Assembly (NCBI GenBank): GCA_000998805.1 | Contig: LCFC01000004.1 | Span: 2,446 to 66,445, forward strand | DNA: 64,000 nt | From: Parcubacteria group bacterium GW2011_GWA2_43_11 | Lineage (GTDB): Bacteria > Patescibacteriota > Minisyncoccia > Phycocordibacterales > UBA12088 | Reading direction: 5' to 3' | Shown here: positions 1 to 64,000 of the stretch, in pieces | Position numbering within the stretch: position 1 is the stretch's first letter | Layout: each line of letters begins with the position of its first letter | Notes under the pieces: model-generated | Databases searched by the model: none | Told to the model about the DNA's origin: nothing | Seen by the model: the letters and a program-made list of their open reading frames with translations, nothing else | Program-made: the position numbers and the translations under genes

Positions 1-691
1 TTGTCTCCATTTGTCCAAAATCAAAGTCAAAATTTGAAAAAGGAATATCTGGTTGACCCCATCGCCACCACTCAGGATGTGTACCTCCGCCGTAGACACC
101 AAAAATATCGTTACTCCATGAACCGCAATCACCAAGTCCGGTCGGTCCGCAGTCAGCCGTATTTATCTTACTCGTGACGAGGCTCAGATTGTTTGCATCC
201 ATTCTAATGACACCATTACTATGGTAGGGACCGATAATGGTGCGAGATGCTCCTGCTATTACATTCGAGTCCACTACATAAGAGTAGTCGGCCACAGTGG
301 GGCGAGCGATGCGTACCACGATAGATCGTTCGATGTCTGGGTCTGCGTAGGTGTGCCCAGTTGATGTCGCTTGAATAACCTGAACTTCTCCACAGAGGAT
401 GTCACCACCAACCTCAAGTGAAAATTCTCCAATCGGTCCCAATTCTGGATCCTCATACACATGGACATATGGACCAGGTACGCCTGTGCCGTCGGTAATA
501 TCTGAAGGAAAGTGGGAAAGACGCCATCGATAGTATTCAACTCCCGCTTCGGCTATTTGTAACGCTCGCTCTTGTTCGGTTTTTTGGTCTACCCATCGAT
601 ACTGTACGAGAAGGTATCCCAACAAACTCGAAAACAGCATCATAAATACGGACATGAATACGATACTAATTACCAGAATACTTCCTCCCAT
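1..691 (-). CDS. Hypothetical membrane-anchored protein in the pilus gene block. The ORF runs off the window edge and was not in the ORF track.
   Basis: Manual minus-strand translation from the ATG at 691: MGGSILVISIVFMSVFMMLFSSLLGYLLVQYRW..., an N-terminal TM helix with no stop before position 1. It lies directly downstream of the pilin genes. Confidence 0.5.
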   Translation of the reverse strand, partial: MGGSILVISIVFMSVFMMLFSSLLGYLLVQYRWVDQKTEQERALQIAEAGVEYYRWRLSHFPSDITDGTGVPGPYVHVYEDPELGPIGEFSLEVGGDILCGEVQVIQATSTGHTYADPDIERSIVVRIARPTVADYSYVVDSNVIAGASRTIIGPYHSNGVIRMDANNLSLVTSKINTADCGPTGLGDCGSWSNDIFGVYGGGTHPEWWRWGQPDIPFSNFDFDFGQMET

Positions 692-726
692 GTTTTGTTT
701 TTTTGTTGTACGGCACCAGTTCATAC

Positions 727-1332
727 TTAATAGGTATCTTTAAGATTTCGAATAGAAGCGCTTGAACGCAAAGCAACTTCTGAAGTTTGAAGTCCGAAGC
801 GCGTGGATCCCACTAACTGCACTTCGACACGACGGACCTGAATTGCTTGTGAAGCAGACACTATTTCACTACTTGTGGCGGTAAAGTAGCGAAACAGCGG
901 TGTGCTTGTAGCGGCGGTATGTACGAGGTCTAGAAATGTTTCAGTGTTTGTCGGATAGCTCGATGTGGCAGTTGGTTCTATAACACCTTTTGTAAACGTA
1001 GTACCATTTAAAAAGTATCGTATTCGCTCAACATCACCGTCATAGTCGGTGTCTGAGTACAGTGTCAGTGAGCTCGTGGCGATAGCCACAATAGGAAGTG
1101 CTCCATTTTCAGCATACACTGCTGCACGTACATCGCGCACCACCTCCTGTACTCCTTTCGTTGTCTCAATAACCGCGAGTGCGCGCGAAAGTGTTCTAGC
1201 ATGGGTCGTATAGAGGTTCTGAATGGAACTGAACAGTACGGGCATAACGATGCTAATAATAGCGATTACCACAAGCATTTCCATCAAAGTGTAGCCGTTT
1301 GTGTTGGTGTGTGTTTGAGGTGTGGTACTCAT
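727..1332 (-). CDS. Type IV pilin / pseudopilin with a prepilin-type N-terminal cleavage-methylation motif
   Basis: N-terminus MSTTPQTHTNTNG|YTLMEMLVVIAIISIV: G at -1, E at +5, then a hydrophobic helix (class III signal). Confidence 0.75.
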   Translation of the reverse strand: MSTTPQTHTNTNGYTLMEMLVVIAIISIVMPVLFSSIQNLYTTHARTLSRALAVIETTKGVQEVVRDVRAAVYAENGALPIVAIATSSLTLYSDTDYDGDVERIRYFLNGTTFTKGVIEPTATSSYPTNTETFLDLVHTAATSTPLFRYFTATSSEIVSASQAIQVRRVEVQLVGSTRFGLQTSEVALRSSASIRNLKDTY

Positions 1333-1333
1333 T

Positions 1334-3298
1334 TTAGTATGAAAGGGTTACTGAAGATTCAGTTTGCCCAGAGACTGGAATGGTTGTGGCAAAGGGTGCA
1401 AATCCTGGAGCCTTGATAGATACTGCAAACGAGTCTACGCTTAATGAGGGGAAGTAGGCGATACCGCATGGTCCAGTGGAACGGACTGTATCCACACTGC
1501 CTCCAATAATATGAACTTCAGCTCTTGCGACCGCACTTCCGAGTGGACCAGTTACTTGTAGAGATAGACTGTGTGCAGTCGCAGGTATAAGAGTGAGGGT
1601 TTGCTCGAGGGCGGTATCAGGTTCAAGGACGAGTGGGAGAGAAGGACATGCCTCTGCCACATGGTAGCCTGACACAACAAGCTCGTACGTATCAAATTCC
1701 ATATCTCCTGACTGCCATTCCCCCACTGCATTCGTCTGATTTGCCGTAGTATATTTATAAATAGGATTAGAGGATGCATCGGTACCTATGGTGGTACCAC
1801 TCGTAAGAGTAAAGGGAACATTGGCAACAGGAATTACCGGCTCGTGGTAGGAGAGTGTGTACTCGTGAATTTCTGGAGTTGAAACACTGTCACTACTTGT
1901 AAGGGTAGTGACGATACGCAATGAGGAGTATAGCGTTGTATCAAGCTCGCCTAAATCTATCGGAGACGTTGTAAGACCTGTGCTGTTGTTTGGTATATCA
2001 GTATCAGGTATGAGTGCAAAAACGCCACCACCAGTATCGTACTCTATCTGAAAACTCGCTGAAGTGTTTGGTGGTGTGGTGGCATCGTATGAGAACAAGA
2101 GCCACTCACCAAGTGATGCGGGAGATATGGGAGTAGAAATACTGACACCTGAAGCGCTGTAGCTTCCTGCAACCCCTCCAAGGGTGAGTGCTCCCCCAGC
2201 TACCTGTGTATCAGTGAGCAAGCTCAATTGTGAGGTATCGCTCATGGTATCAAAGAATCGTCCGCGGACTGGCCATAAGCGTGTTAGTAGGTCAATTGAA
2301 GAAAGTAAATCAATCTTAAAGAAAACCTCAGTGATGCTGTTTTCAGCTACGTTGTAGGGTGAAGGTGTTGGATTAGGGTTAGAGCCATCTGAGATATAGG
2401 TTTGTGCACTTGAATAACCATTCTTACTGATATATATCTCGTACCCTCCCCCTGCCCATGCGCCAGGGAAGGAAATAGTTCCACTTGCATTGGTAAATGT
2501 AGAAATATCGACTGATGTAGCAACAGTCGTGTTGAGTAAATGGATTGAAGCTGTAGGTACAGGGTCGTTTGTAGCATCAACAACGTTAATCCGCAGAATT
2601 CCTGCGCCTGCAAGTGATTCTTGAGATTTAGGTGCCATGGTGGTAACTAGAGAAAAAGTCTGAGTGGTTCCACGAAACTCATATCCTATTTCAACCTTTA
2701 CTCGCTTATAGTCAGCAGTGAGGGTGTCAGCTGCTCCTAACCCGTCCGCTGGATCATCGACATATTGGATGAAGGTACGTCGCGTGTATGCGTGGTTACC
2801 ATACGTGATAGTTACCAGTTGCGGTATGGTACCTGAAGGGAGGCCTGCGACTGTACCGATAGAATCAAAAGGAAGGGCTCGAATAACTTCGATGTGTTCA
2901 TTGGCGAGCATGAGTGCATTTGCGCGTAAGCGATTTCGTTCAGCAAAGGTGAGCATGGCTTGAAACGAAGCAAACAAGGTCACAAACACCATTGAGATAA
3001 TTGAAATACCTATAAGCATCTCTACAAGGGATATACCTTTTGTGTTATAGGACTTATGCAAACGGTGTACTACAAGAGCACCACAGGAGTACTTCATTTT
3101 TCTAATTCGTTCCTCATAAGAAAAATTGGTCGCATTACTATTTTTATAGTCGCTACGCTCCTTAAAAATATGTCTTATTTCATCGTTGCTCGTCACAAAA
3201 TGTCTCTCGTAGTATTGTTCATACAGCTCGTTCCATTTTGTTAGAGCACCTCGAACTACACTCGTTTGCGTAAGTCCCATGTTATTTTGTGTGGCCAT
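1334..3298 (-). CDS. Large pilin-like protein with a prepilin motif and a long Thr/Ser-rich C-terminal region. Its 5' end (residues 8–83) is an in-frame MITE insertion.
   Basis: Motif ...YNTKG|ISLVEMLIGISIISMVFVTLF. The ORF stays open from the ATG at 3298 through the element at 3048–3279. An element-internal ATG at 3097 gives a 21-aa leader, MKYSCGALVVHRLHKSYNTKG. Confidence 0.7.
   Translation of the reverse strand: MATQNNMGLTQTSVVRGALTKWNELYEQYYERHFVTSNDEIRHIFKERSDYKNSNATNFSYEERIRKMKYSCGALVVHRLHKSYNTKGISLVEMLIGISIISMVFVTLFASFQAMLTFAERNRLRANALMLANEHIEVIRALPFDSIGTVAGLPSGTIPQLVTITYGNHAYTRRTFIQYVDDPADGLGAADTLTADYKRVKVEIGYEFRGTTQTFSLVTTMAPKSQESLAGAGILRINVVDATNDPVPTASIHLLNTTVATSVDISTFTNASGTISFPGAWAGGGYEIYISKNGYSSAQTYISDGSNPNPTPSPYNVAENSITEVFFKIDLLSSIDLLTRLWPVRGRFFDTMSDTSQLSLLTDTQVAGGALTLGGVAGSYSASGVSISTPISPASLGEWLLFSYDATTPPNTSASFQIEYDTGGGVFALIPDTDIPNNSTGLTTSPIDLGELDTTLYSSLRIVTTLTSSDSVSTPEIHEYTLSYHEPVIPVANVPFTLTSGTTIGTDASSNPIYKYTTANQTNAVGEWQSGDMEFDTYELVVSGYHVAEACPSLPLVLEPDTALEQTLTLIPATAHSLSLQVTGPLGSAVARAEVHIIGGSVDTVRSTGPCGIAYFPSLSVDSFAVSIKAPGFAPFATTIPVSGQTESSVTLSY
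3048..3279. mobile_element. MITE-like element copy A (about 232 bp) with terminal inverted repeats TAGGACTTATGCAAACGG / CGTTTGCGTAAGTCC
   Basis: The terminal inverted repeats are visible directly. Internal segments (ttcatttttctaattc, ataagaaaaattggtcgcat, gtagtattgttcatacagctcgttccattttg) are shared with copies at 8972, 13727 and 24395. Confidence 0.75.
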
Positions 3299-3314
3299 GT
3301 GTTTTGTATGGATA

Positions 3315-4538
3315 CTACTGGATACTCGCGGTGATGCCGTAGATAGGGCTAATCATTGAAACTGCGAAGAAACCTACTGCCGCACCAACAATGAGCATTA
3401 AAAACGGTTCGATAATAGTAGACATGTTTTTTGTCTTCTGATCTACTTCGTTTTCATAAAAAGTTGCTATTTGGTGAAGCATATCGGGTAGAGAACCGGT
3501 TTCTTCGCCGACAGCGATGAGTTCACCGACTAGAGGTGGGTATATTTTTTCTGCCTCAATAAACACTTTGGCAAGTGCTTGACCTTTTTCAACTTCCGTT
3601 TGTGCCGCCAACAAAACATCTTTGTAGTAACTGTTCTGGAGTACGTTTCGGGTAATTTCTATAGATGTGAGCATGTTAACCCCCGATGAGAGAAGTGATG
3701 AAAGGGTACGTCCGGTACGAGCACTGTTTGTTTCTTTCATGATAGTACCTAGTACGGGGATATGGAGAAAGATTGTTTCAAAAGTGCGTTTTCCATACGA
3801 TGTTCGCATAGCTGCCATAAAAAAAGCAACCAAACCAACTAGTGATAGCAGTGCGAGAAGTGTGTGTGCCACCAGGAAGTCGCTTAAAAATATAACCACC
3901 CGTGTACTCATGGGGAGCTCAACTTCCATACTCTTGAATGTTTCAGTGAGTGTTGGAACTATAAAAATCATCATGAGTGTTCCTACGGTTCCAAGCACAA
4001 AGACAATAACAGAAGGATAAATCATTGCACCACGTACTTTTTTCTTCAGTGAGTACACACGGTCTAATTGTTCCGAAATAGTAAGCAAACTTTCCGCAAG
4101 TGTTCCTGCTTCTTCTCCTGAAGCAACCATTGAAACGACGAGATTGGAAAATACCTTTGGATATTTCTCCATTGCACCTGAAAGAGAGCTACCTTGTTGA
4201 ATGGAATTCGAAACACCCTGTAGTACCTCTTTGAGTTTTGGTTTTTTTGTTTGACGCTCAAGTACCGAGAGGGCGCGTGAAAGAGCCAATCCCGCTTTGA
4301 GCATTGCACCGAGATTGCGCGTAAGCATAATCTTATCGTTTTCCTTTATACGAAGAAAAAAAGACAGAAGATTAAATTCAAAAAGAGACGCGTGTTCCTT
4401 AATTTCTTTTATCGTCAGTATTTGTGCATTATCTTTACGCACTACATCATAGACTTTGAAGCGGTCTTTTGCTTCAAGTTTGGCTTCGTACGGCTCACTT
4501 TCACCTTTGCGTAATGCTTTGTATAGGTAGAGTGGCAT
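3315..4538 (-). CDS. pilC: Type IV pilus assembly protein PilC / GspF-family inner-membrane platform protein
   Basis: 407 aa with a GspF-like two-repeat architecture, hydrophobic segments, and the conserved GEETGSL / LIEPFLMLIVGAAVG motifs. Confidence 0.85.
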   Translation of the reverse strand: MPLYLYKALRKGESEPYEAKLEAKDRFKVYDVVRKDNAQILTIKEIKEHASLFEFNLLSFFLRIKENDKIMLTRNLGAMLKAGLALSRALSVLERQTKKPKLKEVLQGVSNSIQQGSSLSGAMEKYPKVFSNLVVSMVASGEEAGTLAESLLTISEQLDRVYSLKKKVRGAMIYPSVIVFVLGTVGTLMMIFIVPTLTETFKSMEVELPMSTRVVIFLSDFLVAHTLLALLSLVGLVAFFMAAMRTSYGKRTFETIFLHIPVLGTIMKETNSARTGRTLSSLLSSGVNMLTSIEITRNVLQNSYYKDVLLAAQTEVEKGQALAKVFIEAEKIYPPLVGELIAVGEETGSLPDMLHQIATFYENEVDQKTKNMSTIIEPFLMLIVGAAVGFFAVSMISPIYGITASIQ

Positions 4539-4542
4539 GGTG

Positions 4543-6327
4543 TTAGTCGCTGATAACGCGCAGTACTTCTTCTATAGTAGTGCCTCCTTGGACTGCTTTA
4601 AAGAATCCATCTTCAGCCATGGTGAGCATACCCTCAGAGCGTGCTTGTGCTTCTATTTTGTCGCTTGATGCCTGTTTGATGATGAGCTCGTTGATAGCAG
4701 ATGAAACCATCAGTACTTCGTTGATAACCATGCGACCTTTGTATCCATCAGGAGCTTCATCACTTGGAAGTGGTTTTGAAAATACCAAATCTTCAATTCC
4801 ATCCGTTTCTTTAATAACATGTTCATCACGAAGTGTTGTAAGTAATTTTTCAAAATCAATAACTTTTTTGAGCGAAACAATTTCTTCTTTTGAAAGTTTG
4901 TAAGATTCTTTTTGCCCATAAAGTCTTCGTACTAGTCGCTGTCCAATAATGACGCGGATAGTGCTTGAAAGTAAGAAAGGTTCAACCCCCATGTCCATAA
5001 GGCGAGGAATAGCTCCCGCGGCACTGTTGGTGTGTAACGTGGAAAGTACTAAGTGTCCCGTGAGAGATGCGTTCACTGCGAGAGATGCGGTCTCACTATC
5101 GCGAATTTCTCCTACCATGATAATGTCAGGGTCTTGGCGCACGAGAGCACGGAGACCCCGGGCAAAGGTAAAATCAATTTCCGGACGAACTTGTGTTTGG
5201 TTGATGCGTGCCATCTGGTACTCGATAGGATCTTCAATGGTAGAAATATTTACATCGGGAATATTTAAGAGATCGAGTATTGTATACAGTGTTGTAGTTT
5301 TTCCAGAACCTGTTGGCCCAGAGGTAAGAATCATACCGGTTGTTTGTTTCATGGCATGATGCAAACGTTCCAGTCCTTCACCATGGAAACCAAGTCCTTC
5401 TAAAGAATAGCCTCCGCCATTTTCTCGAAGGAGACGCATAACGGTTTTTTCTCCGTAGTACGTAGGAAGGAGTGAGACACGAAAGGATACTTTTTCGTTA
5501 TCGACTGCCATTTTGAAGCGACCGTCCTGTGGTAAGCGTTTTTCATCAAGTTTTAGGTTGGAAAGAACTTTGATTCTTGCAGTGATAGAAGCTGCGGTGT
5601 TTTTGGGCAAGGTCATAGCATCATGTAATAAGCCGTCTATCCTATACCGGACTAGAACTTCGTTTTCCATGGGCTCAATGTGGATATCTGATGCATTTTG
5701 AATGATGGCGTGTTTGAGAAGTGCGTTGACTACGCGAACAACAGGTACATCCTCTGCCAATTTCTTTAAGTCAGACTCAGAAACACCATCTTCTTCCTCA
5801 GAGAGTATGCTAATAGAGGCACTCTCGCGCTTGATAAGGTCACCAAATTCGTCTTTGAGTGTTTTTTGATATTGCAGTAGAGCATGTTTGATACTTTCTG
5901 CGTCGGTGAGACGAGGTAGGATTTTTAAGCCGACCTTCTTTTTAATAAATTCAATCGCTTGGAGGTCCTCAACATCAAGCATTGCCACCTCAAGCTCTCG
6001 GTCACTTTTCTTAAAGGCGATAATGTTGTGTGTACGTGCAATCGGTTCTGGAATCATGGAAAGCACTTCAAAGCCGATTTTTTCGTTGGCGAGATTAATG
6101 AACGGGACACCAAGGACGTATGCATGCATACGTCGTAAATCATCTTCGGATATATTGCCTTTTGAAACGAGAATTTCTTCGGGTGTGGTTTTTTTCTCCT
6201 CAGCTTCTTTTTCCGCATTGGTGTAGACAGCGCGTGACACGAGACCCGAGTCAAGAATGAAGTTCTTTAGTTGTGAACTTGATGTTTTCACAAAGTACCA
6301 GCGTTCAGGTAGCACACAGCTCCCCAA
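4543..6327 (-). CDS. pilB: Type IV pilus assembly ATPase PilB (GspE family)
   Basis: 594 aa with an N-terminal GSPII_E_N-like domain, Walker A TSGPTGSGKTTTLY, Asp/His boxes, and a tetracysteine-free C-terminus. The track start is TTG. Confidence 0.85.
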   Translation of the reverse strand: MGSCVLPERWYFVKTSSSQLKNFILDSGLVSRAVYTNAEKEAEEKKTTPEEILVSKGNISEDDLRRMHAYVLGVPFINLANEKIGFEVLSMIPEPIARTHNIIAFKKSDRELEVAMLDVEDLQAIEFIKKKVGLKILPRLTDAESIKHALLQYQKTLKDEFGDLIKRESASISILSEEEDGVSESDLKKLAEDVPVVRVVNALLKHAIIQNASDIHIEPMENEVLVRYRIDGLLHDAMTLPKNTAASITARIKVLSNLKLDEKRLPQDGRFKMAVDNEKVSFRVSLLPTYYGEKTVMRLLRENGGGYSLEGLGFHGEGLERLHHAMKQTTGMILTSGPTGSGKTTTLYTILDLLNIPDVNISTIEDPIEYQMARINQTQVRPEIDFTFARGLRALVRQDPDIIMVGEIRDSETASLAVNASLTGHLVLSTLHTNSAAGAIPRLMDMGVEPFLLSSTIRVIIGQRLVRRLYGQKESYKLSKEEIVSLKKVIDFEKLLTTLRDEHVIKETDGIEDLVFSKPLPSDEAPDGYKGRMVINEVLMVSSAINELIIKQASSDKIEAQARSEGMLTMAEDGFFKAVQGGTTIEEVLRVISD

Positions 6328-6783
6328 GTACTATGTATTGTATCAGGACTACGTGCATTAGGTGCATATGTTTTCAACAAGTGACGAGTAAAATAAGTTT
6401 CTAGTTCACAGTTCCTAGTTCTCCCCGCCACGGCGGGGTGAAGAAAGAAAGACGAAAAGAAACATGGATTGATTTCCTCCTTCGATTCCTACACCGGAGC
6501 TTCCTCCTTCGCTCCTTCCTAAGCTGAAGCTACGAAGGACAAGAAAGCTTCGGCGGGACGAGACGGCAGGGCGAGGCGCAATGATGCGTATTTTAAAGGT
6601 TTTTAAGAATATTGGTGGTCGTTTGTTCAGTACCAACTATGTCGGACCTAACGACTTCTGGCGCAGTCGCGGTGGTTTCGCGTTCGTCGTTCCGCAAGTT
6701 GGTCTTAAGATTTAAGACTCCTTGGCACGATTCGTTAAGGACTTCGGTTCTTTGCAAATTTCAGTCCTTTTTGACCATTGTGT

Positions 6784-6827
6784 AGCCCTGCATTCAATTC
6801 ATTCTGGATGCAGGGCGCATTTTTTTA
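6784..6827 (+). terminator. Rho-independent terminator-like hairpin (AGCCCTGCATTCAATTCATTCTGGATGCAGGGC + T7) in the pilB/nusA intergenic region
   Basis: A perfect 11-bp stem followed by a TTTTTTT run. It may end an unannotated small RNA at about 6400–6800. Confidence 0.45.
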
Positions 6828-7044
6828 GAACTAGGAACAAGGAACTTTTACCCTTCGACAAGCTCGGTACAGGGCGTACTTTCAACCCCAGTACCAAAGT
6901 CATGCGTGACTTGGTACGGGGCACGCTTTATGAACTCTATAACTTTTAACTTGTGCCCCCGCGGGGCGAGTTTGACATGAGCATTCCCTATGGTACTCTT
7001 TACGTATCTGAAATGTCCCTGAGGGGGCACTTTTTATTATAAAC

Positions 7045-7078
7045 AGTAGGACGTACACAAAAGGATGCAGTTCTAGAT
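7045..7078. repeat. Truncated MITE-family remnant (left end only) fused to the 5' end of nusA
   Basis: TAGGACgTACaCAAAaGGATGCAGTTCtAG matches the left end of the copies at 18362 and 21964 (…CAAACGGATGCAGTTC…). Confidence 0.5.
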
Positions 7079-7228
7079 CTAAAAGTAATAAACAGCGTTC
7101 TCAGCGAGCTTGAAGAGGATCGAGGTATTCCTCGTGAAAGCGTTATTGAGGCTATCGGAACATCACTCGCAACTGCCTACAAAAAAGAGTACGGCAGGAG
7201 GGGGCAGGTAATTCGCGCAAAATTTGAT

Positions 7229-8398
7229 ATGGCTACCGGAACAACTGAATTTTTTCAGGTGAAATTTGTCGTGGATGACACACGTGTGTGGTTTCCTACA
7301 GAAACAGAAGAAGGTAAGGAAGAGGGTGAAAATCACGAACGTGCAGTAGACCCGAACGCTCCGGTTTCTGAAGAAGATGAACGAGTGCGCTATGACTCTG
7401 AGAAGCACATGCTCCTCGAAGATGCTCGTCGTATCAAAAAAGACGTACAGGTTGATGATGAAATGATTTTCCCGCTCGAAACGCATGAAGATTTTGGACG
7501 TATCGCTGCGCAGACCGCGAAGCAGGTGATTATTCAAAAGATTCGAGAAGCGGAAAAGGTTTCTATTTTAGGTGAATTTGAAGGTCGTGAGGGTGAAATT
7601 GTTTCTGGTTCGGTCCAGCGAGTTGAACGAGGAAACATCTTCCTAGATTTAGGACGTACCCAAGCCATCATGCCTTATGACGAGCAAATCCCAGGTGAGC
7701 GGTTCCGACAGGGAGAGCGCGTACGTGCATACCTATATTCAGTAGAGGAGGGTCCTCGTGGTGTAATGATACGTGTTTCAAGGAGCCATCCTCGTTTCTT
7801 GATGAAACTTTTTGAAATTGAAGCACCTGAACTTGCAGGAGGATTGATTGAAATCAAAGCTATTGCTCGTGAACCAGGTAGTCGTTCGAAGATAGCAGTA
7901 CATGCTGTAGACGATCATGTGGATCCGGTAGGTGCACTCGTTGGTCAAAGAGGTGTGCGAGTATCGACCGTCATGAGTGAGCTTGGAGGTGAAAAGATAG
8001 ATATTATTGAATGGTCTGAAGAACAGGCACATTTTATAGAAGATGCGCTCTCACCTGCAAAAGTCCTTGATGTCGTAATAGATGAAGAAGAGCACCGCGC
8101 TACGGTGGAAGTGGTGGAAGATCAGCAGTCACTCGCTATAGGCAGGGGAGGTCAAAACGTCCGTCTTGCCGCGAAGCTTACTGGATGGAGGATTGATATT
8201 CACTCTATGCAAGGAGAGAGTACAGCTGAAGCAACTGATGATGAAAGTGATGCAGTATCCGAAATAGATGAAGAAGTAGGGCTTGTTGAAAACGATGTGG
8301 TAGATGATGCTGCACTATCTGCCGAAGAAGGTCTAAAGAATGATGCTGTAGAAGAGACCGAGGTTGACACTAAGGAAGGTGTTTCAGATAAGGAATAA
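7229..8398 (+). CDS. nusA: Transcription termination/antitermination factor NusA. The first ATG is at 7229, but the conserved N-terminal domain is encoded in-frame from 7043 with no canonical start codon.
   Basis: S1 and KH domains are present. The upstream in-frame translation LDLKVINSVLSELEEDRGIPRESVIEAIGTSLATAYKKEYG aligns to E. coli NusA residues 3–40. Confidence 0.85.
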   Translation: MATGTTEFFQVKFVVDDTRVWFPTETEEGKEEGENHERAVDPNAPVSEEDERVRYDSEKHMLLEDARRIKKDVQVDDEMIFPLETHEDFGRIAAQTAKQVIIQKIREAEKVSILGEFEGREGEIVSGSVQRVERGNIFLDLGRTQAIMPYDEQIPGERFRQGERVRAYLYSVEEGPRGVMIRVSRSHPRFLMKLFEIEAPELAGGLIEIKAIAREPGSRSKIAVHAVDDHVDPVGALVGQRGVRVSTVMSELGGEKIDIIEWSEEQAHFIEDALSPAKVLDVVIDEEEHRATVEVVEDQQSLAIGRGGQNVRLAAKLTGWRIDIHSMQGESTAEATDDESDAVSEIDEEVGLVENDVVDDAALSAEEGLKNDAVEETEVDTKEGVSDKE

Positions 8399-8434
8399 TT
8401 TTTGTTGTTTATTATAAGTAATAATAATAAATGT

Positions 8435-8971
8435 ATGAATATATGGCACGACGTACCACTAGGTAAAAATGCTCCGGAGAGCATCAATACTATTATCGAA
8501 ATACCCAAGGGGTCATTTAACAAGTACGAGATTGACAAAGAAACAGGGCTTATAGCACTTGACCGTGCAAACTATACAGCTGCTCCGTATCCATTTGATT
8601 ATGGATTTGCTCCACAGACGTACTGGGAAGACAATGACCCTCTTGATGTCATAGTCCTCACCTCATTTCCCTTGAGTCCGGGGATTTTGGTCCGGGTACG
8701 TCCTGTTGCTGTACTTGATATGATAGATGACGGTGATTCAGACATGAAGGTAATAGCTGTACCTGCAGATGACAAACGATGGGATGATGTGAACGATCTT
8801 CAAGATTTAAACAAGCATGCGCTCAAGGAGTACGAACATTTTTTCCAGACGTATAAAAGCCTCAAAGGTAAACCAGCTCCTGTGGAAACTCGTGGGTACA
8901 AGGGAAGAAAAGAAACACTTGAGATAATCAACAGAAGCGTTGAACTGTACAAAGAAAAATTTGGCAAATAG
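8435..8971 (+). CDS. ppa: Inorganic pyrophosphatase (family I)
   Basis: MNIWHDVPLGKNAPESINTIIEIPKGSFNKYEID...DPLDVIV carries family I PPase signature residues. Confidence 0.85.
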   Translation: MNIWHDVPLGKNAPESINTIIEIPKGSFNKYEIDKETGLIALDRANYTAAPYPFDYGFAPQTYWEDNDPLDVIVLTSFPLSPGILVRVRPVAVLDMIDDGDSDMKVIAVPADDKRWDDVNDLQDLNKHALKEYEHFFQTYKSLKGKPAPVETRGYKGRKETLEIINRSVELYKEKFGK

Positions 8972-9092
8972 TAGTATCTACGGAAACGGCGCACCACAGA
9001 AGTATTTCATTTTTCTAATTCTCCGCCTTCGCCAGATGGCGAATGGCAAATCATAAGAAAAATTGGTCGCATCCGTTTGCGTAGATACTATA
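8972..9092. mobile_element. MITE-like element copy B (about 120 bp), terminal inverted repeats TAGTATCTACGGAAACGG / CCGTTTGCGTAGATACTA
   Basis: It starts immediately after the ppa TAG stop and shares an internal core with copy A. Confidence 0.7.
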
Positions 9093-9226
9093 ACGAAAAA
9101 GAATGCAGTATATTTTTTTCAACAAACACACCTCTCTATCCCAAGAGAGGTGTGTCTTGGTATACTTTATCTGACGGCACATGAGAGAGCTGTAATGTTT
9201 ACTCAATATTCTTAACTCGTTATTGT

Positions 9227-10141
9227 ATGAATCAAAAAACTAGTACAGAGTCTGTTCGTTTTGCGCCACTAGCACTAGCACTAGCACTAGCGCTAGCGCT
9301 GCTAGCCTTACTCGGGCTTGTGGCAATTTCTGCACATGCTGAGGTAGATAAAGCTGATGACGCGGGGAGTGCTCAGAAAAAAACGCAACTTGATGATGCA
9401 CGACAAGAGCGGAACATTTTTAGTGAAGTGGATACTAATGAGTCCGAGGAAGTTATGGTTTTGGACGATGTTTCTGATGATTTCCAAAATATGGAGAAAC
9501 GTGAGGAGAAGCAGGTGCTACTCGAAGAACAAAAAACAGCGTTTGCAGAAGACAGGGCAAAACGACTAGATGCGTACAGATCATTTCTTGAGAAAAAGAG
9601 AAATTCGATTACAGTGCGTGCTAAGGAACACCAAGAAGAAAGAAGGTTGAAACAAACTACCTACAGAGCTGCGTTGAGCCTCTCTGCCCAAGTGCGACTC
9701 GGGCAATATGCGGAGCGTATCGTGATACGTATGGACGCTGCGCTTGTTCGACTTGAGCAAATTGCGGAGCGTATTGCAACACGTATTGAAAAAACTGAAG
9801 AAAAAGGAGTAGACCTCACTGATGCAAAAGTGGAGCTTGCTAATGTGCGGATACTTTTAGAAGATGCGCATGAGTACGTGTCTCTCATTGGAGAAGTATC
9901 AACCGAAACACTTACCTCAGAAACACCAAAACAACAAATGCAGGATATCCGTGATGCAGTAGAGCTTGCAAAAGACTGCATTAACTCTATACGGGGAGCT
10001 CTTACCGAGACTGTCAAGCTTATACGTGCAGGAATAGAAAAAGAAACAAGAACTGAAGAAGAAGTGAAAGTGGAGGGTATTGAAGATGACTTGACCACCG
10101 CAACTTCAACTGAGACGGAGACAACAAGTGACACTCAGTAA
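9227..10141 (+). CDS. Secreted or surface coiled-coil protein (signal peptide with an (AL)n stretch), hypothetical
   Basis: N-terminus APLALALALALALLALLGLVAISAHA, then a charged, helical, Glu/Lys/Arg-rich body. Confidence 0.55.
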   Translation: MNQKTSTESVRFAPLALALALALALLALLGLVAISAHAEVDKADDAGSAQKKTQLDDARQERNIFSEVDTNESEEVMVLDDVSDDFQNMEKREEKQVLLEEQKTAFAEDRAKRLDAYRSFLEKKRNSITVRAKEHQEERRLKQTTYRAALSLSAQVRLGQYAERIVIRMDAALVRLEQIAERIATRIEKTEEKGVDLTDAKVELANVRILLEDAHEYVSLIGEVSTETLTSETPKQQMQDIRDAVELAKDCINSIRGALTETVKLIRAGIEKETRTEEEVKVEGIEDDLTTATSTETETTSDTQ

Positions 10142-10167
10142 TTATTACACTAAGAAACACCAACCTT

Positions 10168-10527
10168 ATGAACGAAGAAAACAATCAGAACTTGCAACAA
10201 ACTCAACAAGGAGGAGTGGAAGGTATGCCAAGTGTGGGAGATTACACAGATCCTGAGGCATCAAAAAACACGATTATCGTTGCAGTATTGGCAATTATTG
10301 TAGTAGTACTGGCGCTTATGTATATATGGGGTTCAAATAAAGAGATGCGGATAGAAGAATTGCCACCTCTTCCACCTGATGAACAGACTGAGCAACTTAA
10401 ACAGGTAAGTACATCAGACGAGCTTGACGTTATAGAGCTAGATTTATTGAACACAGAGCCTGACACACTTGATACGGGCCTTTCAGACATGGAGACAGAG
10501 CTAGACAATGAGTTAAACAAAAGTTAA
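10168..10527 (+). CDS. Small single-pass membrane protein, acidic C-terminus, hypothetical
   Basis: TM helix IIVAVLAIIVVVLALMYIW. It is followed by the AAAGTT-rich motif and a terminator. Confidence 0.5.
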   Translation: MNEENNQNLQQTQQGGVEGMPSVGDYTDPEASKNTIIVAVLAIIVVVLALMYIWGSNKEMRIEELPPLPPDEQTEQLKQVSTSDELDVIELDLLNTEPDTLDTGLSDMETELDNELNKS

Positions 10528-10556
10528 AAGTTAAATGTTGAAAGTTAAAAGTTCAC

Positions 10557-10583
10557 AAACCAGCGTACGCTGGTTTGTGTTTT
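10557..10583 (+). terminator. Rho-independent terminator (AAACCAGCGTACGCTGGTTT + GTGTTTT)
   Basis: Perfect hairpin followed by a T-run. Confidence 0.6.
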
Positions 10584-10878
10584 CAAGTTCATAGCAAACC
10601 CGCACACCTTATAAAGTGTATGAGCAAATATAAGGTGTATGGGCAAACTTTTAACTTTATAACTTCGTACTTTAAACTTTTATGTTGCGTTTCGCGCAAT
10701 ATCACGTTATGCTCGTAGCGTTGCAGATACTATTCAGCGTACGTGACTAGCTCACGGTACTGTCTAGTAGTTACTAAATAACTGTGCTATGACAGCACAC
10801 GGTCGCATAGACAATAATATGAACGAAACAACACAAAAACCCTCCTCCGCCAACCAGTCTATCGACGAGGTAGGAGCT

Positions 10879-11994
10879 ATGGCGGGCAAGGAAAAATCAT
10901 ACCAAGGACTAAAGATTGAGACCTTGCCGGGTTCCGAAATAGAGATTTCTGGTGAAGTACCTGTCTCAATAGTGGAGTCCTATCGCAAAAAAGCCATACA
11001 AAAACTTATTAAAAATATCGAACTTCCAGGGTTTCGCAAAGGTCATGTACCAGAAGACGTTGCACTAAAACATGTCGGGGAGCTCGAGCTTCTACAAGAA
11101 ATTGCTGAGCAAGCTCTCGGAAAGACGTATGCAGATATTGTTGCAGATAAGGCGCTTGAAGTAGTTGGACGTCCTGCCGTAACGATTACAAAACTTGCCC
11201 CAGGAAATCCCATTGGCTTTAAAATCAAAAGTGCAGTCTATCCATTTATTGAGTTACCTGACTACAAGAAGATAGCCGCAGAGGAAGGAAAAAAACTTGA
11301 AGATCCAGAAAAGGTAACGATAGAGGATGTTGAAATAGAAGCAGAGCTTACACGTATACGGCTTGCTATGAATCCCCCTGCCAAAGATGGGGAAGATGGA
11401 GAAAAAAAGGTAGACATGCTTCCTATTGATGATGTATTTGCAAAAACAGTTGGTGATTTTAAGGATTTGGCAGATCTTAAAGCAAAAATGAAGGAGCAGA
11501 TGTTGAGAGATAAAAAAAATAAGGAGTATGACAAACGTAGACTTACTATTGCAGATGCAGTGATTGCGAAGAGTAAGGTTGAAGTTCCTACAATTTTTAT
11601 CGAAGGAGAGTTAGATCAAATGGTCGCAAGTTTCAGTGACAGAGTGGCTCGTGCTGGTATGGATCTTGCAGGGTACCTTACACAAGTCGGAAAGACGATT
11701 GAAGATTTACGAAAGGAGTGGCGTGTGGATGCGGAGAAGAGGGCAAAATTGCAGCTTATTTTCAACCAAATTGCTTTAAAAGAAATGATTGTTCCAGATG
11801 AGAAAAAGCTTACTCGAGAAATAGCCCACATCAAAGAGCACTATCCTGATGTAGACGAGAGCGCAGTGCGTACCTATGTGAGCGCTCAAATAACTAATGA
11901 AATGGTGTTTGAACTTCTCGATGGAGGTAGAAAGCCGAGCAAGCCTGTAGAGGACGCGCATGTGCATGATGAAAACTGTAGTCACGAGCACTAA
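10879..11994 (+). CDS. tig: Trigger factor (ribosome-associated chaperone). The ORF is open from 10789; the ATG at 10879 has an AGGAG Shine-Dalgarno 2 nt upstream.
   Basis: GFRKGHVP motif in the N-terminal ribosome-binding domain; PPIase-like and C-terminal domains follow. Confidence 0.8.
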   Translation: MAGKEKSYQGLKIETLPGSEIEISGEVPVSIVESYRKKAIQKLIKNIELPGFRKGHVPEDVALKHVGELELLQEIAEQALGKTYADIVADKALEVVGRPAVTITKLAPGNPIGFKIKSAVYPFIELPDYKKIAAEEGKKLEDPEKVTIEDVEIEAELTRIRLAMNPPAKDGEDGEKKVDMLPIDDVFAKTVGDFKDLADLKAKMKEQMLRDKKNKEYDKRRLTIADAVIAKSKVEVPTIFIEGELDQMVASFSDRVARAGMDLAGYLTQVGKTIEDLRKEWRVDAEKRAKLQLIFNQIALKEMIVPDEKKLTREIAHIKEHYPDVDESAVRTYVSAQITNEMVFELLDGGRKPSKPVEDAHVHDENCSHEH

Positions 11995-12016
11995 CATAAT
12001 CACTCCGTAAGATAGA

Positions 12017-12050
12017 AAAATACGGCTGTAAAAAGCCGTATTTTTGGTAC
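12017..12050 (+). terminator. Rho-independent terminator after tig (AAAATACGGCTGTAAAAAGCCGTATTTTT)
   Basis: Hairpin plus a T-run. Confidence 0.6.
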
Positions 12051-12160
12051 ACCTATTGACACTACCCATAAATAGGTGTTTTCTAACAAGTAGAGATACC
12101 AATTGGGCCTTTACGTAGAAATCAAAAAAAGTGAACCATGCACAACAAAAGGAGGAAATC

Positions 12161-12433
12161 ATGTTTAGAAAATTGTTCTGTTCACTCATTTTGGTCGTGG
12201 TGTTGCTGGGTGTATTTTCTCAGTCTGTATTTGCTGTATCTGCTGAAAGATACGAAATAATAACGTTCAGAAAGTGTGAGTTCCAAAGTCCTTTCAATAA
12301 CGAAGAAGAAGTGAAGACGGAAGCTAAACAGTGGCTGAATTCAGCTACTCACATCAGAAAAGTTATAAGCCACTCTCTTTCTTTTAGGGGTTCCTGTGCC
12401 ATAATTACAATCTTGGTGATTGAAAAAAAATGA
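12161..12433 (+). CDS. Small secreted protein, hypothetical
   Basis: AAGGAGG Shine-Dalgarno 7 nt upstream; signal peptide MFRKLFCSLILVVVLLGVFSQSVFA. Confidence 0.5.
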   Translation: MFRKLFCSLILVVVLLGVFSQSVFAVSAERYEIITFRKCEFQSPFNNEEEVKTEAKQWLNSATHIRKVISHSLSFRGSCAIITILVIEKK

Positions 12434-12470
12434 TGCCTCGGCATCCTGTACGCTCCTTTGTTCTCTAAAG

Positions 12471-12550
12471 CCCCGCATCGTTTCTTGATGCGGGACTTTT
12501 GTTATATATAAAAAGTCATTCATCATGAAGAAGGTTCAACCTTCTTCATG
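12471..12550 (+). terminator. Two consecutive hairpins (CCCCGCATC…GATGCGGG+TTTT and CATGAAGAAGG ttcaa CCTTCTTCATG)
   Basis: Perfect stems; the first is followed by a T-run. Confidence 0.5.
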
Positions 12551-12564
12551 ACAAACACAAGGGA

Positions 12565-12795
12565 GGTGATGTGCCCTAACCCATGTGGGGTTTAGGGCAA
12601 AGCCCTACACCGTGCAAGATTAGGGCAAAAGCCCTTCACCATGTAAGGTGCAGGGCTTGCCCGCACACTAACATTTGTCCCTGCACTGCGGTGCGTGCCC
12701 TGAGGCACAGGGACAAAGTAAGTGTGCGGGCTTGCATTCCATAGCCGAGCGTAGTACAGTACTCCCACTGTGCCTTGAAACAGTGTAGGTTTTTG
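12565..12795 (+). promoter_or_regulatory. Structured leader upstream of rpsL: two approximately 29-nt tandem units (TTAGGGCAAAGCCCT…) plus a long imperfect stem (CCCGCACACT…AGTGTGCGGG)
   Basis: Direct and inverted repeats are visible directly. A ribosomal-protein leader or attenuator is proposed. Confidence 0.35.
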
Positions 12796-12827
12796 ATTGC
12801 CTACAGTGCGAAAGGTAAGACAGACAC

Positions 12828-13241
12828 ATGCCAACAATAAACCAACTGATAAAGAAACCTAGGAAAGACCGACCTACAAAGTCGAAAGTTCCTGCTTTAA
12901 GCAAAGGTTTCAATACACTCAAAAACAAACCGACCTACTACCCGGCTCCATTTAAGCGTGGTGTTTGCGTAAAGGTGGCTACCAAAACTCCTCGAAAACC
13001 TAACTCTGCTATACGAAAATATGCTCGTGTCCGACTTACCAATGGTGAAGAAATTACTGCATACATCCCTGGAATGGGACACAACCTCCAAGAGCACTCT
13101 GTGGTACTTGTGCGTGGTGGACGTGTAAAAGACGTTAACATTCGATACACCATCGTTCGTGGTAAGCTTGACGCCTCAGGTGTAGATAAGCGCACACAGG
13201 GACGTTCACGATATGGTACGAAGAAACCTAAGGCTAAATAA
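12828..13241 (+). CDS. rpsL: 30S ribosomal protein S12
   Basis: [13 protein letters not shown]…[16 protein letters not shown]… is the canonical S12 sequence. Confidence 0.97.
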
Positions 13242-13252
13242 ACGTATTTACT

Positions 13253-13723
13253 ATGCGAAGACCAATAAAAAAGAAACCCCGTATTTCACCTGACAGTCGT
13301 TACAACAGCGAACGCCTTGAGAAGTTCATTAACAATGTGATGTTTGATGGCAAAAAGGAAACAGCCCGTAAGGTTATCTATGAGGCTCTTGATGAAATAA
13401 AGAAAAAAGTCGAAGGAAAAGAACCGCTTGAGGTATTTGAGGAAGCGCTACGAAACGTAGGACCTTCAGTAGAGGTGCGTTCTCGTCGAGTAGGTGGTGC
13501 AAACTACCAAGTTCCTCGTGAGGTTCGACCTGAACGTCGTCAAGCTCTTGCAATGCGTTGGATTATCAATGCTGCTCGAGCAAAATCTGGTGGACCTGCA
13601 TCTAAATTTTATGCAGACGAGCTTATAGCTGCTGCAAACAACGAAGGAACTGCTTTCAAGAAAAAAGAAGATACTCATCGAATGGCTGAGGCGAACAGGG
13701 CTTTCGCGCACTTTGCTTGGTAA
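13253..13723 (+). CDS. rpsG: 30S ribosomal protein S7
   Basis: 156 aa matching the S7 family; stop TAA at 13721. Confidence 0.95.
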
Positions 13724-13726
13724 TAG

Positions 13727-13850
13727 TAGGACTTACGGAAACGGCGCACTTCTTCGTTGTCCTACGCAAAAGGTCACTTGTAGTATTGCTCATACAACTC
13801 GTTCCATTTTGCTTGGACGCCTTGAACTTTATTCGTTTGCGTAAGTCCTA
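13727..13850. mobile_element. MITE-like element copy C (about 124 bp), terminal inverted repeats TAGGACTTACGGAAACGG / CGTTTGCGTAAGTCCTA
   Basis: It follows the rpsG stop as taa-tag-TAGGAC… and shares its internal core with copy A. Confidence 0.75.
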
Positions 13851-14172
13851 AACAACACAAATCCTGCTAGGGCTTTTTTTTACTCGTATTAAACTACTTC
13901 AAACAATTCGCCGTCTTTCTTTCGAACTAGGAACTGTGAACTAGGAACAGGGAACATTTACGTCACTCGGTAACTCGCGACTCAGAACTCGGTAACTCGC
14001 TACTCATCTCCCGTTTGCGATTTCCCCAAATCTTATGTATAGTAATGCCACTTATAGCGACGCGCACTTTGCCTGTAATTCCAGAGCGTAGCGAATGAGA
14101 TTACAGTTGCAAGTGCGGTGATGCCCCCTGCAGGTACTGCGCGTTTTTTATTCATTAGTATCCTTTAACAGC

Positions 14173-16323
14173 ATGAACAGAGACTATCCACTAGAGCAAG
14201 TACGAAATTTTGGTATCATCGCCCATATTGATGCCGGCAAAACAACCACGTCTGAACGTGTCCTTTTCTACACGGGCATGAGTCACAAAATAGGTGAGGT
14301 GCATGACGGAGGTACAGTGACCGACTGGATGGAGCAGGAGCGCGAGCGTGGTATCACGATTACCTCAGCGGCTATTACTTGCTTCTGGACAAAAATAGGA
14401 GAGGATACTACTGATACAAAGAACAAGACCCGTTTCAATATTATTGACACCCCTGGACACATTGACTTTACCGCTGAGGTGCAACGGTCTATGCGTGTCC
14501 TCGATGGTGCAGTTGTTGTGTTTGATGGTGTTGCAGGAGTTGAGCCTCAGTCTGAGACAAACTGGCGTTATGCAGATGATGCAAACGTGCCCCGCATATG
14601 CTTCATCAACAAACTTGATCGCACAGGAGCATCATTTGAACGAAGCTATCAATCAATTTTGAGCCGACTCTCGAAAAAAGCTATCCGTATGCAAATACCA
14701 ATCGGTGAGGAAGATGCTCATGAGGGTGCTATTGATCTTTTGACTCGAAAGGCATACCGCTATGCTGGAAATATGGGGATGGAGGTACAGGTAACGGATG
14801 ATGTTCCAGAAAACCTCAAGGCGGACATGGAAGCATACCGAAGCGATCTTATTGAGCGCATTGTTGAAAATGACGATGCTATGATGAATGCATATCTTGA
14901 GGGGAACGAACCATCTTTACCTGAACTCAAAGCATTGCTCCGCAAGGCAGTTATAGGAAACAAAGTGTTTCCTGTGTACTGTGGCTCAGCGCTAAAAAAC
15001 AAAGGTGTTCAGCCAGTGCTTGATGCTGTTGTCGACTACCTACCGAGCCCTATCGACCTTGATGCTGTAAAAGGAATCAATCCAAAAACTGAAGAGACTG
15101 TAGAACGAAAACCTTCAGATGATGAACCGTTCTGCGCACTTGCGTTTAAAATTCAGACAGACCCGTTTGTGGGAGCACTGACCTTCTTCCGTGTGTACTC
15201 CGGTACGCTTGAGGCAGGAAGCTATGTCTACAACACTACCACAAACACCAAAGAGCGTGTTGGTCGTATCGTGCGATTGCAAGCTGACAAACGCGAGGAA
15301 GTAAAGAAAGTATTCGCTGGTGAGATAGCAGCAGCTGTAGGACTTAAAGATACAAAAACAAGCCATACACTCTGTGATGAGAAAGCACCTATCGTACTTG
15401 AGCAAATACATTTCCCTGAGCCAGTCGTATCGGTGCGCATTGAACCTAAGACAAAAGCAGACCAAGAGCGATTAGGTATTGCACTCCACAAACTTGCCGA
15501 TGAAGATCCGACGTTCCGAGTTGCAAGTGACGAAGAAACGAACGAAACCATTATTAGTGGTATGGGTGAGCTTCATCTCGATATTCTTGTTGACCGCATG
15601 AAGCGAGAGTTTAATGTCGATGCTAACATTGGTCGTCCTCAGGTAGCATATCGTGAGACCATCCAGAGAGCGTCCGAAGCTGAATGTAAATATATCAAGC
15701 AAACTGGAGGTCGTGGACAGTACGGACATGTGAAGATTCGTATCAAGCCACTTGAAGCGCTTGCAGAGGGAGCAAAAATTCCAAAGAACGTGTATCGAGA
15801 GGATCACTTTGAATTCATTAACAGTATCAAGGGAGGAGTTATTCCTGCTGAATTTATCGCTCCAGTACAAAAGGGTATTAGAGAAGCAATGGATAGAGGA
15901 GTTGTTGCAGGATTTAAGGTCGTCGACATCTCAGTTGATCTCTACGATGGTTCTTCTCATGATGTGGACTCAAGTGAAATCGCCTTCAAGATTGCAGGCA
16001 GTCAAGCTTTCCAAGATGCTGCGAAGAGGGCAAACGCTGTGCTTCTTGAACCAATTATGAAAGTTGAGGTCGTGATACCTGAGAAATTCATGGGTGATAT
16101 CAATGGACACCTTTCAAGTAAACGTGGACAGATTGAGGGTATGGAATCTCGAGGTGTGGATCTCCAAACTATTCATGCAAAGGTACCGCTTTCAGAAATG
16201 TTTGGCTATACGACAACACTCCGCTCTATGACCGAAGGTCGTGGACAAATGACAATGGAGTTTGATCACTATGCGGTAGTCCCACCAAACGTCGCAGAGG
16301 AAATAAAGGCGGCAAGAGGGTAG
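14173..16323 (+). CDS. fusA: Elongation factor G
   Basis: 716 aa; G-domain [21 protein letters not shown]. Confidence 0.97.
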
Positions 16324-16363
16324 AAATGAGTTGAAAGTTATAAAGTTGAAAGTAACAAAAGAA

Positions 16364-16400
16364 AACATCCTTGGAGATAATCTCCAAGGATGTTTTGGTG
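16364..16400 (+). terminator. Rho-independent terminator after fusA (AACATCCTTGGAGATAATCTCCAAGGATGTT + TTTGG)
   Basis: A 12-bp perfect stem plus a T-run; preceded by the AAAGTT-rich motif. Confidence 0.65.
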
Positions 16401-16412
16401 AGGAAAGGAACC

Positions 16413-16793
16413 TCAAAACTCGGCAAGTTTTTTGTTAGCCAGTCGTGCCTCAATGGTGTCTTTCCGCACAAGGTCAACGACAAATTGTGCTTTATTTCTT
16501 GTGTCTACATACTGCAGTAATGTATTAAAAACTTCAATTCTTTCTGGGGTTGTTGGTCGAGACCAGGTGTACAAATCGACTGCTTCTTCAAAAGAAGAAA
16601 TCAACACAAGCTCTTCCTTTACACAATAGTCCCACACAACAATAGCTACTTTTTCACATACAGAATTTGGGGACGATGTAAAATACAAATTTCTTGCCCA
16701 GTGGAGTAAGTCTCTTGACGTACCTTCTGGTATAGTAATTTTCAACTTTTTCAACACATTTTGTAACGTATTGCCCCACAATAGTAGAGTCAT
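16413..16793 (-). CDS. Hypothetical protein
   Basis: 126-aa ORF with no recognised motif. Confidence 0.45.
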   Translation of the reverse strand: MTLLLWGNTLQNVLKKLKITIPEGTSRDLLHWARNLYFTSSPNSVCEKVAIVVWDYCVKEELVLISSFEEAVDLYTWSRPTTPERIEVFNTLLQYVDTRNKAQFVVDLVRKDTIEARLANKKLAEF

Positions 16794-16974
16794 CCTCCCC
16801 CTCCTCGTTAAAAGTGATATAGATACAGTTCTTCTTTATGTAGCGTACAAGCAAAGATAAAAATGTCAAAGCACGATTATGTATACCGGTACTGATATTT
16901 TCAGCTATACCTGTATCATGATGTATCCAAATAGGTCACACCCCCAGGATACATTCTGGGGGTGAATTTCGAGA

Positions 16975-17385
16975 CTAATTGGCAACCATAGTTTTCGGCA
17001 TCTCCCACACTACTGTGGCTTCGGGCTTAAAACTGCAAGGGAATTTTTTATTGTCCCACGCAAGATGGCAGGTGGTGGCAGTTGCGTAGACTGTACCGTC
17101 AAGTGCCTTTATAAGCGTGATACTGACAGATTGTCGGTGATCGCCATCAGATTGTGGCGATATAAGTGCAAAGTATTGAATTATATAGAACTTTCCGTAC
17201 TTTGCTTTCTCCTCATCGCTTTGTGCCGTAACGCGTTTTTCTCCGGTGGAAACAGGTTTCCACGTCTTCAGTACCTCAATTGAGGGCATTTGTCTGTCGT
17301 CTACTGCTTGAGCCGGAACAACGAAGCAGAAGAACAACAACATGCTTAAAATTGATGATAGTAAAAAAACACTGAGCTTTTTCAT
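16975..17385 (-). CDS. Secreted hypothetical protein (signal peptide)
   Basis: MKKLSVFLLSSILSMLLFFCFVVPAQA. Confidence 0.55.
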   Translation of the reverse strand: MKKLSVFLLSSILSMLLFFCFVVPAQAVDDRQMPSIEVLKTWKPVSTGEKRVTAQSDEEKAKYGKFYIIQYFALISPQSDGDHRQSVSITLIKALDGTVYATATTCHLAWDNKKFPCSFKPEATVVWEMPKTMVAN

Positions 17386-17609
17386 TGTCCTCCTCCTTTT
17401 TTGAGTGGTTGGTGTGGTGTTAGGGTTGCGTAATCTTCTATATATAGCGTCTCATGCGTACAATATTTGTCAATAGTATTTTGGATACGTCTAAACACAC
17501 ATATACTGCCTTAGTGTTTAGGAAAGTTCGTCAAAATCATTTTTAAAAAAATCTAGCGCCTGAGTCCATCAGGCGCTGGAAAAAAATGGTAAAGACAGAT
17601 GATAATGAT

Positions 17610-17996
17610 CTAGGACCTAAAAAAGTTTGCCATTTTTTTGATCACTATATCTTCGTGACCTGGAACTTTTTTCGCAAAATGGCGTAACTTGTCCGCCTCT
17701 TGAAAATGTGAAAAAAGGCCTAAACAGAGATCTAACAGAGCATCTTTCTCCGCAGAAGGGTTTGGAGCAATCAAGTATCCTTTAAGAGCTTGACTGAATG
17801 TCTCTGTAAAACTACATAAACATTCAAATGCAGACTTTCTGCCCATGATTGACTCCCCATTTCGTCGAATTGCTTCTACATAAGCCGTGCATGCTTCTTC
17901 GTGGCAAGTAACATAGGCAGCTACCCCCAGAATATCTTTTAGTTTTTTTTCGGGAAGTCCCAGTGCGATACTCATCTCCTTAGTATTTATTCCCAT
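17610..17996 (-). CDS. Hypothetical protein (128 aa from the ATG at 17996, which has a GGAGGT Shine-Dalgarno)
   Basis: GGAGGTATCAGAATG context. The ORF is open further upstream to 18053. Confidence 0.5.
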   Translation of the reverse strand: MGINTKEMSIALGLPEKKLKDILGVAAYVTCHEEACTAYVEAIRRNGESIMGRKSAFECLCSFTETFSQALKGYLIAPNPSAEKDALLDLCLGLFSHFQEADKLRHFAKKVPGHEDIVIKKMANFFRS

Positions 17997-18120
17997 TCTG
18001 ATACCTCCTTCTTTCTTACGATTTATAAAAAAAATCTCATTTCCTGCGTGCACTGTACTAAAATATTTCTTTGCTGTCTACTATACTGGTTTTTAGCCAG
18101 TGCTCGCGTATACTTTCTCT

Positions 18121-18348
18121 ATGGAGACGGTTGAAGAACGGATACAGGTGCTTCTTGAAAAGGTCCGCCCGTACATACAGATGCATGGAGGGGATGTTCA
18201 GCTTGTGCGAGTCGAAGATTCCACAGCAGTGGTAAAGGTGTACGGTGCTTGTGTGAATTGTACACTTGCCAGTGTCACGTATAATAAAACTATCGGACCA
18301 CTCATCATTAAAGAGATACCTGAAGTAACTGATGTTGAGTTCGAGTAA
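18121..18348 (+). CDS. NifU-like (Nfu) Fe-S cluster scaffold/carrier domain protein
   Basis: METVEERIQVLLEKVRPYIQMHGGDVQLV…GACVNCTLASVTY carries the CxxC Nfu motif. Confidence 0.75.
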   Translation: METVEERIQVLLEKVRPYIQMHGGDVQLVRVEDSTAVVKVYGACVNCTLASVTYNKTIGPLIIKEIPEVTDVEFE

Positions 18349-18361
18349 AATTATTATTAAC

Positions 18362-18486
18362 TTAAGACTTTCGCAAACGGATGCAGTTCTAGGAAAACGA
18401 GCAAAATGGAGTGAGCTGTACAACGTCGTACAGTGAATGACGTTTTGTGAAGTTTGACAACGAAATGCGCCGTTTCCGTAAGTCCA
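18362..18486. mobile_element. MITE-like element copy D (about 125 bp, opposite orientation, degenerate left terminal repeat)
   Basis: …CGCAAACGGATGCAGTTC…AAATGCGCCGTTTCCGTAAGTCC; the internal core matches the copy at 21964. Confidence 0.65.
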
Positions 18487-18502
18487 ATAATATAAACAAT
18501 AT

Positions 18503-18763
18503 ATGGCAGATTTACGAGAATACCCACGAACCGCTGAAGGTTCAAATATTAGCAAAGTTGTGGTAGATCGCGACCTTTGCATAGCAGCTGTTTCGTGTAT
18601 AGCAGTTGCAGGCGAGGTGTGGGAGCTTGATGACGAAAACAAAGTGGTCGCAAAAGACGCTAACGCTGCAGATGATGCGACACTCATTGCTTCTGCAGAG
18701 GCATGCCCTACGAAAGCAATACTCCTTTTTGATAACTCTGGAGCACAAATATTTCCAAAGTAA
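18503..18763 (+). CDS. Small [3Fe-4S]/[4Fe-4S] ferredoxin
   Basis: DRDLCIAAVSCIAVAGEVWELDD…AEACPTKAI (Fer4_13-like). Confidence 0.7.
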   Translation: MADLREYPRTAEGSNISKVVVDRDLCIAAVSCIAVAGEVWELDDENKVVAKDANAADDATLIASAEACPTKAILLFDNSGAQIFPK

Positions 18764-18945
18764 CTATATTTAATCTACAAAAGATAAAATTCCCCTCCCT
18801 GTACGGGGAATTTTATGTATAGCAAAGGGATACGTTGTCATATACTGTGTAGTACAGCGTCCTCACTATTTCCACGGCGTATCAAGCAAAGATACTGCAG
18901 TATGAGTTACAATAGAAGAGTACTACTTAGATAAATGTTTTTTTC

Positions 18946-20232
18946 ATGCAATATTATACATACGTCATAATCGGAGGAGGTATCGCGGGCACGACTGCTG
19001 CGGAAACTATTCGAAAAAACGACCCTGTTGGTTCAATAGCGATAGTTTCGGACGAACCTCACAATTGTTACTCTCGGGTACTACTCTCAAAGCCCAAATG
19101 GGTACTTGGGGAACAGCCATTCGAGAACGTATGGTTGAAAAGTGATGCGTGGTATAGAGAAAACAATATTCACCTATTCAAAGGGATTCGCGCTACCGAG
19201 CTTCAGTCAGGTGCTAAAATAGTGACGCTTTCTGATGGCGATAGTTTGCAGTACAAAAAACTTCTCTTAGCTACGGGAGCACATTCACGGAAATGGGATG
19301 TGAAAGGGTCCGATAAAAAAGGAATATATTATCTTCGTACAGTGGATGATGCTACGGCAATAAGTGAAGTGGCACAGGGTGAGCCAAAGCGGGTAATTAT
19401 GATAGGAAGCGCGTGTGTCTCATTTGAAATTATTGAAATACTGCATTCTCGGGGATTTACCGTCACGGAGGTGATGCGTGAGAGATACTTTTTTGAACCG
19501 CAGCTTAGTCCGGAAGAAGTTGCTCCTATCGAAAAAATGCTTGAAGAGAAAGGTATTGAAATCGTGCGAGAAGTGGAAGTGGCAGAAGTGCTCGGCGACA
19601 CGCAAGTCACAGGTGTTCGTCTCAGTAATGGGCGCGAGATACCATGCGATATTATCCTGCCGTTTATTGGAGTTGAGCTACCTGTCGGGTGGATACAAAA
19701 GGCAGGTGTTGCTACACACAAAGGAATTTATGCCAACCAGTTTCTTGAGACCAATGTTCCTGATGTATGGACAGCAGGAGACACTACTGAGTGTTGGGAC
19801 AGTATGTTAGAAGAAACTGTTATCATGGGTAACTGGATGAGTGCCCGTTTACAGGGTGAAATAGCAGGGAAAAACATGAGCAATGCTACAAAGGAGCCGT
19901 TTGCTCAAGTATCTTTCCACACCAGCCATGGTTTCGGTTTTCAAATAGGGTGGACTGGAGATGTGCGCGCACTTGAAGACCGCATAGTGATACACTACCC
20001 CACACCTCTCGAAAACAGTCATTGTCGAATCATTATTGCGAAAGGAAAAGTGATGGGTGGCACGACTGTCAACAGGCCTGATCTAATGGGTGCAATCACA
20101 AAACTCATCAAAGCAAAAGTAGACATGAGTGATAAGCTTGAAGGACTTAGGGATGGTACTGTAGATATAAAAACACTTGTTGCACCCGTTGTAAGCCCTA
20201 TCTCACAAACTCTTTCTCAACATCAAGAATAA
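18946..20232 (+). CDS. FAD-dependent pyridine-nucleotide-disulfide oxidoreductase (NAD(P)H oxidase / ferredoxin or rubredoxin reductase-like)
   Basis: N-terminal GGGIAGTTAA FAD fold and a second Rossmann motif MIGSACVSFE. Confidence 0.8.
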   Translation: MQYYTYVIIGGGIAGTTAAETIRKNDPVGSIAIVSDEPHNCYSRVLLSKPKWVLGEQPFENVWLKSDAWYRENNIHLFKGIRATELQSGAKIVTLSDGDSLQYKKLLLATGAHSRKWDVKGSDKKGIYYLRTVDDATAISEVAQGEPKRVIMIGSACVSFEIIEILHSRGFTVTEVMRERYFFEPQLSPEEVAPIEKMLEEKGIEIVREVEVAEVLGDTQVTGVRLSNGREIPCDIILPFIGVELPVGWIQKAGVATHKGIYANQFLETNVPDVWTAGDTTECWDSMLEETVIMGNWMSARLQGEIAGKNMSNATKEPFAQVSFHTSHGFGFQIGWTGDVRALEDRIVIHYPTPLENSHCRIIIAKGKVMGGTTVNRPDLMGAITKLIKAKVDMSDKLEGLRDGTVDIKTLVAPVVSPISQTLSQHQE

Positions 20233-20326
20233 ATGAACGGCGTACTATAAGCGTCGTAGGGCGTGCATATTTGCAAAGTTAATTTTTTGTTGTACTATAA
20301 TTAAAGGAGCTCAAAATTACTAAACC

Positions 20327-20626
20327 ATGAAAGGGGGTGCAAGCATGGAAGATTATGCAACATTGTTTCGGTTCGAGTGGAATAAGTTTATCCCACTTGA
20401 ATCAATACAGGGATTTCCACACGATTTTCGTATTTCACTTTTTAAAATAGGATTTACCCATGGATATCAAGATGATGTTTCGGGTCATTTCTTGGTACGG
20501 AAGACAGTGGGAGGAAAACAGGTATTGCGACACATTGGGGCGGGAGATTGGATACAAGTTCATCCTCGCATCAGGCTTAAAGTGAGAGGAGATTTGAGTG
20601 AGCGAAGTGTTGTTCTCCCATTGTAA
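20327..20626 (+). CDS. Hypothetical protein
   Basis: 99-aa ORF followed by two terminator hairpins at 20632–20680. Confidence 0.4.
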   Translation: MKGGASMEDYATLFRFEWNKFIPLESIQGFPHDFRISLFKIGFTHGYQDDVSGHFLVRKTVGGKQVLRHIGAGDWIQVHPRIRLKVRGDLSERSVVLPL

Positions 20627-20631
20627 ATTAA

Positions 20632-20686
20632 ACCAGCCTTTGTGCTGGTGTTGTTGGAACGACCCATTCCGGTGGGTCGTTTGTTG
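20632..20686 (+). terminator. Tandem terminator hairpins (ACCAGCCTTTGTGCTGGT; AACGACCCATTCCGGTGGGTCGTT + TGTTGTT)
   Basis: Two perfect stems; the second is followed by a T-rich run. Confidence 0.55.
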
Positions 20687-20815
20687 TTAACGATAGTCTT
20701 TTGAATTCAACGAGAATATTGATTAGTAGAAGAGTAGACAAAAATATATTTCAATGATATTTTCATGCTAGGTTCGTTCCATAGAATTCAGGCAAACCTT
20801 AACAAGGAGAAAAGT

Positions 20816-21151
20816 ATGGACGGGAAATATTCGGAGCTCTTTGGTATATATCACGTAACTAAAATTCTGTTCCAAAAGACTATTGAGAGGATTGGTAAGG
20901 AAAATTTTGATTATGATACCCTTCTGGGTTTTTTGGAACACAACAACTCCAGTGTGCTGGAAGGGACAAGAAGAATTCTTTTGCTTCATTATCCTGAGAA
21001 GCTGAGCCGTAACATGCTGTACAAATTTCGTGATTTCTCAGGAGATTACGACGTTCAAACAATGGCACTCGGTGTTTTGGAGGAAAGGAAAGTTCAGGAA
21101 GACGGTCTTCGTAAAAGAGCCGACAATGTGGTTGCGCTTTTTACCTGCTAA
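20816..21151 (+). CDS. Hypothetical protein (ATG at 20816 with an AAGGAG Shine-Dalgarno)
   Basis: AAGGAGAAAAGTATG. The ORF is open from 20765. Confidence 0.5.
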   Translation: MDGKYSELFGIYHVTKILFQKTIERIGKENFDYDTLLGFLEHNNSSVLEGTRRILLLHYPEKLSRNMLYKFRDFSGDYDVQTMALGVLEERKVQEDGLRKRADNVVALFTC

Positions 21152-21157
21152 GCGGTT

Positions 21158-21191
21158 CTTTTATCCCCCTGTCTTGCGACTGGGGGATAAA
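21158..21191 (+). terminator. Terminator hairpin TTTTATCCCCC…GGGGGATAAAA
   Basis: A 10-bp stem. Confidence 0.5.
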
Positions 21192-21301
21192 ACGTCTATT
21201 GGGAGGAGAATCAATAAGGGTTGACAACTGTCTATATTCATGCTAAACAAGAGTCAGGTACACATTTCGTGTGCTCTTTTAATTCAACATGGAGGTGTGT
21301 G

Positions 21302-21757
21302 ATGGAAAAGGAACGACGTGAGAGAATGGCCCTTTTACTTGCTTACAAAAAAACGCAGCTACATCCCGAACAAATACCTATCCGTGAGCAGAACAGTATT
21401 GCTGGTCAGCTTCATGATGCCGAGGGTAAGCGGTTGTTCCCTGGGAAAAATGGCAAGAAAGAATTCGCCAATTTTTTAGAAAGGTGTAAGGTCGGCAATT
21501 TTCTCGAACGTGATGGAGAAATTGCGGTAGCACTTATTCTTTTTAATCATCGAAAAAAAATGGCATCGATTCGACACGATGAAAAAGAAAAAGAACACTT
21601 CAAGCCACATTTAACCACGGATGAAGTCGTTGAACTCTTCACGGACGAAGAATATGCTCCTCTTGATTTTGACATGACTCAAAAAATTGAGTTTGCAGAA
21701 TTTGTAAATTGGCTGAAGGAGGTCGCATACCATCAGGTTACACGAAGTCATAAGTAA
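21302..21757 (+). CDS. Hypothetical protein (ATG at 21302 with a GGAGGTG Shine-Dalgarno)
   Basis: GGAGGTGTGTGATG. The ORF is open from 21221. Confidence 0.5.
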   Translation: MEKERRERMALLLAYKKTQLHPEQIPIREQNSIAGQLHDAEGKRLFPGKNGKKEFANFLERCKVGNFLERDGEIAVALILFNHRKKMASIRHDEKEKEHFKPHLTTDEVVELFTDEEYAPLDFDMTQKIEFAEFVNWLKEVAYHQVTRSHK

Positions 21758-21963
21758 CACGTTTTTAACACGTAACAATCTAAGACTTGGTTGGGACAAG
21801 ACAATCTCCCCTTATTGGCTCGCAACGTAGGGTTGCAACGAGCGTCCACTCTTAGTAAAAGGACCGTATTTATACGGGCCTTTTTGTTTTCATACAAAAT
21901 TTCAGGACTTACTCAAACAGACTGGAGGTTAAAACGTTTCTTGAGAAGAGACGGATTGTGGTT

Positions 21964-22087
21964 TAGGACTTATTCAAACGGATGCAGTTCAAGGAAAACG
22001 AGCAAAATGGAGTGAGCGGTACACGTCGTACCTTGAACGACATTTTGTGAAGTTTGACGCCGAAATGTGCCGTTTAAATAAGTCCTA
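21964..22087. mobile_element. MITE-like element copy E (about 124 bp), terminal inverted repeats TAGGACTTATTCAAACGG / CCGTTTAAATAAGTCCTA. Its last 3 nt (TAG on the minus strand) are the acd stop codon.
   Basis: The acd ORF ends …IMVK-TAG, where the TAG is the terminal TAGGAC of the element. Confidence 0.75.
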
Positions 22088-24124
22088 CTTCACCATGATA
22101 CGAGCATCAACAATCCGCGCACCTGTAGCGGTGGCAAAGACTGGATTGAAGTCTATTTCCTCAATCTCTTTGTGTTCCAATGAAAGCTTTGAAAGATAAG
22201 CGATAACTTCTGCGAGGGCTTGTAGGTCAACTGGTACACTCCCTCGTGCTCCAGTAAGTAATGGCAGTCCATGTATTTCTTGTATTTGTTTGAGCGCCTC
22301 CTCTACAGTGACGGGAGCTATGCGGATGGAAGAGTCTTTCAGTATTTCTACAAATATTCCTCCTAGTCCAAAGACTATCGTAGGACCAAAGATGGGGTCT
22401 CGCTTCATGCCCACTATACACTCCACACCTTTAATCATCGGCTGTATGAGCATACCGTCGATGATAGCACCTTCTGTGTGTTTTCCGACGTATGTTTCTA
22501 TATCGTCCCATGCATGTAACAGTGCTTCAGCGTTTGCGAGGCGAAGTTTGACAGCTTGCAAATCACTTTTGTGCACCAGTTGCATTGAGATTGCTTTCAT
22601 AGCATAGGGTCCTGTCCCAAGCTTCGTGATAGCTTTCGAAAGTTCTTCTTTATTTTTCACAAATACTCCTTCGAGACTCATGTCGTACTCTCGTAAAATA
22701 GCTTGCATACCCTCAAAGGAAAGCATGGAGAGGTGCGTTGAAAGACGAGGGGTGGGAGGTGTTGAGTCAGGCACTTTCGCCGAATGGCGCGCCAATGCAT
22801 CAAGCGACTCGACTGCGTCTGTTGGAGAATCAAAGCTCACCATACCAGCCTGCTTGAGTATGTCTATGCCCGCTTCTACCGTAGCACCACCCATAAAGAC
22901 TGGGATGATTGGTTTTTTAGCATGTTCTGAAATAAGTACCTCGGCAATTCCTGCAGGATCAGTCATCATCTGTGGAGTCACAAGGGCAATGATGATATCA
23001 ACCTCGGGTATGTCGCTCAAAATGTTAAGTACGTCTTTATACCTACTAGGGCCAGCATCACCTATTACGTCGACAGGGTTACCCACTGCTGCCATAGGAG
23101 GAAGGACGCTTCGAAGTGCTTCTTTGGTTTCATCAGAGAAGGTTACAAGTGAAAGTGAGTTTGAGAGTCCGATAAGGTCTGCGGTGTTTACAGATGGTCC
23201 TCCACCATTTGTAACAATTGCGATTCGTTGTAGCTCTTTTGTCGTGAGTCCGAGCTTCAATAGTTTGGAGAGAGAGAAGAGTGTGCGGAGCGAGTCCACA
23301 GGGATAGCGCCAACTTGTGCAAGCGCAGCCCCAAAGACTTTATCCGAAGGTGCGAGTGAGCCTGTGTGGCTTGCGACCGCAGCAGAGCCTCGTGTGCTTC
23401 TACCTGCTCGCAAGACAACGAGCGGTTTCTTTTTTGCAAGTCGTCGTGCAAGTTCAAGAAAACGTGGTCCATCACTCACTTTTTCAATATAGAGAAGCAC
23501 CGCTTTAGTGTCCTCATCATCTATAAGGTATTCCAAGAACTCAAGCTCAGTGAGAGATGCTTCATTGCCAAGGCTTACAAACTTGGAAAAACCAACGCCT
23601 TCTTTATTTGCCCAGTCTAATAGTGCGGTACCGAGTGCTCCTGATTGTGAGACAAAAGCAGTGCTACCTTTCGAAGGTTTACCAACTGCAAAGGACGCAT
23701 TCCAGTCTGCGTGTGCGTTCATAATACCGAGGCAATTGGGACCGAGGAGTGTGATGTCGTGCTTGTGTGCAATTTCGGCGATACCTTCCTCAAGCTTTTT
23801 ACCTCCTTCTCCCATTTCTTTAAAGCCTGCGGAAATAACAATAGCCGAATGTATACCTTTTTCTGCGCACTCTTCGAGTATTGAAGCAACGATATCAGCG
23901 CGTACCGCGATGACCGCAAGGTCTACGTCTCCGGGGATGATTTTGACTGATGTGTATGCCACATGACCAAACACTTCTGTCTCACTCAAGGTGACAGGGT
24001 ATACTTCTCGCACACTTCCCGCGAGAATGTTTTTCATGAGAGCATAGCCCACCTTTGATTCGTCATTAGTTGCACCGATTACAGCGACCTTGTTTGGGTT
24101 GAAAAGGGTATGTAAATTTATCAT
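22085..24124 (-). CDS. Acetate--CoA ligase (ADP-forming), fused alpha/beta subunits
   Basis: 679 aa with a CoA-binding N-terminus VAVIGATNDESKVGYALMKN, succinyl-CoA-synthetase-like folds, and an ATP-grasp C-terminal domain. Confidence 0.9.
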   Translation of the reverse strand: MINLHTLFNPNKVAVIGATNDESKVGYALMKNILAGSVREVYPVTLSETEVFGHVAYTSVKIIPGDVDLAVIAVRADIVASILEECAEKGIHSAIVISAGFKEMGEGGKKLEEGIAEIAHKHDITLLGPNCLGIMNAHADWNASFAVGKPSKGSTAFVSQSGALGTALLDWANKEGVGFSKFVSLGNEASLTELEFLEYLIDDEDTKAVLLYIEKVSDGPRFLELARRLAKKKPLVVLRAGRSTRGSAAVASHTGSLAPSDKVFGAALAQVGAIPVDSLRTLFSLSKLLKLGLTTKELQRIAIVTNGGGPSVNTADLIGLSNSLSLVTFSDETKEALRSVLPPMAAVGNPVDVIGDAGPSRYKDVLNILSDIPEVDIIIALVTPQMMTDPAGIAEVLISEHAKKPIIPVFMGGATVEAGIDILKQAGMVSFDSPTDAVESLDALARHSAKVPDSTPPTPRLSTHLSMLSFEGMQAILREYDMSLEGVFVKNKEELSKAITKLGTGPYAMKAISMQLVHKSDLQAVKLRLANAEALLHAWDDIETYVGKHTEGAIIDGMLIQPMIKGVECIVGMKRDPIFGPTIVFGLGGIFVEILKDSSIRIAPVTVEEALKQIQEIHGLPLLTGARGSVPVDLQALAEVIAYLSKLSLEHKEIEEIDFNPVFATATGARIVDARIMVK

Positions 24125-24217
24125 CTCTATATTCTACAGGCAGTTGTATAGATGGCTCAAATTTTATATGTGAGCGTAATACTCTTGTAAGATTTTTGGC
24201 AGGGGTGAAGTGTACAT

Positions 24218-24517
24218 AAGGACTTACGCAAACACGGATGCGACCTAATTTTCAAGGAGCGCAGCGACTATGAAAATGAAAATGCCCTTGTGGTACAGCT
24301 CGACTTGTCCGCCGTAGCTTTTGCAGAGGTGGAAGCAAGTTTTTTTAGAAACTACGCCCCCATACTGAAGTCGTGCACGTTCCCGTATTACGTCAGGACT
24401 TACGCAAACGGATGAAGTTCAAGGCACCCAAGCAAAATAGAGCGAGTTGTATGAACAATACTACGAGAGATATTTTGTGCTGGGCAACGATGAAATACGC
24501 TGTTTGTGTATGTCCTA
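24218..24517. mobile_element. Two adjacent MITE-like copies, F1 at 24218–24394 and F2 at 24395–24517. The end of F2 provides the TAG stop of the downstream 2-oxoacid oxidoreductase beta gene.
   Basis: aAGGACTTACGCAAACacGG… and …CAGGACTTACGCAAACGG…CTGTTTGTGTATGTCCTA. The internal core of F2 matches copy A. Confidence 0.7.
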
Positions 24518-25294
24518 AACTAACTCCTCAAAGGTTGGTTTAAAGGTCTGGTAGATAATACCGCAAGGAACCTTGTCAGCAGTTTTCATGCGCGCGACCT
24601 TAAATGCACAGTCGAGGTTGCCTTTCTTATGTTTTTCATCAAGCCAGTAGACTCGTTCTTTATAGTATTCACGGGTATCAAAGAAGGTGATGCAGGGCTG
24701 AATAATCTCTACAAACGCAAAACCTTTATGAAGCATAGCTTCTTTCATGATTTCTTTTGTTCTCTTGATGTCAGATGCAAAGGTGCGTGCTATAAACGTC
24801 GCTCCCATAGCAAGCATGATGAGTGCGGGATTGATGGGTTCGTTGATAGAGCCCTCAGGCATGGTGCCACCTTTAAATCCCTTGGGGCTTGTCGCTGTCG
24901 CTTGTCCCGTCGTAAGAGCAAATACTTGGTTGTTGTGGAGGAAGATAGAAATGTCGCTGTTGCTACGCGCAGCATGCGTGATATGACTAAATCCCTCTGA
25001 AAAAGAATCACCATCTCCCGAAAAGCCGACAACCGTGAGCTTGGGGTTTGCGAGCTTGATACCTGTGAGTGATGGAACGATTCGTCCATGAAGGGAATTG
25101 AATGTGTTGATCTCAAGATAGTCACTTATTTTGCCATGACAGCCAACTCCTGCTCCCGCAACGATGTTGTGGATCTCTATCGAGCCCGCAGAGACAAATT
25201 CCTCGACAGCCTGACGAAATGCAACCAGTATTTGGCTGTTTGGGCACCCGGCGCACCAGGTAATTTTTATGTCTGTGGTAAGGTCAAGAGCCAT
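24515..25294 (-). CDS. 2-oxoacid:ferredoxin oxidoreductase beta subunit (TPP-binding)
   Basis: WCAGCPNSQI… and the TPP-binding GDG…N motif; 259 aa. Confidence 0.9.
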   Translation of the reverse strand: MALDLTTDIKITWCAGCPNSQILVAFRQAVEEFVSAGSIEIHNIVAGAGVGCHGKISDYLEINTFNSLHGRIVPSLTGIKLANPKLTVVGFSGDGDSFSEGFSHITHAARSNSDISIFLHNNQVFALTTGQATATSPKGFKGGTMPEGSINEPINPALIMLAMGATFIARTFASDIKRTKEIMKEAMLHKGFAFVEIIQPCITFFDTREYYKERVYWLDEKHKKGNLDCAFKVARMKTADKVPCGIIYQTFKPTFEELV

Positions 25295-25299
25295 AATAT

Positions 25300-27021
25300 T
25301 TATATAAACTTATTTATTTCCTCTGCGAGTTGAGTAGGGGTAAATGGTTGTGCGTCGTACTTGAGTACTTTGTTGTGAATTTCAATACTCGTTTTTTCAC
25401 GTATGAGTGCCGCGAGCTGTGCGGTGTGGTTGGCTTCCACATCTATTATTACTCGCGCGCCACTAAGCTCAGCTTTGATACGATCTGCATCAAACGGCTC
25501 CATCCAGAGTACTTGCACGAGCTTGGCAGGAGATTTTAGCTGCTTACGTGCTTCAAGCATAGCACCTTTTGTTGAGCCCCAGAAGACTATCACTACATCG
25601 CTCCATTCATCCCCGTATGTCTTTACCGTCGGGAACCATGCGAAATCTTGGTACAGCCCATTAAGCTTACGAAAACGTTTATCTTGCATTGTTTGTACAT
25701 CGGCCTTGTCTTCAACAGCCTCACCCTCTTCGTTGTGTTCATAGCTTGTTGCTTTTACTACCACGTTTGCCTTACCAGGGAATGCAAGAGGAGATATTCC
25801 ATCTTCAGTTATCTTGTATCGTACATAGTGTGAGCCGACAGGGACAGCACGCTTACCAAAGTCAGGTCCTTTGCTCTTGGTATCGAGCGTCACTGATTTG
25901 TAACTCTCAGAAAGATGTTTGTCAGAGAGTATAACAGCAGGGAGTTGGTACTTCCACGCAAGATTGAGTGCATCAGCTGCACACTCGAAACATTCCTCCA
26001 CGTCTCCTGGAGCTATCACTAATCGAGGAAACTCTCCATGTCCTGCGTGTAAGATAAACTGCAAGTCCCCTTGGCTTGTGTGGGTCGCTACTCCTGTAGC
26101 AGGCCCCATACGCATAGCAACCATGATAGCGATAGGGATTTCGGAAACGCCAGCGAGTGAGAAGGTCTCTTGCATGAGTGCGAATCCACCGTTTGCGGTA
26201 CCCACTGCTGTACGCTTACCCGCATAGCTCATGCCGAGTGCCATATTGAGTACGGCTATTTCATCTTCCGGGTGTACCACTTTAAGACCTGTTTTCTTTG
26301 CCATTTTTGCTAGAAACTGAAGTGTGGAGGTAGAAGGAGTCATAGGGTAGCCAACGTACGCTTCAAGTCCGGCAGCCAAGAAACCTTTTGCTATGGCTTT
26401 GTTACCATCCATTACTTCACCAATCTCGCCGTGTTCGGTAGGGATGTCGCACACATCTTGAGGGACACCAAGCTTTTTGACATGGTTGTATCCTTTCTCC
26501 ACAAGCGCAACATTCATTTCTGAGCCAACGTTTGCGTACACCTTGTCTGCGAGCATCTTGAGCTGATTCAAAGGGATACCAAGCGTGTACCCGTATGCAC
26601 CAAAGGCACTTGAAGTACGTGCTACTTGAGGTGCTTTTAATTCCTCAGCTATTTTTTTCATGGGGAGAGGAATGAGGTCGATTCCAAGGTCCTTAACTTC
26701 AGAAAGGTATGCCTCTTCCACAAATACACGAGCACCTTCTTTAAGTGAGTGTTGATGCACGAGTACCGACTCTGCATTGACAGCTACCAACACATCAAGC
26801 TCTTTGTAGTCTGCATATACGGGCTCAATGCTGTAGCTTATGCGGGCAAAGTTGTGACCTCCTCGTATGAGAGAAGGGTAATCAAATGAGGAGAATGTTT
26901 TGTAGCCAAGCTCGTTTAGGAGTTCTGAAAAGTTGATGCCTGCCTCGCGGGCACCATCACCTGCAGCACCGCCGATAGCTATTGTTTTTATACCGTTAGA
27001 GGTTGTATTTGAATCAGTCAT
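25300..27021 (-). CDS. 2-oxoacid:ferredoxin oxidoreductase alpha subunit (fused gamma-alpha)
   Basis: N-terminal gamma-like IAIGGAAGDG…LIRGGH, then the alpha domain GYPMTPSTS…; 573 aa. Confidence 0.9.
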   Translation of the reverse strand: MTDSNTTSNGIKTIAIGGAAGDGAREAGINFSELLNELGYKTFSSFDYPSLIRGGHNFARISYSIEPVYADYKELDVLVAVNAESVLVHQHSLKEGARVFVEEAYLSEVKDLGIDLIPLPMKKIAEELKAPQVARTSSAFGAYGYTLGIPLNQLKMLADKVYANVGSEMNVALVEKGYNHVKKLGVPQDVCDIPTEHGEIGEVMDGNKAIAKGFLAAGLEAYVGYPMTPSTSTLQFLAKMAKKTGLKVVHPEDEIAVLNMALGMSYAGKRTAVGTANGGFALMQETFSLAGVSEIPIAIMVAMRMGPATGVATHTSQGDLQFILHAGHGEFPRLVIAPGDVEECFECAADALNLAWKYQLPAVILSDKHLSESYKSVTLDTKSKGPDFGKRAVPVGSHYVRYKITEDGISPLAFPGKANVVVKATSYEHNEEGEAVEDKADVQTMQDKRFRKLNGLYQDFAWFPTVKTYGDEWSDVVIVFWGSTKGAMLEARKQLKSPAKLVQVLWMEPFDADRIKAELSGARVIIDVEANHTAQLAALIREKTSIEIHNKVLKYDAQPFTPTQLAEEINKFI

Positions 27022-27356
27022 GTATCAAAAAATAAACGAGCTTTCAGTTTCGATATGCTACCGTCAACGTGTAACGATACCAGCGTTCAATGTGTTGAGT
27101 ATACCTTGCTTGAAGTGTAGTGCACAGTAAAGCTATCCACTTTTAAAAAAGTTAAAAGTTAAATGTTGAAAGTTATAAAATTGAAAGCTACTCTATTTTC
27201 GTAACTCGCAAACTCGTCAATCAATTAGACTTTTTGAAATATAGGAGTATAAAGTTATAAACACGAGCAAATTTACTGGAGGTATAGTTTGCTATTATAC
27301 GTGTAGGTAGTCATTTTGTTTTTGTAAAGATAAAAATCTGGTAACGGAGGTGCTAG

Positions 27357-27734
27357 ATGAATACTGTTCTTTTTATTCTTACAAAGTGTAAAAATGGCAA
27401 GGAACAGATAAGTATTTATAGCGTTCCTCTGGAAAAATATGTGCCTGTAGCACAGTACGCGTATTTAGAAGAGGGTCGTTCTGTTCCTATACAAGGACAT
27501 GCCGTGGCCTTTGATGGAGAAGGGTTACGAGGTATTTTCAGTATCACTGCTGTTTATCAGGGGAGTGGTCATGTAATTCTCCCTGAACTAGGGAGCAAAA
27601 AAACATTTGGTGAGTTGGATGACATTGTTAACTGGTACCGTGTATACATTGTCTACGAACCTGAATTTGAAGAAAAAGTTCCTTTGGATGCAATTCCGGT
27701 TATGCATCCCGTGCTACAGATGTCGTTTGACTAA
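27357..27734 (+). CDS. Hypothetical protein
   Basis: 125-aa ORF with no recognised motif. Confidence 0.45.
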   Translation: MNTVLFILTKCKNGKEQISIYSVPLEKYVPVAQYAYLEEGRSVPIQGHAVAFDGEGLRGIFSITAVYQGSGHVILPELGSKKTFGELDDIVNWYRVYIVYEPEFEEKVPLDAIPVMHPVLQMSFD

Positions 27735-27882
27735 AGACGCAAGAGAAAAGAAATAGCCCATACATTGCAAGGTGTATGGGCTAAACTGCGTTATTTTTTA
27801 TTTGCATTAACTGTTTGATGAGAGTGAGACAAAACGCAGTGTTTAATAGTATACTTATAATAATTATTATTTATATATAACT

Positions 27883-30114
27883 ATGATTAGTAAACATATT
27901 CAATGTTACGTATGTATTCTGAGCATTGCTTTGGGATCAGTGCTTTTTGCAGGAGAAGCACACGCAGTTACCTGCACTGCAGGAGCGCTTTCACAAGTCT
28001 TCTTTGGACAATCAGGAGCAAATGTCTCAAACCTACAGCAGTGCCTTATCGATGCAGGGTACAGTATCCCTGCGGGTGCTACGGGTTATTACGGTACACA
28101 AACTCAAACTGCAGTGAAGGCATTTTATCTCGCACGACTGAACTTGGGTGATTGGGATGGTAGATCGGTAGGTCCACAAGGTCGTGCAGCATTGACTAGC
28201 GCTGTAAGGACAAATCCTACGCAAACGCGTGCAAAACCAACAGGCGAAGCGAAGTCAAAAGAGTATGCGTACAAAAAAGTTTCTTCAGAAGCCGACCTTC
28301 TCACCTATATAGATGCTTCAGAGGGTATGACGTACGCAATGGGAACAGGATTACGAGCTACGTTTGCTGACGAAGATTCGGCAGTAGCACCCACACCAGC
28401 TATGGCACCAAATGCCGTTCCTTCAAGTGAAAAAACAGTCAGCGATCGTTTCAGTTCAACAAATGTACAAGTGTCAGGAATAGACGAGCCGGATATTGTG
28501 AAAACCGATGGTGAAAATATCTTTATATCGCCACAGTCGTACGGACCTTACTTTAGAGGTGGTGTAACGACTGTAGATGCCGTTGTTGCAAATGACATGA
28601 TGCCAGTCCCAAACTATGTCGACCCTACTACCAAGGTGGTAGATGCGTTTCCACCCTCTGACCTTAGTGTTATTTCAGAAGATGAGATAAAGGAAAACGG
28701 AGAAATGTTGCTTATCAGTGACACGTTACTTGTTTTTACCTATACCAGCATCGTAGCGTATGATGTAACTAACCCGGAAAGTCCAAAGAAAAAATGGGAC
28801 AGAAAGTACGGTGAGAATGTACAGCTCGTCACCGCGCGAGCAAATGATGGAGTAGTGTACCTGGTAACTTCTACCTATATATATCGAGATAGACCATGCC
28901 CTGTTGTACCACTCATGGGTGCGGGTATGGTGTTGCCATGTACGAGAATATGGGTACCGGAACATCTTGAACAATTAAATACAAGCTATTCAATATTGGC
29001 TCTCAATCCAAAAGATGGAAAGATAAATAAGGAAATTACATTCGCAGGGAAGGCAGATAATACTGTGGTTGCAATGTTTGAAGACAATATATACGTGACT
29101 CATCAGGAATCTTCCGGAAGTCGTGCGGTAGCGCTCGATTTCTTTGCGTCCGGGCTTACTGATTTGTTGTCAGATAGTGTACGTGCACGTATAGCAACCA
29201 TCGTGAGTTACGACATAAGCGACCCCTCAAAGTTAGAAGAAATCTCAAATCTTATTGAGAACGAGCAAGCAAAAATGAACAATAATGAAGCACTCCGATT
29301 TGAAACAGAACTAGCAAACCGTTTTGTGAGCTATCAAGCTCTTCATGCTCGCGACATTGACAGAACCGTCGTTACTCGTATTGCAGTAGACACACTCACT
29401 ATTGCAGAGACGAAGTCTATTCCGGGACATTTACTTAATCAGTTCTCACTCGATGAGTACAACGGGTACCTTCGCGTAGCGGTAACTGTCGGAGAGCGAT
29501 GGGGAGGAGGTACGCAAGTAAATGATGTATACGTACTTAGCAGCGCACTCGAAATTGTTGGAAGTGTTCTCGACCTCGGTTTTACTGAGCAAGTGTACTC
29601 CGCTCGCTTTATTGGAGACCGAGGCTACGTAGTGACCTTCCGACAGACAGATCCATTCTATGTGTTTGACCTCACTGACCCGCTACATCCTAAGATGACA
29701 GGAGAACTCAAGATACCAGGGTATTCAAGCTACCTTGAAGCGATAGACCATAACACAGTGCTCGGTGTGGGGCGAGATGGAGGAAATGTAAAACTCTCGC
29801 TCTTTGACGTGAGTAACCCTGCGCTACCCGTAGAACGTGCAGTGTATACACTTAAGGAAAGTTGGAGTGAAGTTGAGAATAACCACCATGCGTTTCTACG
29901 AGATAGTGAGTACAAAGTTGTCTTTATCCCAGCAAGTAACGGAGGGTATGTCATTTCGTATGACAATAACAAACTCAGTCTTAAAGCCGCTGTGAGTGGC
30001 TATGACGTACGTCGTGCAGTGTTTATAGACCAGTACTTCTACGTTGTCGGCGATGAGAAAATCACAGTATTGAACGAGAACACCTGGAAAGAGGAAAAGA
30101 CACTTTCGTTGTAA
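27883..30114 (+). CDS. Secreted protein with an N-terminal peptidoglycan-binding-like domain and a large beta-rich C-terminal region
   Basis: Signal peptide MISKHIQCYVCILSIALGSVLFAGEAHA and a PGBD-like LQQCLIDAGYSIPAGATGYYGTQTQTAVKAFY. Confidence 0.7.
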   Translation: MISKHIQCYVCILSIALGSVLFAGEAHAVTCTAGALSQVFFGQSGANVSNLQQCLIDAGYSIPAGATGYYGTQTQTAVKAFYLARLNLGDWDGRSVGPQGRAALTSAVRTNPTQTRAKPTGEAKSKEYAYKKVSSEADLLTYIDASEGMTYAMGTGLRATFADEDSAVAPTPAMAPNAVPSSEKTVSDRFSSTNVQVSGIDEPDIVKTDGENIFISPQSYGPYFRGGVTTVDAVVANDMMPVPNYVDPTTKVVDAFPPSDLSVISEDEIKENGEMLLISDTLLVFTYTSIVAYDVTNPESPKKKWDRKYGENVQLVTARANDGVVYLVTSTYIYRDRPCPVVPLMGAGMVLPCTRIWVPEHLEQLNTSYSILALNPKDGKINKEITFAGKADNTVVAMFEDNIYVTHQESSGSRAVALDFFASGLTDLLSDSVRARIATIVSYDISDPSKLEEISNLIENEQAKMNNNEALRFETELANRFVSYQALHARDIDRTVVTRIAVDTLTIAETKSIPGHLLNQFSLDEYNGYLRVAVTVGERWGGGTQVNDVYVLSSALEIVGSVLDLGFTEQVYSARFIGDRGYVVTFRQTDPFYVFDLTDPLHPKMTGELKIPGYSSYLEAIDHNTVLGVGRDGGNVKLSLFDVSNPALPVERAVYTLKESWSEVENNHHAFLRDSEYKVVFIPASNGGYVISYDNNKLSLKAAVSGYDVRRAVFIDQYFYVVGDEKITVLNENTWKEEKTLSL

Positions 30115-30331
30115 AAGTTTGTCGGGTTTGAAAGTTTAAGTCCACAAGCTTAACGGAATGTGCTTGTGGACTTTTCCTGTGTCAGTGGGAGTACGTACCC
30201 TCAGAATGTGATACCATGTTTTAAGCTCAAGTATTATTTGAATCAGTTCATATATGGTGTGGTAATACTGAACAACAGTAAATAAATGACAACAAAAAGG
30301 TATTGGTAATAAGGAATTAATAAATTAAAAC

Positions 30332-32887
30332 ATGAAACAAAAAGAATACTTAGAGTTGGAAAAAAGAACCTTTGAAATTCTCCGTCGGAGAGTCTTAACT
30401 GGTGAGTTTAAGTTTAAAAAAATATTCTTATTTCTCTGTTTTGTTATGGGAGGGTTTGTTTTTGGCGTGGGAGAAGCGAGTGCGGAAGGTATTTATATAA
30501 GTAATGCTGGTGCTGGTGATGGATCTTCTTGTGGCCAAGCTCGTTCTGTTTCATGGTTTAACGCCTCTGCTAATTGGGGTTCTGGGGATAATAAAATCAG
30601 CGATAACGATACCGTTTATTTGTGCGGAACTATAACAAGCAGTTCGTTGAGGATGGTTGCATATGGCTCTGTTGGAAATCCCTATACCATAACCTCAGCT
30701 CCTGGCCAAACAGCTATTATTGATGGTCAAAACATTCTCGATAGGGGAATTTCAGCCTACTCCTCTGGTAGCGGAGAGGTTATACTATCCAACTTAGAAA
30801 TACGCAATATTGCTGGTACTGGTATAGAAGCCAGACCCGGTGTGACAATGAAAATTGATAATGTGACTGTGAGAAACGTTTCTCAAAACTGTATAGGATT
30901 GAGTGGTAATGGTTCGTATGTTAAGAATTCAACTTTAATCGGATGTAAAAACAATGGAATAAATGGTGCCATGTTATCTAATGGACTTATTGATAACAAC
31001 ATCATTACCCTTTCAGGGACATATAATGACGGAATCACATTACACGATGGGACTGGTTCAAACAATGTTATATCAAACAACACTGTTTCTGGGGTAATAG
31101 AAGAAAATGCAATTGATATCCTACCTGGTTATTCCAATACCACTATATTTGGAAATGATCTTAGCGGAGCTACTCTTTATGTTATAGGAAGTGGTGGCGC
31201 AAATACTATTATTTACAGGAATTATATTCATGACTCTGCGAGAGGTGTATATCTAGCTGCTCCAGCGAGTGTGTATTATAACAAGCTAGTCAATTTGTCA
31301 GATGATACCTATGGTTCTGTGGGTGGTACAGGAGGACTCTACTTCACTACTGCTGATTCAAGTTTTGTGTATAACAATACCCTCGTGGAAGGTACTCAGG
31401 CTACAGGTAGAGCTATGGTGTACATAGATTCTGGGGTTGATAATGTGAAACTTAAAAATAATATTTTTGACGAGAATAAATTACAGACGACCATGTATAC
31501 GCTTGATAATCCGTCCATAGGCCTGCAAAGTGATTATAACAATTTCAACACGCCGCATACCAGATTAGTACAGAATGCGTCTACCGTCTATGCGAATCTT
31601 ACTGCCTGGAAAAATGCTGGATATGATGCAAAATCAATGTATGGTGAGCAATTGTTTTCAAATTTTAGTGCTAGGAATTTTAACCTTCTTCCAGGTTCTC
31701 CATTAATAGACGCCGGCACCTCTGTCGGTCTTACTACTGACTTTGCAGGTAATCCCATCTACGGTACTCCTGACATCGGTGCCTACGAATATCAACCCCC
31801 ACACACTATCGGAACTAGTAAAATAGACATTGGAGCTGGAGCAAGAATTTATGGAAACGGAAAATTTCGAGACATAGGAGCAACCAACTCTAATTTAGCT
31901 GATTTAACTATTACCCCTCAAAGCGGAAACTTCCAATCATTTGACACTGACGAAGTCCGTCCTGAATGGCTCGACGTCAAAAACATCACTTGGGAAGCAA
32001 CCACCAAACAATGGACCGAAAGCTCAAATAATTCAACTCTCACCAACACCCTCCACACTGTTGGAGACTTGGAGGCCAATAAATACTACAACGTTAGAGT
32101 AGATGGTACTTTAGGCTTGAAAATAACTGGAACCAACTGCACAGGTGGAATTTGCAAAGCAAACAGTAACGGAAAAATAGCGTTTACCTACACAGGAACA
32201 TACGGGGAGCATACCTTTAGAGTAGAATATGCTTATACTGCTATTCCTATTCCTACCGACACCACCGCTCCATCTGTACCATCTCTCACCGCAACCGCAG
32301 TCTCTTCTTCACAAATCAATCTCTCCTGGACTGCATCGACTGACAACGTCGGAGTAACAGGTTACAAGGTATACCGGAACGGTACATATCTAACAACAAC
32401 AACCTCCACTTCACACAACAGCACCGGTCTCACCGCTTCAACTGCCTACAGCTATCGAGTCTCTGCTGTCGACGCTGCCGGCAATGAATCCAGTCAATCT
32501 GTTGCAAAAAGTGCAACAACGCACGCAGGGACAGTGGAAACTGATGCGACACCACCTGCTGTACCATTGAATCTGATAACATTGGCAGTTTCTTCTTCAC
32601 AAATCAATCTCGCATGGACTGCTTCCACTGACAATGTCGGAGTAACAGGCTACAAGGTATACCGGAACGGTACTTACCTCACAACAACGACCTCCGCTTC
32701 GTATATCAATACCGGTCTCACAGCTTCGACCGCCTACAGTTATCGAGTCTCAGCTATCGACGCAGCAGGGAATGAGTCCAGTCAATCTACAGCGAAAAGT
32801 GCAACAACACAGGCAGGGACAGGAGGAACTGACACGACACCACCTGCGGCACCAACAGGATTTACTGCAGTGAGTGCGTCTGCGTAG
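30332..32887 (+). CDS. Cell-surface protein with a right-handed beta-helix (pectate-lyase-like) domain and tandem fibronectin type III repeats. It stops inside a third repeat.
   Basis: N-terminal TM anchor; NNIITLSGTYNDGITLHDGTGSNNVISNN beta-helix rungs; two Fn3 repeats (…SSSQINLSWTASTDNVGVTGYKVYRNGTYLTTTTS…). Confidence 0.75.
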   Translation: MKQKEYLELEKRTFEILRRRVLTGEFKFKKIFLFLCFVMGGFVFGVGEASAEGIYISNAGAGDGSSCGQARSVSWFNASANWGSGDNKISDNDTVYLCGTITSSSLRMVAYGSVGNPYTITSAPGQTAIIDGQNILDRGISAYSSGSGEVILSNLEIRNIAGTGIEARPGVTMKIDNVTVRNVSQNCIGLSGNGSYVKNSTLIGCKNNGINGAMLSNGLIDNNIITLSGTYNDGITLHDGTGSNNVISNNTVSGVIEENAIDILPGYSNTTIFGNDLSGATLYVIGSGGANTIIYRNYIHDSARGVYLAAPASVYYNKLVNLSDDTYGSVGGTGGLYFTTADSSFVYNNTLVEGTQATGRAMVYIDSGVDNVKLKNNIFDENKLQTTMYTLDNPSIGLQSDYNNFNTPHTRLVQNASTVYANLTAWKNAGYDAKSMYGEQLFSNFSARNFNLLPGSPLIDAGTSVGLTTDFAGNPIYGTPDIGAYEYQPPHTIGTSKIDIGAGARIYGNGKFRDIGATNSNLADLTITPQSGNFQSFDTDEVRPEWLDVKNITWEATTKQWTESSNNSTLTNTLHTVGDLEANKYYNVRVDGTLGLKITGTNCTGGICKANSNGKIAFTYTGTYGEHTFRVEYAYTAIPIPTDTTAPSVPSLTATAVSSSQINLSWTASTDNVGVTGYKVYRNGTYLTTTTSTSHNSTGLTASTAYSYRVSAVDAAGNESSQSVAKSATTHAGTVETDATPPAVPLNLITLAVSSSQINLAWTASTDNVGVTGYKVYRNGTYLTTTTSASYINTGLTASTAYSYRVSAIDAAGNESSQSTAKSATTQAGTGGTDTTPPAAPTGFTAVSASA
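32262..32830 (+). repeat. Tandem direct repeat of approximately 285 nt (2 units about 88% identical, plus the start of a third) encoding the Fn3 repeats
   Basis: Unit 1 at 32262–32546, unit 2 at 32547–32830, partial unit 3 at 32831–32884 ending in TAG. Confidence 0.8.
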
Positions 32888-32943
32888 ACATCAACGTTAC
32901 TGTAAATACGCAAGTAAAAAGTACCTCGCCTTCGTCGAACCTA

Positions 32944-32970
32944 AAACCCGCAAATGCGGGCTTTAGGTTT
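32944..32970 (+). terminator. Terminator hairpin AAACCCGCAAATGCGGGCTTT
   Basis: An 8-bp stem with a T-rich tail. Confidence 0.55.
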
Positions 32971-33067
32971 CCAATTTTCAACTTTAAACTCACGGCTCCT
33001 GAGGCTGTTTGTGGTTTTACCACGTGCTGTTCGTGCGTCGCATACTCTTGTTTGCTATCATAACAGG

Positions 33068-33571
33068 ATGACCATAGAAAATAAAATTAAAATAGGGTGG
33101 TTTGTGTTTTCCTGTTCGGAAGACAACACCATACTCTTTACTGAGCTTCTAAACGACCATTGGCAGGAATGGAAAAAGATTTTTGATTTCCGTCACGTAA
33201 AAGTCCTTAAAAAGAATAACATTTACGACGAATTTGATATTGCGTTTATTGAGGGAGCTATCGCAAGCCCTGAGCACGAAGAAAAGCTTAAAGACATCAG
33301 GAGTCGTAGTAAAAAAGTGGTAGCGGTGGGAGCATGTGCAGTGACGGGAGTGCCAGCAAGTCAGCGCAATACCTTTACCCCCGAGCAAAAAGAAGCGATA
33401 CAATTTCTCGTTGACCGTTTTGGCGCACTTCCCGAAGTAAAGAAAGTGGCGGATGTTGTGACGGTAGATGCTTCAGTCCCTGGATGCCCGATGAATGCTG
33501 ACATGTTTTTGAAAGCGGTGAACGGACTTGTGGCAGAGCTTCGGCCCGAGCTTGCTCAAGCACAATCTTAA
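33068..33571 (+). CDS. [NiFe]-hydrogenase small-subunit-like protein (group 3-type, short), with an atypical proximal cluster motif
   Basis: IKIGWFVFSCSED… (SCSE instead of CxxC), VAVGACAVTG, VPGCP. Confidence 0.65.
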   Translation: MTIENKIKIGWFVFSCSEDNTILFTELLNDHWQEWKKIFDFRHVKVLKKNNIYDEFDIAFIEGAIASPEHEEKLKDIRSRSKKVVAVGACAVTGVPASQRNTFTPEQKEAIQFLVDRFGALPEVKKVADVVTVDASVPGCPMNADMFLKAVNGLVAELRPELAQAQS

Positions 33572-33601
33572 CTATTACGAATTAAAATTCTACTACCGGG
33601 T

Positions 33602-35107
33602 ATGCACATGATAAACATAGAGCTGGAACACATCACTAAGATAGAAGGTGACGCGTCTATCAGTATCACTGTCGAAGATGGGAAGGCGACCAAGGTCCAC
33701 TTCATAACTGAAGAATACAAACGTTTCTTTACGGAAGCTCTGAAAGGTAAAAGTATTCTAGCGGTACCATCACACCTCTCACGCATCTGCGGTACGTGTT
33801 CAAACGCGCATGTGCTCGCTGCTATTGAAGCATGCGAGATGGCACTTGATATACAGCCTACCAAGCAAACAATGATGCTTCGCGCTCTTACCCTGCATGG
33901 ACTCACAATTCGCGACCATGCACTCCACCTCTACCTGTTCTGTATGCCGGACATCTATGGGAAGGATGCGTTTCTCGACTTTGATGAAAACGACCCCCAT
34001 GAGAACCAATTGCTACATGATGCGTTTGCGATAAAGAGCGCGGGGAACTTCCTCGCTACTATCATTGCAGGGAGGTCAATTCACGCGATGTTTCCGGCTA
34101 TTGGAGGCTTTATTAAGTATCCGGATGCCGAACAGGTCGCGCAAGCAATAGAAAAACTTGAAAGTGTACGCGAGGCTACGGTACGACTTGTCGCGGAGTT
34201 TGAGAAATGCACGTTTGCCTTTGACCGACATACCGACTACATGGCACTTTTGCCTGACGAAGGGTATGGATATATTAATGGCAGAATACGTACGAGTAAG
34301 GGTGAGGTGTATGACGAGAAGCTCTACCGTGAGCTTGTCGAGCACGTGGTATTGCCATACTCGCAAGCGAGCGCGTATCAGTACAAAGGAGACTCCTATA
34401 TGGTGGGTGCACTTGCTCGTATGAACATAGCTCGGGATAAGCTACATCCAAAGACGAAAGAATCGTGTCAATCCGCACTTGCACTGTTTCCCTCAACAAA
34501 CATTTTTCACAACAACTTGGCTCAGGCAATAGAAATTATGCATTCGGTTGATGAGAGTATCGACCTTCTTAAAAACAACCCTATAGTACAAGAAGATTTG
34601 GTTAAGATGCCATATCGAGAAGCCACAGGTATTGGGGTTATTGAGGCTCCTCGTGGAGCGCTCTACCATAAGATTCATGTAGGGGCGGACGGCAAGATAA
34701 TGGATGGAGAAGTCATCGTACCTACAGGGCAAAACCAGATAAATATTGAAGAGGACTGCGGACGACTCGTCGAAGATCTCGTGGCAAAAGGGGTGACTGA
34801 CGTGGAGGCGATAACTTTCGAGCTCGAAAAGCTCATCCGTGCCTATGACCCCTGTATGTCCTGCGCCGCAGCGCCAAATCGTGAAGAGCGAAACGAATTC
34901 TCAGAAGAACAACAAGAGATTATTGAAATGTATCAACAAGAGTTGCGAGACCTTGAAACGTGGAGAAATGAGCTTCTTCAGAAATGTGAAGCAAACGAGC
35001 GTGATGGAAAAGATTGTAATGCGCTACGGCAAGTAATAGAAGATGAGTATTTTGAAAAAGAATTGGAATTACGTCAAAGAGCCCACTATGCGGAGCACTC
35101 CGTATAG
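33602..35107 (+). CDS. [NiFe]-hydrogenase large-subunit-like protein with an unusual approximately 80-aa charged C-terminal extension
   Basis: N-terminal L1 motif RICGTCSNAH; C-terminal DPCMSCAAA (the L2 motif lacks the usual His/Arg), then APNREERNEF…HYAEHSV. Confidence 0.8.
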   Translation: MHMINIELEHITKIEGDASISITVEDGKATKVHFITEEYKRFFTEALKGKSILAVPSHLSRICGTCSNAHVLAAIEACEMALDIQPTKQTMMLRALTLHGLTIRDHALHLYLFCMPDIYGKDAFLDFDENDPHENQLLHDAFAIKSAGNFLATIIAGRSIHAMFPAIGGFIKYPDAEQVAQAIEKLESVREATVRLVAEFEKCTFAFDRHTDYMALLPDEGYGYINGRIRTSKGEVYDEKLYRELVEHVVLPYSQASAYQYKGDSYMVGALARMNIARDKLHPKTKESCQSALALFPSTNIFHNNLAQAIEIMHSVDESIDLLKNNPIVQEDLVKMPYREATGIGVIEAPRGALYHKIHVGADGKIMDGEVIVPTGQNQINIEEDCGRLVEDLVAKGVTDVEAITFELEKLIRAYDPCMSCAAAPNREERNEFSEEQQEIIEMYQQELRDLETWRNELLQKCEANERDGKDCNALRQVIEDEYFEKELELRQRAHYAEHSV

Positions 35108-35190
35108 TTGATTCAGTTCTATACTGAAGTCCTCTTAATTATAGCGAAATCCTTGATATGTCATGATAGGTTGGATGATTAAAAATAAGA

Positions 35191-35216
35191 ACAAGCCCCT
35201 TGTGAGAGGGGCTTGT
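35191..35216. terminator. Bidirectional terminator hairpin between convergent genes (ACAAGCCCCTTGTGAGAGGGGCTTGT)
   Basis: Perfect stem followed by GTCTGTTTTGTTT. Confidence 0.55.
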
Positions 35217-35227
35217 GTCTGTTTTGT

Positions 35228-35608
35228 TTAAGAGACTTCTTCCGGGAAGCTCCAAGCATCCGGACATTTGCAGAGGTCAAGATTCCAAAGATCATCTTCA
35301 CTGTGATCATGCGGGCATGCTTCCATACTTACGATTTTTCGACATACGTAACACTGCCAAAAGTACTCGACCGTACCTTCAGCGCAACCGAGCATTCTTT
35401 TCACCTCCTCATCAGGTAGCTGTTTCTTGTTTTTTCCGTCACCGAGCCATACTACGAGTCGATGATTCGGGTGAGGTGTGTACTCCTCCCACGGACGCAC
35501 TTCGGCGAATTCCTTCCGAAAAATTTCGGGCGGATTGTCTGTTGCATAAGTGCAAGATTTGCATGACTTGCATTCGGGAATCAGCAGGAAAGCGATAAGT
35601 TTAGACAT
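35228..35608 (-). CDS. Cysteine-rich small protein (10 Cys), hypothetical metal-binding
   Basis: ECKSCKSCTY…GCAEG…QCYVCRK…ACPHDH…CKCPD. Confidence 0.5.
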   Translation of the reverse strand: MSKLIAFLLIPECKSCKSCTYATDNPPEIFRKEFAEVRPWEEYTPHPNHRLVVWLGDGKNKKQLPDEEVKRMLGCAEGTVEYFWQCYVCRKIVSMEACPHDHSEDDLWNLDLCKCPDAWSFPEEVS

Positions 35609-35836
35609 TTTCTCCTCCAGGGTTTACTTAAACTAAATAAGTGCTTCAGTGAACACTCAGCCTGCAAGGTACTATACACTAAATTTTAAATAATACTAGA
35701 ATTAATTCTAGTATTATTTCTGAAAACAGATTGCTTGAGTTTATAAAAATTATATATTTTGATACAAGGTGATGTGTATTTATAACAAAAGGCAGAGCAA
35801 GTAAACTTTAGCTCTGCCCTAATCTTGCGAATACAG

Positions 35837-36253
35837 TTAGATATTCGATTTCCAATAACCACTCTCGTCTAACGCTTCCATGTACTCAGGGAAATCTATT
35901 GCAAATTTTTTATCTATTCTTGTTAAAGCAACGCATTGCCATGCAACACCTAAGAAACAGCAACTAATTGGAACAGTGAGCAGGAAAGATATACTTTCAA
36001 ATCTGAGTAGAAAGTAAGCGCCTACTAGGAGTGACAGAAGAGCTAAAACAAAACCCGTTCCCACTCTTAGGTCGCCAATGCTATCCCTGTATTCTTGATG
36101 GCACTTTTCTGCTGCCCTAACTTCTACGTCGCAAAATTTTCGCCCTATGAGCTCCATTGCTCCACATTCAGGACATTTTTTACGAACTGCTTCACCGCAT
36201 TCACTGCAGAAATTTCCAAGTTGTCCTTTGTGTTTACATGTATCAGTATTCAT
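35837..36253 (-). CDS. Zinc-ribbon membrane protein (N-terminal CxxC…CxxC, two TM helices)
   Basis: CKHKGQLGNFCSECGEAVRKKCPECG followed by hydrophobic segments. Confidence 0.55.
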   Translation of the reverse strand: MNTDTCKHKGQLGNFCSECGEAVRKKCPECGAMELIGRKFCDVEVRAAEKCHQEYRDSIGDLRVGTGFVLALLSLLVGAYFLLRFESISFLLTVPISCCFLGVAWQCVALTRIDKKFAIDFPEYMEALDESGYWKSNI

Positions 36254-36275
36254 TTTACCCCTCCATTTGGTATTT

Positions 36276-36412
36276 TTGACAAACAGCCATCTATGTATCT
36301 GTCATGCAAGATAGCGTTACATGTTACTTTGTCAATCAATATAATTGAAGTTTTGCCTTATTTTGGCTTAATATAGCAACTTTCCAATTTGATTTGTCAA
36401 ATATATTGACAG
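36276..36412. promoter_or_regulatory. Divergent control region with repeated TGACA/TGTCA half-sites, including a near-palindrome TTGTCAAATATATTGACAG
   Basis: Half-sites start at 36276, 36303, 36330 and 36390–36409. It sits immediately upstream of the TrmB-like regulator. Confidence 0.35.
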
Positions 36413-36439
36413 AATTATTGTTCATAGTACCATGAACTC

Positions 36440-37186
36440 ATGGACAAAGGACTTGAAAAGCTTCTGGAGGAAGTGGGTTTTACTCAAAAAGAAGCAAAAG
36501 TATATTTGGCTCTTTTAGAACTCAATATAGGCAATGTGAAAGAAATTGCCAGAATCACACAACTGAAAAGACCCATAATTTATGTAATTTTGGAAGGACT
36601 CATTAAAAGGGGGTATGCCAGTGAATCCCTGGAAACAAAAATAAACATCTATCAACCTACTGATCCTTCAGTAATACTGAACAAGCTGCGGAACAACTAT
36701 AAAAATTTTCATGAAATGCTTCCCATCTTTCGCTCGCTGGGGAATCGAGGTAAGAAGCGTCCGAAGATTACCTATCACGAAACTAAGGAAGGTATTGTTA
36801 GTGTTTGGGAAGATATGAATAATTTTCAAGATGTCTTTCTTATTTCCTCCTATCGAAGAATAGAGGATCATTTTCCAGGACTTCTTGATAAGTGGCTTCA
36901 TGAGATGAAAAAGGGGATTATAAATCCAGGCTTTCGTCAGCTTGTCTCAGACAACCCATTTAATATTCGTCTTGCTAAGAAGTTTATGTTTAGCAAAAAT
37001 CAGAGAGTACGTTTTTTGCCTGAACTGCGCAATTCTCACATGGATTTCGCCATTTTTGGAAATAAATTAGCCATCACATCCCTTGGTGAAGATCCATTTA
37101 TTGTGGCTATCGAATCAGAAGAATTGGTTCATTCCATAAAACCACTTTTTGAGCTGGCGTGGAAAAACGGGGAGCGTATTAAATAA
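36440..37186 (+). CDS. TrmB-family transcriptional regulator (N-terminal wHTH)
   Basis: LGFTQKEAKVYLALLELNIGNVKEIARITQLKRPIIYVILEGLIKRGY matches the TrmB N-terminal signature. Confidence 0.7.
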   Translation: MDKGLEKLLEEVGFTQKEAKVYLALLELNIGNVKEIARITQLKRPIIYVILEGLIKRGYASESLETKINIYQPTDPSVILNKLRNNYKNFHEMLPIFRSLGNRGKKRPKITYHETKEGIVSVWEDMNNFQDVFLISSYRRIEDHFPGLLDKWLHEMKKGIINPGFRQLVSDNPFNIRLAKKFMFSKNQRVRFLPELRNSHMDFAIFGNKLAITSLGEDPFIVAIESEELVHSIKPLFELAWKNGERIK

Positions 37187-37381
37187 CATGTGGTAGTAGA
37201 TTTATATTTTTTATACTGGAACCACTACTATTATCACGTGCATACGGAAACAATAATCTCGAATTTTGAAATCTCATCCGTGTACCCTTGTATGTCCTAT
37301 GCCGCGCACTTCCTGTAATAATGATACCGTCACACAAAGGCTGTGTGACGGTATTTTACTACTCTGGATTTTTCTACTCGT

Positions 37382-37789
37382 TCAACTTTCCACGTCCGTA
37401 GACATGGGATTGAGTTGTATTAGAGACCCTTCATCTACAAGCCAGTCCATGGCCACAGAGACAAACTTTTTAACAAGCTCGTTGTCTCCTGTGTTACTGC
37501 GCATTTCAATAGGGCGACCATCCTCGTAGAAATAAAGACCTATGGTGAAAGTTTGTCCTTTGGTGCGTCTCGGTTTGGTCTTTTTTTCCATGCTTTTGTG
37601 CTGCTGTATCCAGCGCGCAAGAGGCCAAAAGATGTCTAACCTGTTGTCAATTTCTGAAATACTGTTTTTTTCGATACACAGGTTGGATTTTACTTCTATG
37701 TTCTTTGGTGTGGTGCCGTCTCTCTCACACGAAACGTGAAGGAATATCGTGGTGTCTGCGGGTTTCGGTTGGATTCTCCAGTTTATCAT
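37382..37789 (-). CDS. Hypothetical protein
   Basis: 135-aa ORF. Confidence 0.45.
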   Translation of the reverse strand: MINWRIQPKPADTTIFLHVSCERDGTTPKNIEVKSNLCIEKNSISEIDNRLDIFWPLARWIQQHKSMEKKTKPRRTKGQTFTIGLYFYEDGRPIEMRSNTGDNELVKKFVSVAMDWLVDEGSLIQLNPMSTDVES

Positions 37790-37897
37790 TTCTTCACCTC
37801 TCTTGTGTTTGGAAAGCCAGTATCTTTCAGTGTATGTACCTATTTTCGATTGTACATGAGAAAAAAAAGAACACTAGTATACATACTATAATTAATA

Positions 37898-38284
37898 CTA
37901 GTATTCTATTGTTTGAGCTGTTTTTATGGCTTCAGTAAGGTCTGGAATGAGTCTATCTTCAGGTATACCTACTGGTATACCGATGATGTAAGTTGAATCT
38001 ATCTTGTCGAGTTTCTTGAGGAACTGCAGGTTGGTGTAGGCGTCGAAATCATGGCAGGTGACACGAGGAGTTTTGCTAAAGGCCTCGAGATTTTCAAATA
38101 CGGTAACCTTTTCTATTCCAATCACGGTGTCGATGATGATCATATCCTTTTCCACTCCCCATTCTTCGTTTGGGTCGAGTACGATAAAGGTGACTTCAGG
38201 AAACAATTCTCTCAGCTTCGGCAGAAGTCGTATGGGAAGTGAGTCCATTTCTATGTCAGGGTTACCAAAAATGTATACATGCAT
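37898..38284 (-). CDS. Hydrogenase maturation endopeptidase-like protein (HycI/HybD fold candidate)
   Basis: MHVYIFGNPDIEMDSLP…IIIDTVIG…CHDFDAY has acidic and His residues spaced like HybD E16/D62/H93. Confidence 0.5.
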   Translation of the reverse strand: MHVYIFGNPDIEMDSLPIRLLPKLRELFPEVTFIVLDPNEEWGVEKDMIIIDTVIGIEKVTVFENLEAFSKTPRVTCHDFDAYTNLQFLKKLDKIDSTYIIGIPVGIPEDRLIPDLTEAIKTAQTIEY

Positions 38285-38353
38285 AAATGCTAGTGTACAG
38301 ATAAAGCGCCGAGAGCAAAAGCAATCGGCGCTCTATAAAGAAAGGAAGAGCGG

Positions 38354-38896
38354 CTATAGCGGAAAATCCAGCGGGACAAGCTCGGCGATTTCGAAGTTGT
38401 GCACGAAAACTTTTATCCCAACCTCGACAGGGTATCCAAGGTGGTTGAAAATAACCACGGAAGGATTTTGTGGAAAGCGTGAACCAATCACCTTACCTCG
38501 ATGAAGAACATTTTTACCTTCTAGTTCCAGATCGGTCACTTCTACGAGAAAAACAGGTGTTTCTCCTTCTTGCACGTGTTGGTGTTCACTTTCCCAGTAG
38601 TAGTACATCTCTTCGATGGTGGGTTCCCGGCCATAGCGCGTTTCAAGGATTAAAAATGGTCGCGGAATAAATTTTCTGATGAATTCGTCACTTGGAAAAC
38701 GACCATACTCGATGATTGTTTTGAGTATGGGGTTATTCTCAAGCGGAAAATTCCTTTTCATGTTGTGCACGCAGGTAAAACCGTACAGTGCACATACTTG
38801 AGAGGGAGTTTCAGGAATGGGGACAGTGTGAATGAGTGTTGCTGGTTGGAAAACAGGGTCGGTATTGCATCGGGTGTCTGCTGAGTGAAGTATCAT
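38354..38896 (-). CDS. Hypothetical protein (180 aa), part of a four-gene minus-strand operon
   Basis: A 69-nt gap separates it from the upstream gene; no recognised motif. Confidence 0.5.
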   Translation of the reverse strand: MILHSADTRCNTDPVFQPATLIHTVPIPETPSQVCALYGFTCVHNMKRNFPLENNPILKTIIEYGRFPSDEFIRKFIPRPFLILETRYGREPTIEEMYYYWESEHQHVQEGETPVFLVEVTDLELEGKNVLHRGKVIGSRFPQNPSVVIFNHLGYPVEVGIKVFVHNFEIAELVPLDFPL

Positions 38897-38964
38897 AATT
38901 CCTCCTTTGACGTTTTTCTTTTCCTACAGGTATTTTCTTTTGTTATTATGTGGATATGTCTTGC

Positions 38965-39690
38965 TTAGTCAAGGTTTGCTATTTGTATAGCTTTCAATGT
39001 GTGGAATTTGAGCTGTTCTATTATTTTCTCAGTGAGTACCTCGCAAGGGATATCCCAATGAAGTGTAATGAATTGTCCAGGCTGTAGCATCTCGATGTCA
39101 TATTCAGCCTCAAGCCTACGCACTATCTTTTTTTCTATCGGTGCTCCAAGGAAAAACTTGTTGTTTAGAATCTGAAGTGGTTCATAAAGTAATGTGATGT
39201 TTGGACCACTCACTTCAATGACCTTGCCCCAGCTAATACGGCAGGAATCAATTGCGTTAATGGTTGCACTATCTGGAGAGCCCATTTTTTTTGGCACAGC
39301 AAGAACATGGTAGTTGTGATTGGGAAGAATACCTTTACTGATACGGTCTTCCAAAACTCGAAAAGTTTTTATAGGGAGCTTATCTTTCAGTCGCAAATCA
39401 TCAATAAAGTATTGATGTAGAGTGTTTTTATCCACACCGCTAAGGAGTTCATTGCCTATCCAGTACGCCTCGACGACGCGTGGGTCAAACGGGTCAGGTA
39501 TGTGGTTGCTCCGAGCTATGCGGTCAAGGTACGGGTACAGTGTTTCAAATCCTCGTAGAAGTTTTTGCAGACCAAAGTCGGTAAAGCCGTCGTTGAGGTA
39601 GTCCCAAATTTCTCTGTTTGCATCTGGGCCACAAAAGTGAAGCCTATTTGGCCCAAACGCATAGCGACTACAACGAAGTACTCCGTCCAT
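38965..39690 (-). CDS. Hypothetical protein (241 aa from the ATG at 39690; the ORF is open to a GTG at 39744). Its first 14 codons are duplicated at 41064–41104.
   Basis: MDGVLRCSRYAFGPNRLHFCGPD…. Confidence 0.55.
   Translation of the reverse strand: MDGVLRCSRYAFGPNRLHFCGPDANREIWDYLNDGFTDFGLQKLLRGFETLYPYLDRIARSNHIPDPFDPRVVEAYWIGNELLSGVDKNTLHQYFIDDLRLKDKLPIKTFRVLEDRISKGILPNHNYHVLAVPKKMGSPDSATINAIDSCRISWGKVIEVSGPNITLLYEPLQILNNKFFLGAPIEKKIVRRLEAEYDIEMLQPGQFITLHWDIPCEVLTEKIIEQLKFHTLKAIQIANLD
39650..39690. repeat. 41-bp direct repeat, copy 1 (GGCCCAAACGCATAGCGACTACAACGAAGTACTCCGTCCAT), which is the reverse complement of the first 41 nt of the 38965 gene
   Basis: Identical except for 1 nt to 41064–41104. 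Confidence 0.85.
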
Positions 39691-39753
39691 GATGTGAAGT
39701 ATACACAGTTTACTTAGAGAATGTGCGAACAAAATGACACACACATATTTTTA

Positions 39754-40971
39754 TTATTCAGTTGAACTTAGAATGTGTTGAATTTTTTCCCAACAATCTG
39801 AAGGTGTTGTTACTATCGAATGGATACGTTTTTTAATTATATTGTGTGCGTACTTTCTTTGTTTTGGGGTCAATGGAAGTGTCTTTCTGGTTGATGTTAG
39901 TAACATACTTTTCAATGTAGCAATTTCACCCTCACTATATTTGCCAAAATCAATTTTCTTTAGTTCCTCTTCGCTTAATATTTCTTTTAATCTTTTCCCT
40001 ATCATTAAAATATATCTAATATTTTTTATGGTATTTTCGGTTTCCTGTTGGGATCTTTCTCCTTCAAACTTAATGAGAGAATCATTAACAACTATTTCTA
40101 AAGTTGATTTTGCAGGAACATTGAAATCGCTACAGTATTTTTCAAAATCACGGGCAAGAGTATTACGTATATACGTATTAATTCGAAGTAATCTATTTTC
40201 TGTTATTTTTTTCTCACCTTTTTCGTATGAGCCATTATCAATATTTTTTATAATCTCAGAGATGTCAGCCCATGCATCTTTCCCCTGTTGATCAGACCGT
40301 AAGGCTTCTACATAATCCTTTTCTTCCAAAAGGATTTTTGTTGGATCATCTTCACACTTTTTTATTCTATCGTGAATTATGAGAACTTCTTCTTTTGAGA
40401 GCTTATCTATATTGAAACCAGGTAGTATAGAAGTGATGTATTCTATTTGTTCACGAGCATCCTCCATTCCTTCAACATCTTCTTCCAATAAACGTAGTGA
40501 TGTAAAAGATAGGTTAGAAAAAGTTTCATATCGATTTGAAATATCGGCTTCACTAAGTTTGTTTTCATAGTAGTCTCTCATTACTATTTCTTTAGGCATT
40601 TCGCCTTGTTGTTCACTCGCTTCTATAGTTGCGTCGCCTTGATCTTTTTGAAGTTCTTCGGTGTCACCGTTTTCAGCTTGAGAATCATTGGTACTAAAAA
40701 GATCTTTTTGAGCTTCAAGAGAAAGAATATTTCCTGATAAAGTGTGAATTTTATTGATATCCTTGTTTATAAACGCGTCGTCAAGTAGTTCTTTCGTGTA
40801 CGATATTCTGTCTTCAAGTAGCTCGCACACTTGTTCATTTGTTAAATCTAGTCGCAAACTATTCTCTTTTTCGCTATAGACGTACGAAGCATTTCTGCGT
40901 AGTAGTTCGGCGTCCGACAACACTCTTTCTCTTTGCATATCAACAATTTCCTGTATTTTTTCACCTTCCAT
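39754..40971 (-). CDS. Acidic, predicted alpha-helical hypothetical protein (405 aa) in an AT-rich cassette
   Basis: No TM helix and no recognised motif. Local GC is well below that of the flanks. Confidence 0.55.
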   Translation of the reverse strand: MEGEKIQEIVDMQRERVLSDAELLRRNASYVYSEKENSLRLDLTNEQVCELLEDRISYTKELLDDAFINKDINKIHTLSGNILSLEAQKDLFSTNDSQAENGDTEELQKDQGDATIEASEQQGEMPKEIVMRDYYENKLSEADISNRYETFSNLSFTSLRLLEEDVEGMEDAREQIEYITSILPGFNIDKLSKEEVLIIHDRIKKCEDDPTKILLEEKDYVEALRSDQQGKDAWADISEIIKNIDNGSYEKGEKKITENRLLRINTYIRNTLARDFEKYCSDFNVPAKSTLEIVVNDSLIKFEGERSQQETENTIKNIRYILMIGKRLKEILSEEELKKIDFGKYSEGEIATLKSMLLTSTRKTLPLTPKQRKYAHNIIKKRIHSIVTTPSDCWEKIQHILSSTE

Positions 40972-41063
40972 ATTTTTATAATTAATTTATATCCTTAAAT
41001 GAATAGTACCATGAAGAAATCAATAAAATGTACTCAAAGAGAAGTGGATATTTATATGACGTA

Positions 41064-41104
41064 GGCCCAAACGCATAGCGACTACAACGAAGTATTCCGT
41101 CCAT
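41064..41104. repeat. 41-bp direct repeat, copy 2, located 3 nt downstream of the transporter stop. It starts a 41-codon remnant ORF (MDGILRCSRYAFGPTSYKYPLL…).
   Basis: One mismatch relative to 39650–39690. Confidence 0.85.
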
Positions 41105-41107
41105 ACG

Positions 41108-42031
41108 TTATCCAGTGACGGCTATCTTTGAAGTGGTAATAGTCCCTGAATGCCTCATAAAAAAGATGATACAGGTGGTGCCAAGTATCATGAGAAAACC
41201 AGAGAGCGCTTGAGTTTCAGTAAGTGTACCTGTTATGAAAACAGCGGTAAGAATATTAGTAACGAGTGTAGCGGGTACGAGAAGTGTAGCAACGTATGCC
41301 ACAGGTGCGTATTTCAGTGCAGAATACCACGTGACGACATAGCCAAGTAAAAAGATACCAGTAAGTGCTGTCCATAGGGTACTTATCGAGGTCATGTCAC
41401 CTAAACCTGACAAGCGCCCGGTCACCGCAAGAAAAATACCTAAGAATATTGAACCAAATAGCATTCGTCCACTCGCAACGATATGTACAGAAAGTTCACC
41501 TAACATTTTCTTAGCAAGAAGGTGTTCAACCGCCCAGAAAAGTGTTGCACTAAAGACAAGTAGCTCCCCCGTACTTCCTGTAAACCCTCCAAAGCCACCA
41601 ATGACAAGATTCGAAGCAAAGAGTAAAGAAACCCCTAACCATTGTAATGGAGAGAGTTGTTCACGTAGAAAAAATATAGCAAGAAGCGCAACCCAAATAA
41701 ACAGTGTTTTGTGTATCATTGCTCCGTTAATGGCAGGAATCATATTTAGTCCTGTAAAGAAGAGTCCAAAAGGTATCGCTCCGCCTATAAGACCGATAAG
41801 CACCAACTGCCCCCATTGTTTTTTTGAAATAGTACCTAGCTCCTCTTTTTTTGAGTACGCGAGGACAATACCAACCAAACATAATGCAACCATTGTATTT
41901 TTTAACCCAGCAAATAGGATAGGGTCTTGCAAAGAAGTAGCTGCAAATTTGTTAATAAAAATCGACACACCAGAAATACAAGCGGCGCTCAACGCAAGAA
42001 CGGTAGGATTTTTATAGAGTGATAGTTTCAT
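41108..42031 (-). CDS. EamA/DMT-superfamily transporter (10 TM helices)
   Basis: From MKLSLYKNPTVLALSAACISG; two EamA-like halves. The ORF is open to 42127. Confidence 0.75.
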   Translation of the reverse strand: MKLSLYKNPTVLALSAACISGVSIFINKFAATSLQDPILFAGLKNTMVALCLVGIVLAYSKKEELGTISKKQWGQLVLIGLIGGAIPFGLFFTGLNMIPAINGAMIHKTLFIWVALLAIFFLREQLSPLQWLGVSLLFASNLVIGGFGGFTGSTGELLVFSATLFWAVEHLLAKKMLGELSVHIVASGRMLFGSIFLGIFLAVTGRLSGLGDMTSISTLWTALTGIFLLGYVVTWYSALKYAPVAYVATLLVPATLVTNILTAVFITGTLTETQALSGFLMILGTTCIIFFMRHSGTITTSKIAVTG

Positions 42032-42092
42032 ATTTTTTATTGAGGATATATGCTTAAAGTATACACGTTTTACATTTTTTGTACGTCGGGCT

Positions 42093-42584
42093 GTGGTATA
42101 CTGCAAGATAGTGATTGACACCAACATTGAGAATAATTTCCGACATATTAGACCCTACTTAGGTATCTTACTTGTGGGAAGTATGGCGCTTGGGTTTGGA
42201 TTTATCGTTACGAGTGCTGCTAAGCAACTCGCACAAGCCATAGAACCCATTGCTTCTGATATTGAAGGTGCACTTACACTTGTGTCGTCTGAAACTGTGC
42301 GGTATGGAGATACGGTTTCGTATAAAGCAGCAGTCAACAATCTTACCAAGGGTACGTCGAACATATACATTACTACTGTGTGTTTTCAAGGAGAAACAAT
42401 GGTATTTCAAAAGAGCGTCACTCAAGGCATCTCAGTTCGTCTGTATGATCAAATGGTGAGTGAGTATGAATGGAATGGAGAAGACGCGTCTTGTACTGCT
42501 GCGTTATTGTATCGAACTTCTGCTTCAGATATTCACCAAGTTATTTTAGTTGATTCAGTGAGTTTTGATGTATTGGCTCGTTAG
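42093..42584 (+). CDS. Hypothetical secreted or membrane protein
   Basis: N-terminal hydrophobic segment LGILLVGSMALGFGFIVTSAA. Confidence 0.45.
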   Translation: MVYCKIVIDTNIENNFRHIRPYLGILLVGSMALGFGFIVTSAAKQLAQAIEPIASDIEGALTLVSSETVRYGDTVSYKAAVNNLTKGTSNIYITTVCFQGETMVFQKSVTQGISVRLYDQMVSEYEWNGEDASCTAALLYRTSASDIHQVILVDSVSFDVLAR

Positions 42585-42649
42585 TTCTAACTGAGCGACG
42601 TTGTGGTGTTTTTGCTCTCTTTCTACACATCTATATACTAGAGAGACCT

Positions 42650-43990
42650 ATGGCATACGAAGCATTTCAAAAAGGGTTAACCAAGGAGCTCGTAGAGCAC
42701 ATATCTCACAGCAAGAATGAGCCGGTATGGATGAAAGAGAGACGTCTTGAAGCATTTGCACTCTATGAAAAGACCCCACTTCCTACATGGGGTCCAGACT
42801 TAGCAAAACTCGATTTAGAGAACATTGTCTACTATATTGATCCGGAAGTAGCCGAGGCTACTCGGTGGGACGATTTGCCGACAGAAATAGTCGACACTTT
42901 CAATAAGCTCGGGATACCGAAAGCCGAGCAAGAGTACCTCGGTGGTGTGGGCGCGCAATATGACTCACATGTGGTGTACCACAAACTTAAAGAATCTCTT
43001 CTGAAGGATGGCGTTATTTTTGAGGACATGGACTCCGCGCTCAAAAGCCATCCTGACATGGTACAAGAATATTTTATGAATACGTGCGTTCCTGCGCGGG
43101 ACCATGCGTTTACCATGCTCCACGGGGCGGTCTGGAGTGGTGGTACGTTTATATACATACCGAAGGGTGTCAAAGTGGCGGAACCCTTGCAGGCATACTT
43201 CAGAATGAACAGAAGCGCGAGTGGACAGTTTGAACATACACTTATCATTGCTGACGAGGGTTCCGAGGTGACGTACATTGAAGGGTGTAGTGCACCGAGG
43301 TATAACGCCTCATCACTTCATGCGGGATGTGTCGAGATATTTGTACGTGCACGTGCAAAGATTAAGTACATCAGTGTTGAAAATTGGTCACACAACACGT
43401 ACAACCTCAACACCAAGCGGGCACTAGTAGACGCCTATGGAGAAATGAATTGGGTGAGTGGTAACATGGGGTCTGCGGTGACAATGTTGTATCCGTGCTC
43501 TGTGTTACGAGGAGAAGGTTCAAAAAGTGACAACTTGAGCCTCGTTTTTGCCGGTAAGGGGCAAGTGCAGGACACGGGGGCAAAAGCGATACATCTCGCG
43601 CCACATACATCAAGTACGATTCGCTCAAAGTCAGTCAGTAAGGACGGGGGTATTTCGAACTATCGAGGTTTGATTAAGGTTTCTCGAGATGCTGTAGGAG
43701 CTTCTGCTTCACTCGTGTGTGACTCACTCCTTCTCGACCCTCTCTCAGAAGCGAACACCTTTCCCTCAGTGATGAACAAACAGGATGACGTTATGATAAG
43801 TCACGAGGCAACCATAGGGCGCATAGGGGAGGAGGAGCTGTTTTACTTGGAGAGTCGAGGGCTTACTCGGGATGATGCTATCCGTATGATTGTTTCTGGA
43901 TTTGTCGACCCTATTACCAAAGCGCTTCCACTTGAGTATGCTGTGGAGTTTAACAAGTTGATTGAGTTAGAGATGGAGAGTAATGGGTAA
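42650..43990 (+). CDS. sufB: Fe-S cluster assembly protein SufB
   Basis: 446 aa matching the SufB/SufD family (…YIEGCSAPRYNASSLHAGCVEIF…). Confidence 0.9.
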   Translation: MAYEAFQKGLTKELVEHISHSKNEPVWMKERRLEAFALYEKTPLPTWGPDLAKLDLENIVYYIDPEVAEATRWDDLPTEIVDTFNKLGIPKAEQEYLGGVGAQYDSHVVYHKLKESLLKDGVIFEDMDSALKSHPDMVQEYFMNTCVPARDHAFTMLHGAVWSGGTFIYIPKGVKVAEPLQAYFRMNRSASGQFEHTLIIADEGSEVTYIEGCSAPRYNASSLHAGCVEIFVRARAKIKYISVENWSHNTYNLNTKRALVDAYGEMNWVSGNMGSAVTMLYPCSVLRGEGSKSDNLSLVFAGKGQVQDTGAKAIHLAPHTSSTIRSKSVSKDGGISNYRGLIKVSRDAVGASASLVCDSLLLDPLSEANTFPSVMNKQDDVMISHEATIGRIGEEELFYLESRGLTRDDAIRMIVSGFVDPITKALPLEYAVEFNKLIELEMESNG

Positions 43991-44016
43991 AAAATTGTAA
44001 ATTTCAAATTAGCATC

Positions 44017-45228
44017 ATGGACCTCGCAAAAATTAAAAAAGACTTCCCTATACTTTCTAAGAAAGATGCGTTGATATATTTGGATAGTGCGGCAACATCC
44101 CTCACACCCGAGCCAGTACTTGAAGCTATGGACGCGTACTACCGCACGTATAGGGCAAATATACATCGAGGACTATACAAAGAAGCAGAGCGAGCAAGTA
44201 ATGAGTACGAGGAGGCACGGGTGGTGGTTGCGCGTTTTATTGGCGCACAAGCTGATGAAATAATTTTTACTGCGGGGGCAACGGGTTCTTCAAATATGCT
44301 CATGTACGCGCTTGAACATACAGACATGTTTCAAGAAGGAGATGAGGTTGTGACCACGATTATGGAGCACAGTGCGGTACTCATACCACTTCAAGCGTTT
44401 GCGAAACGGAAAAAACTCAACATCCGCTATATCGAGCTTGGTGAAAACTTTCAACTTGACTATGAGCAAGCGGAGCAAGTGATTACTTCTAAGACAAAAC
44501 TCGTAGCTCTTACGCTTGCAAGCAATGTTCTCGGTACGATAAACGATGTTACACGCGTTGCACGCCGTGCGCATGAGGTGGGTGCTCTTGTGATTGTCGA
44601 TGCGACCGCAGCAGTGGGTCACATGCCTGTCGACGTGACATTACTTGGTGCAGATTTTCTTTTTTTCTCCGGACATAAAATGTGTGGACCGACGGGTGTG
44701 GGAGTGCTGTATGGAAAAAAGAGTGAGCTTGCAAAACTGACCCCGAGCTTCTTAGGTGGTGGTATTATTGAAGACGTGACTCGTACCGATTTTGTGCTCG
44801 GTCTGAAGCCGTGGAGTTTTGAGGCGGGGACACCGAACATTGCTGGTGTCATAGGGCTTAAGACTACAGTTGAATATCTTGAAAAGATTGGTGTCGAAAA
44901 GATACAGACACATTGTCGAGAAATACTTGCATATGCTCAACAAGAGTTACAGAAAATAGAAGGCAGTACCTTATACTCGGCGGAACCAGCATATAATGTG
45001 GGAATCGTTTCTTTTACACTCGATACTGTGCACCCTCACGATATGGCTGAAATACTTGGTAAAAATGGTGTAGCGGTGCGGGCAGGACATCACTGCGCTG
45101 TTCCACTACATACGGAGCTTAATGTGCCCGCGACAACACGAGCAAGTATATATTTGTATACAACCGAAGAAGATATAGACGCACTGGTTAGTAGTATAAA
45201 AAAAGCTAAGGAAATTTTTAATATATAA
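44017..45228 (+). CDS. sufS: Cysteine desulfurase SufS (class V aminotransferase, PLP-dependent)
   Basis: …FSGHKMCGPTGVGVLYGK… and the active-site RAGHHCA motif. Confidence 0.9.
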   Translation: MDLAKIKKDFPILSKKDALIYLDSAATSLTPEPVLEAMDAYYRTYRANIHRGLYKEAERASNEYEEARVVVARFIGAQADEIIFTAGATGSSNMLMYALEHTDMFQEGDEVVTTIMEHSAVLIPLQAFAKRKKLNIRYIELGENFQLDYEQAEQVITSKTKLVALTLASNVLGTINDVTRVARRAHEVGALVIVDATAAVGHMPVDVTLLGADFLFFSGHKMCGPTGVGVLYGKKSELAKLTPSFLGGGIIEDVTRTDFVLGLKPWSFEAGTPNIAGVIGLKTTVEYLEKIGVEKIQTHCREILAYAQQELQKIEGSTLYSAEPAYNVGIVSFTLDTVHPHDMAEILGKNGVAVRAGHHCAVPLHTELNVPATTRASIYLYTTEEDIDALVSSIKKAKEIFNI

Positions 45229-45253
45229 ACTTCAAATTATAAATTATCGTTAT

Positions 45254-45385
45254 GAGTCCCGTTAGAGACGAAAAAGAGTAGAATAGTAGAAAGCAGTTTG
45301 AATAATGAAAAACACATAAAATACAAACATTAATAGATTAACCGACGCCCCGCCATGGCGGGGCTGTCTCTAACGGGATGGACTC
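45254..45385 (+). promoter_or_regulatory. Long-range inverted repeat (GAGTCCCGTTAGAGAC … GTCTCTAACGGGATGGACTC) flanking a CCCCGCCATGGCGGGG hairpin. The right arm contains the sufU start codon.
   Basis: Arms at 45254–45269 and 45366–45385; GC palindrome at 45349–45364. Confidence 0.4.
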
Positions 45386-45746
45386 TGAAATTTATAAACA
45401 GCACATACTCAACCACAATAGTAAGCCTCATAACAAAGAGGAGATGTTTGAGCCTGATGTTCGAGTGCCTGCTAAAAATGCTTCATGTGGAGATTCTTTT
45501 ATTTTGTATTTAAAACTAGACGGTACAACAATACAACAAGCAACTTTCTCGGGTGTTGGTTGTTGTATTTCGCAAGCAGCAGCATCGATGTTGACTGACA
45601 AATTGAAGGGTCTATCTGTTGAAGAAGCAAAGACTATTACCGAAGAAACAATATACTCGATGCTTGGTGTAGAGGTAACCGCAGGGAGACAAAAGTGTGC
45701 ATTACTTTTATTCCGAGGATTAGAAGAAGCTCTTAAATCTATTTAA
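45378..45746 (+). CDS. sufU: SufU/IscU-like Fe-S scaffold (zinc-dependent sulfurtransferase)
   Basis: NASCGDSF…GVGCCISQAAASM carries the conserved Cys ligands. Confidence 0.8.
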   Translation: MDSEIYKQHILNHNSKPHNKEEMFEPDVRVPAKNASCGDSFILYLKLDGTTIQQATFSGVGCCISQAAASMLTDKLKGLSVEEAKTITEETIYSMLGVEVTAGRQKCALLLFRGLEEALKSI

Positions 45747-45765
45747 AAATTTCGAATTGATAACC

Positions 45766-46557
45766 ATGCTCGAACTAAAAAATATTTGTGTAGAGATTTC
45801 CTCGGATGCAGTTTCGAAAGAAAACGAGGGGAAAAACGTCGTACGGGATACGTCCTTGTGTATAGAAAGTGGTAGTGTCTCGGTACTTATGGGACCTAAC
45901 GGCTCTGGAAAGAGTACCCTCGTCAACGCACTGCTGGGGCATCCAAGCTATCGTGTATCGTCTGGAATACTTGAACTAGATGGTGTCGATATAACCAATC
46001 TTCCTACGGAAAAGAAAGCACATCTGGGTATTTTTCTCTCCATGCAGAATGTGCCAAAAGTTGGAGGATTAACCCTTGCGACGTTTCTCCATAAGGCGTA
46101 TGTCGCTACGCATCAGACTGATATATCGGTACTTGAGTTCTATGTGAACTTACGGGACAAAGCTAAGCTATTTTCAATCAATCCTGATTTACTTGATCGT
46201 CCATTAACAGCAGGACTTTCCGGTGGTGAAAAAAAACTTTCTGAAGTGTTACAGCTTGCCGCACTGCAACCCAAATACGCCATTCTTGATGAGATAGACT
46301 CCGGGGTAGATATAGATGCGCTCCATACTGTCTTTAAAGCTATTGACGCACTCAAGAAGGAGGGCACCGGCTTCCTCATTATCAGTCACCACCCGTCACT
46401 TCTTGACCACCTTGCACCAGAACATGTGTACGTGATGAGTGGGGGGAATATGGTTCGTAAAGGGGGAAGAGAACTCGCGGAGGAAATAATCAAACATGGC
46501 TTTTGTGACGTGATTCAATGTAGTCTCTCAGACACCTGTAGTGGGAAATGTGGATAG
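45766..46557 (+). CDS. sufC: Fe-S cluster assembly ATPase SufC
   Basis: Walker A GPNGSGKST, ABC signature LSGGEKK, Walker B ILDEIDSG. The ORF is open from a TTG at 45757. Confidence 0.9.
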   Translation: MLELKNICVEISSDAVSKENEGKNVVRDTSLCIESGSVSVLMGPNGSGKSTLVNALLGHPSYRVSSGILELDGVDITNLPTEKKAHLGIFLSMQNVPKVGGLTLATFLHKAYVATHQTDISVLEFYVNLRDKAKLFSINPDLLDRPLTAGLSGGEKKLSEVLQLAALQPKYAILDEIDSGVDIDALHTVFKAIDALKKEGTGFLIISHHPSLLDHLAPEHVYVMSGGNMVRKGGRELAEEIIKHGFCDVIQCSLSDTCSGKCG

Positions 46558-46737
46558 GAGAGTTAGTGTGCGGCCTGCCCTGTACCGAGCTTACCCCGTA
46601 TTTCCTGTGTATAGTGTTTGGGTACAATACTTTCTGAAAAAAATAAAGGTTTTATTGCGTTACGTAGCAAAAAAACCTTTTAAGTTTTGTTTACGTAATA
46701 AATACATAAAAACAATAAAATACGCTATTTTTCGCAG

Positions 46738-46905
46738 GGTTGACCCGGTAGTGAAAATTGACGATGCATTTCATGCGCTACATCTAGAGGATTTAGCCTC
46801 GTCAATTTCTACTACCGGGTTGACCCTGTAGTAGAAGTTTACGATGCATTTCATGCGCTCAACCCTTGGTTTGAGCCTCGTAAACTTTCACTACAGGGTT
46901 GACTT
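46738..46905. repeat. Two tandem approximately 70-nt hairpin units (arms GGTAGTGAAAATTGACGA / TCGTCAATTTCTACTACC), each followed by GGGTTGAC
   Basis: Unit 1 at 46747–46816, unit 2 at 46826–46896; a third copy is at 50560–50628. Confidence 0.7.
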
Positions 46906-47247
46906 CGGTGTGACTTGCGGTAGTATTCCTTTACCGCATCTGCGCGTATTTTTTTCTGTGATATGCGGAGGCTCTTTGTATGTCTCCAATGCCTGAGAAA
47001 GGTATACGTAATGAGGTTTTATTAAATGTTGTTAGAGCTGGCATAAATTCGTTTCTGGGTTTGTAAAAACGAAAATAAGAAAATTTGGAGCATACCGTAG
47101 TTTTGTTTTCAAAAATTTATTTTCCTCTTGCTTTCACAGTAACGTTCGTGTCTGACTTATAACAATTCAGAGCACCCTTTCGAAGTTGAGGCCAAGTTCT
47201 CGCGCCTTCACCTTCGCAAGGAAGCTCAACACTTAACATTAAGTATT

Positions 47248-48456
47248 ATGGCAGCAGAAGCTTTTGATAGGTCAAAGCCCCATGTAAACGTTGGTACAAT
47301 AGGCCACGTTGACCATGGCAAGACCACTACAACCGCCGCTATTCTTCATGTGCTTGGATCTCTTGCAGTAGATAAGGGATATTCTGCACGTCTTGAGGGC
47401 GTAGACGGTATCGACAACGCTCCAGAAGAACGAGCTCGTGGTATTACTATTGCTCTTCACCACTCTGAGTACGAGACACCAAATCGTCACTATGCGCACG
47501 TAGACGCACCGGGACACGCAGACTACATCAAGAACATGATTACAGGAGCCGCACAGATGGATGCAGCTGTACTCGTGGTCGCAGCGACAGACGGTGCTAT
47601 GCCACAGACTCGTGAGCACGTACTTTTGGCTCGCCAAGTTGGTGTGCCTCAGATAGTTGTGTTTATGAACAAGTGTGACATGGTAGACGACGCGGACATG
47701 CTTGATCTTGTTGAAGAAGAACTTCGTGATCTTCTCACTGCAAACGGATTTGATGGTAAGAATGCTCCTGTAATTCGTGGCTCAGGACTTAAGGCTCTTG
47801 AAGCTACGTCAATGGATGACGAATGGGCAAAGAAGATTCTTGAACTTGCTGATGTCTTGGATTCCTATGTGGCAGTTCCAAAGCGAGAGATAGACAAACC
47901 TTTCCTTATGCCTATTGAGGACATTTTCTCTATTGAAGGTCGTGGTACCGTGGTGACTGGTCGTATTGAACGAGGAGTTATCAAGATTGGAGAGGAAGTT
48001 GATATCGTTGGAATTACGCCAACGAGCAAGACCACTATCACCGGTATCGAAATGTTTAACAAGCAACTTCAGGAAGGTCAGGCTGGAGACAATGCTGGTA
48101 TTCTTCTACGTGGTACAAAGAAAGATGATGTGCATCGTGGACAGGTGCTTGCAAAGACTGGGACAGTTACTCCTCACACTGACTTTGAGGCAGAAGTACT
48201 CATTCTTAAGAAAGAGGAGGGGGGACGACACACTCCATTCTTCAGTGGATACAAACCACAGTTTTATGTACGTACTACGGACGTAACAGGTGAAGTAACC
48301 CTAGCGGAAGGAGTAGAAATGGTGATGCCAGGTGACACGGTAACCTTTAAGGTTAAGCTTGTTGCACCTGTCGCACTAGAAGAGCAACAGCGCTTTGCAA
48401 TCCGTGAAGGAGGCAAGACTGTTGGAGCGGGAGTTGTTACTAAGATCAACGCTTAA
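47248..48456 (+). CDS. tuf: Elongation factor Tu
   Basis: [21 protein letters not shown]; 402 aa. Confidence 0.97.
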
Positions 48457-48486
48457 CTAAACCCATTGTTTTTAACCACTACTTCT

Positions 48487-48852
48487 ATGGCAACTAAAAC
48501 CACAAAGAAGGTTTCGAAAAGCTCAAAGATTGCACCGGTGGGTGAGGGTAGTAAACTACGTATCCGCATTCGTGCCTACGAACATAAGATTCTTGATGCA
48601 AGCATTAAGCAGATTATGGACACAGCGCTTCGATACGAAGCAAAAGTGGTTGGTCCTGTACCATTGCCAACGGAAATCAAGAAATACACGGTCAACCGCG
48701 CCACATTCGTTCACAAAGATGCGCGAGAACAATTTGAGATGCGAGTTCATAAGCGTATGATTGACATCTTGAATCCCGATCCGAAAGTAGTTGAAGCTCT
48801 AACAAACCTCTCTCTACCATCTGGCGTCAATATTGATGTCAAGATGAGTTAG
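48487..48852 (+). CDS. rpsJ: 30S ribosomal protein S10
   Basis: …KLRIRIRAYEHKILDASIKQIMDTA… The ORF is open from a TTG at 48466. Confidence 0.9.
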   Translation: MATKTTKKVSKSSKIAPVGEGSKLRIRIRAYEHKILDASIKQIMDTALRYEAKVVGPVPLPTEIKKYTVNRATFVHKDAREQFEMRVHKRMIDILNPDPKVVEALTNLSLPSGVNIDVKMS

Positions 48853-48863
48853 AAAACGTTAAG

Positions 48864-48897
48864 AAAAAACCGCTCTGAAGAGAGCGGTTTTTTCTTT
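48864..48897 (+). terminator. Rho-independent terminator directly after rpsJ (AAAAAACCGCTCTGAAGAGAGCGGTTTTTTC)
   Basis: Perfect stem plus a T-run, an unusual position inside the S10 operon. Confidence 0.65.
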
Positions 48898-49263
48898 TAG
48901 GTTTTGTTACATGCCGGGAGCAAGGCGGACGGCGCTTAGATAATGTTACTAAAATACCATCATGCTGATGGTATTTTAGTCTACTCTTTCTCGGATACCT
49001 TCGTGAAAGTTAGACCTTGCTCTGTAGTGATACATGTACTAAAAAAACCGCCCAACAGGGCTATTTTTTGTTTATGTAAGTATTACAACTAACGAACGTC
49101 AAAGGGAAAAGAGACTGTTGTTTAAAGAGACTATACAGCCAATTCAACACAATGTTGAATTTGGTGTTGCTCAGTCGTGGATTACCTGCCTGCGTAGACA
49201 GGAATTGCGTTCTTAATGACGCCGACTGAGTTAAAAGTTGTATAAAAATGGTACGGAGGTTTT

Positions 49264-49464
49264 ATGAAAAGAAAAGTGAAGCATATAATACCGTTCGATG
49301 ATGACCTGGTGGAGACAATTCCCGAAGGTCTGGAGTGGGAGATTGTCGGAAACGAGCTTGTAATCAAAGTGCCAAAATACCCTGCTGACGGTGCGTTCGT
49401 ATTCATTGAATGGTGCGCAGAGAAAGGGATTGAACATAAATGGCAAGATGGAAGAAATCTGTAA
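49264..49464 (+). CDS. Small protein, paralog family member A (66 aa); GGAGG Shine-Dalgarno
   Basis: MKRKVKHIIPFDDDLVETIPEGLEWEIVGNELVIKVPKYPADGAFVFIEWCAEKGIE…. Confidence 0.55.
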   Translation: MKRKVKHIIPFDDDLVETIPEGLEWEIVGNELVIKVPKYPADGAFVFIEWCAEKGIEHKWQDGRNL

Positions 49465-49474
49465 TCCCCAGTAG

Positions 49475-49707
49475 CGTAGTTGAGGTGGTGAAATACCAAG
49501 GGATGAATATGTCATTCGTACAAGGGGTGCAAGACGTTTAATAAAAACCCTCCCAAAGGGTTTAAATGGACGGGTTGAGAAAAGACAAATTCTGGAACAA
49601 TTTGTTTTACTTGTGCAAGTTCCAGCAAGTCCCCATGTTCTTTTTACAAAGTTCACAGAATGGTGCAGGAGAAATGATATAAATATGGAACAGTTGGTTG
49701 TTCAGTA
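49475..49707 (+). pseudogene. Degenerate paralog B of the same small-protein family with no canonical start codon
   Basis: In-frame translation …TLPKGLNGRVEKRQILEQFVLLVQVPASPHVLFTKFTEWCRRNDINMEQ aligns with A and C. Confidence 0.35.
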
Positions 49708-49755
49708 ACCTTGAGCCAATAATGTGGCACTAAACTCTTTCAAAGGAATAAAAAT

Positions 49756-49785
49756 AAGGCCAGAGACAAGCATTGTCCTGGCCTT
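49756..49785 (+). terminator. Conserved hairpin AAGGCCAGAGACAAGCATTGTCCTGGCCTT (family shared with 50268)
   Basis: Same stem sequence as the hairpin at 50268–50299. Confidence 0.5.
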
Positions 49786-49895
49786 CTGAGTAGTCCACCA
49801 ACGTGAACAGATTACCATTTGACTCTCTCTACATTCGGAGTACCATGAAAATTAGAGGAAATTAAGATGAAAATTCACCAAATAAGGAGAAAGTT

Positions 49896-50180
49896 ATGTG
49901 TGGAAAATGCGAAAATTGTGGCTATATTCCCTCAAAAAAAGAAGAATGGAATGAATTCAGAATCATAAGTGACGACCCTACCATTTTGGCAGGGACCCTC
50001 CCTCCGTATAATCCAGTAAGGTTGACTCTGAGAGGTGTTGTTAAGAACGGAGTGTTGGTGATTCGAGTCCCACCCAATGCTGAGCGGCCCGAGTATGATG
50101 CTTTCATGACTTGGTGTAAACAACAGAACATTGTCTTGTCAGGCTTTACTGGGGTAGTTCGCGAAACTCAAGCTGCGTAA
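49896..50180 (+). CDS. Small protein, paralog family member C (94 aa, Cys-rich N-terminus CGKCENCGY); AAGGAG Shine-Dalgarno
   Basis: …TLPPYNPVRLTLRGVVKNGVLVIRVPPNAERPEYDAFMTWCKQQNIV…. Confidence 0.55.
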   Translation: MCGKCENCGYIPSKKEEWNEFRIISDDPTILAGTLPPYNPVRLTLRGVVKNGVLVIRVPPNAERPEYDAFMTWCKQQNIVLSGFTGVVRETQAA

Positions 50181-50267
50181 TAGGCTGCGAATACGTATGA
50201 ACGACGAAAAGAAATAGGCCGGTAGATACAATCTATCGGCCTTGAAATGTGCTTGCGTAAAAAAGTG

Positions 50268-50299
50268 AAGGCCAGGGACAAAATAACGTCCCTGGCCTT
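50268..50299 (+). terminator. Conserved hairpin GAAGGCCAGGGACAAAATAACGTCCCTGGCCTT
   Basis: An 11-bp stem, paralogous to the hairpin at 49756. Confidence 0.5.
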
Positions 50300-50559
50300 T
50301 AACGAATTGCTGAAGTGAAGTGCGTCAGATTATCTTCTATCCACCTAACACAGTTTTTCCCTAAGGTGATAGGGTGGTCTGGCATACTCAGACGTTCAGT
50401 GTTTGATAAAAAATCGAGGCCAACAACCTTCGCTTTCGCTACTAGCAGCCTCCTTCTCTGATTCGCGGGCACCCACTTCAGCAATATGAAGTACATGTTT
50501 GTTACTAAACCTAGAGTATCAGAACATTTTTGTAAGTCAATTTATTGGTGTGTCATACC

Positions 50560-50628
50560 CAGTAGTGAAAATTGACGAAGCTCGACCTGTGGTCGAGCGC
50601 ACAAAGTGCATCGTCAATTTCTACTACG
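50560..50628. repeat. Third copy of the approximately 70-nt hairpin repeat (AGTAGTGAAAATTGACGA…TCGTCAATTTCTACTAC) with a different internal loop
   Basis: Arms identical to the units at 46747 and 46826; the loop has its own sub-hairpin CTCGACCTGTGGTCGAG. Confidence 0.7.
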
Positions 50629-50879
50629 GGGTTGCATTTTTTAACCCATTCCTGTATAGTACCGAGGCTAATAGAAGTATCGTAAGGTACTAGCCATGTT
50701 CCACCGACAGCAATGATAGGGAACCTCTGGACCGTAAGCCTCACTGGCTAGTGGTTCAGTGTAGGCCTTTTTTGTTAGCAAGGTCTTTAAAAACAGCGCA
50801 CTTCATCGTTGTGCTGCACAAAATACTTCTCATCGTATAATTTAATACGACTCGCAGTATTTTGTTTGCACGCCTCGAA

Positions 50880-50907
50880 TTGCATCTGTTTTTATACGCC
50901 CTACAGT
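50880..50907 (+). promoter_or_regulatory. Candidate sigma70-type promoter for rplC (TTGCAT-16-TACAGT)
   Basis: Hexamers visible directly. Confidence 0.35.
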
Positions 50908-50921
50908 TTTTGGTTTCAAAA

Positions 50922-51530
50922 ATGAAATTTATACTCGCTACAAAAGAATACATGACACAGATCTTCGATGAAGAAGGTCGTGTGCATCCTGCTACTGTAC
51001 TCAACGCAGGGCCAAATACCGTCACACAGGTCAAGACTGAGGAAAAAGATGGCTACAACGCTGTACAGGTGGCATTTGGAGAACGCAAGGAAGGCCGAGT
51101 AAACAAAGCACAACGACCAAAGGGTCTTTTCCGCTATTTCCGTGAGTATCGATCAAAGAACATTGAAGATATGGCTGTCACAGAAGGTGCAGTTATCAAT
51201 GTCGATGATGCATTTGCTGTGGGTGACAAGATAATGGTTTCCGGCATTGCCAAGGCAAAGGGTCATCAAGGAGTTATAAAGCGCCACCATTTTGCAGGAG
51301 GACCTCGCACCCATGGACAAAAGCACAACGAACGATCTCCTGGTTCTATTGGAGGAGGTCTACGAAGTCGTGTCCCAAAGGGTATGAAAATGGGAGGACG
51401 AACGGGAGGACGACTTGTGTCTGTGAAGAACCTTACAGTGGTGGGTATCAATAAAGAAAAAAATCAGCTCATTGTCGAAGGAGCTATTCCTGGAAGAACG
51501 GGCACCCTTATCGAGGTTCGAGGCTTGTAA
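50922..51530 (+). CDS. rplC: 50S ribosomal protein L3
   Basis: MKFILATKEYMTQIFDEEG…. Confidence 0.9.
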   Translation: MKFILATKEYMTQIFDEEGRVHPATVLNAGPNTVTQVKTEEKDGYNAVQVAFGERKEGRVNKAQRPKGLFRYFREYRSKNIEDMAVTEGAVINVDDAFAVGDKIMVSGIAKAKGHQGVIKRHHFAGGPRTHGQKHNERSPGSIGGGLRSRVPKGMKMGGRTGGRLVSVKNLTVVGINKEKNQLIVEGAIPGRTGTLIEVRGL

Positions 51531-51543
51531 TTCAATCAATATC

Positions 51544-52227
51544 ATGGACGCAAAGATATACAACATGAGTGGTAAAGAAACTGGAACAGTAGCACTTCCT
51601 GAGACTGTTTTTGGTGCAGCGTGGAATGGAGATCTTGTACACCAAGTAGTCACCGCCATGCTTGCAAATGCTCGAACACCTATAGCGCACGCGAAAGATC
51701 GCTCAGAAGTATCTGGAACTGGAAAAAAACCTTGGAAACAAAAGGGTACGGGAAGCGCACGACACGGATCACGACGTTCACCTATCTGGCGCAAGGGAGG
51801 TGTCGCACACGGACCACGAAACGAGCGAACCTTTAAGCAGAAAATAAACAAGAAGATGCGTGTGAAGGCACTCTATGCAGTACTTACCAAGAAATTCCAA
51901 GATGGAGAAGTACTTTTCCTTGATGCGATGACTTTTGAAGCACCAAAGACAAAAGAAGCAAAAAACACGATTGCAGCACTCGCAAAGATACAAGGATTCG
52001 AGTCGCTCGCAACCAAGCGCGCAAATACTGCTCTTATTGCGAGCATCACCACAGATGACAATACCGTTAAAAGCTTGCGAAACTTCAACAATATGATGCT
52101 TGAGCACGTCCGAAGTCTAAGTCCCGTTGATGTTCTTAAATACAAGTACCTCGTGCTAGTAGGAGCAGAGGATGCGGTGAAGGAGATAGAAAGTCGTGGC
52201 GCACAGACACCTGCTGTAAATAAATAA
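51544..52227 (+). CDS. rplD: 50S ribosomal protein L4
   Basis: …VHQVVTAMLANARTPIAHAKDRSEVSGTGKKPWKQKGTGSAR…. Confidence 0.9.
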   Translation: MDAKIYNMSGKETGTVALPETVFGAAWNGDLVHQVVTAMLANARTPIAHAKDRSEVSGTGKKPWKQKGTGSARHGSRRSPIWRKGGVAHGPRNERTFKQKINKKMRVKALYAVLTKKFQDGEVLFLDAMTFEAPKTKEAKNTIAALAKIQGFESLATKRANTALIASITTDDNTVKSLRNFNNMMLEHVRSLSPVDVLKYKYLVLVGAEDAVKEIESRGAQTPAVNK

Positions 52228-52234
52228 AAGGCAT

Positions 52235-52654
52235 ATGGCAATTTTTAACAAAAAAACTTCAGAAGGCGAGGTAGAAAACAAGAAAGCATCAGAAGCTAAG
52301 AAGGATGTCGCTGTGGTAAAAAACAAGAAAGCGGTCAAGCCTAAGGGTGATACTGCTGGCTACAATCTTACCAAAGAACCGGGACGTATCATCAAAACAC
52401 CTCGAATCACTGAAAAGGCTTTGCAAATGACCACAAGTGGCACGTACGTATTTGAAGTAGCTATGGATGCAACAAAGCGAGACATTGTGACCGCAGTGCA
52501 GGCGCTCTACAAGATAACACCACGTAAGATAAATATTGTTCGCCGAGGTCCTCGCCCATACGTAGCACGTTTCAGAAATCGACGTGGAACAAAAGTGGGA
52601 GTAAAAAAAGCATACGTTTTTCTTAAAAAAGGAGACAAAATTGACTTAGCATAA
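52235..52654 (+). CDS. rplW: 50S ribosomal protein L23 (Lys-rich N-terminal extension)
   Basis: Conserved L23 core. Confidence 0.9.
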   Translation: MAIFNKKTSEGEVENKKASEAKKDVAVVKNKKAVKPKGDTAGYNLTKEPGRIIKTPRITEKALQMTTSGTYVFEVAMDATKRDIVTAVQALYKITPRKINIVRRGPRPYVARFRNRRGTKVGVKKAYVFLKKGDKIDLA

Positions 52655-52658
52655 GCAT

Positions 52659-53504
52659 ATGAAGAACTACCGACCAACAACAGCATCACGACGGCACATG
52701 ACCACACGTTCCTACAAGAAGGTAGTGACAGTGTCTACGCCACACAAAACCCTCACCAAGGGAGGTAAGCGTGCTGTGGGACGTAACAGTCAGGGTAGGA
52801 TTACTTCACGACACATGGGAGGTGGTCACAAGCGAAAGTTCCGTGAGATTGACTTCACCTACAACAAACACGACATTCCTGCGAAGGTAGAAACGATTGA
52901 GTACGACCCAAACCGAAGTTCATACATCGCACTTCTTTGCTATGCTGATGGTGAACGTCGCTATACGACCGCTCACAGAGACATGAAGGTTGGAGATACG
53001 TTTATAGTTTCTGAAACAGCAAAGCCTGTGGCAGGGGTACGTATGCCACTTCGAAACATTCCTATAGGACTTGCGATTCACAATATTGAAACCAAGCCGG
53101 GAGCTGGAGCACGACTCATACGATCAGCAGGTACTTCAGCTACGATTCTTGCGCAGGATGGTACCCACACACACCTTAAAATGCCTTCATCTGAAATTCG
53201 AAAACTCAATAGCGCTGTCTGGGCTACTATCGGTGTTGTTTCAAACGAGGAGCATCAGTTGCTCACGATTGGAAAAGCGGGACGTAGTCGATGGCTTGGT
53301 ATACGACCTACGGTACGTGGTACAGCGATGAACCCTGTTGATCATCCAAATGGAGGAGGAGAAGGACGACAAGGTCGTGGACACCGCCGAGCACGAAGTA
53401 TCTTTGGAAAACCTACTGGCAAGGGTCACAAGACTCGACGACCAAAGAAATACAGCGATTCACTTATAGTGTCACGCCGTAAGGTAGGTAAGAGACGAAA
53501 ATAG
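52659..53504 (+). CDS. rplB: 50S ribosomal protein L2
   Basis: …GGGHKRKFREIDF… 281 aa. Confidence 0.95.
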   Translation: MKNYRPTTASRRHMTTRSYKKVVTVSTPHKTLTKGGKRAVGRNSQGRITSRHMGGGHKRKFREIDFTYNKHDIPAKVETIEYDPNRSSYIALLCYADGERRYTTAHRDMKVGDTFIVSETAKPVAGVRMPLRNIPIGLAIHNIETKPGAGARLIRSAGTSATILAQDGTHTHLKMPSSEIRKLNSAVWATIGVVSNEEHQLLTIGKAGRSRWLGIRPTVRGTAMNPVDHPNGGGEGRQGRGHRRARSIFGKPTGKGHKTRRPKKYSDSLIVSRRKVGKRRK

Positions 53505-53510
53505 AGTTAA

Positions 53511-53539
53511 TTGACAATAGGTCTAGCGTTGCGTAGTAT
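53511..53539 (+). promoter_or_regulatory. Near-consensus promoter TTGACA-17-TAGTAT between rplB and rpsS
   Basis: Hexamers and 17-nt spacing visible directly. Confidence 0.45.
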
Positions 53540-53575
53540 GAGCGCACGCTCGCCCACGAGCATTTTTATTACAAT

Positions 53576-53811
53576 ATGACACGATCACTTAAAAAAGGAC
53601 CATACGTAGACCCTCGAGTCTTATGGCAAAAACCACATTGAAGTACTCTGTACAGAAGACATGGTTGGACACAAACTTGGGGAATTTTCACCATCTACCA
53701 AATTCATGCGACATGGAGGAAAAATCCAGAAGGAGCTTGAACAAGCTCGAAAGGATTCTGAAATTCAGGCAGCAAAGGCGGCAAAAGCAGCTGCATCATC
53801 AAAAAAATAAC
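53576..53811 (+). pseudogene. rpsS: rpsS (30S protein S19) disrupted. Codons 1–21 are in one frame ([16 protein letters not shown] then TGA at 53639). The C-terminal half (…[29 protein letters not shown]…) is in another frame. About 34 central codons are absent.
   Basis: Manual translation; alignment to B. subtilis and E. coli S19 residues 1–16 and 48–92. Confidence 0.6.
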
Positions 53812-53819
53812 ATACCATC

Positions 53820-54299
53820 ATGCAAGCTTTTCTTAAAAACAATCGTCAGGCTCCACGCAAAGTGCGCTTAATTGCACGTGCTGTTGTCGGGAAGACTGTA
53901 GCGGTTGCCCTTTCTGAGCTTACCTACATGCCCCACAAAGGAGCAAAAACACTCAGTAAGCTTATCGTAAATGCAGTTGCAAATGCGAAGCAAGCAGATA
54001 GTAGTCTCAACGAAAATACCCTTATGGTGAAGAATATAATGGTTGATAAGGGTGTAACACTTATGCGATTCATGCCTCGAGCTTTTGGACGAGCATCACC
54101 AATACACAAAGAGTCTTCGCATATTCGTATACTTCTAGCAGAGATACCTACCACCAAGAAAGTTGCAAAGACGTCGATGAAAGAAGATGTGAAGAAAGAA
54201 ACCAAAGAAGTAAAGCCTGAAAAAGCAGTTACTGTAGAAAAAACCCACACCTCCACTAAAGTTACGGCGGACAAGGAAGTAGAAATAGTTGCTAAATAA
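53820..54299 (+). CDS. rplV: 50S ribosomal protein L22 (C-terminal extension)
   Basis: Conserved L22 core. Confidence 0.9.
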   Translation: MQAFLKNNRQAPRKVRLIARAVVGKTVAVALSELTYMPHKGAKTLSKLIVNAVANAKQADSSLNENTLMVKNIMVDKGVTLMRFMPRAFGRASPIHKESSHIRILLAEIPTTKKVAKTSMKEDVKKETKEVKPEKAVTVEKTHTSTKVTADKEVEIVAK

Positions 54300-54333
54300 T
54301 CACGAAAACTAATTTTAATTACAAAAACTTATT

Positions 54334-54938
54334 ATGACGCACGTAGTACATCCATACGCACATCGACTGGGAATCATCCGAGACTGGAAGTCACGTTGGT
54401 TTGTCCGTGATCGTAAGCAATTGCAGGTACGCTTCGCATTATTGTGAAGACCGCCCGTCCTGGTATGCTTATCGGCCGAAGCGGTGAAGGTGTTCAAAAG
54501 CTTCATAAGGAGATTGCAAAACAAATGCGTGCTCTAAAACTGTCCGAAACACCTGAGGTAAAGCTTGATATTGAAGAGATACGAAATCCAGAAGCAAATG
54601 CGCAAATTGTTGCTGAAATGGTTGCAGAAAGTCTTGAGAAGCGTATGCCTTTCCGTCGTGTTTTGAAACAAACGATTGAGAAGGTGATAGCAAACAGAGA
54701 CGTAAAGGGTGTACGTATTGCACTCGCTGGACGTATTGGTGGAGCGGAGATGAGTCGAAATGAGCAGATAAAGCGAGGACGAGTTCCTCTTCAGACACTT
54801 CGAGCGGATATCGAATTTGCTCGAACGGAAGCTTACCTTGCGTACACCGGTCTTGTAGGTATCAAAGTTTGGATTTACAAAGGAGATATTTTTGATACTG
54901 ACGAGCAGAATCAGACACAAACTCAAAACGCAAGATAA
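54334..54938 (+). pseudogene. rpsC: rpsC (30S protein S3) disrupted. N-terminal 37 codons (MTHVVHPYAHRLGIIRDWKSRWFVRDRKQ… then TGA at 54445). The KH/C-terminal part is in a different frame from 54429 (LRIIVKTARPGMLIGRSGEG…). About 34 codons are missing.
   Basis: Alignment to T. thermophilus S3 residues 1–28 and 63–207. Confidence 0.6.
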
Positions 54939-54956
54939 AAGATTTAATTACCTACC

Positions 54957-55379
54957 ATGTTACTACCAAAGAAAGTTAAATATCGAAAACTACAGCGAGG
55001 TCGCGATGCGATTCAGTATCGTCACCCTGCACAACGTGGGATCACGATTGCGTTTGGTTCCTTTGGTCTGAAATCTATAGAACAGGGACGTATTCGAAGC
55101 AACCAAATAGAGGCGGCTCGACGTACCATAAACCGCGCTATGGGTAAGACTGGGCGTATCTGGATTCGTATATTCCCTGATAGGCCATACACACAGAAAG
55201 CTGCAGAGGTAGGTATGGGTAAGGGAAAAGGAGATGTGCAGGCATATGAAGCCCCAGTGCTTCGAGGTAGCGTACTTTTTGAGGTAGATGGTATTGATGA
55301 GACCACTGCACGCGAAGCACTACGTAAGGCAAGTGCAAAACTTCCAGTTAAGACACGTTTTGTTGTTCGTAATGGGTAA
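54957..55379 (+). CDS. rplP: 50S ribosomal protein L16
   Basis: MLLPKKVKYRKLQRG…. Confidence 0.95.
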   Translation: MLLPKKVKYRKLQRGRDAIQYRHPAQRGITIAFGSFGLKSIEQGRIRSNQIEAARRTINRAMGKTGRIWIRIFPDRPYTQKAAEVGMGKGKGDVQAYEAPVLRGSVLFEVDGIDETTAREALRKASAKLPVKTRFVVRNG

Positions 55380-55444
55380 GTAGTTGCAAAAGATAAGAAA
55401 AGATATAGGATAACAAACATTTCAGGTGGGTAAGAATTTCTAAC

Positions 55445-55657
55445 ATGACTAAGAAAAAAGACACATTTCAAGACAAAGACGAGAAGGAGCTCAAGAAGCT
55501 TTTGGGTGAAAAGCGCGAAGCACTACGAGATTTTCGTTTTAGTATGAAGGGTAGCCGTGTGAGAAACACCAAAGAGGGTTCGTTGTTCCGCAAAGATATA
55601 GCTCGCATACTTATGGTACTTGGAAACAACAAGAAGCACGCTACTATCACTGAATAA
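55445..55657 (+). CDS. rpmC: 50S ribosomal protein L29
   Basis: 70-aa helical protein at the conserved position. Confidence 0.85.
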   Translation: MTKKKDTFQDKDEKELKKLLGEKREALRDFRFSMKGSRVRNTKEGSLFRKDIARILMVLGNNKKHATITE

Positions 55658-55664
55658 TTTTATT

Positions 55665-55958
55665 ATGACTACAACAACAAAAAACGATATGACTGCCACA
55701 GAGAAATCTGCAAAAGCTACGACTGAAAAAAAAGGCGGAAAGATACTTCGTGGCACCGTGGTCTCTGACAAAATGAAGGAAACAGTTGTTGTTTCAGTAA
55801 CCCGTTTTGTAAAGCACCCAAAGTATCGAAAATTTATCAAACGAGTGAAGAAGTTCCACGCACACAATCCCGGTGACGTTAAGAAAGAGGGAGATAAGGT
55901 ATCTATTCAAGAGTGCAGACCGATGAGCAAGACTAAGAATTTTATCGTCATAGCATAG
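55665..55958 (+). CDS. rpsQ: 30S ribosomal protein S17
   Basis: …[34 protein letters not shown]…. Confidence 0.9.
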
Positions 55959-55989
55959 TACAGAGATATCTAATCACTTATACACCAAC

Positions 55990-56361
55990 ATGATACAGAC
56001 ACAATCCATCGTAAAAATTGCAGACAACTCAGGCGCCAAAATCGGACGTGTCTTTAAGGTGCTTGGTGGTTCCAAAAGACGGTATGCCCGCATAGGTGAT
56101 ATGGTAGTAATATCTGTGCAGGTTGCAGAGCCACGAAAGATGGTCAAGAAGAAGGAGGTACTCTATGCAGTAGTTGTTCGTTCACGACAGGCTACACGTC
56201 GAGCAGACGGATCGTACATACGTTTTGATGAAAACGCAGTAGTGATTATTGATAAGGACAAGAAAGAGCCAAAGGCAAACCGTGTGTTTGGTCCTATTCC
56301 CCGGGAAATTTCAGAAGCTGGCTATCAGCGCATAGCGTCACTTGCACCAGAGGTACTCTAA
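55990..56361 (+). CDS. rplN: 50S ribosomal protein L14
   Basis: [17 protein letters not shown]…. Confidence 0.95.
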
Positions 56362-56368
56362 AACTATC

Positions 56369-56686
56369 ATGAAAATCCACAAAAACGACAACGTTATAAT
56401 TATTGCAGGTAAGGACAAGGGGAAGACCGGGAAAGTCCTTCGAGCACTTCCAAGCGTTGAGAAGGTAATAGTTCAAGGAGTTAATATCCAGAAGCACCAC
56501 AAGAAAACCAAGAAAGACACCAAGCAAGGAGGTGGTATCGTCGAGGTGTCTGCTCCCATCCACGTTTCAAATGTACAGTTGGTAGATCCTAAGACAGGCA
56601 AAAAGACTCGTATCGGGGTGACCAAGGATGATGCAGGCAAGAAGAACGTACGCGTTACCAAAAAAAGTAGTACTAAGCTTAAGTAA
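56369..56686 (+). CDS. rplX: 50S ribosomal protein L24
   Basis: MKIHKNDNVIIIAGKDKGKTGKV… (KOW motif). Confidence 0.9.
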   Translation: MKIHKNDNVIIIAGKDKGKTGKVLRALPSVEKVIVQGVNIQKHHKKTKKDTKQGGGIVEVSAPIHVSNVQLVDPKTGKKTRIGVTKDDAGKKNVRVTKKSSTKLK

Positions 56687-56691
56687 ATACC

Positions 56692-57255
56692 ATGCTGACT
56701 TTCAGAGAAAAAATAAATACCGTATTTAACGTCATGAGCGAGGAGTTTGGGTACACCAACAAAATGGAGGCACCAAAGATTGAGAAGATTGTTATCTCTA
56801 CCGGTATCGGTAAAATTTCCGATGCAAAGAAAGTTGAACTCATTCAAGAACGACTTGCTCGTATTACGGGACAGAAAGCAGCGCCACGAGGAGCGAAGAA
56901 GAGTATTGCAGCGTTTAAGGTGCGAGAAGGTGATGTTGTGGGGTACCAGACAACACTACGTGGTGAGCGTATGCGTGACTTTTTCGATAAACTCATACAT
57001 GTAGCACTTCCACGAATGCGTGATTTCCGCGGTATCAAGCCCTCTGCTATTGATGAGCTTGGAAATATTACGATTGGTATTACCGAGCACACTATATTCC
57101 CCGAGACGTCAGACGAGGACCAGCGCGATGTGTTTGGACTTGCGGTAACTATCGTGACCACATCGAAGTCAAAGAAGGAAGCAGAAACGTTCCTTCGTCT
57201 TATGGGAGTACCACTCAAGAAAGCAGAGGAAAAGAAGAAGAAAAAGAGCAGATAA
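56692..57255 (+). CDS. rplE: 50S ribosomal protein L5
   Basis: Conserved L5 core. Confidence 0.95.
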   Translation: MLTFREKINTVFNVMSEEFGYTNKMEAPKIEKIVISTGIGKISDAKKVELIQERLARITGQKAAPRGAKKSIAAFKVREGDVVGYQTTLRGERMRDFFDKLIHVALPRMRDFRGIKPSAIDELGNITIGITEHTIFPETSDEDQRDVFGLAVTIVTTSKSKKEAETFLRLMGVPLKKAEEKKKKKSR

Positions 57256-57274
57256 TTTTCACTATATACAACAA

Positions 57275-57344
57275 CAAAAGCGCCGAACGGCGCTTTTGTG
57301 TTTTGTATAAATAGTCAACACCCAGCATTTCTGCTGGGTGTTTT
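57275..57344 (+). terminator. Two tandem terminator hairpins after rplE (AAAAGCGCCGAACGGCGCTTTT; ACACCCAGCATTTCTGCTGGGTGTTTT)
   Basis: Both are followed by T-runs. Confidence 0.6.
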
Positions 57345-57362
57345 GGGATGGAATTTTTGATG

Positions 57363-58211
57363 TTACTTTTCACCGACGTGGCAGAGATAGTTATTTCGAC
57401 TGTGGGCATGACGATAATGCTCTTTAAGACCAAAACGTATATAGAACTCTATACGTTCTTCAAGTTCTGGAATGTACGTACAGAGTTTATCGAGTTCAAA
57501 CATGCGCTTTTCAATCTGTTTTTCCACCTCTGATTCTAAACAGTGTTCCCAGCGTTTTTTAAGTTCCGTAAAGTCAAAAATACCACTGAGTTGTTGAGTG
57601 TTCAGAACGTACATTTGGTCTTGGTAGAGTTTCAAGCGAGGTTCAGTAGCAGATACTGCGCGGAGATATTGAAACCTATCTATAAGCTCATTGTAGTTCG
57701 TAATCTGCGGGACTTCCTTGTCGTCGAGTTCCAGCAAGCGTTTTTTAAGATGTTCATGGATTCGTTCACATTCTTTCCCATAGCGCCGATAGAATTCTTC
57801 AATATTCCGCAGCTTCGGATAATAGTTACATGAGTCAATACATGACCCAATGTAGCGAAACAATTGCACTCTAAGTGCAGAGTTGCTTCTGCTGTGCTTA
57901 TATCGTTCTGCAAGTGCTAGGTGATCCAGGTGATTAGTCATGTTTGGTAGGTCAGTTTTGTTCACCTCAACCATAAGCTCTTCCATCCTGTACCAAAGGA
58001 GTGGCAACTCAGCCTGACGTGCTTTTTCCCAGATATACATGAGTTCAGGATAGTACGGCTGGTTTTCAGCAAGAGTGCACAGGTCCCTTGTGTGTCTCTC
58101 TACCATAATTCTGGTATACGATTTTTGTCTGAACCACTCGATAAGACTAAAGTAATGATCAATATCATTACGTTGTATGAGTCTGTCCTCTGAAATATTC
58201 GCACTTGTCAT
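57363..58211 (-). CDS. Hypothetical predicted alpha-helical protein (282 aa) on the opposite strand inside the spc operon; AGGAGG Shine-Dalgarno
   Basis: No recognised family. Confidence 0.55.
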   Translation of the reverse strand: MTSANISEDRLIQRNDIDHYFSLIEWFRQKSYTRIMVERHTRDLCTLAENQPYYPELMYIWEKARQAELPLLWYRMEELMVEVNKTDLPNMTNHLDHLALAERYKHSRSNSALRVQLFRYIGSCIDSCNYYPKLRNIEEFYRRYGKECERIHEHLKKRLLELDDKEVPQITNYNELIDRFQYLRAVSATEPRLKLYQDQMYVLNTQQLSGIFDFTELKKRWEHCLESEVEKQIEKRMFELDKLCTYIPELEERIEFYIRFGLKEHYRHAHSRNNYLCHVGEK

Positions 58212-58640
58212 TATAGGTACCTCCTGAAAGTTTGATATTCTGAAAAGTTCCTGCTATTTCCTACCAGCACCATATATCAAAGGTGTAAATAGTCAACGCC
58301 CAACAGTTTAGTCAAAGGTTGTTTGAGAGGAAAACATATAGAACGCTATCTGATAGCGTTCTTCTAGTACGGGGCGAAGGTGGGAGCCTTGGAGGGTGTC
58401 ATTGTGAACCCGCAGGCGCGACAATCCACGTTTTTCATCCCATTAAAGACAGGTCATCACAGAGTGACCGTAGTTTATATGATTAATTGCCAGTGGTTAT
58501 ATCACATCTCATATCTTTAACTATTTTTGGAAACATCACTGGTTTGGTCTCTAACGGGATTCATTTAAAATTGAATCATTTTGTCATTCAATAAAAATTA
58601 AAAATTACTCATCCTTTCAACTTTATAACTTTATGAACTT

Positions 58641-59690
58641 TTAACTTACTTGTTTCTTCGTAGGGGTCGTGCGCAAGTGCGTGATTGATACCACAGTACC
58701 ACGTGCTGTACTCACTCGGCTTATCTCCGCATGTAATTGTTGTGCAAGTGATTCAATGATATTTGTACCTAGACCTTCTTTATTTGATGCAGTCGCTTCA
58801 AGTCCAACACCATCATCCCCAATACTGAGCACCCATTTTTTTGCATTTGATGTAAAGGTAACAGTTACTTGACCCTCACCTTTAGGAAAGGCGTGTTTTA
58901 AGGAGTTGATTACTAGCTCAGTTGTGATGAGTCCTATGCCAATAGCCTCATCGGGCGTGACAGAGCCAGCCCCGCCCACAACTTTAAGGGTAATAGGTTT
59001 ACGTCCTCCTATCATCGATTTTGTGAGACTCTTGCAGAGTACACGTAAGTAGTTCAATACAGGCACCATAGAGCCCTCACTTACAGGGTCGAGGTTACGT
59101 TGGACAGTCGCAATAGAGATAATTCGATCATGTGCATCTTCGAGGTGTGCCTTACTCTCCTTTGAGGTCACGCTATCGGACTTGAGAAGGATGATACTTG
59201 CGATAAGTTGCAGACTGTTTGCAATGCGATGACGCATCTCTTTGAGAAGCGTATCCTTTTGCAACATCAAGTTTTCTTTATCTCGCTGTACCTTACGCTC
59301 TTCGGTTATGTCGGTTATGGAAATAAATATATCTTCGTGCTTGTCAGCACCTGTTTGTATTGTATGTGCGTCCATAAGCATCACCCGCAAGCCAAGATTT
59401 TCGAATGTATGTACGACTTCGTATCCCTCAACTTTTGTTTTGTCTGGGATGACTTGCTCAAGAAGTGATGTGAGGGCGGGGACATTCCATTCACCTGTGC
59501 CTAATGCATCAAATCTTTTTCCGTTAATTTTTTTTGAATCAACGTTAAACCTGTCATAAAAAGCATGATTAGCAGCTACAACTTGTAATTTACTATTGAG
59601 TACTACTATTGGTTCAGACAATGTCTCCACAATTGCATTAGACAATTCAAAGTTCAGGCCCTCTATAGGTTTTATAGGCTTTTTATTCAT
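58641..59690 (-). CDS. Cytoplasmic sensor histidine kinase (PAS domain + HisKA_2/HWE-type H-box + HATPase_c)
   Basis: H-box EMRHRIANSLQLIASIIL; ATP-binding G-boxes DDGVGL, GLGTNI; no TM segment. Confidence 0.7.
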   Translation of the reverse strand: MNKKPIKPIEGLNFELSNAIVETLSEPIVVLNSKLQVVAANHAFYDRFNVDSKKINGKRFDALGTGEWNVPALTSLLEQVIPDKTKVEGYEVVHTFENLGLRVMLMDAHTIQTGADKHEDIFISITDITEERKVQRDKENLMLQKDTLLKEMRHRIANSLQLIASIILLKSDSVTSKESKAHLEDAHDRIISIATVQRNLDPVSEGSMVPVLNYLRVLCKSLTKSMIGGRKPITLKVVGGAGSVTPDEAIGIGLITTELVINSLKHAFPKGEGQVTVTFTSNAKKWVLSIGDDGVGLEATASNKEGLGTNIIESLAQQLHAEISRVSTARGTVVSITHLRTTPTKKQVS

Positions 59691-59785
59691 AACTATATCT
59701 ATATTATATAGTATACGCTATATTTCGGTATTATACTAATTCGTTATGAATTCTACATGGAGATGAATGCTTTGGTTTCAATTTG

Positions 59786-59814
59786 TTGACTTACTCTACG
59801 CAACCTGCTAGTAT
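59786..59814 (+). promoter_or_regulatory. Near-consensus promoter TTGACT-17-TAGTAT upstream of rpsN
   Basis: Hexamers visible directly. Confidence 0.5.
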
Positions 59815-60001
59815 GTTCCAACGCTAGAGAAAACAACACTGTTTCTACTCTTTTGGGAAAAAAGCCCAGCGTACACGATAGAAGTAAGTCGGGAGAGCGT
59901 GTAATTGACACCTCAAAGCGATACTGCTACTATGCGCCAAGCTCTTCGGAGCGTTTTATAGTAATACAGTACCAAAACCACGCAATTCAAAAACATTAGG
60001 T

Positions 60002-60187
60002 ATGGCAAAGAAATCTGTAATAGCACGATCAAAGAAGACGCCGAAATTCAGTACACGAGGTGTAAATCGTTGTTTTCGCTGTGGACGTGGACGAGGATTT
60101 ATGAGAGATTTTGACCTGTGTCGTATTTGTTTTAGAGAATTGGCAAACGAGGGACAGATTCCAGGTATTAAAAAGAGCTCTTGGTAG
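60002..60187 (+). CDS. rpsN: 30S ribosomal protein S14 type Z (zinc-binding)
   Basis: [23 protein letters not shown]. Confidence 0.9.
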
Positions 60188-60191
60188 ACAT

Positions 60192-60587
60192 ATGATGACA
60201 GACCCTATTTCAGACATGATAATTCGCATCAAGAATGCCGCTATGGCAGGTAATGATGTGGTATCCATGCCTCAATCAAAAATTAAAGTTGCTATTGCAG
60301 ACAAGCTTAAACAGCGAGGTGTTGTGAGTGATATCGCATCACGCGGAAAGAACGTAGGAAAGACGTTAGAATTGACACTTGCGCGTGACGAGAAGGGTAC
60401 GTACAAGTTTATTGATGTACGTCGTGTTTCTAAGCCTGGATGCCGTGTATATTTCAGTGCGCATGACATACGCCCTATCATGGGTGGCACAGGAACACTG
60501 CTTATCTCAACACCAAAGGGAATTCTTTTTGGTCACGAGGCACGTCAAGAAGGTGTAGGAGGAGAACCATTGTTTGAAATTTGGTAG
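60192..60587 (+). CDS. rpsH: 30S ribosomal protein S8
   Basis: MMTDPISDMIIRIKNA…. Confidence 0.95.
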   Translation: MMTDPISDMIIRIKNAAMAGNDVVSMPQSKIKVAIADKLKQRGVVSDIASRGKNVGKTLELTLARDEKGTYKFIDVRRVSKPGCRVYFSAHDIRPIMGGTGTLLISTPKGILFGHEARQEGVGGEPLFEIW

Positions 60588-60687
60588 CACAGGGTTCTTG
60601 CTGCATGCTTGGTCTCTTGTACGGGAGAGCAGGCATGCGGTAAGAAAAAACCGTAGCTTCATGCAAACATCATCAACAAAAATTACC

Positions 60688-61221
60688 ATGAGTCGAATAG
60701 GAAAAAAACCAGTAGTAGTGCCAGAAAAAACCGATGTTACTATCGTGGATGGTGTGCTTACGGTGCAAGGACCTCTTGGTGTTTTGACAAAAGAAGTGCA
60801 TCCCTACGTTGGAGTGGCTATTGAAGGAAAAGAGGTACAAGTTTCACCTAAAAATGAAACACGCTTAGCAAAGGCACTTTGGGGAACATTTGCATCACAT
60901 TTACAAAATATGATTAAAGGCGTGAATGAGCGGTACACAAAAAAGCTTGTACTTGATGGTATTGGATACAAAATGGCCTCATCGGACAAAGAGCTTACCT
61001 TAAGCCTAGGCTTTTCACATAAAGTTATTATGTCTATTCCTGAAGGCGTCACTGTAACAGTCGAGAAAAACATTCTTACAATTTCAGGAATTGACAAAGA
61101 TGTCGTAGGGCAGTTTTCAGCAAACGTACGAGCAAAAAAGAAGCCGGAGCCTTACAAAGGTAAAGGGTTCCATTATGATGATGAAGTTATCTTGCGTAAA
61201 CAAGGTAAGAAAGCCGCATAA
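60688..61221 (+). CDS. rplF: 50S ribosomal protein L6
   Basis: MSRIGKKPVVVPEKTDVTI…. Confidence 0.9.
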   Translation: MSRIGKKPVVVPEKTDVTIVDGVLTVQGPLGVLTKEVHPYVGVAIEGKEVQVSPKNETRLAKALWGTFASHLQNMIKGVNERYTKKLVLDGIGYKMASSDKELTLSLGFSHKVIMSIPEGVTVTVEKNILTISGIDKDVVGQFSANVRAKKKPEPYKGKGFHYDDEVILRKQGKKAA

Positions 61222-61229
61222 CACTAACT

Positions 61230-61580
61230 ATGAGTACTACAGTTTCAAAACAAGAAAAGAGAACACGACGACATGGACGAGTGCGTTCAAAGATTTCTGG
61301 TACCGGTACATGCCCACGTCTTGCAGTATTTCGTTCAAACCGATTTATGTATGCACAGCTTATTGATGATGAGAAGGCTGTTACACTTGTTGCTCTAGAC
61401 TCAAAGAAGATGGAAGGTGCTAACGCACGAGAACGAGCAATAGCACTAGGGAAGGCACTAGCTACACAAGCAGTCAAGCTTGGTATTGGAAAAGTGGTGT
61501 TTGATCGAGGAGGTTTTCTATATGCAGGGTCTATCAAATCATTCGCTGACAGTGCACGAGAAGGTGGACTCAAATTTTAA
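61230..61580 (+). CDS. rplR: 50S ribosomal protein L18
   Basis: Conserved L18 core. Confidence 0.9.
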   Translation: MSTTVSKQEKRTRRHGRVRSKISGTGTCPRLAVFRSNRFMYAQLIDDEKAVTLVALDSKKMEGANARERAIALGKALATQAVKLGIGKVVFDRGGFLYAGSIKSFADSAREGGLKF

Positions 61581-61590
61581 TACGTAACGT

Positions 61591-62226
61591 ATGAACGAAC
61601 ACACAACAAAAAACACAGGTGAGAATAAAGGTACTGATACTCCAAATACTTCAGCGCCTCAAGGTGCAGGTGCACCACATACTCGTGGAAGCGGTGACCG
61701 ACGTGCACGACGTGTTCGCCGACCTCGAGTTCGAAGTGAGTTTGATAACAAGATTTTAGGCATACGTCGTGTGACGCGTGTTGTTGCCGGAGGACGTCGT
61801 TTCTCGTTTAGTGTAACGATGGTTATTGGAAACGGTGCTGGACAAGTAGGTGTTGGTATCGGCAAAGCGTCGGATACTGCACTAGCTATTGAAAAAGCTA
61901 CTCGTGATGCAAAGAAGCATTTGATTACTGTTCCTCTTACAGATGATCTTTCGATACCTCATGAGGTACGAGCGAAGTATGATGCGGCACAAGTACTTCT
62001 TATACCTACCCCTGGAAAAGGTTTTAAGGCAGGTAGTGCTGTACGTACCGTACTTGAGCTTGCCGGTGTAAAGCATGTGACTGCTAAGATACTTTCTCGA
62101 AGCAAGAATCACTTGAACAATGCCAGAGCTACTGTAGTTGCATTAAAGAAACTCAAGCCCGCTCTGAAGCGAACTACTGACGATAGTACTAAAAAGAAAC
62201 CTGGAACTAAGAATGTAAGCAAATAA
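61591..62226 (+). CDS. rpsE: 30S ribosomal protein S5 (N-terminal extension)
   Basis: …ILGIRRVTRVVAGGRRFSFSV…. Confidence 0.9.
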   Translation: MNEHTTKNTGENKGTDTPNTSAPQGAGAPHTRGSGDRRARRVRRPRVRSEFDNKILGIRRVTRVVAGGRRFSFSVTMVIGNGAGQVGVGIGKASDTALAIEKATRDAKKHLITVPLTDDLSIPHEVRAKYDAAQVLLIPTPGKGFKAGSAVRTVLELAGVKHVTAKILSRSKNHLNNARATVVALKKLKPALKRTTDDSTKKKPGTKNVSK

Positions 62227-62236
62227 TATTTCGACT

Positions 62237-62686
62237 ATGCAGCTCCACAATATCAAAAAAAGCTCAGGAATAACGACAGCGCGACGCATTGGTCGTGGTG
62301 GTAAACGTGGCAAGACGAGTGGTAAGGGACACAAAGGTCAGAAGTCACGAGCTGGGCACAAGATACGCCCTGCAGAACGAGACATGATCAAGCGACTCCC
62401 AAAGCTTCGCGGTCACGGTAAAAACCGCTCACGCACCGTAAATCCAGACAAGGTTGCTCCTTCAGTTGTGAATCTTTCCGTACTCGAAGTACATTTTGCA
62501 GATGGTGACCGAGTATCACCTAAAGCGCTTGTGGTTAAGAAGTTGGTCAACACGCTCTCAGGTCGTGTTCCAAAAATGAAGATACTAGGATTTGGTACAC
62601 TGACAAAGAAACTAACAATAGCAGAATGTGAGGTTTCTAAGAGTGCGAAGGAAGCAATAGAAAAAGTTGGAGGAAAGGTGTTGTAA
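62237..62686 (+). CDS. rplO: 50S ribosomal protein L15. There is no rpmD (L30) between rpsE and rplO.
   Basis: …RRIGRGGKRGKTSGKGHKGQ…. Confidence 0.9.
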   Translation: MQLHNIKKSSGITTARRIGRGGKRGKTSGKGHKGQKSRAGHKIRPAERDMIKRLPKLRGHGKNRSRTVNPDKVAPSVVNLSVLEVHFADGDRVSPKALVVKKLVNTLSGRVPKMKILGFGTLTKKLTIAECEVSKSAKEAIEKVGGKVL

Positions 62687-62733
62687 GCTAGCACAGCATT
62701 TCAGAGAGTGCTACCCACCGTATTGACGTAAAC

Positions 62734-64000
62734 ATGATAGGAGCATTTATACAAAAACTTAAACTCATTTTCGCAGACGGGAATCTTCGCAAGCGCATCT
62801 TTTTTGTACTTGGAGCATTAGCAGTTTTTCGTATTCTTGCTTCCATTCCTATTCCAAGTGTCGACAAACTACAACTCGCTTCATTTCTCGAAAGTCACCA
62901 GTACCTAGGGCTCATGAACATGTTCTCTGGAGGTGGTCTCTCTAATCTTTCTATAGTGATGCTTGGTGTCAGTCCATACATTACTGCTTCTATTATCATG
63001 CAACTCATGAGTATTATGTCGCCAACTATTAAGGCACTACATACAGAAGAAGGTGAAATAGGACGACAAAAGTTTACGCAGTATTCACGAATGCTCACGA
63101 TTCCGCTTGCGTTTGTACAGGCATTTGGTTTCCTTATGCTTTTGTCTCGTCAAGGTATCGTAGGCGACCTTACCATGTTTAGCTTTATTGTGAATGTCAT
63201 GGTTGTTGCTGCCGGCTCTATCCTCCTCATGTGGGTTGGTGAGCTCATTTCCGAGTTTGGTATCGGTAACGGTGTGTCGCTGATTATCTTTGCTGGTATC
63301 GTGGCATCACTCCCTACCACCATTGGGCAAGTACTCTTTAATTTTGACATGGCACAGATACCTACCTACATCGCGTTTATCATTGTGGCGGTGCTCGTGA
63401 CTGCGGTGGTGGTCATTATTACTGAAGCAGAACGGCCTGTCCCTGTCTCGTATGCTAAGCAGGTGCGAGGAGGCAAGAGCTACGGAGGTGTTTCTACCTA
63501 CCTACCGCTCCGAGTGAATCAGGCGGGAGTAATTCCTATTATTTTTGCACTTTCTATTATTCTGTTCCCTCAAATGATACTGAGCTTTTTCCAAGGGTCA
63601 GAGACAGCGAGTGTTGCTGATATGGCAAGCACTATTCTTACCTACTTCACCAATCCATGGATATATGCAGGTGTGTACTTTGTGCTCGTGTTCTTTTTTA
63701 CGTACTTCTATACCGCAGTGACGTTTGACCCTCAATCTATCTCCACTAACCTTCAGAAATCAGGTGCGTTTATCCCAGGCGTACGACCAGGTGCTGCGAC
63801 TGCAGAATATCTTGGAAACATCATTACGCGCATCACACTCGTCGGAGCACTCTTTCTCGGTCTTATCGCGGTCTTGCCACTAGCGATGCAGGGTATCACC
63901 AATAACGGAGCTTTTGCTATTGGAGGTACGGCACTCCTTATTGCGGTTTCGGTGGTATTAGACATTGTCCGCAAAGTTGATGCCCAAATCTCTATTCGCG
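62734..64000 (+). CDS. secY: Preprotein translocase SecY (3' end outside the window)
   Basis: Manual translation MIGAFIQKLKLIFADGNLRKRIFFVLGALAVFRILASIPIP… with multiple TM helices; no stop before 64000. Confidence 0.9.
   Translation, partial: MIGAFIQKLKLIFADGNLRKRIFFVLGALAVFRILASIPIPSVDKLQLASFLESHQYLGLMNMFSGGGLSNLSIVMLGVSPYITASIIMQLMSIMSPTIKALHTEEGEIGRQKFTQYSRMLTIPLAFVQAFGFLMLLSRQGIVGDLTMFSFIVNVMVVAAGSILLMWVGELISEFGIGNGVSLIIFAGIVASLPTTIGQVLFNFDMAQIPTYIAFIIVAVLVTAVVVIITEAERPVPVSYAKQVRGGKSYGGVSTYLPLRVNQAGVIPIIFALSIILFPQMILSFFQGSETASVADMASTILTYFTNPWIYAGVYFVLVFFFTYFYTAVTFDPQSISTNLQKSGAFIPGVRPGAATAEYLGNIITRITLVGALFLGLIAVLPLAMQGITNNGAFAIGGTALLIAVSVVLDIVRKVDAQISIR

Follow-up and report, generated by a model that had tools for sequence, protein, structure and literature searches.

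We propose that the short repeats in the window (the whole 64-kb stretch of DNA analysed here, from a tiny groundwater bacterium of the CPR) form a family of hairpin-forming MITEs of about 124 bp that sit at gene ends and lack a transposase of their own. Their terminal inverted repeats would be those of IS701-family ISs, namely of a subgroup with small members (1.07-1.16 kb), a reading that is very probably correct. The MITE interpretation had already been put forward in the initial annotation and is borne out by consistent termini, a duplication of fixed length, presence/absence polymorphism and an autonomous partner whose ends are identical.

A search of the window for the 18-nt terminus TAGGACTTACGCAAACGG, allowing up to three mismatches, returned 14 matches against 0.02 expected from shuffles, a count reached in none of 100 shuffles of the window; the terminal-repeat family is thus real. 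All 14 matches are confined to positions 3048-24517. In all, the window holds six full elements, 119-232 bp long, together with three fragments and a single decayed copy, and roughly 1.6 kb of MITE sequence falls within 22 kb. The mosaic internal cores described earlier are also real, and fall into two types, an 'A' core and a 'B' core. The composite copy at 3048-3279 (minus strand, 232 bp), which joins an A core to a B module, was recognized from its termini, an nhmmer match at 3278-3164 (E=6e-28) and an in-frame reconstruction, and is flanked by the 5-bp target-site duplication TGTTA, at 3043-3047 on the left and 3280-3284 on the right. A B-core element of 119 bp (8972-9090, minus strand; identified by termini and folding) lies immediately 3' of the ppa stop codon, carries an identical variant in both termini (TAGTATCTACG... 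/ ...CGTAGATACTA) and folds with an MFE of -49 to -55 kcal/mol. A-core elements occupy the rpsG-fusA spacer after taa-tag (13727-13850, minus strand, 124 bp; nhmmer, strain comparison and folding), 18363-18487 (plus strand, 125 bp; nhmmer, strain comparison and folding), 21964-22087 (plus strand, 124 bp; nhmmer and folding), where the same ATT variant is found in both termini, and 24394-24517 (plus strand, 124 bp; nhmmer and folding). The coordinates first given for these six elements hold to within 1-2 nt. As for the remaining copies listed, the fragment from 7047 to about 7078 (plus strand) stands as a truncated left end, in which a terminus with three mismatches is followed by ATGCAGTTCTAG before similarity is lost, and the 176-bp copy at 24218-24393 (plus strand) has a left terminus only, contains a B-like module and is either cut short by the following copy or simply adjoins it. 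That list was also incomplete, lacking a solo terminus with a remnant that adjoins the 21964 copy (21903-21963; terminus search) and a decayed full-length A-core copy with eroded termini in the rpsJ-rplC spacer, just upstream of rplC (50782-50903, minus strand; nhmmer 50901-50789, E=2.9e-16). The window copies are 67-86% alike and a perfect duplication is left in only one of them, from which we infer that they are old.

Empty or polymorphic sites are present in related strains. The MITE at 13727-13850 is carried by some of these strains and missing from others, the rpsG-fusA spacer being filled or empty among strains with identical RpsG, and the site orthologous to the filled position 18363 is empty in a related contig (L215:802-1107) whose flanks are 88% identical. 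Further empty sites emerged when L250:7829 was compared with L169, and L169:3615 and L169:4450 with L250; L233:5295 compared with L200/L208 also looks empty, but its junction misfits a clean 5-bp duplication. Many groundwater CPR contigs carry this family: a metagenome scan with the exact 18-mer yielded at least 120 loci, and among the matches listed 115 elements have paired termini and group into discrete classes by size (about 124, 130, 180-188, 211-217 and 240 bp), with element sizes of 119-344 bp overall. In an alignment of 44 copies the 18-nt termini are conserved, most of their columns to 90% or more. No pair among the sampled 124-bp copies reaches 95% identity (maximum 94%, median 77%), giving no sign of recent activity. 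A scan of a genome collection with a degenerate terminus returned mostly single chance matches, only CPR genomes with multiple matches being informative, and viral contigs scanned for the terminus gave single, apparently chance matches only. Exact-protein look-up found no match for ppa, and for the 2-oxoacid:ferredoxin oxidoreductase beta subunit (POR-beta) the same strain only.

The target-site duplication was assessed by permutation on 94 copies, taken without redundancy from the window and from related contigs. An exact 5-bp flanking repeat is perfect in 19 copies (permutation mean 0.6, maximum 4), and the 5-bp flanks agree at four or more of the five positions in 33, where 4.4 are expected; flanking repeats of 2, 3, 4, 6, 7 or 8 bp show no excess among the same copies. 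The duplicated target is AT-rich, roughly T-A-W-T-A, and the TA of TAGGAC...GTCCTA is part of the element, with the 5-bp duplication lying outside it. Irregular cases include the L233 junction, at which 2+2 extra bases separate the repeat (AGTATA) from the termini, and odd flanking repeats of 8 bp at L216 and 11 bp at L279.

The search for an autonomous DDE partner suggested in the initial annotation did find one with the same ends, of the IS701 family rather than IS630. It is a 1,068-bp element (L259:473-1540) running from TAGGACTTACGCAAACGG to CAGTTTGCGTAAGTCCTA, whose single 338-aa ORF has its stop inside the right terminus and matches NCBIfam NF049921 (transpos_IS701_2) with 398 bits against a cutoff of 250 (E=3e-119), as well as Pfam DDE_5 and DDE_Tnp_1; no IS630 model is among the profile matches of this transposase. 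The MITE termini equal the IS ends of L259 and Hymenobacter L006 at 18 of 18 nt, and an IS701-family DDE transposase is also encoded by full-length relatives that have 13-18 nt of these ends in common, namely Hymenobacter L006, Paraburkholderia L280 (193-1314) and Acinetobacter L281 (2-1159); L286, L288 and L289 are other autonomous elements that share the termini. These autonomous ISs measure 1,068-1,158 bp. The duplications of the five flanked full-length ISs are 5 bp in three (ACCTC, TCTAT, TCTCA), 6 bp in one (TTTCTA) and 4 bp in one (AGTA). Beyond the termini, the right end of the IS resembles one MITE end over only about six more bases. No transposase of any type was found among the 39 ORFs scanned in the window, and none was seen in the CPR DNA examined; tblastn with the transposase over all collected loci matched only L259 and L006, neither of them CPR-like, and the sole full IS found via the termini lies on a contig of 58% GC with non-CPR neighbour genes. 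Distant terminus pairs in L067, L047 and L216 were considered as long elements and rejected, the intervening DNA being ordinary genes between separate MITEs.

The claims on stop codons made in the initial annotation for acd, POR-beta, rpsG and ppa are all correct by ORF ends. The acd and POR-beta ORFs end at 22085 and 24515, the stop of each being the terminal TAG of the MITE (complement of 22085-22087 and 24515-24517), and the stops of rpsG and ppa directly precede their elements. Among 95 copies, about 50 are no more than 3 nt away from a stop codon and 23 have the element's terminal TAG serving as the stop; over independent loci, one orientation towards the gene that the element abuts prevails by 30:5. 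The description of the elements as non-coding, with indels breaking every frame, applies to the family overall but not to the copy at 3048-3279, which is open in frame inside the prepilin leader of the interrupted gene (ORF 1334-3298, minus strand) and adds exactly 79 codons. A search for an uninterrupted allele of this pilin found only homologues of 36-44% identity, these with short leaders.

The whole element folds as a rod-like hairpin, with an MFE of -41 to -55 kcal/mol (z -5.6 to -9.1) on the better-folding strand and -31 to -49 kcal/mol (z -2.8 to -8.1) on the complement. Over 44 copies, 96.8% of cells pair and 21 of 39 pairs show compensatory change, a result reached in none of 500 shuffles; the same strand folds better in all 44, and G-U pairs outnumber A-C by 106 to 17. 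Changes in both arms of the termini are only modestly above independence (18 observed, 12.3 expected), in a test biased because the metagenome scan demanded one perfect arm. Rfam at gathering score gave no match over the whole window, ARAGORN found no tRNA in it, and in the elements a consensus scan picked up a single weak terminator-like site and nothing resembling a promoter. A structured RNA family with covariation had been named as the reading opposed to a mobile element; the covariation is indeed strong, but it stands alongside clear transposition signatures and does not replace them.

Three other origins were weighed against this evidence. Non-autonomous elements of the Tc1/IS630 type, inserting at and duplicating TA (or TAG), are suggested by the TA with which the elements start and finish and by the many copies on TAA/TAG stops. 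The TA/TAG target preference proposed on this basis fails on flank alignment, where 2-bp repeats number 11 against 11.0 expected and there is strong enrichment of the 5-bp repeat that lies outside the TA; with no 2-bp signal among the flanks, the element is therefore not of the TA/IS630-Tc1 kind. The full-length ISs also include TA in their own ends and duplicate mostly 5 bp, and the partner transposase scores as IS701 family, making the Tc1/IS630 assignment highly improbable. Even less credible are REP/REPIN-type palindromes moved by RAYT (IS200/IS605-like HUH) or another single-strand mechanism: long hairpins, strand asymmetry in pairing and intergenic location would suit them, but REPINs are without target duplication whereas here it is fixed at 5 bp, the termini belong to a DDE (IS701-family) element, and the window showed no Y1/HUH gene. 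It is likewise very unlikely that the repeats are mini-genes, or peptide modules inserted in frame in the manner of Rickettsia palindromic elements (RPEs), encoding GLTQTD.VQG..AKWNELYEQYYERHFV..NDEIR.FRKSY. One strand does hold a recognisable conserved conceptual peptide, size plus 5 bp is divisible by three in 56 of 95 copies (the main size classes), and the in-frame codons of the 3048-3279 copy enter a pilin-like gene. However, most copies have stops or frameshifts in that frame, conservation tracks base pairing and not codon position, and nearly all copies are intergenic; a protein family was rejected on the absence of a Pfam match in any frame and on the recovery of only three short ORFs among 5.8 billion proteins searched.

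A different kind of alternative, unlikely though deserving more weight, accepts the MITE origin and holds that hosts have kept or oriented the elements as putative RNA hairpins at 3' ends, with a part in transcript stability, termination or processing. The strongly negative z of the rod fold on both strands, the compensatory changes, the consistent superiority of one strand with its excess of G-U over A-C, the orientation bias and the proximity to stop codons all argue for it. On the other side, DNA palindromes can gain compensatory change in the absence of selection, by template switching or by correction of one arm from the other, and descent from few master copies can yield it too; transcription along with the host gene would produce the strand that folds less well, and the outcomes of the promoter, terminator and Rfam searches count against such a role. 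Somewhat more doubtful again is the extension in which stop-codon-directed insertion or survival in fixed orientation, combined with a strand-selected hairpin, would have made the MITEs a standard gene-end module of streamlined CPR genomes apparently without the transposase; the role would be that of a terminator, a processing signal or an RNA hairpin. A bolder variant would have the IS701-type transposase itself read some feature of gene 3' ends. The autonomous ISs were also examined for a set orientation towards the 3' ends of genes; two of five have it, which provides no support for such a rule among the ISs.

For the MITE family with IS701-type ends, an IS701-type transposase supplied in trans would probably bind both ends, then excise or copy the MITE and integrate it via a 5-bp staggered cut. 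The preferred target probably looks like the surroundings of a stop codon (TAA/TAG plus A/T), and insertions within genes would be purged from compact genomes; this combination would let surviving copies accumulate on stop codons, where the terminal TAG of the element may often turn into the new stop. The internal palindrome would be maintained by compensatory change.

Mobile DNA is usually said to be scarce in the small genomes of CPR/Patescibacteria. The elements bear on annotation by supplying stops and lengthening a prepilin leader, and since they rewrite gene ends, gene-calling programs will place starts and stops wrongly. Assemblies probably break at them, and their sites provide presence/absence markers for strain tracking. 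The link to the IS701 subgroup offers a testable transposase-substrate pair, and the orientation bias together with the strand-asymmetric covariation poses a small puzzle, whether of transposase target choice or of a hairpin effect on transcripts.

Correia/NEMIS of Neisseria and ERIC of enterobacteria are imperfect palindromes of 100-150 bp with terminal inverted repeats; they are intergenic, dispersed beside genes and co-transcribed, vary in size through internal insertions or deletions, and duplicate TA. To our knowledge they have no securely assigned transposase. The window MITEs resemble them as gene-adjacent palindromes with terminal inverted repeats and size variants, but differ in the 5-bp duplication, in having an identified partner IS family and in showing no sequence similarity. 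RPEs are palindromic mini-elements of reduced genomes that can persist in frame within genes and are mostly located inside ORFs; we know of no transposase or clear duplication for them. The copy within the prepilin leader is RPE-like, but this in-frame retention is the exception, nearly all MITE copies being, unlike RPEs, intergenic at stop codons.

The closest relationship is with the small NF049921 subgroup of the IS701 family, whose full-length members share their termini with the window MITEs and duplicate 4-6 bp, mostly 5, compared with 5 bp for the MITEs, which differ from IS701 elements in being without the transposase. The IS701 end consensus ---YACT-Y--YR (PMC2266710) agrees with the MITE and IS termini at ACT and YR. 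Classical IS701 elements, as defined in 2008, are 1.4-1.55 kb long with a duplication of exactly 4 bp (PMC2266710); the partner ISs fail this size and duplication criterion and fit a separate small subgroup, not the classical core. ISAba11 is a more distant relative, with a transposase only about 30% identical. MITEAba12 and other IS-derived bacterial MITEs are non-autonomous and multi-copy, share termini with an autonomous IS and make a fixed-length duplication (PMC6382973), traits that are all found in the window MITEs; what sets the latter apart is a different parent IS family with different termini, a host in another phylum (CPR/Patescibacteria) and a target that consists of stop-codon contexts, entered in one preferred orientation. 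The family is a familiar kind of selfish DNA, unusual mainly for its landing on stop codons in one preferred orientation.

The repeats dispersed between 3048 and 24517 were initially annotated as MITE-like elements of the Tc1/IS630 type; they form a genuine MITE family, and the assignment to IS630/Tc1 is wrong in view of a 5-bp target duplication and an IS701-type partner. The 18-nt terminus TAGGACTTACGCAAACGG occurs 14 times in the window with up to three mismatches, against 0.02 occurrences expected from shuffles. Repeat finding, alignment and a profile made from four full copies and the A-core part of a fifth recovered all copies in the initial annotation, together with a decayed copy upstream of rplC (50782-50903) and a solo terminus (21903-21963). 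Pfam upheld the flanking genes as previously named (pilC/pilB-type genes, nusA, ppa, rpsG, fusA, acd and the 2-oxoacid:ferredoxin oxidoreductase (POR) subunits), and the junctions described for them also held: the terminal TAG of the element is the stop codon of acd and of POR-beta, and the stops of rpsG and ppa lie immediately before it. The POR locus is matched by LCCJ01000013.1 (GCA_000997835.1) with an identical protein and equal spacing, and aquifer metagenome contigs of PRJNA268031 also match the window. The exact 18-mer is present in at least 120 metagenome loci; together with the window and the loci from CPR genomes, those among the matches listed hold 304 termini and 115 paired elements, in discrete size classes of ~124 bp (the main one), ~130, 180-188, 211-217 and ~240 bp. 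In this set there are 95 distinct element sequences, with a host GC of 39-62% (median 44%). The multi-copy genomes among those scanned are Parcubacteria or carry the label Saccharibacteria, that is, CPR bacteria.

The ~124-bp copies are imperfect palindromes from end to end with a rod-like fold, the minimum free energy (MFE) being -41 to -55 kcal/mol (z -5.6 to -9.1) for the better-folding strand and -31 to -49 kcal/mol (z -2.8 to -8.1) for its complement. Minimal elements of 46-67 bp, scarcely more than two termini, occur on other CPR contigs (L112:4015-4070, L199:3236-3281 and L277:892-958); the termini thus persist as hairpins even by themselves. One strand gives a recognisable conceptual peptide, GLTQTD..KWNELYEQYYERHFV.., whose frame is broken by stops or frameshifts in most copies; a Pfam search with it returned no match and only three short ORFs matched it in a search of 5.8 billion proteins, so a protein-family reading was rejected and the peptide follows from conservation at the DNA level. 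In an alignment of 44 copies of 124 bp, 96.8% of cells are paired and compensatory change is seen at 21 of 39 pairs, a pairing score approached by none of 500 shuffles and by no slid register; the same strand folds better in all 44 (-53.5 vs -45.0 kcal/mol), and G-U pairs outnumber A-C pairs (106 vs 17; 32 vs 17 among rare states). Such covariation can be inflated by palindrome-correcting mutation and by shared descent, and neither an Rfam family nor a tRNA matches the elements.

Insertion leaves its own signature. Identical pentamers stand left of TAGGAC and right of GTCCTA in 19 of 94 non-redundant insertions (permutation mean 0.6, maximum 4), and at least four of the five flank positions match in 33 (4.4 expected), with no excess in these 94 insertions at any other repeat length from 2 to 8. 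The duplicated site is approximately T-A-W-T-A, AT-rich and nearly palindromic; in the window, TGTTA stands on both flanks of 3048-3279, a composite of the two internal cores (A and B) of the family. Since the exact 5-bp repeat lies outside the element and there is no excess at 2 bp, the TA duplication proposed earlier is excluded, and the terminal TA is part of the element. Empty sites were also found in related strains and contigs. Among strains with identical RpsG, some carry a diverged orthologous copy at the rpsG 3' site and others have none. When element flanks were joined and matched against all loci, contigs running uninterrupted across the insertion point were recovered for window:18363 (in L215), L250:7829 (in L169), L169:3615 and L169:4450 (in L250) and L233:5295 (in L200 and L208). 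The clearest junctions, the first four of these, are compatible with a single target copy in the empty site. A few others do not fit neatly: L233, where additional bases separate the repeat from the termini, and also L216 and L279.

In or close to 69 of the 95 distinct elements an incoming ORF of 100 aa or more comes to an end; the terminal TAG serves as stop codon in 23, and in ~27 more the stop lies within 3 nt of the element edge, often as a TAA with which the duplication begins. It is proposed that a preference for stop-like AT-rich pentamers and the purging of insertions in coding sequence would jointly account for this pile-up at gene ends. Where an element abuts exactly one gene 3' end, its better-folding strand is antisense to the gene in 33 of 38 cases; when loci with homologous flanks are clustered, the same holds for 30 of 35 independent loci (p=2e-5). 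The duplication motif is nearly symmetric, and five autonomous copies showed no consistent orientation; the bias could arise because the tighter hairpin is selected against in mRNA, or through asymmetric target capture. The composite 3048-3279 interrupts a pilin-like ORF (1334-3298) that remains open for 654 codons; element plus one duplication copy amounts to 237 nt, or 79 codons. Without this stretch the sequence reads MATQNNTKG|ISLVEMLIG..., with the short leader typical of prepilins, and in homologues at 36-44% identity the leader is 0-17 residues long. We predict either that the long leader, of 88 residues, is tolerated since it is cleaved off or that translation restarts at an ATG/TTG inside the element.

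Several other repeats lie nearby. A second small insertion-type unit of ~80 bp (GCGCAyTTTGCCTGkTAATTyCAGAGCG...GGTAC.GCGC) is located just upstream of fusA at 14058-14142; L145, L146, L149, L150 and L153 have two copies each, and strains L152 and L154 an empty site. In L145-type strains the second copy is placed at the stop of rpsG, with the final 18 nt of that gene repeated on either side of it; the left end of the unit resembles the rpsG 3' end. A third family comprises Y-shaped palindromes of 84-94 bp (GGGTTGACCC.GTAGTG.AAATTGACGATGC..., MFE -41 to -54 kcal/mol), two overlapping upstream of tuf (46735-46828 and 46817-46901) and one between rpsJ and rplC, adjoining the decayed MITE (50551-50634), with kin in the CPR loci L169, L174, L187, L164, L218 and L190. 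Arrays of AAAAGTTAAA-like units, direct and inverted, occupy two intergenic regions (10519-10682 and 27147-27187; 97% identity over 32 nt between them) and may represent clustered promoters, terminators or binding sites. An intergenic 25-nt inverted pair of 96% identity joins 6397-6421 (GTTTCTAGTTCACAGTTCCTAGTTC), upstream of the pilB-type operon, and 13924-13948 (GAACTAGGAACTGTGAACTAGGAAC), in the rpsG-fusA spacer. A tandem 270-nt repeat (85% identity, 288-nt spacing, 32297-32854) inside an 851-aa fn3/beta-helix ORF (30332-32887) probably represents duplicated fn3 domains, and the two copies of a 41-nt direct repeat (98% identity; 39650-39690 and 41064-41104, separated by 1.4 kb) fall at ORF boundaries, those of 38965-39744 and 39754-40971 and that of 41108-42127.

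The autonomous partner sought for the family was found with the shared termini, in a non-CPR contig and in the IS701 family. The unpaired termini include those of L259:473-1540, a unit of 1,068 bp that runs from TAGGACTTACGCAAACGG to CAGTTTGCGTAAGTCCTA and has a single 338-aa ORF whose stop codon lies within the right terminus; the ORF scores 398 bits against NCBIfam NF049921 (IS701 family; cutoff 250) and is also matched by Pfam DDE_5 and DDE_Tnp_1. Its transposase has more than 7,000 homologues at E <1e-30, with 52-61% identical ones in Hymenobacter, Paraburkholderia and Acinetobacter plasmids, and the first 13-18 bases are conserved at both ends of these relatives. The L259 host is not CPR-like: its GC content is 58%, and the neighbouring genes are of IclR and branched-chain ABC transporter type. 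The autonomous element likewise rewrites a gene 3' end: in this host an ABC-2 permease gene (L284/L259:1512-2264, minus strand) enters the right terminus and ends there (...GLTQTAWE*). No transposase was found within the 64-kb window, and tblastn with the transposase across all collected loci matched only L259 and the Hymenobacter locus L006; window copies are mutually 67-86% alike, and no pair of the sampled 124-bp copies reaches 95% identity. Mobilisation within CPR cells and present activity are therefore inferences. The family is of interest chiefly for its occurrence in CPR bacteria, for the way it rewrites gene ends and for its biased orientation. As to known systems, it belongs with an IS701-type subgroup having a 5-bp duplication. 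Full-length ISs with both flanks have duplications of 5 bp (ACCTC, TCTAT and TCTCA), 6 bp (TTTCTA) and 4 bp (AGTA). Members of the classical IS701 family measure 1.4-1.55 kb, duplicate exactly 4 bp and carry ---YACT-Y--YR at their ends (PMC2266710), whereas the present partner ISs are smaller with mostly 5-bp duplications, and they therefore constitute a smaller subgroup. ISAba11, with 13-bp repeats, has been described as 'related to IS701' (PMC7519801), but its transposase is only ~30% identical to that of the partner.

Follow-up and report, generated by a model that had tools for sequence, protein, structure and literature searches.

A MITE-like palindromic element in frame within the leader of a type IV pilin-like gene in a Parcubacteria genome

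Among the described systems closest to the element reported here are the Rickettsia palindromic elements (RPEs), short palindromic repeats that lie in frame and without stops in coding genes (Ogata et al., 2000, 2002, as summarised in PMC10969869). Intragenic copies of ERIC are also on record (Delihas, 2007, cited in PMC10969869), and the QMITE2 element of Coxiella extends enhC in frame, providing a case of an element that adds coding sequence (PMC5896051). Leaders of type IV pilins reside in the cytoplasm and are cleaved off at the cytoplasmic face, with documented lengths of 6-26 residues (Berry and Pelicic, 2015, PMC4471445). Here, we describe a palindromic element that lies in frame within such a leader in an uncultured groundwater bacterium.

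The window, which is the whole 64-kb stretch of DNA analysed and to which all unprefixed coordinates refer, contains a pilin-like ORF of 654 codons downstream of pilB and pilC (1334..3298, minus strand). This gene is associated with those for an assembly ATPase and a platform protein, as the T2SSE gene (4543-6327) and the pilC/gspF-type gene (3315..4538, minus strand; Pfam T2SSF on the identical gene of contig L001) are located directly upstream, with the pilC stop codon TAG (3317-3315) 16 nt upstream of the pilin ATG. The next minor pilin gene (727..1332, minus strand; Pfam N_methyl 27.1 bits, TIGR02532 27.4 bits) encodes MSTTPQTHTNTNG-YTLMEML with cleavage between the two segments. The 654-codon ORF displays the hallmarks of a type IV pilin, namely Gly at -1, Glu at +5 and, at the N-terminus, a hydrophobic helix of ~21 residues (...YNTKG followed by ISLVEMLIGISIISMVFVTLFASF), and its cleavage motif is conserved across 120 homologues. 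Its profile scores are 19.0-19.2 bits against a cut-off of 21.2 for Pfam N_methyl PF07963 (ORF residues 85-108) and 10.5 bits against 16.3 for TIGR02532; the neighbouring pilin clears the cut-offs, and several homologues carry PF07963. Prepilin peptidase is predicted to cleave after the Gly encoded by GGT at 3037-3035, the last of the five leader codons YNTKG (TAT AAC ACA AAA GGT; 3035..3049, minus strand), to leave a mature pilin-like protein of 566 residues with CarboxypepD_reg domains (1334..3034, minus strand). No gene for such a peptidase was identified in the window. At the opposite end of the leader, the ancestral start ATG (3298-3296) and the first seven codons, MATQNNM (3278..3298, minus strand), align with ATG ACC ACA CAA AAT AAA GGT in the empty alleles of contigs L009 and L006. 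This region is predicted to be unpaired in the mRNA fold, and a second ATG at 3280-3278 directly adjoins the element.

The inserted element occupies the space between codon 7 and the YNTKG-ISLVEM cleavage motif, where repeat searches and an nhmmer family model delimit 228 bp, or 76 codons, bounded by GGACTTACGCAAACG (3050-3277, minus strand). The initial annotation had read the ORF at 1334..3298 as stop-free from MATQNNM through the repeat, with the frame resuming as YNTKG and then ISLVEMLIG; sequence and ORF list agree with it on both counts, although the size that it gave, 232 bp or 77 codons, is revised by measuring between the inverted repeats. Compared with the empty allele found in relatives, the gene is longer by a net 243 nt (81 codons); 15 of these nucleotides lie beyond the inverted repeats and have no clean explanation. 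The terminal inverted repeats are GGACTTACGCAAACGA on the left (3262..3277, minus strand) and GGACTTATGCAAACGG, in plus-strand reading, on the right (3050..3065). Within the element, a type-1 body corresponding to positions 1-110 of the 120-bp family model (3168-3277, minus strand) is followed by a partial extra core segment, ATATTTTTAAGGAGCGTAGCGACTATAAAAATAG (3138..3171, minus strand), and by a complete nested core module, GCGACCAATTTTTCTTATGAGGAACGAATTAGAAAAATGAAGTACTCCTGTGGTGC (3078..3133, minus strand), which holds an internal ATG at 3097-3095. The type-1 body shares 84% identity with the copy at 24396-24497. The extra segment, similar in sequence to the core of the copy at 24220-24290, occurs in the pilin copy alone and brings the downstream core into the frame of the type-1 body. 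This copy belongs to a 'long' subfamily (type-1 body, partial core, complete nested core and right repeat), and its internal architecture is unique among the copies examined. In the pilin frame it is free of stops and translates as GLTQTSVVRGALTKWNELYEQYYERHFVTSNDEIRHIFKERSDYKNSNATNFSYEERIRKMKYSCGALVVHRLHKS, which contains the tryptic peptides WNELYEQYYER, HFVTSNDEIR, SDYKNSNATNFSYEER and YSCGALVVHR. As RNA, the whole element is predicted to form a hairpin of -73.6 kcal/mol (z = -4.0).

Repeat searches place the element in a dispersed family, with at least six full and three to four partial copies in the window, or about one per 8-10 kb, and with 13 occurrences of the terminal motif there against 1.8 expected. 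The family model is ~120 bp and palindromic along its whole length; in the longer subfamily (176-228 bp), a core module of ~55-90 nt is nested ahead of the right repeat. Short intergenic copies matching the model are located at 13729..13848 (minus strand, 120 bp, between rpsG and fusA), 18365..18485 (plus strand), 21966..22085 (plus strand, with a solo terminal repeat at 21905-21920) and 24396..24515 (plus strand, with the core-type partial copy at 24220-24290), while a diverged intergenic copy lies upstream of rplC (50789..50896, minus strand). At 7049..7076 (plus strand), 28 bp are left of a copy that contigs L001-L005, 99.9% identical elsewhere, carry in full; the difference is a 118-bp deletion polymorphism. 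In intergenic 'copy B' (8973..9089, minus strand), short inverted repeats, AGTATCTACGCAAACGG, flank the core module, which recurs in L009:18918-18980, L027:5652-5708 and L006:15193-15251. Element copies were also found in L001, L006, L009, L027, L053, L039, L083 and L152, and genomes with copies include, by name, Parcubacteria GW2011_GWD2_42_14 and binchicken_co245_132. A scan of the genome collection with the 16-nt terminal motif returned mostly chance matches, the real ones being in Parcubacteria GW2011_GWD2_42_14 and in one MAG labelled 'Saccharibacteria'; as far as seen, the family is confined to a small Parcubacteria clade.

The palindrome is maintained by covariation. Fourteen short copies were aligned. 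In an alignment of 13 copies, the 42 stem pairs have 94.9% of cells paired, compared to 33-44% in slid-alignment controls, and 14 of the 42 show changes on both sides, a number reached in 0 of 500 shuffles. Copies are small (120 bp when short, 176-228 bp when long), have no transposase gene and contain only short incidental ORFs; a peptide of the form GLTQTD..KWNELYEQYYERHFV.. recurs, and of 14 short copies just 3 have an open frame 0. Across a census of ~200 kb, ~20 of the 25 copies examined are intergenic and ~5 genic, in both orientations relative to flanking genes. No repeat pair ~1-2 kb apart, such as a cognate autonomous IS with the same inverted repeats would show, was found in the window, and the 20 window ORFs that were scanned include no transposase. 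Rfam searches gave no match over the whole window at gathering thresholds and two chance-level matches for 2950-3400 at permissive E-values, by which a known RNA family, intron or riboswitch is ruled out as the identity of the element. Neither blastn against phage and plasmid collections nor exact scans of viral contigs matched it. When the 81-residue insert served as a peptide query, only five short incidental ORFs matched and no other large protein did. One insert-peptide match, P0121 on contig L130, is uninformative, as the contig diverges inside the core repeat and is probably a chimera or recombinant. A literature search found no description of this hairpin repeat family, which is apparently undescribed.

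Comparison with orthologues, which the initial annotation had put forward as a check, recovered the empty site. L009 reads MTTQNKG then MSLVEM, while L006 and L131 read MVTQNKG then ISLVEM, giving M[T/V]TQNKG as the leader of close relatives. The pilin leader site is filled in the window and in contig L012 and empty in these three, and the earlier description of a mobile inverted-repeat element in frame within a prepilin leader is upheld. Two further sites are polymorphic: one upstream of ppa, filled in L009 and empty in the window, and one in a second gene, filled in L027, L152 and L154 and empty in L153. The 195-residue N-terminus called for ppa in L009, which starts inside the copy, is judged a gene-calling artefact, as MNLWHD follows. 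Long leaders occur in only 2 of the 120 homologues, and a scan of metagenomes for the mature pilin yielded 21 loci with no further insertion alleles. Most copies are flanked by TA...TA. Genic copies carry direct repeats of 6-8 nt, of which that of L154, TATGCTG, is a perfect 7-nt repeat; ATAACA and ACACAAAA are found near both ends of the pilin copy, and the empty site of L153 includes TAAGTCCTA, the same sequence as the element end. No one rule for a target-site duplication accommodates all copies, and the candidates for the pilin leader before insertion are MATQNNMYNTKG, with no duplication, and MATQNNTKG, with a 7-bp duplication (ATAACAY).

In all five genic alleles found, spread over two genes, the element contains no stop and keeps the phase of the ancestral ATG. 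The pilin gene accounts for two of them; the other three (L027, 120 nt; L152, 207 nt; L154, 195 nt) have their copy within the n-region of the signal peptide of a second, Sec-type exported protein. The element lengths (228, 120, 207 and 195 nt) and the net insertion of 219 nt in L012 are all multiples of three. The other long copies (176, 215 and 227 nt) are interrupted by two or more stops in each forward frame, whereas the 228-nt pilin copy has none in the pilin frame. When the stretch upstream of the internal ATG was shuffled, the probability of an open frame was 0.007, or 0.007 x 1/3 with phase included; the L012 orthologue carries a different hairpin element (z = -5.2) in its pilin leader, also open and in phase, for which the corresponding value is 0.08 x 1/3. 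Five in-phase open frames would rarely be expected by chance. The open pilin copy is itself unusual in a manner that fits selection, yet a lucky founder copy would look identical, and the window case carries an ascertainment bias, having been flagged for being in frame. Within the second gene, the L153 empty allele has an extra Ser-Tyr, and in L154 the duplicated 7-nt flank supplies the original ATG anew on the downstream side of the element, so that read-through is not required there.

The mature part of the pilin is under strong purifying selection, with dN/dS of 0.06-0.09 and no indels across four lineages; over 566 aligned codons, ω on the window branch is 0.06, the lowest of the three branches estimated. 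Judged by its substitutions, the gene with the insertion is not decaying. In the explanation that we consider probable, a non-autonomous, MITE-like element, palindromic over its whole length, would have inserted into the seven-codon leader of this large pilin-like gene, and the surviving copy has a length divisible by three and no stop in the pilin frame. Owing to these two properties, ribosomes starting at the ancestral ATG at 3298 could read through the element, to give a prepilin with a net positive, cytoplasmic leader of 88 residues (82 from the second ATG). As a class III leader, it would remain cytoplasmic, and prepilin peptidase would cut after the conserved Gly. Since the leader is cut off, the mature 566-residue protein would be unchanged and the insertion nearly neutral, which would in turn explain both the persistence of the element and the presence of a related element at the same place in another lineage. 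We infer the choice of ATG, the continued cleavage of the long leader and near-neutrality. Counting against read-through are the length of the leader, which is far beyond the documented 6-26 residues and which prepilin peptidase and SRP/Sec may not tolerate, and the decision of NCBI annotators to start the L027 gene at a TTG downstream of the element (P0126).

The main competitor to read-through concerns the start codon. The initial annotation had pointed to an element-internal ATG and to the same MKYFCGAP sequence in copy B, and had suggested a transposon-provided alternative start and leader. The ATG is present at 3097-3095, where it would give a 21-residue leader, MKYSCGALVVHRLHKSYNTKG; it is element-derived, the core module that holds it being conserved in other long copies, and copy B does contain ATG AAA TAC TTC TGT GGT GCG CCG on the minus strand. 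The proposal that it serves as the start in use is the part that we do not prefer. Were the functional prepilin to begin there, the upstream ORF would be irrelevant or would serve coupling only. This ATG is in frame, a gene caller picked the homologous internal ATG in L012 (P0004, MEMTLCHK...), and it alone yields a leader within the documented short range, with a net charge of +4 (+5 for the long leader). Its predicted opening energy, 4.8 kcal/mol for M68, is below the median of 5.1 kcal/mol for real starts; with M1 at 4.1 and M7 at 3.7 kcal/mol, however, the ancestral AUG also matches real starts, and mRNA accessibility does not discriminate between the candidates. The GAGGA resembling a Shine-Dalgarno (SD) site upstream of it carries no weight, since SD sites are almost never used in this genome; with SD-like motifs in only 3 of 41 long window ORFs, the SD argument was rejected. 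An internal start also leaves unpredicted why the 60 upstream element codons should be stop-free and in phase, in the pilin copy as in L012, and L027 is in phase without any in-frame ATG inside its element. Moreover, the same ATG meets a stop after 10-16 codons in other copies (in copy B, the ATG at 9010-9008 encodes only MKYFCGAPFP), and these early stops make it look like a by-product of the palindrome instead of a designed start. Exclusive use of the internal ATG is therefore rather unlikely in our estimation, and its use, alone or together with the ancestral ATG, is possible but not favoured. Gene callers have drawn on three kinds of start for this pilin family (P0001, P0003, P0004), and P0126 likewise differs from the L027 ORF.

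Read-through has also been weighed against explanations in which the frame matters less. The element might act at the RNA level, its ~230-nt hairpin serving as a processing site (e.g. for RNase III) or as a translational brake that lowers or uncouples expression of the large minor pilin relative to pilB and pilC, with the frame secondary. Processing, or an effect on mRNA stability, is known from Correia and ERIC elements, and both the very stable predicted hairpin and the compensatory changes that keep its stem across copies agree with such a role. On the other hand, a consensus scan of 2800-3500 detected nothing terminator- or promoter-like, copies in both orientations argue against a strand-specific RNA role, and frame preservation in 5/5 genic copies would go unexplained, making this improbable as the primary explanation. 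An RNA-level role and translation through the element are compatible and do not exclude one another. That the pilin gene is instead knocked out or becoming a pseudogene, its open frame being a coincidence of recent insertion, might be argued from a leader four times any characterised length, which could block processing, and from the restriction of the insertion to one lineage. It is nonetheless very improbable, given 566 mature codons without indel or stop in four lineages, the low ω of the window branch, an element that shares only 84% identity with its closest counterpart in the window, and hence is not obviously brand new, and the intact, independent insertion allele of L012. Finally, a dispersed repeat could have been wrongly threaded into the pilin gene during assembly; repeat-induced chimeras or recombinants do occur, as in the short contig L130, which shares the left part and, from a point within the core, continues as an unrelated gene. 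Yet 2007 nt across both junctions, the gene plus 42 nt upstream, are identical in five independent assemblies, the five contigs (13.9-54.9 kb) coming from different samples and assemblers, with the Rifle aquifer (PRJNA268031) as their apparent source. Furthermore, the internal structure of the pilin copy is found nowhere else and the L012 allele is present in three assemblies, so that an artefact is scarcely credible.

Translation as part of a discarded leader, the reading that we favour, has wider implications. Copies located in peptides that are removed anyway would offer a simple explanation for how such elements survive in coding regions at almost no cost, and the locus looks like a new case of 'selfish DNA' surviving inside genes, in the discarded part of the protein. 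More tentatively, cleavable targeting peptides may be recurrent 'safe harbours' in ultra-small CPR genomes, with the 88-residue class III leader as by far the longest known and an 87-residue element-encoded cytoplasmic peptide released from it. If so, insertions and excision footprints, such as the Ser-Tyr of L153, would generate variation in leader length and might also help to control how surface proteins are expressed. A processed leader of 88 residues would widen the accepted substrate range of prepilin peptidase, and start-codon calling is misled by these elements. Genomes in the CPR/Patescibacteria are tiny and, by the usual account, contain little mobile DNA; the present window carries a dense hairpin repeat family.

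How, then, does the element compare with known systems? Correia/NEMIS elements of Neisseria and classical MITEs share with it terminal inverted repeats, small size, multiple copies, the lack of a transposase and presence/absence polymorphism at orthologous sites, and the TA flanks of most copies are as in Correia. It differs from them in that the pilin copy has no promoter-like consensus and no cognate IS was found in the window. ERIC (IRU), one of the small palindromic repeats of enterobacteria, is likewise an imperfect whole-length palindrome of ~120-127 bp, mostly intergenic and in transcribed regions, with longer variants generated by insertions at fixed internal positions and with occasional ORFs or in-frame fusions. 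The two differ in sequence and host, and we know of no report of ERIC within a cleaved leader peptide. As for the leader itself, the terminal Gly, the Glu at +5, the hydrophobic stretch of ~21 residues and the pilB-pilC-pilin cluster are those of a class III signal peptide, and the prediction for the leader is a cytoplasmic location with net positive charge; what sets it apart is its length from the ancestral ATG, 88 residues, 76 of them encoded by a mobile element, against the documented 6-26.

In its behaviour, this element resembles the RPEs. Both are palindromes of ~100-150 bp in reduced genomes, with a functional host protein and a recurring encoded peptide, and the present family shows a palindrome maintained over its whole length by compensatory change, as well as genic copies that are in frame and leave the host ORF intact. 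The RPEs reside in a different host phylum and are presumably unrelated to this element in sequence. An RPE-like family would have a large intragenic fraction spread over many unrelated genes, while most copies here are intergenic (~5/25 genic), and the genic copies found here are located in N-terminal targeting peptides that are removed, not in the bodies of enzymes. Compared in this way, the element most likely behaves like an RPE, but one located in a disposable targeting peptide.

The pilin-like gene lies in a type IV pilus cluster on the minus strand of the window, with a T2SSE ATPase (4543-6327, -), a T2SSF platform protein (3315-4538, -), the 654-codon pilin-like ORF itself (1334-3298, -), which starts MATQNNM, and a small minor pilin (727-1332, -). 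The initial annotation described a mobile repeat in frame within the leader of this prepilin, and this is borne out: the ORF is stop-free from MATQNNM across the repeat and into YNTKG|ISLVEMLIGISIISMVFVTLFASF, a class III signal motif with Gly(-1)/Glu(+5), and the repeat has inverted repeats at its ends, 3277-3262 on the left (GGACTTACGCAAACGA) and 3050-3065 on the right (GGACTTATGCAAACGG as read on the plus strand). Measured between the inverted repeats, this pilin copy is 228 bp, or 76 codons, and the window contains 13 occurrences of the terminal motif where 1.8 would be expected. Pfam N_methyl matches residues 85-108 at 19.0 bits, slightly below its cut-off of 21.2, and CarboxypepD_reg domains are found in the remainder of the product. 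In the closest 120 homologues, 'PulG/PilV-like' proteins of 560-600 residues from Parcubacteria/Paceibacteria, the leader is 7-15 residues long. The whole pilin gene and 42 nt upstream are identical in five contigs from differing samples and assemblers, so the junctions are no assembly accident. A separate 1.3-kb contig (L130:653-892) matches the pilin 5′ region identically until the element core and then enters an unrelated gene; it was either misjoined at the repeat during assembly or arose by genuine recombination between copies.

The empty site that the initial annotation suggested seeking among orthologues exists. On contig L009 the sequence of the syntenic orthologue, 88% identical in protein, is TAG-18 nt-ATG ACC ACA CAA AAT AAA GGT ATG TCC, or MTTQNKG|MS, while the orthologues of L006 and L131 (89-94%) read MVTQNKG|IS. 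The window carries a net gain of 243 nt over these, made up of the 228-bp element, CATG at its left and TATAACACAAA at its right. The other 15 nt have no clean explanation: a 230-bp element may have entered an ancestor with the leader MATQNNTKG and become flanked by a 7-bp duplication, ATAACAT/ATAACAC, or the ancestor may have had MATQNNMYNTKG and undergone no duplication. In the L006 lineage (GW2011_GWD2_42_14), four additional genes (L006:4805-7600), three small pilin-like and one of 436 aa, separate pilC from the large pilin-like gene; they are missing in the window and L009, so pilus operon content differs among close relatives.

Four window copies were used to build an nhmmer model, which recovered full 120-bp copies at four places in the window and further copies in L001, L006, L009, L027, L053, L039 and L083; Parcubacteria bacterium GW2011_GWD2_42_14 and one other MAG are among these loci. 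From end to end the element forms an imperfect palindrome: in a 13-copy alignment its 42 predicted pairs are 94.9% paired, against 33-44% in slid controls, with two-sided changes at 14 of them, matched by none of 500 shuffles. A long subfamily carries a nested core module immediately before the right repeat (GCGACCAATTTTTCTTATGAG...GAATTAGAAAAATGAAGTACTCC..GTGGTGCGC), as at L009:18825-18990, L027:5556-5740 and L006:15160-15400; the pilin copy belongs to it and has an extra partial core (3138-3171), and copy B (8973-9089, -) is the core flanked by short repeats. Copies are found facing either way relative to the genes beside them, and most are intergenic, immediately past stop codons and often TA-flanked. 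No match was found among Rfam families or phage, plasmid and viral contigs, nor a transposase in 20 scanned window ORFs; size, inverted repeats, copy number and insertion polymorphism are those of a MITE. The window strain differs from contigs L001-L005, otherwise 99.9% identical, by a 118-bp deletion (window 7049-7076 versus L001:5367-5484) that takes out most of a copy right behind nusA, so copies are polymorphic within the population. In the intergenic gap downstream of ppa, the copy is core-only in the window (8973-9089) but of type 1 in the L009 lineage (L009:3905-4010), which suggests hot-spot reuse or in-place replacement. The called start of the 195-aa pyrophosphatase at L009:4041-4628 (-) lies inside an element copy, with the conserved MNLWHD start downstream, a case of element repeats misleading gene callers.

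Only the pilin copy is stop-free among the four long copies, the other three (176, 215 and 227 nt) having at least two stops in each forward frame. Shuffled versions of the 180 nt upstream of its internal ATG are open 0.7% of the time, a figure that does not yet include the 1/3 chance of phase. In a more distant orthologue (L012-L014, 82% identity) the leader is likewise occupied by a hairpin element (fold z = -5.2), but a different one that has only the core in common with the pilin copy; read from the ancestral ATG, it too is in phase and without a stop, MSYKVTT...REIKMEMTLCHK...STVQG|ISLVEML, with 73 extra codons (shuffles, P = 0.08, before 1/3 for phase). Examining all copies for a spanning ORF revealed in-frame copies in a second gene, an exported protein of GW2011_GWD2_42_14 (L027:2638-4191, -) from a family with the N-terminus MEMLFSY.... 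Here a 120-bp copy (L027:3997-4116), which holds no in-frame ATG, sits between MEMLFSYLREGK and YKYNIGRACTVFLCC... in the n-region of a Sec-type signal peptide; in the NCBI annotation the gene begins at a TTG past the element. Among its other alleles, L152:3001-4605 has a 207-bp long-form copy at the identical site, L153:596-2032 is an empty or footprint allele (EGKSYKY), and L154:1501-3093, from a lineage with 52% identity, has a GC-rich element of 195 bp directly behind the start codon, retaining the family termini and flanked by a perfect TATGCTG duplication. Across both genes, all five genic alleles are stop-free with lengths in multiples of three, a joint chance of order 1e-8 (shuffle probabilities 0.007-0.19, each x 1/3 for phase), or of order 1e-6 without the window case, which was flagged for being in frame. 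So low a chance argues that selection maintains continuity with the ancestral ATG and that the elements are probably translated.

Frame preservation also separates the start codon candidates. The ATG at 3097-3095 is element-derived, as initially annotated, for copy B shares the core (ATG AAA TAC TTC TGT GGT GCG CCG), and its predicted opening energy (4.8 kcal/mol) falls below the median for real starts (5.1; random ATG triplets, 7.4). Its use as the sole start is nevertheless unlikely: the stretch upstream of it is open and in phase in both the pilin copy and L012, and the L027 copy is in phase with no in-frame ATG of its own, which points to the ancestral ATG. The remaining features do not separate the candidates. 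Opening energies are 4.1 for ATG 3298 and 3.7 for ATG 3280, and the core ATG of other copies reaches a stop within 10-16 codons and so resembles a by-product of the palindrome. An SD-like GAGGA lies 13 nt ahead of ATG 3097 and carries no weight, because just 3/41 long window ORFs have such a motif. Start regions of these ORFs are A/T-rich and predicted to be unstructured, and initiation in this organism appears largely SD-independent.

We infer that ribosomes start at ATG 3298 (or 3280), 16 nt past the pilC stop, melt the hairpin and translate through the element, yielding a prepilin whose 88-residue leader (net charge +5) would be cleaved after the conserved Gly. The class III leader is cytoplasmic and cut after this Gly at the cytoplasmic face, documented leaders spanning 6-26 residues (Berry and Pelicic, PMC4471445). 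Being cytoplasmic and cleaved off, it could be extended N-terminally with nothing to cross the membrane and nothing left in the mature protein, and may thus be a tolerant site for insertion; the second gene's copies, in the n-region of a cleaved Sec signal peptide, would follow the same logic. An added RNA-level effect of the hairpin remains as a rival, as does loss of function of the pilin gene. Against the latter, the mature part aligns over 566 codons with zero indels among the window, L006, L009 and L012 (pairwise dN/dS 0.06-0.09), and ω is 0.06 on the window branch; judged by these substitutions the gene is alive.

Other repeats also occur in the window. A different palindromic repeat, of ~80-nt units bounded by GGGTTGACCC, is present as a tandem pair of units upstream of tuf plus a weaker third copy (46737-46910 and 50551-50593), and appears to be a second hairpin family of this genome. 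A 41-nt direct repeat (98% identical; 39650-39690 and 41064-41104) lies either side of a 405-codon ORF (39754-40971) without a Pfam match and equals the 5′ end (MDGVLRCSRYAFG) of a DUF6390 gene (38965-39744); the ORF may be a gene insertion with target duplication. Tandem repeats within genes comprise 2 x 270 nt (85% identical; 32297-32854) in an 851-residue fn3/beta-helix protein (30332-32887) and 2 x 52 nt (54-nt period; 9684-9789) in an unannotated ORF (9227-10141).

No paper on MITEs of CPR bacteria turned up in a full-text literature search. It is established that small palindromic repeats can insert in frame into genes, as Rickettsia RPEs, intragenic ERIC, Coxiella QMITEs and cyanobacterial MITEs do (PMC10969869; PMC5896051), and the element acts like these. 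Unlike RPEs, most of its copies are intergenic, it shows no sign of sequence relationship to them, and its genic copies are found in cleavable targeting peptides rather than mature protein. In-frame palindromic insertion as such is already known; it is this location that is noteworthy.

Follow-up and report, generated by a model that had tools for sequence, protein, structure and literature searches.

The locus considered here raises two linked questions: which type of hydrogenase is encoded by a gene pair with no diaphorase next to it, and whether its large subunit truly ends with an altered metal-site motif and a long charged extension. The pair is found in a 64-kb stretch of the genome of Parcubacteria bacterium GW2011_GWA2_43_11 (the whole stretch is hereafter designated as the window). 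Relatives were counted in the best 80 loci from species-representative genomes (hereafter, the best 80 loci) and among the top 120 large-subunit homologs; counts given for the EamA, protease, DUF6390, PF07992, and OFOR genes refer to the former.

The small-subunit gene, hydS (33068-33571, + strand), encodes a hyd2-type [NiFe]-hydrogenase small subunit of 167 aa (PF01058, E 5.6e-19), and is followed by a large-subunit ORF that, as read in the window, extends from 33602 to 35107 (+ strand, 501 aa; PF00374, E 6.9e-30). The N-terminal RICGTCSNAH anticipated for this protein was found at residues 61-70, where it provides an L1 motif of the RxCGxCxxxH type with two Ni-Fe cysteines; it is identical in 117 of the top 120 homologs and differs from the RICSFCSAAH of P. 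furiosus. The best PDB matches of the large subunit were group 3b alpha subunits, including P. furiosus sulfhydrogenase I alpha (E 3.6e-57), while its best NCBIfam matches, ShyA and HydA, scored far below the equivalog cut-offs (241 vs 700 and 218 vs 880, respectively). Judging from these sequence features, the locus is a member of hyd2, an already known type consisting of a CPR-specific, group-3b-related hydrogenase clade described by Jaffe et al. 2020 (BMC Biol 18:69; PMC7304191). In this study, the hyd2 small subunit was found to be consistently truncated (mean 164 aa), beta/gamma (HydB/HydG-like) genes were not co-located, and the electron partner and function were left open; the word "maturation" is never used, and the maturation protease was thus not discussed (PMC7304191). 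The window locus displays no essential difference from this clade, which it resembles by its CPR host, its 3b-related large subunit, the size of its small subunit (167 aa vs a mean of 164), the lack of co-located beta/gamma genes, and the nearby PF07992 protein ("fam013") and HypC-like proteins. No beta/gamma (HydB/HydG-like) gene was detected in the window or in six related loci (L001-L006) and a seventh (L010). The original prediction is supported as to the large/small pair, which is genuine and conserved, has a truncated small subunit, and lacks the beta/gamma diaphorase subunits of group 3b. Exactly these subunit features already belong to a described clade, although we know of no hyd2 member that has been characterised biochemically. 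This clade is widespread, with relatives present in 263 species-representative genomes, and all of the best 80 loci (80/80) are from Patescibacteria.

Comparison with better-known enzymes helps to define what is missing. Group 3b sulfhydrogenases (Pyrococcus furiosus SHI and SHII, T. kodakarensis Hyh; PDB 9nez, 9e15, 5yxy) have the closest large-subunit sequences (ShyA, 241 bits), and are alike in their cytosolic location and in the cleavable C-terminal tail that follows DPCxxCxxH. In contrast to the window locus, they are heterotetramers completed by HydB (Fe-S) and HydG (FAD/NADPH) diaphorase subunits, and their delta subunit (ca. 250-260 aa) harbours proximal, medial, and distal clusters. 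The 167-aa hydS product lacks the medial/distal-cluster domain (ca. 100 aa), since its alignment to NCBIfam HydD, a model of 261 positions, covers only positions 4-160; what is left is the N-terminal domain, the one with the proximal cluster. A similar situation is encountered in group 3d HoxHY and in the HydSL of NiFe-HydABCSL (PDB 5xf9, 7t2r), where a small subunit of ca. 180 aa has the proximal cluster only and electrons pass to a separate flavoprotein module, much as one hyd2 relative (P0156) has a NuoF-like FMN/N3 domain fused to its small subunit. However, large-subunit similarity is lower with these enzymes (107-129 bits vs 197 for 3b), HoxF/HoxU genes are absent here, and only one FAD protein, similar to ferredoxin-NAD+ reductases, is a candidate for the diaphorase role. 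No Complex1_51K (NuoF-like) protein was identified among the scanned window ORFs, nor any NuoF-like match in the best 80 loci.

The non-canonical SCSE(D) motif predicted at the usual proximal-cluster CxxC site was confirmed in ORF 33068-33571. The alignment places F-S-C16-S-E-D-N where relatives show x-C-E-G-C; C16, C90, and C140 are present, bringing the cysteines of the relevant motifs to three, and the canonical C17 and C20 are replaced by Ser and Asn. Among the 66 small-subunit motifs recovered from the best 80 loci, 65 are C-C-E-D; the corresponding motif of the window protein is C-S-E-D. This substitution suggests that the window hydS would use three Cys and a carboxylate, with Asp19 probably replacing the canonical Cys20 ligand; the conserved E18 or D19 could provide the fourth ligand of the proximal cluster, and candidate ligands are C16, D19 (or E18), C90, and C140. 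One proximal-cluster Cys is also replaced by Asp in FrhG (group 3a), whose Asp60 ligates a [4Fe-4S] cluster (PMC3591093, PMC3930138) and offers a precedent for an Asp ligand, though perhaps in a column other than that of the window D19; unlike hydS, FrhG keeps a two-cluster ferredoxin domain and pairs with FrhB/F420. The same PF01058 fold occurs in NuoB/Nqo6 (PSST) of complex I, which is not a hydrogenase. In complex I, as illustrated by the T. thermophilus structure, cluster N2 is ligated by two consecutive cysteines; this tandem resembles the hyd2 C-C-E-D in sequence, and the second Cys is a Ser in the window protein.

The statement that no FAD subunit is adjacent holds for the immediate neighbours but not for the wider locus, in which a PF07992 FAD/NAD(P)H flavoprotein resembling ferredoxin-NAD+ reductases (18946-20232, + strand; Pfam E 9.5e-47) is encoded 13 kb from hydS; in relatives, this gene is conserved and often operonic. 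Among proteins of solved structure, those closest to it are mostly ferredoxin-, rubredoxin-, and putidaredoxin-NAD+ reductases. A homolog occurs upstream and on the same strand in 46 of the best 80 loci, directly abutting hydS in 18, and synteny reaches 26/34 among loci with full flanks; in L079, the hydrogenase and PF07992 genes form a translationally coupled operon. Gene fusions were also found, with a TrxR-like domain joined to the small subunit in P0155 and a NuoF-like domain in P0156, the latter representing one distant relative only, from a cluster that contains DUF6390. Both the conserved upstream position of the PF07992 gene and the small-subunit flavoprotein fusions of relatives are new here. 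Together they point to an NAD(P)-linked, three-component enzyme rather than a strictly two-subunit one, and make the PF07992 protein a candidate diaphorase partner of the hydrogenase. A third subunit of this kind is a concrete and testable proposal; if true, a minimal NAD(P)-linked [NiFe]-hydrogenase would bear on the redox balance of ultra-small symbionts and on their H2 exchange with the host. Against a partner role speak the 13 kb that separate the gene from hydS in this genome and the fact that its product could simply be a ferredoxin:NAD+ reductase serving the 2-oxoacid:ferredoxin oxidoreductase (OFOR).

The best overall explanation, which we regard as probable, combines a hyd2-type cytosolic [NiFe]-hydrogenase core, an artefactual tail and HybD-fold maturation (see below), a proximal cluster only, and a PF07992 partner. 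The locus would encode the catalytic core of an enzyme from a CPR/DPANN lineage related to group 3b. After Ni-Fe insertion, a HybD-fold endopeptidase would cut a short 9-aa tail off the 433-aa large-subunit precursor, and the small subunit would hold the proximal [4Fe-4S] cluster only. Since medial and distal clusters are missing, this cluster would have to trade electrons directly with a docking partner, for which the ferredoxin-NAD+ reductase-like PF07992 FAD protein is the best candidate, and we infer a chain of the form NAD(P)H <-> FAD <-> [4Fe-4S] <-> Ni-Fe <-> H2. The neighbouring OFOR and acetyl-CoA synthetase genes suggest that the module may have a role in fermentative redox balancing. 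A point against the chain is that thermodynamics disfavours H2 evolution from NADH, except where H2 is kept low.

More tentatively, and with somewhat less than even confidence, hyd2 might be viewed not as a degenerate 3b enzyme but as a distinct functional subclass of group 3 [NiFe]-hydrogenases found in CPR bacteria and DPANN archaea and characterised by a single-cluster small subunit with the tandem-Cys/Asp motif C-C-E-D, by interchangeable flavoproteins into which this subunit plugs directly, and by its own accessory set. Most Parcubacteria may use an FNR-like FAD protein, while a TrxR-like fusion that has a CxxC dithiol may take its place in a DPANN archaeon and a NuoF-like fusion elsewhere, so that three polypeptides may be enough to connect H2 with NAD(P)H or with thiol/disulfide chemistry. 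Its accessories may be an EamA transporter, a HybD-like protease of divergent sequence, and a DUF6390 protein bearing a HypC-like domain.

The original prediction had favoured another scheme, in which a self-sufficient two-subunit enzyme would evolve H2 directly from OFOR-reduced ferredoxin, without any flavoprotein. The two enzymes reported nearby were indeed present on the - strand: a two-subunit OFOR at 24515-27021 (beta, 24515-25294; fused alpha/gamma, 25300-27021; Pfam POR, POR_N, TPP_enzyme_C, and PFO_beta_C) and an ADP-forming acetyl-CoA synthetase at 22085-24124 (Pfam ATP-grasp_5, Succ_CoA_lig, and CoA_binding). They are neighbours of the hydrogenase in many Parcubacteria, and divergently adjoin hydS in the best 80 loci, the OFOR upstream in 44/80 and the acetyl-CoA synthetase in 34/80. 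Electron transfer from ferredoxin to H2 is thermodynamically easy, and an exposed proximal cluster could dock ferredoxin. On the other hand, the nearby ferredoxin on which this scheme relied was not recovered: a strict and a relaxed Cys-motif scan of the window revealed no CxxCxxCxxxC, no Fer4 Pfam match was obtained, and no ferredoxin gene is conserved in the cluster. The PF07992 gene is about as conserved as the OFOR, and in 18 loci it forms an operon with hydS that has no OFOR in between, while the fusions found in relatives involve TrxR-like or NuoF-like flavoproteins, not ferredoxins. Both synteny and the fusions speak more for a flavoprotein as partner, and we consider ferredoxin-dependent H2 evolution by a two-subunit enzyme possible but rather unlikely. 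The gene first read as a ferredoxin is probably a Cys-rich ORF of 126 aa with an N-terminal CxxCxxC (35228-35608, - strand). Its assignment as a ferredoxin was rejected, as the product has no Pfam match at E 0.1 and is not conserved, being kept only in the sister strain represented by L009, where the distal Cys-Pro is lost, and in none of the best 80 loci (0/80).

The second question concerns the C-terminus of the large subunit, where an L2 motif of the DPCxxCxx(H/R) type is expected. In the window, this motif reads DPCMSCAAA (residues 416-424) and is followed by 78 charged residues; the ca. 80-aa tail reported earlier is correctly read from the window but is most likely not biological. The C-terminal His is kept in all of the top 120 homologs (120/120) and in 79 of the best 80 loci. 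L001, a contig assembled independently from the same population, matches the window at 100% identity across 11,268 bp and at 99.99% across 9,930 bp, with 105 bp as the sole difference, and its large subunit ends canonically with DPCMSCAAH-FLKVDLTIK*. These 105 bp, also present in the JGI contig L012, cover the H-FLKVDLTIK codons and the stop codon, then 21 bp of spacer and the opening 17 codons of the gene that follows. When the window is compared with these other assemblies, the junction falls between 34869 and 34870, inside codon 423. The authentic part of the large subunit (33602-34869, + strand; 100% identity with P0001 across 84% of the ORF product) thus covers residues 1-422 and stops two bases into codon 423, ending with ...DPCMSCAA, and the fused tail (34870-35107, + strand) consists of the last base of codon 423 and codons 18-95 of a separate gene for a charged protein of 95 aa. 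This lineage-specific gene stands on its own in L001 (11324-11611), and L009 and L010 likewise have it as an ORF apart from the hydrogenase; its in-frame fusion with the hydrogenase occurs in this assembly only. The Ala in place of His and the tail are therefore there because 105 bp are missing relative to L001 and L012, where the motif is DPCMSCAAH with a 9-aa extension. For a deletion, an in-frame outcome is a 1-in-3 chance.

How the 105 bp were lost can be narrowed down. An alternative genetic code or a sequencing frameshift was ruled out, the comparison with L001 showing a clean 105-bp gap and nothing else changed; slippage between direct repeats was also ruled out, as both flanking GCGCC pentamers are retained and microhomology at the junction is just 1 nt. 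The 433-aa form is found on three contigs (JGI, ENA) and the 501-aa form on one NCBI contig. A second GW2011 GenBank bin (L009), which is a chimera of strains A and B, carries a different lesion (19 bp lost) at exactly the same base, and this base is the edge of a ca. 300-bp stretch common to two co-occurring strains. Because the breakpoint ends a stretch that is identical between strains and L009 is chimeric, an assembly-graph error fits better than biology, and local errors have been reported to be prominent in IDBA-UD assemblies (PMC7111523). The tail and the Ala-for-His replacement are most likely an assembly artefact, a local error in the 2015 GenBank record, and the real large subunit is predicted to be a normal 433-aa precursor ending with DPCMSCAAH-FLKVDLTIK.

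A real 105-bp deletion in a subpopulation, fusing the large subunit in frame with the downstream 95-aa protein, is improbable. Its product, without the C-terminal His and the protease site, would be a hydrogenase that is dead and pseudogenised, or else one able to fold with no proteolytic maturation. The reading frame is preserved and the remainder of the contig is clean, the lesion that another bin shows at this very base might point to a mutational hotspot, and a few relatives have natural long tails (<=83 aa), but always after the His, which is invariant in the family. Moreover, the junction is confined to a single GenBank contig, a left-flank scan of JGI contigs gave intact alleles only, the tail being complete in both strains, and the common breakpoint coincides with the end of the inter-strain identical stretch. 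The atypical C-terminal metal-site motif with its long extension is thus not supported as a feature of the enzyme, the fusion resulting from a deletion private to the GenBank assembly. As a consequence for public records, KKS85956.1 (501 aa, GenBank) is a fused and most likely mis-assembled product and KKS36764.1, from the sister bin, is truncated at the same spot; both would be misread by motif-based surveys, and neither should be cited for the existence of hydrogenases that do without the C-terminal His or bypass proteolytic maturation.

The assembly-error reading restores a cleavable tail, and a candidate gene for its processing was found 3 kb downstream of the hydrogenase (37898-38284, - strand). 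Its divergent product matches Pfam HycI, as do all seven members of this protease family (7/7, best E 7.3e-6). Neither phmmer nor profile searches found it a PDB relative by sequence, and fold comparison was needed: the AlphaFold2 model (pLDDT 88.5) has HybD structures as its top three PDB fold matches, 5ija (E 6.6e-6) followed by 2kml and 1cfz. On the strength of this model, the protein is the cognate maturation endopeptidase of HybD fold, and its gene is present in 62 of the best 80 loci. Further downstream is the gene for a DUF6390 protein (38965-39690, - strand; PF19927, E 6e-49) with a C-terminal HypC-like OB-fold domain, the model of which has HypC 2z1c_B as its best PDB match (prob 1.0, TM 0.67 normalised to the target). 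The DUF6390 gene occurs in 47 of the best 80 loci, always downstream (47/47) and nearly always on the opposite strand (46/47), and its product, in which Cys150 is invariant, is a candidate maturation chaperone. Literature searches on DUF6390 and on hydrogenase maturation in Patescibacteria returned nothing useful, and the conserved proximity of a HybD-fold protease and of a DUF6390 protein with a HypC-like domain is new here. No HypA-F gene was detected in the 64-kb window, the only related element being the HypC-like domain within DUF6390, and no Rfam family was found between 32000 and 40000. A 405-aa ORF (39754-40971) was considered as a hidden Hyp protein and rejected, its product being charged, of low complexity, lineage-specific, and without any family match.

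That the pair might be a non-catalytic hydrogenase-like sensor or scaffold, as once proposed, is hardly credible. The truncated small subunit with its altered cluster motif and the lack of Hyp genes in the 64-kb window speak for it. Against it, 14 diverse members of the family show no variation in the four Ni-Fe cysteines, the N-terminal Glu, the PRG Arg, or the C-terminal His of the processing site, synteny is conserved for a dedicated maturation protease and for the protein that has a HypC-like domain, and neither a histidine kinase nor any other signalling partner occurs in the cluster.

A last recurrent member of the cluster is an EamA-family transporter gene (41108-42127, - strand; PF00892), found in 26 of the best 80 loci. 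It is an adjacent gene in L079 and also in L007, an archaeal locus, and one protein call (P0520) is an EamA-DUF6390 fusion.

The two hydrogenase ORFs of the window, hydS (33068-33571, + strand) and hydL (33602-35107, + strand), are present as originally predicted and encode a 167-aa small subunit matching Pfam PF01058 (E 5.6e-19) and a large subunit annotated with 501 aa matching PF00374 (E 6.9e-30). The large subunit carries RICGTCSNAH at residues 61-70 and best matches the group 3b alpha subunit of P. furiosus SHI (E 3.6e-57, 197 bits), ahead of groups 3c (153 bits), 3d (107-129 bits) and 3a (92 bits). Its NCBIfam scores are under the cut-offs for ShyA (241 bits, cut-off 700) and HydA (218 bits, cut-off 880), making it a relative of both families and not an equivalog. 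Of the 261 positions of the HydD model, the small subunit covers only 4-160, so that the medial and distal cluster domain is absent. A two-gene core with such a truncated small subunit is known from CPR bacteria: the minimal pair is real and was already published as hyd2, which Jaffe et al. 2020 describe as a CPR-specific clade on a long branch beside group 3b, with PF07992 and HypC-like proteins nearby and an "uncertain" function (PMC7304191). In one Parcubacteria lineage (loci L005 7283-9975 and L006 4661-7223), a 561-aa protein with no family assignment and a 286-aa Bro-N-domain protein are encoded between hydS and hydL, an insert that could be a mobile element splitting the operon.

The altered cluster motif of the small subunit (SCSE in the original prediction, here read as F-V-F-S-C-S-E-D-N-T in the N-terminal region) is also real, and sequence comparison indicates that a non-canonical motif is conserved across the hyd2 family. 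The query was aligned with 50%-identity representatives from the small-subunit search that were at least 150 aa long. Relatives of canonical length displayed x-C17-E-G-C20, with variants in which D or E replaces C20 or D replaces C17, and hyd2 small subunits C16-[C/S]17-E18-D19-[N/S]20. Among the 80 best species-representative loci with hyd2 relatives (263 such genomes had relatives), CCEDN occurred 48 times, CCEDS 17 times and CSEDN once. Two consecutive Cys and then Glu-Asp are thus the hyd2 norm, with Ser replacing the second Cys in the clade of the window. The tandem pair is reminiscent of how N2 is ligated in NuoB/Nqo6, the homologous subunit of complex I. For the window, a plausible ligand set would comprise three Cys (C16, C90, C140) with a carboxylate as the fourth member, probably that of D19. 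FrhG provides a precedent, its Asp60 standing in for one proximal-cluster Cys out of four (PMC3591093, PMC3930138).

The hyd2 enzyme is probably not strictly two-subunit, since conserved synteny and gene fusions favour a third component. The window encodes a PF07992 flavoprotein (18946-20232, + strand), 13 kb from the hydrogenase, whose best matches among solved structures are mostly ferredoxin-, rubredoxin- and putidaredoxin-NAD+ reductases. Homologs occur in at least 46 of the 80 loci, a lower bound because the search took in 10 kb of flank either way, less than the 13 kb that separates the copy in the window from its hydrogenase, and are always on the same strand and upstream of the hydrogenase. 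The gene directly abuts hydS in 18 loci; in L079, PF07992 (8245-9483), hydS (9486-9986) and hydL (9986-11278) are effectively translationally coupled. In the remaining 28, a divergent block encoding OFOR and acetyl-CoA synthetase separates it from hydS. The displacement in the window is due to two genes for large putative surface proteins between OFOR and hydS (27883-30114 and 30332-32887, + strand), found only in this lineage, one with PG_binding and Beta_propel domains and the other with Beta_helix and fn3 repeats. Two fusions point the same way as the synteny. Protein P0155 (L007 8001-9503) couples a CVNC-bearing FAD domain resembling thioredoxin reductase to a small subunit of hyd2 type. 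Its contig is archaeal (DPANN-like), carries ribosomal and transcription genes of archaeal type, and encodes next to the fusion a large subunit of hyd2, HypC, EamA and a HycI-like protein. In P0156, a NuoF-like FMN/4Fe-4S domain is fused to the small subunit, with DUF6390 in the same cluster. Together, these data tip the balance slightly towards a flavoprotein-linked chain, in which electrons would pass NAD(P)H <-> FAD <-> proximal cluster <-> Ni-Fe <-> H2; this three-component proposal, in which an FNR-like diaphorase would be the partner, can be tested. Its main rival, direct ferredoxin coupling, appears rather unlikely: a two-subunit OFOR (24515-27021, - strand) and an ADP-forming acetyl-CoA synthetase (22085-24124, - strand) lie nearby, and OFOR adjoins in 44 of the 80 loci, but no conserved ferredoxin gene was found to support it. 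Further neighbours in the window are a SUF Fe-S assembly cluster and an EF-Tu/S10 ribosomal region.

The C-terminus of the large subunit has to be revised. In the window, DPCMSCAAA (416-424) precedes 78 strongly charged residues, and this 501-aa sequence (GenBank KKS85956.1, Parcubacteria group bacterium GW2011_GWA2_43_11) has an exact match on a single contig. P0001, the nearest database protein, shows 100% identity over a length of only 433 aa and ends in DPCMSCAAHFLKVDLTIK. It is encoded on L001, a 54.9-kb contig of an ENA assembly of the same population. Identity of L001 to the window is 100% across 11,268 bp and 99.99% across 9,930 bp, the sole structural difference being 105 bp absent from the window at 34869/34870. 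Encoded there are the His, a 9-aa tail and the stop, then a 21-bp spacer and codons 1-17 of another gene of 95 aa. The loss of 105 bp, divisible by three, leaves the window in frame, and the "charged tail" is read-through into codons 18-95 of this gene (L001 11324-11611; in part at window 34870-35107, + strand). With the 105 bp restored, the predicted loss of His and long extension give way to His, nine residues and a stop. The C-terminal His was present in 120/120 top homologs and in 79 of the 80 loci, the 80th giving no motif, with tails past it mostly of 7-12 aa. The 95-aa charged protein is a real separate ORF kept in the sister strain and in locus L010, with no family assignment, a coiled-coil predicted by eye and a C-x11-C pair. 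Long natural extensions past a canonical His-FLKV site do occur in a few hyd2 large subunits (L082, L061, L091), one His-rich (HSHDHGHSHDQNHPHNHG) and reminiscent of Ni-binding tracts, and two Lys-rich (65-83 aa).

A scan of JGI metagenome contigs with the 26-mer left of the 34869/34870 junction retrieved three contigs, all intact: L012 represents the window's strain, and L011 and L013 a sister strain encoding the tail in different synonymous codons. In a second GenBank bin of the same 2015 project (GCA_000998045.1, LCCS01000021.1), 19 bp are lost from exactly the same nucleotide, creating a stop directly past DPCMSCAA. This contig is chimeric, with 99.86% identity to the window strain in its first 704 bp and sister-strain sequence (ca. 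78% identity) beyond; within 1-760, two strains are joined at the base of the window's deletion. Its early-ending product, KKS36764.1, is a further database protein to distrust, bringing to two the GenBank proteins corrected here. The two strains share at least 99% identity only across the last ca. 300 bp of the gene, and the breakpoint is the exact end of this stretch; such stretches common to co-assembled strains are a classic site for wrong assembly-graph resolution. Chen et al. found local errors to be prominent in IDBA-UD assemblies, with wrong protein sequences propagated (PMC7111523), although IDBA-UD may not be the assembler of the window record. The 105-bp deletion, and with it the eye-catching missing His and long tail, is very probably an assembly artefact. 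That it is a genuine minority allele, whose product would probably be non-maturable, is improbable.

Comparison of the loci also defined an accessory gene set for hyd2. A candidate HybD/HycI-type maturation protease (37898-38284, - strand, 128 aa) weakly matches Pfam HycI (E 0.006), but 7/7 tested orthologs match it, the best at E 7.3e-6. The top three PDB matches of its AlphaFold2 model (pLDDT 88.5) were hydrogenase endopeptidases, T. kodakarensis HybD (5ija, E 6.6e-6) and E. coli HybD (2kml, 1cfz), followed by HycI (2e85). D14, D52 and H78 are invariant in the family, in an order reminiscent of the HybD metal site Glu16/Asp62/His93. The gene occurs in 62 of the 80 loci, or 32 of 34 where the flanks are complete; conservation of a cognate protease is in keeping with a precursor whose His-tail would be cleaved off.

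DUF6390 (PF19927; window 38965-39690, - strand) is syntenic in 47 of the 80 hyd2 loci, as in L002 (15422-16153), L004 (13519-14364) and L079 (11620-12351), and a literature search on this family found no papers. Its model (pLDDT 75, with an unreliable N-terminal 43 residues) displays a C-terminal OB-fold plus helix whose best PDB match is HypC (2z1c_B, prob 1.0, target-normalised TM 0.67). The invariant C150-R-I-S-W-G-x-V resembles the HypC N-terminal MC(L/I)xxPGxV, site of its essential Cys, and a second invariant motif, the N-terminal RCSRYAFGPNRLHxCGP, could not be placed by the model. We regard DUF6390 as a candidate for a new maturation factor of hydrogenases. No HypA-F genes were found in the 64-kb window. 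An EamA transporter gene accompanies 26 of the 80 loci, and occurs in L079 and the archaeal locus L007 as well. Poorly conserved 150-180-aa proteins are encoded between the protease and DUF6390 (window 38354-38896, - strand; L002 14926-15378; L004 12500-12964; L007 6581-7081), several sharing an N-terminal Y-x-x-P-C-A and a HypC-resembling C-terminal G-D-x-V-x-x-H, and may represent a second HypC-like accessory family. Genes for metal uptake occur at a distance of a few kb from the hyd2 cluster in some lineages (L002 17034-18314; L005 16101-18695): one lineage has Nramp, another ZnuA together with ABC-3 and an ABC ATPase. A link to the supply of Ni or Fe is conceivable.

Follow-up and report, generated by a model that had tools for sequence, protein, structure and literature searches.

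The locus lies on the reverse strand of a Parcubacteria contig, within a window of 64 kb, i.e. the whole stretch of DNA that was analysed. Two genes of an operon frame it. The upstream gene (41108..42031, minus strand) encodes an EamA-family transporter (Pfam PF00892, E=1.1e-30); it is called at 307 aa, and a longer start at an ATG at 42127 is a possible alternative. The downstream gene (38965..39690, minus strand), the target of the insertion described here, encodes a DUF6390 protein of 241 aa (PF19927, E=6.4e-49). This gene is intact. Its product is full length, covers the PF19927 profile from position 4 and is 91% identical over the full length to the homologue P0002. The N-terminus, MDG(V/I)LRCSRYAFGPNRLH, is nearly invariant across Parcubacteria (120 homologues); a homologue seemingly without it, P0054, was a start-codon miscall only. 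The adjoining genes for proteins of 135 and 126 aa were considered as paralogous flanks of a larger insertion and rejected because they are unrelated to each other.

Between the two operon genes a 41-bp sequence, GGCCCAAACGCATAGCGACTACAACGAAGTA(C/T)TCCGTCCAT, occurs twice as a direct repeat, with 40 of the 41 positions identical. Copy 1 (39650..39690, minus strand) is attR-like and constitutes the functional DUF6390 start, that is, the reverse complement of its ATG and first 41 nt. Copy 2 (41064..41104, minus strand) is attL-like and occupies the ancestral position of this start, 3 nt past the stop of the EamA gene. These positions agree with an earlier note on this DNA, which had placed the two copies in the same way. 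In the 64-kb window the 41-mer has these two copies only, even with up to three mismatches allowed, and the number of chance matches expected from shuffles is 0.00. The note had also named a possible objection, that the 41-mer might be a generic motif found genome-wide; this was checked and is not the case. The similarity between the copies ends precisely at both edges of the 41 bp. They differ at one position, where copy 2 has a derived G>A change (Val4>Ile) and the outgroups L006, L012 and L014 have G. Four to five lineage-specific synonymous variants, which set the strain apart from its relatives, are all common to both copies.

Relatives from the same aquifer (L006-L012) display the EamA stop, 3 nt and the DUF6390 ATG in direct succession, with the 41-mer as a single copy. 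Both copies of the window align to it. Because these relatives possess a single-copy empty site, the locus is a genuine, precisely bounded insertion with target duplication. Thus, the proposal in the earlier note that a gene cassette was inserted and the start region duplicated is borne out. The comparison of cassette presence and absence, for which it had called, demonstrated that related genomes differ, and its second objection, an identical arrangement without polymorphism in related genomes, does not apply. The relatives are clear recombination mosaics around the junction: from -125 onward L006 matches L007 at 100% identity, compared to 63-85% further upstream; all differences between L006 and L008 fall into one patch, +206 to +720; and the block from -125 to +205, the 41-mer included, is common to all three.

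In the strain itself at least 10 contigs (NCBI, JGI and ENA assemblies; several samples) contain the insert with identical junctions. All of them are occupied, i.e. the insert is not polymorphic within the strain. Samples with this strain include the Rifle aquifer read sets SRR1658466 and SRR3309152 and those behind ERZ28564302, ERZ28564412, JGI 3300025308 and JGI 3300025309. Could the repeated 31-41-mer have caused an assembly artefact? Both ends of the Logan contig L005 (1,443 bp) fall inside the repeat, as they would at a branch of a k=31 assembly graph. However, the junctions are the same in at least 10 independently assembled contigs, one of which, from MEGAHIT, bears k127 in its name, a k-mer longer than the repeat. 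Therefore, the arrangement is not a misassembly, and we attach next to no weight to an artefact. Contigs with exact matches to the products of EamA, DUF6390 or the remnant ORF were also searched for signs of excision, and all had the integrated form. Neither the expected attP-type circular junction (…GTATACTTCACATC + 41-mer + TACGTCATATAAAT…) nor the expected strain-matched empty site, attB (…CACTGGATAACGT + 41-mer + AAATAGGCTTCAC…), was among them.

The insert proper (39691..41063, minus strand) was delimited by alignments to the empty sites and is absent from the related genomes. It has 1,373 bp and comprises a 5' leader of 92 nt (40972-41063), a single cargo gene of 405 codons (39754..40971, minus strand), oriented as the operon, and a 3' spacer of 63 nt (39691-39753). 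Its GC content is 32.6%, stretches of equal length in the window averaging 43.1% (sd 2.6), and it is the lowest-GC 1,373-bp stretch of the whole window. The AT-rich cassette of about 1.37 kb announced in the earlier note is therefore real. GC3 of the 405-aa ORF is 24.6% versus 31-50% in the neighbouring genes. Further copies of the insert were not found in the window; since a second copy is missing, an origin by tandem duplication and subsequent deletion was rejected.

The probability that the 405-aa frame stayed open by chance is about 1e-15, hence it is a real coding sequence. With a pI of 4.85 the protein is acidic, and it is soluble. An AlphaFold model from the single sequence was all-helical at low confidence (pLDDT 40.5). 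Searches against Pfam, NCBIfam, PHROGs and PADLOC yielded nothing significant (best hit AbiV, 14 bits), and PDB sequences, INPHARED phages (tblastn) and IMG/VR contained no matches. An acidic protein devoid of known motifs had been predicted from the letters, as had its alpha-helical nature; the former was confirmed, and the latter is matched by the low-confidence model. A word-indexed search of 5.8 billion proteins retrieved only the protein itself. An exhaustive HMMER search of 1.84 billion representatives detected one weak relative, P0122 (residues 7-81, E=8e-6), and a profile of the shared N-terminal motif led to one more, P0123. P0122 matches the phage protein family phrog_8369; P0123 is encoded where toxin-antitoxin and transposase genes abound. 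The cargo is an ORFan.

Copy 2 opens a chimeric remnant ORF (40982..41104, minus strand) with the product MDGILRCSRYAFGP+TSYKYPLLFEYILLISSWYYSFKDIN, in which 14 DUF6390 codons are followed by 26 codons from the insert. These are 40 codons, not 41 as counted earlier. The stop is 10 nt upstream of the ATG of the cassette gene, and in L001-L003 gene callers predicted the frame as a 40-aa gene. Judged by the spacing, its start would be suitably positioned for translational coupling to EamA. A scan for promoters and terminators brought up nothing beyond chance, and the number of promoter-like sites in the region was not above the shuffle expectation. One such site, TCAACA-17-AATAAT (39753..39781, minus strand), coincides with the 3' end of the cassette gene and precedes the re-created DUF6390 start; a role as a promoter is speculative. 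Rfam had no match in the window.

The earlier note had suggested to look for a nearby tyrosine or serine recombinase outside the window. Inside it, no recombinase of any kind was seen, whether in the insert, in the ±10 kb around it or in the remainder of the 64 kb. Neither a transposase nor Cas1 is present. The 80-nt ends of the insert align as inverted repeats with a best score of 9 compared to a shuffle mean of 9.2, and terminal direct repeats within it did not exceed chance. Folds of the cassette ends and of the repeat were no better than those of shuffles (z=+0.29, +0.48, +0.07 and -0.90), i.e. an attC-like hairpin was not detected. IntI, attI and a cassette array were not seen either; the insert is single and the neighbouring genes have no recombinase domains.

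Reuse of the site was examined with a degenerate 41-mer pattern, as the earlier note had recommended for genomes and metagenomes, and a second occupied site was not found. The pattern fits the DUF6390 start of 69 species-representative genomes, none of which had a second copy or a remnant junction; as a positive control, the genome contigs delivered 69 single-copy DUF6390-start loci. Viral contigs did not contain the 41-mer. In metagenome contigs remnant junctions, i.e. the 41-mer followed by sequence other than DUF6390, were absent, and the control yielded at least 120 loci. This negative is weak because the known carrier contigs were likewise missing from the results of the scan.

How did the cassette arrive? 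We tentatively favour that the insert is a non-autonomous, CIME-like integrative islet with the repeats acting as attL and attR. A circular AT-rich foreign DNA with one gene may have recombined into the chromosome within the first 41 bp of DUF6390. Because element and target would have had a 41-bp core in common, the integrated element would have a copy on either side, corresponding to attL and attR. The downstream copy would supply a complete DUF6390 start and, for this reason, the resident gene would survive. The upstream copy, still 3 nt past the EamA stop, would open the 40-codon leader that ends 10 nt before the cargo ATG; the cassette would thereby have become part of the resident operon, oriented like it, with no predicted terminator and presumably co-transcribed. 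A recombinase may have acted in trans or may since have been lost; possibly, short-homology recombination was used instead.

Several observations are in line with such an islet. The relatives have the exact empty site with one 41-mer that aligns to both copies. Repeats at att sites of tyrosine recombinases measure 8-60 bp, a range that includes 41 bp; these enzymes integrate at 3' ends of genes and more rarely at 5' ends, and one of the repeats contains the gene end so that the gene is not disrupted (PMC5704250). Here, the ATG of the target forms the very beginning of the repeat, a hallmark of att sites that reconstitute a gene end, and the target sequence is nearly invariant in Parcubacteria, as is typical for site-specific elements. 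The lowest GC content in 64 kb, the low GC3 and a sole gene that is an ORFan fit as well, as do the weak relatives of the cargo, one linked to phage (P0122) and the other to a region of toxin-antitoxin and transposase genes (P0123). Repeat-flanked islets that lack a recombinase, excise as circles and re-insert have been documented (PMC12074656, PMC5426353). Against this stand the missing integrase in the 64-kb window, the absence of site reuse in 69 genomes and of the 41-mer from viral contigs, and the lack of a circular junction or an empty site among the contigs of the strain. Moreover, a decayed integrative element with both ends preserved would be expected to be much larger than 1.37 kb. 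Finally, both copies contain the strain's own synonymous variants, and therefore a duplication of resident sequence is simpler than an imported core.

The last point leads to a possible and nearly as likely explanation, a one-off illegitimate insertion with target duplication. In one version, template switching of the MMBIR/FoSTeS type, the nascent strand would have departed from DUF6390 at +41 while DNA was being replicated or a break repaired; 1.37 kb of ectopic foreign DNA, from a phage, a plasmid or uptake, would then have served as template before synthesis resumed on the original one at the ATG. In another, a staggered break would have been filled in around a captured fragment. Both copies would then bear the synonymous variants of the lineage from the outset, the sole difference being derived and in the non-functional copy. 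Also in its favour are the lack of a recombinase, of terminal inverted repeats and of attC in the insert, the uniqueness of the event, with no other remnant in 69 genomes or in the contigs found, and the absence of attP-like sites from viral contigs. Yet the exact match to the ATG requires an argument from selection: the shortest viable duplication, exactly 41 bp, would survive because only duplications reaching back to the ATG keep DUF6390 functional. In addition, gene conversion between the copies could equally explain their identity, and a donor with which microhomology at the junctions could be compared is missing, none of the collections searched containing a homologue of the cassette. 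For bacteria, there is little documentation of kilobase-scale templated insertions accompanied by a flanking duplication, which also counts against an illegitimate insertion. In its favour, template-switch models are reported to predict templated insertions with flanking duplications (PMC2621351). The mosaics seen in L006, L007 and L008 around the junction would be compatible with a homologous or homology-facilitated import from a close donor that already had the cassette beside DUF6390, the conserved start region serving as recombination anchor and the duplication having arisen in an earlier genome. We regard this as rather unlikely. Neither the cassette nor a homologue of its gene is present in any other sampled lineage, and a double-crossover replacement by itself creates no duplication.

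Other mobile elements do considerably worse. Flanking direct repeats derived from the target are what a transposon, IS or MITE with a transposase-made target-site duplication, or the Cas1 integrase of a casposon, would leave behind. Target-site duplications comprise about 2-15 bp, and 41 bp is far above known lengths. Together with the missing terminal inverted repeats, the absence of transposase and Cas1, an insert that is single-copy in the window and a gene without relatives elsewhere, this largely refutes such an origin. The earlier note was reminded of integrons, and indeed a single promoter-poor ORF oriented like its neighbours is what an integron-type cassette, inserted by attC x attI recombination, looks like. 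However, no end folds like attC, IntI, attI and an array are absent, and integron recombination does not yield a 41-bp duplication; this origin is refuted.

Irrespective of the route, the locus is a cleanly resolved natural gene gain in a groundwater CPR bacterium, with the states before and after from the same aquifer. It illustrates how a foreign ORFan can enter a tight operon, whose two genes were separated by 3 nt, and leave the downstream gene intact. Should the repeats function as att sites, the locus would count as a rare integrative element of Patescibacteria that targets a 5' end, and it would point to a helper recombinase. Should it be a one-off insertion-duplication, it would represent horizontal gene acquisition based on replication or repair in an organism with a minimal repair repertoire. 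Either way, the repeats make the gain potentially reversible. That CPR bacteria or Parcubacteria gain single genes by an unrecognised route, at the start of a conserved resident gene and with this start duplicated by tens of bases, is as a general rule very doubtful. If true, the newcomer would obtain a translationally coupled leader, the resident gene would keep its own start and the gain could be reverted by loop-out between the direct repeats, all without an element-encoded recombinase. With one instance and a cargo without known function the scientific reach is limited.

Among known systems, CIMEs (cis-mobilizable elements) and decayed IMEs or ICEs with attL and attR at their ends (Guedon et al. 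2017, PMC5704250) share with the locus short direct repeats in the 8-60 bp range around foreign DNA, the lack of integration genes in the element, a conserved gene end as target (rarely 5') and one repeat copy at the empty site, attB, here in L006-L012. They differ in that our insert has only 1.37 kb and a single ORFan, that for it neither a helper integrase nor a related autonomous element is known, that its site is not reused in the other genomes examined, and that the host belongs to the Parcubacteria (CPR) instead of being a Firmicute or Proteobacterium. In the wzy locus of Salmonella Typhimurium, which is polymorphic within its clade, perfect intergenic repeats of 113 bp flank a single-gene islet without recombinase, relatives have a single-repeat empty site, and excision and reversion were shown experimentally (PMC12074656). 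Here, in contrast, the repeats have 41 bp and are the coding start of the downstream gene, and the insert is fixed in the strain with no excision product among the contigs. The E. coli H47 genomic island, too, has flanking direct repeats and encodes no recombinase, and its RecA-independent excision was shown experimentally (PMC5426353); with 13 kb and long imperfect repeats it is unlike the 1,373 bp and 41-bp repeats of this locus. Integron cassettes resemble the insert as lone ORFs in the orientation of transcription that depend on upstream expression signals, yet attC, IntI, attI and an array are lacking here and host coding sequence is duplicated over 41 bp. MMBIR, a model developed for human copy-number variation, is comparable (PMC2621351) in being non-recurrent, in duplicating resident sequence at the insertion point and in needing no element-encoded machinery. 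Taken together, the locus looks like a one-off that resembles a small integrase-less genomic islet rather than a new kind of system.

The 41-bp direct repeats that the earlier note had placed at 39650-39690 (copy 1) and 41064-41104 (copy 2) were found at both positions, with a single C/T mismatch; they contain a 31-nt perfect block. Similarity drops off sharply at either edge of the 41 bp, a third copy is absent from the window and the shuffle expectation was no matches. The genes concerned are all on the minus strand. The EamA transporter gene comes first and stops at 41108. The ATG of copy 2 (41104) follows 3 nt past this stop, the 405-aa ORF of the cassette (40971..39754) starts 92 nt past copy 2, and 63 nt further on copy 1 forms the start of the DUF6390 gene (241 aa, 39690..38965; Pfam E=6e-49, alignment from profile position 4). 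Copy 2 does open a remnant ORF as claimed, yet of 40 and not 41 codons; 14 of them are from DUF6390, 26 are insert-derived, and its stop is 10 nt from the 405-aa ATG. The AT-richness of the cassette was borne out. At 32.6% GC the 1,373-bp insert (39691-41063) is the minimum among all stretches of this length in the window (mean 43.1%, sd 2.6), and GC3 is 24.6% in the cassette gene compared with 31-50% in neighbouring genes.

The closest DUF6390 proteins (87-91% identity) belong to related Parcubacteria of the same sample series. Contigs of such relatives (L006-L012) have SufB, EamA, DUF6390, small ORFs, TrmB and NiFe hydrogenase in common with the window. Comparison for presence or absence of the cassette showed that all of them carry an empty site: EamA stop, 3 nt, DUF6390 ATG, with a single 41-mer. 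BLAST alignments of these contigs against the window reach the end of copy 2 and restart at the ATG of copy 1. Single-copy sites and breakpoints together indicate that the ancestral order is EamA-3 nt-DUF6390. As proposed, the event is an insertion of 1,373 bp past nucleotide 41 of DUF6390 with duplication of nucleotides 1-41. The 4-5 synonymous differences separating the window lineage from L006 and L012 are common to both copies, and the sole difference between the copies is a derived G>A in the non-functional copy 2.

Misassembly, named in the earlier note as what could undo the observation, was checked against contigs from several assemblies. The same arrangement is present on at least 10 contigs (NCBI, JGI, ENA and Logan assemblies; several groundwater samples), with junctions and C/T mismatch identical in all; one contig is named k127, a k-mer exceeding the repeat length. 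Therefore, misassembly is excluded. Among these contigs no presence/absence polymorphism within the strain was visible, and loop-out of the cassette was not observed. Other assemblies of the strain (L001-L004) differ from the window elsewhere, by 104 extra bases at 34869 and 112 at 49488/49489, real sequence with no Ns. The 104-nt piece is bounded by the 5-nt repeat GGCGC and spans the beginnings of two divergently oriented genes together with the intergenic region. Because it is missing, the 501-aa ORF of the window (33602-35107) is a chimera of the NiFe-hydrogenase large subunit and a neighbouring gene. A scaffold gap that collapsed in the source of the window is the probable cause of this difference, the alternative being a deletion variant.

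The 405-aa ORF is a real coding sequence (probability of an open frame by chance about 1e-15), annotated at NCBI as hypothetical protein of Parcubacteria group bacterium GW2011_GWA2_43_11. The product is acidic (pI 4.85), as stated before, and soluble. The predicted alpha-helical fold was seen in a structural model, albeit one of low confidence (pLDDT 40.5). In agreement with the claim of no known motifs, Pfam, NCBIfam and PADLOC had no significant match, nor had PDB, INPHARED or IMG/VR. The protein is an ORFan, the sole family member among 5.8 billion proteins. When 1.84 billion representatives were searched exhaustively with HMMER, one weak match emerged, P0122 (residues 7-81, E=8e-6; 45% identity over 42 residues of the common stretch), and a profile search with the shared motif added P0123; these searches gave no further distant relative of the N-terminal motif. 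P0122 matches the phage protein family phrog_8369 (E=1e-10), and P0123 is surrounded by toxin-antitoxin and transposase genes. Both are weak hints at a mobile-element origin. The P0122 gene (QLUJ01000620.1, 21-1073) is a perfect tandem duplication with a unit of about 175 aa.

Co-occurring relatives (L006, L007 and L008) were compared from -1100 to +3000 around the DUF6390 ATG. They are recombination mosaics with breakpoints on either side of the conserved junction, at -126 and +206/+720, which indicates that DNA exchange is active at the EamA/DUF6390 locus. From -125 onward, identity between L006 and L007 is 100%, against 63-85% across most of EamA; L008 differs from L006 only in a patch from +206 to +720 inside DUF6390 (63-81%). 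Gene order in window 35182-37883 differs from that in L006-L012. A 135-aa gene (37382-37789) lies between the HycI-like gene and TrmB in the window and after the DZR gene in L006-L010; L012 is devoid of TrmB, DZR and the 135-aa gene. Cupin_2 and CBU_0592 genes adjoin the hydrogenase in relatives and are missing from the window strain. In both, a 150-186-aa ORFan, a HycI-like hydrogenase maturation protease (weak, Pfam E=0.006) and NiFe hydrogenase consistently accompany DUF6390 (window 37898-39690, 33083-34869). Thus, DUF6390 may have a hydrogenase-related role.

Since the repeat-encoded N-terminus is almost invariant in 120 DUF6390 homologues, other uses of the site were sought with a degenerate 41-mer pattern in species-representative genomes, viral contigs and metagenome contigs. 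The 41-mer is not a generic genomic motif: 69 genome loci matched, with one copy each, and none joined it to non-DUF6390 sequence. No viral contig carried the site. At least 120 metagenome loci had one copy each and remnant junctions were not found, a weak negative because known carrier contigs likewise were not returned. Of 70 loci at which EamA precedes DUF6390, two are interrupted by a different gene, with no duplication of the start: an oppositely oriented 209-aa ORF that looks secreted (CAYLHB010000017.1, 5242-6365) and a 241-aa membrane protein (CAZRDN010000061.1, 3688-4428), the latter bracketed by the 11-nt direct repeat TGCTGATAACA (probability by chance about 0.003 in that comparison). 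Genes may have been gained repeatedly at the EamA/DUF6390 junction.

The window has further repeats. Imperfect intergenic palindromes of about 125 nt with ends GGACTTACG…CGTAAGTCC lie between housekeeping genes in both orientations, at 3179-3277, 13729-13851 and 50791-50879 (+), at 18362-18485, 21957-22089 and 24395-24517 (-), and as partial copies at 7034-7076 and 8967-9072; none is at the cassette. Six aligned copies form a single long hairpin of 39 pairs, 9 with compensatory double changes. Rfam had no match in the window. Either a MITE/REP-like element or a structured RNA could account for the family. Two tandem 270-nt copies (32297-32854; 85% identical, 288 nt spacing) sit within a large beta-helix/fn3 surface-protein gene. 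Between the genes for Suf ATPase and EF-Tu (46737-46901) there are short repeats (27-43 nt), two in tandem, which recur upstream of a ribosomal-protein operon (50551-50634).

No terminator was predicted in the region and the cassette has the orientation of the operon; co-transcription is therefore probable. With its putatively EamA-coupled start and its end 10 nt ahead of the cassette ATG, the remnant ORF may feed ribosomes to the cassette gene. DUF6390 is intact and would have lost its EamA-coupled context; a promoter-like site precedes it, in a region where such sites are no more numerous than expected by chance. Precise loop-out could take place between the 41-bp repeats.

How did the cassette arrive? 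Neither inverted nor direct repeats exceed chance at the ends of the insert. The insert encodes no recombinase, nor did one turn up in the Pfam-annotated genes within +/-10 kb or in the remaining ORFs of the 64-kb window. The suggested likeness to integrons did not hold, as an attC-like fold is absent from both insert ends and from the repeat. Transposon, integron and artefact were each rejected by direct tests. A one-off illegitimate insertion, in which resident sequence was duplicated by template switching or by fill-in of a staggered break, is a nearly equal rival, itself rather doubtful. It needs no recombinase, and it accounts for the lineage-specific identity of both copies and for the event being unique. 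That the duplication coincides with the ATG would follow if a viable gene requires duplication up to the start codon, the shortest viable one being seen. We tentatively favor, as the most likely reading, that the cassette may be a non-autonomous att-type islet with the repeats as attL and attR, because its anatomy matches integrative elements and recombinase-less islets are known. The insertion is genuine and cleanly resolved; it is one event of a type that is broadly known, and it offers a useful illustration of how a CPR genome gains a gene. Integrative elements of tyrosine recombinases have direct repeats of 8-60 bp and enter 3' ends of genes, more rarely 5' ends; a gene is preserved when one repeat contains its end, and CIMEs are decayed derivatives which retain attL and attR after the integrase is gone (PMC5704250). 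Single-gene islets flanked by repeats and devoid of a recombinase are exemplified by wzy (PMC12074656) and H47 (PMC5426353). The cassette agrees with the anatomy of the tyrosine-recombinase elements in its 41-bp repeats, its location at a 5' gene end and the preserved gene.
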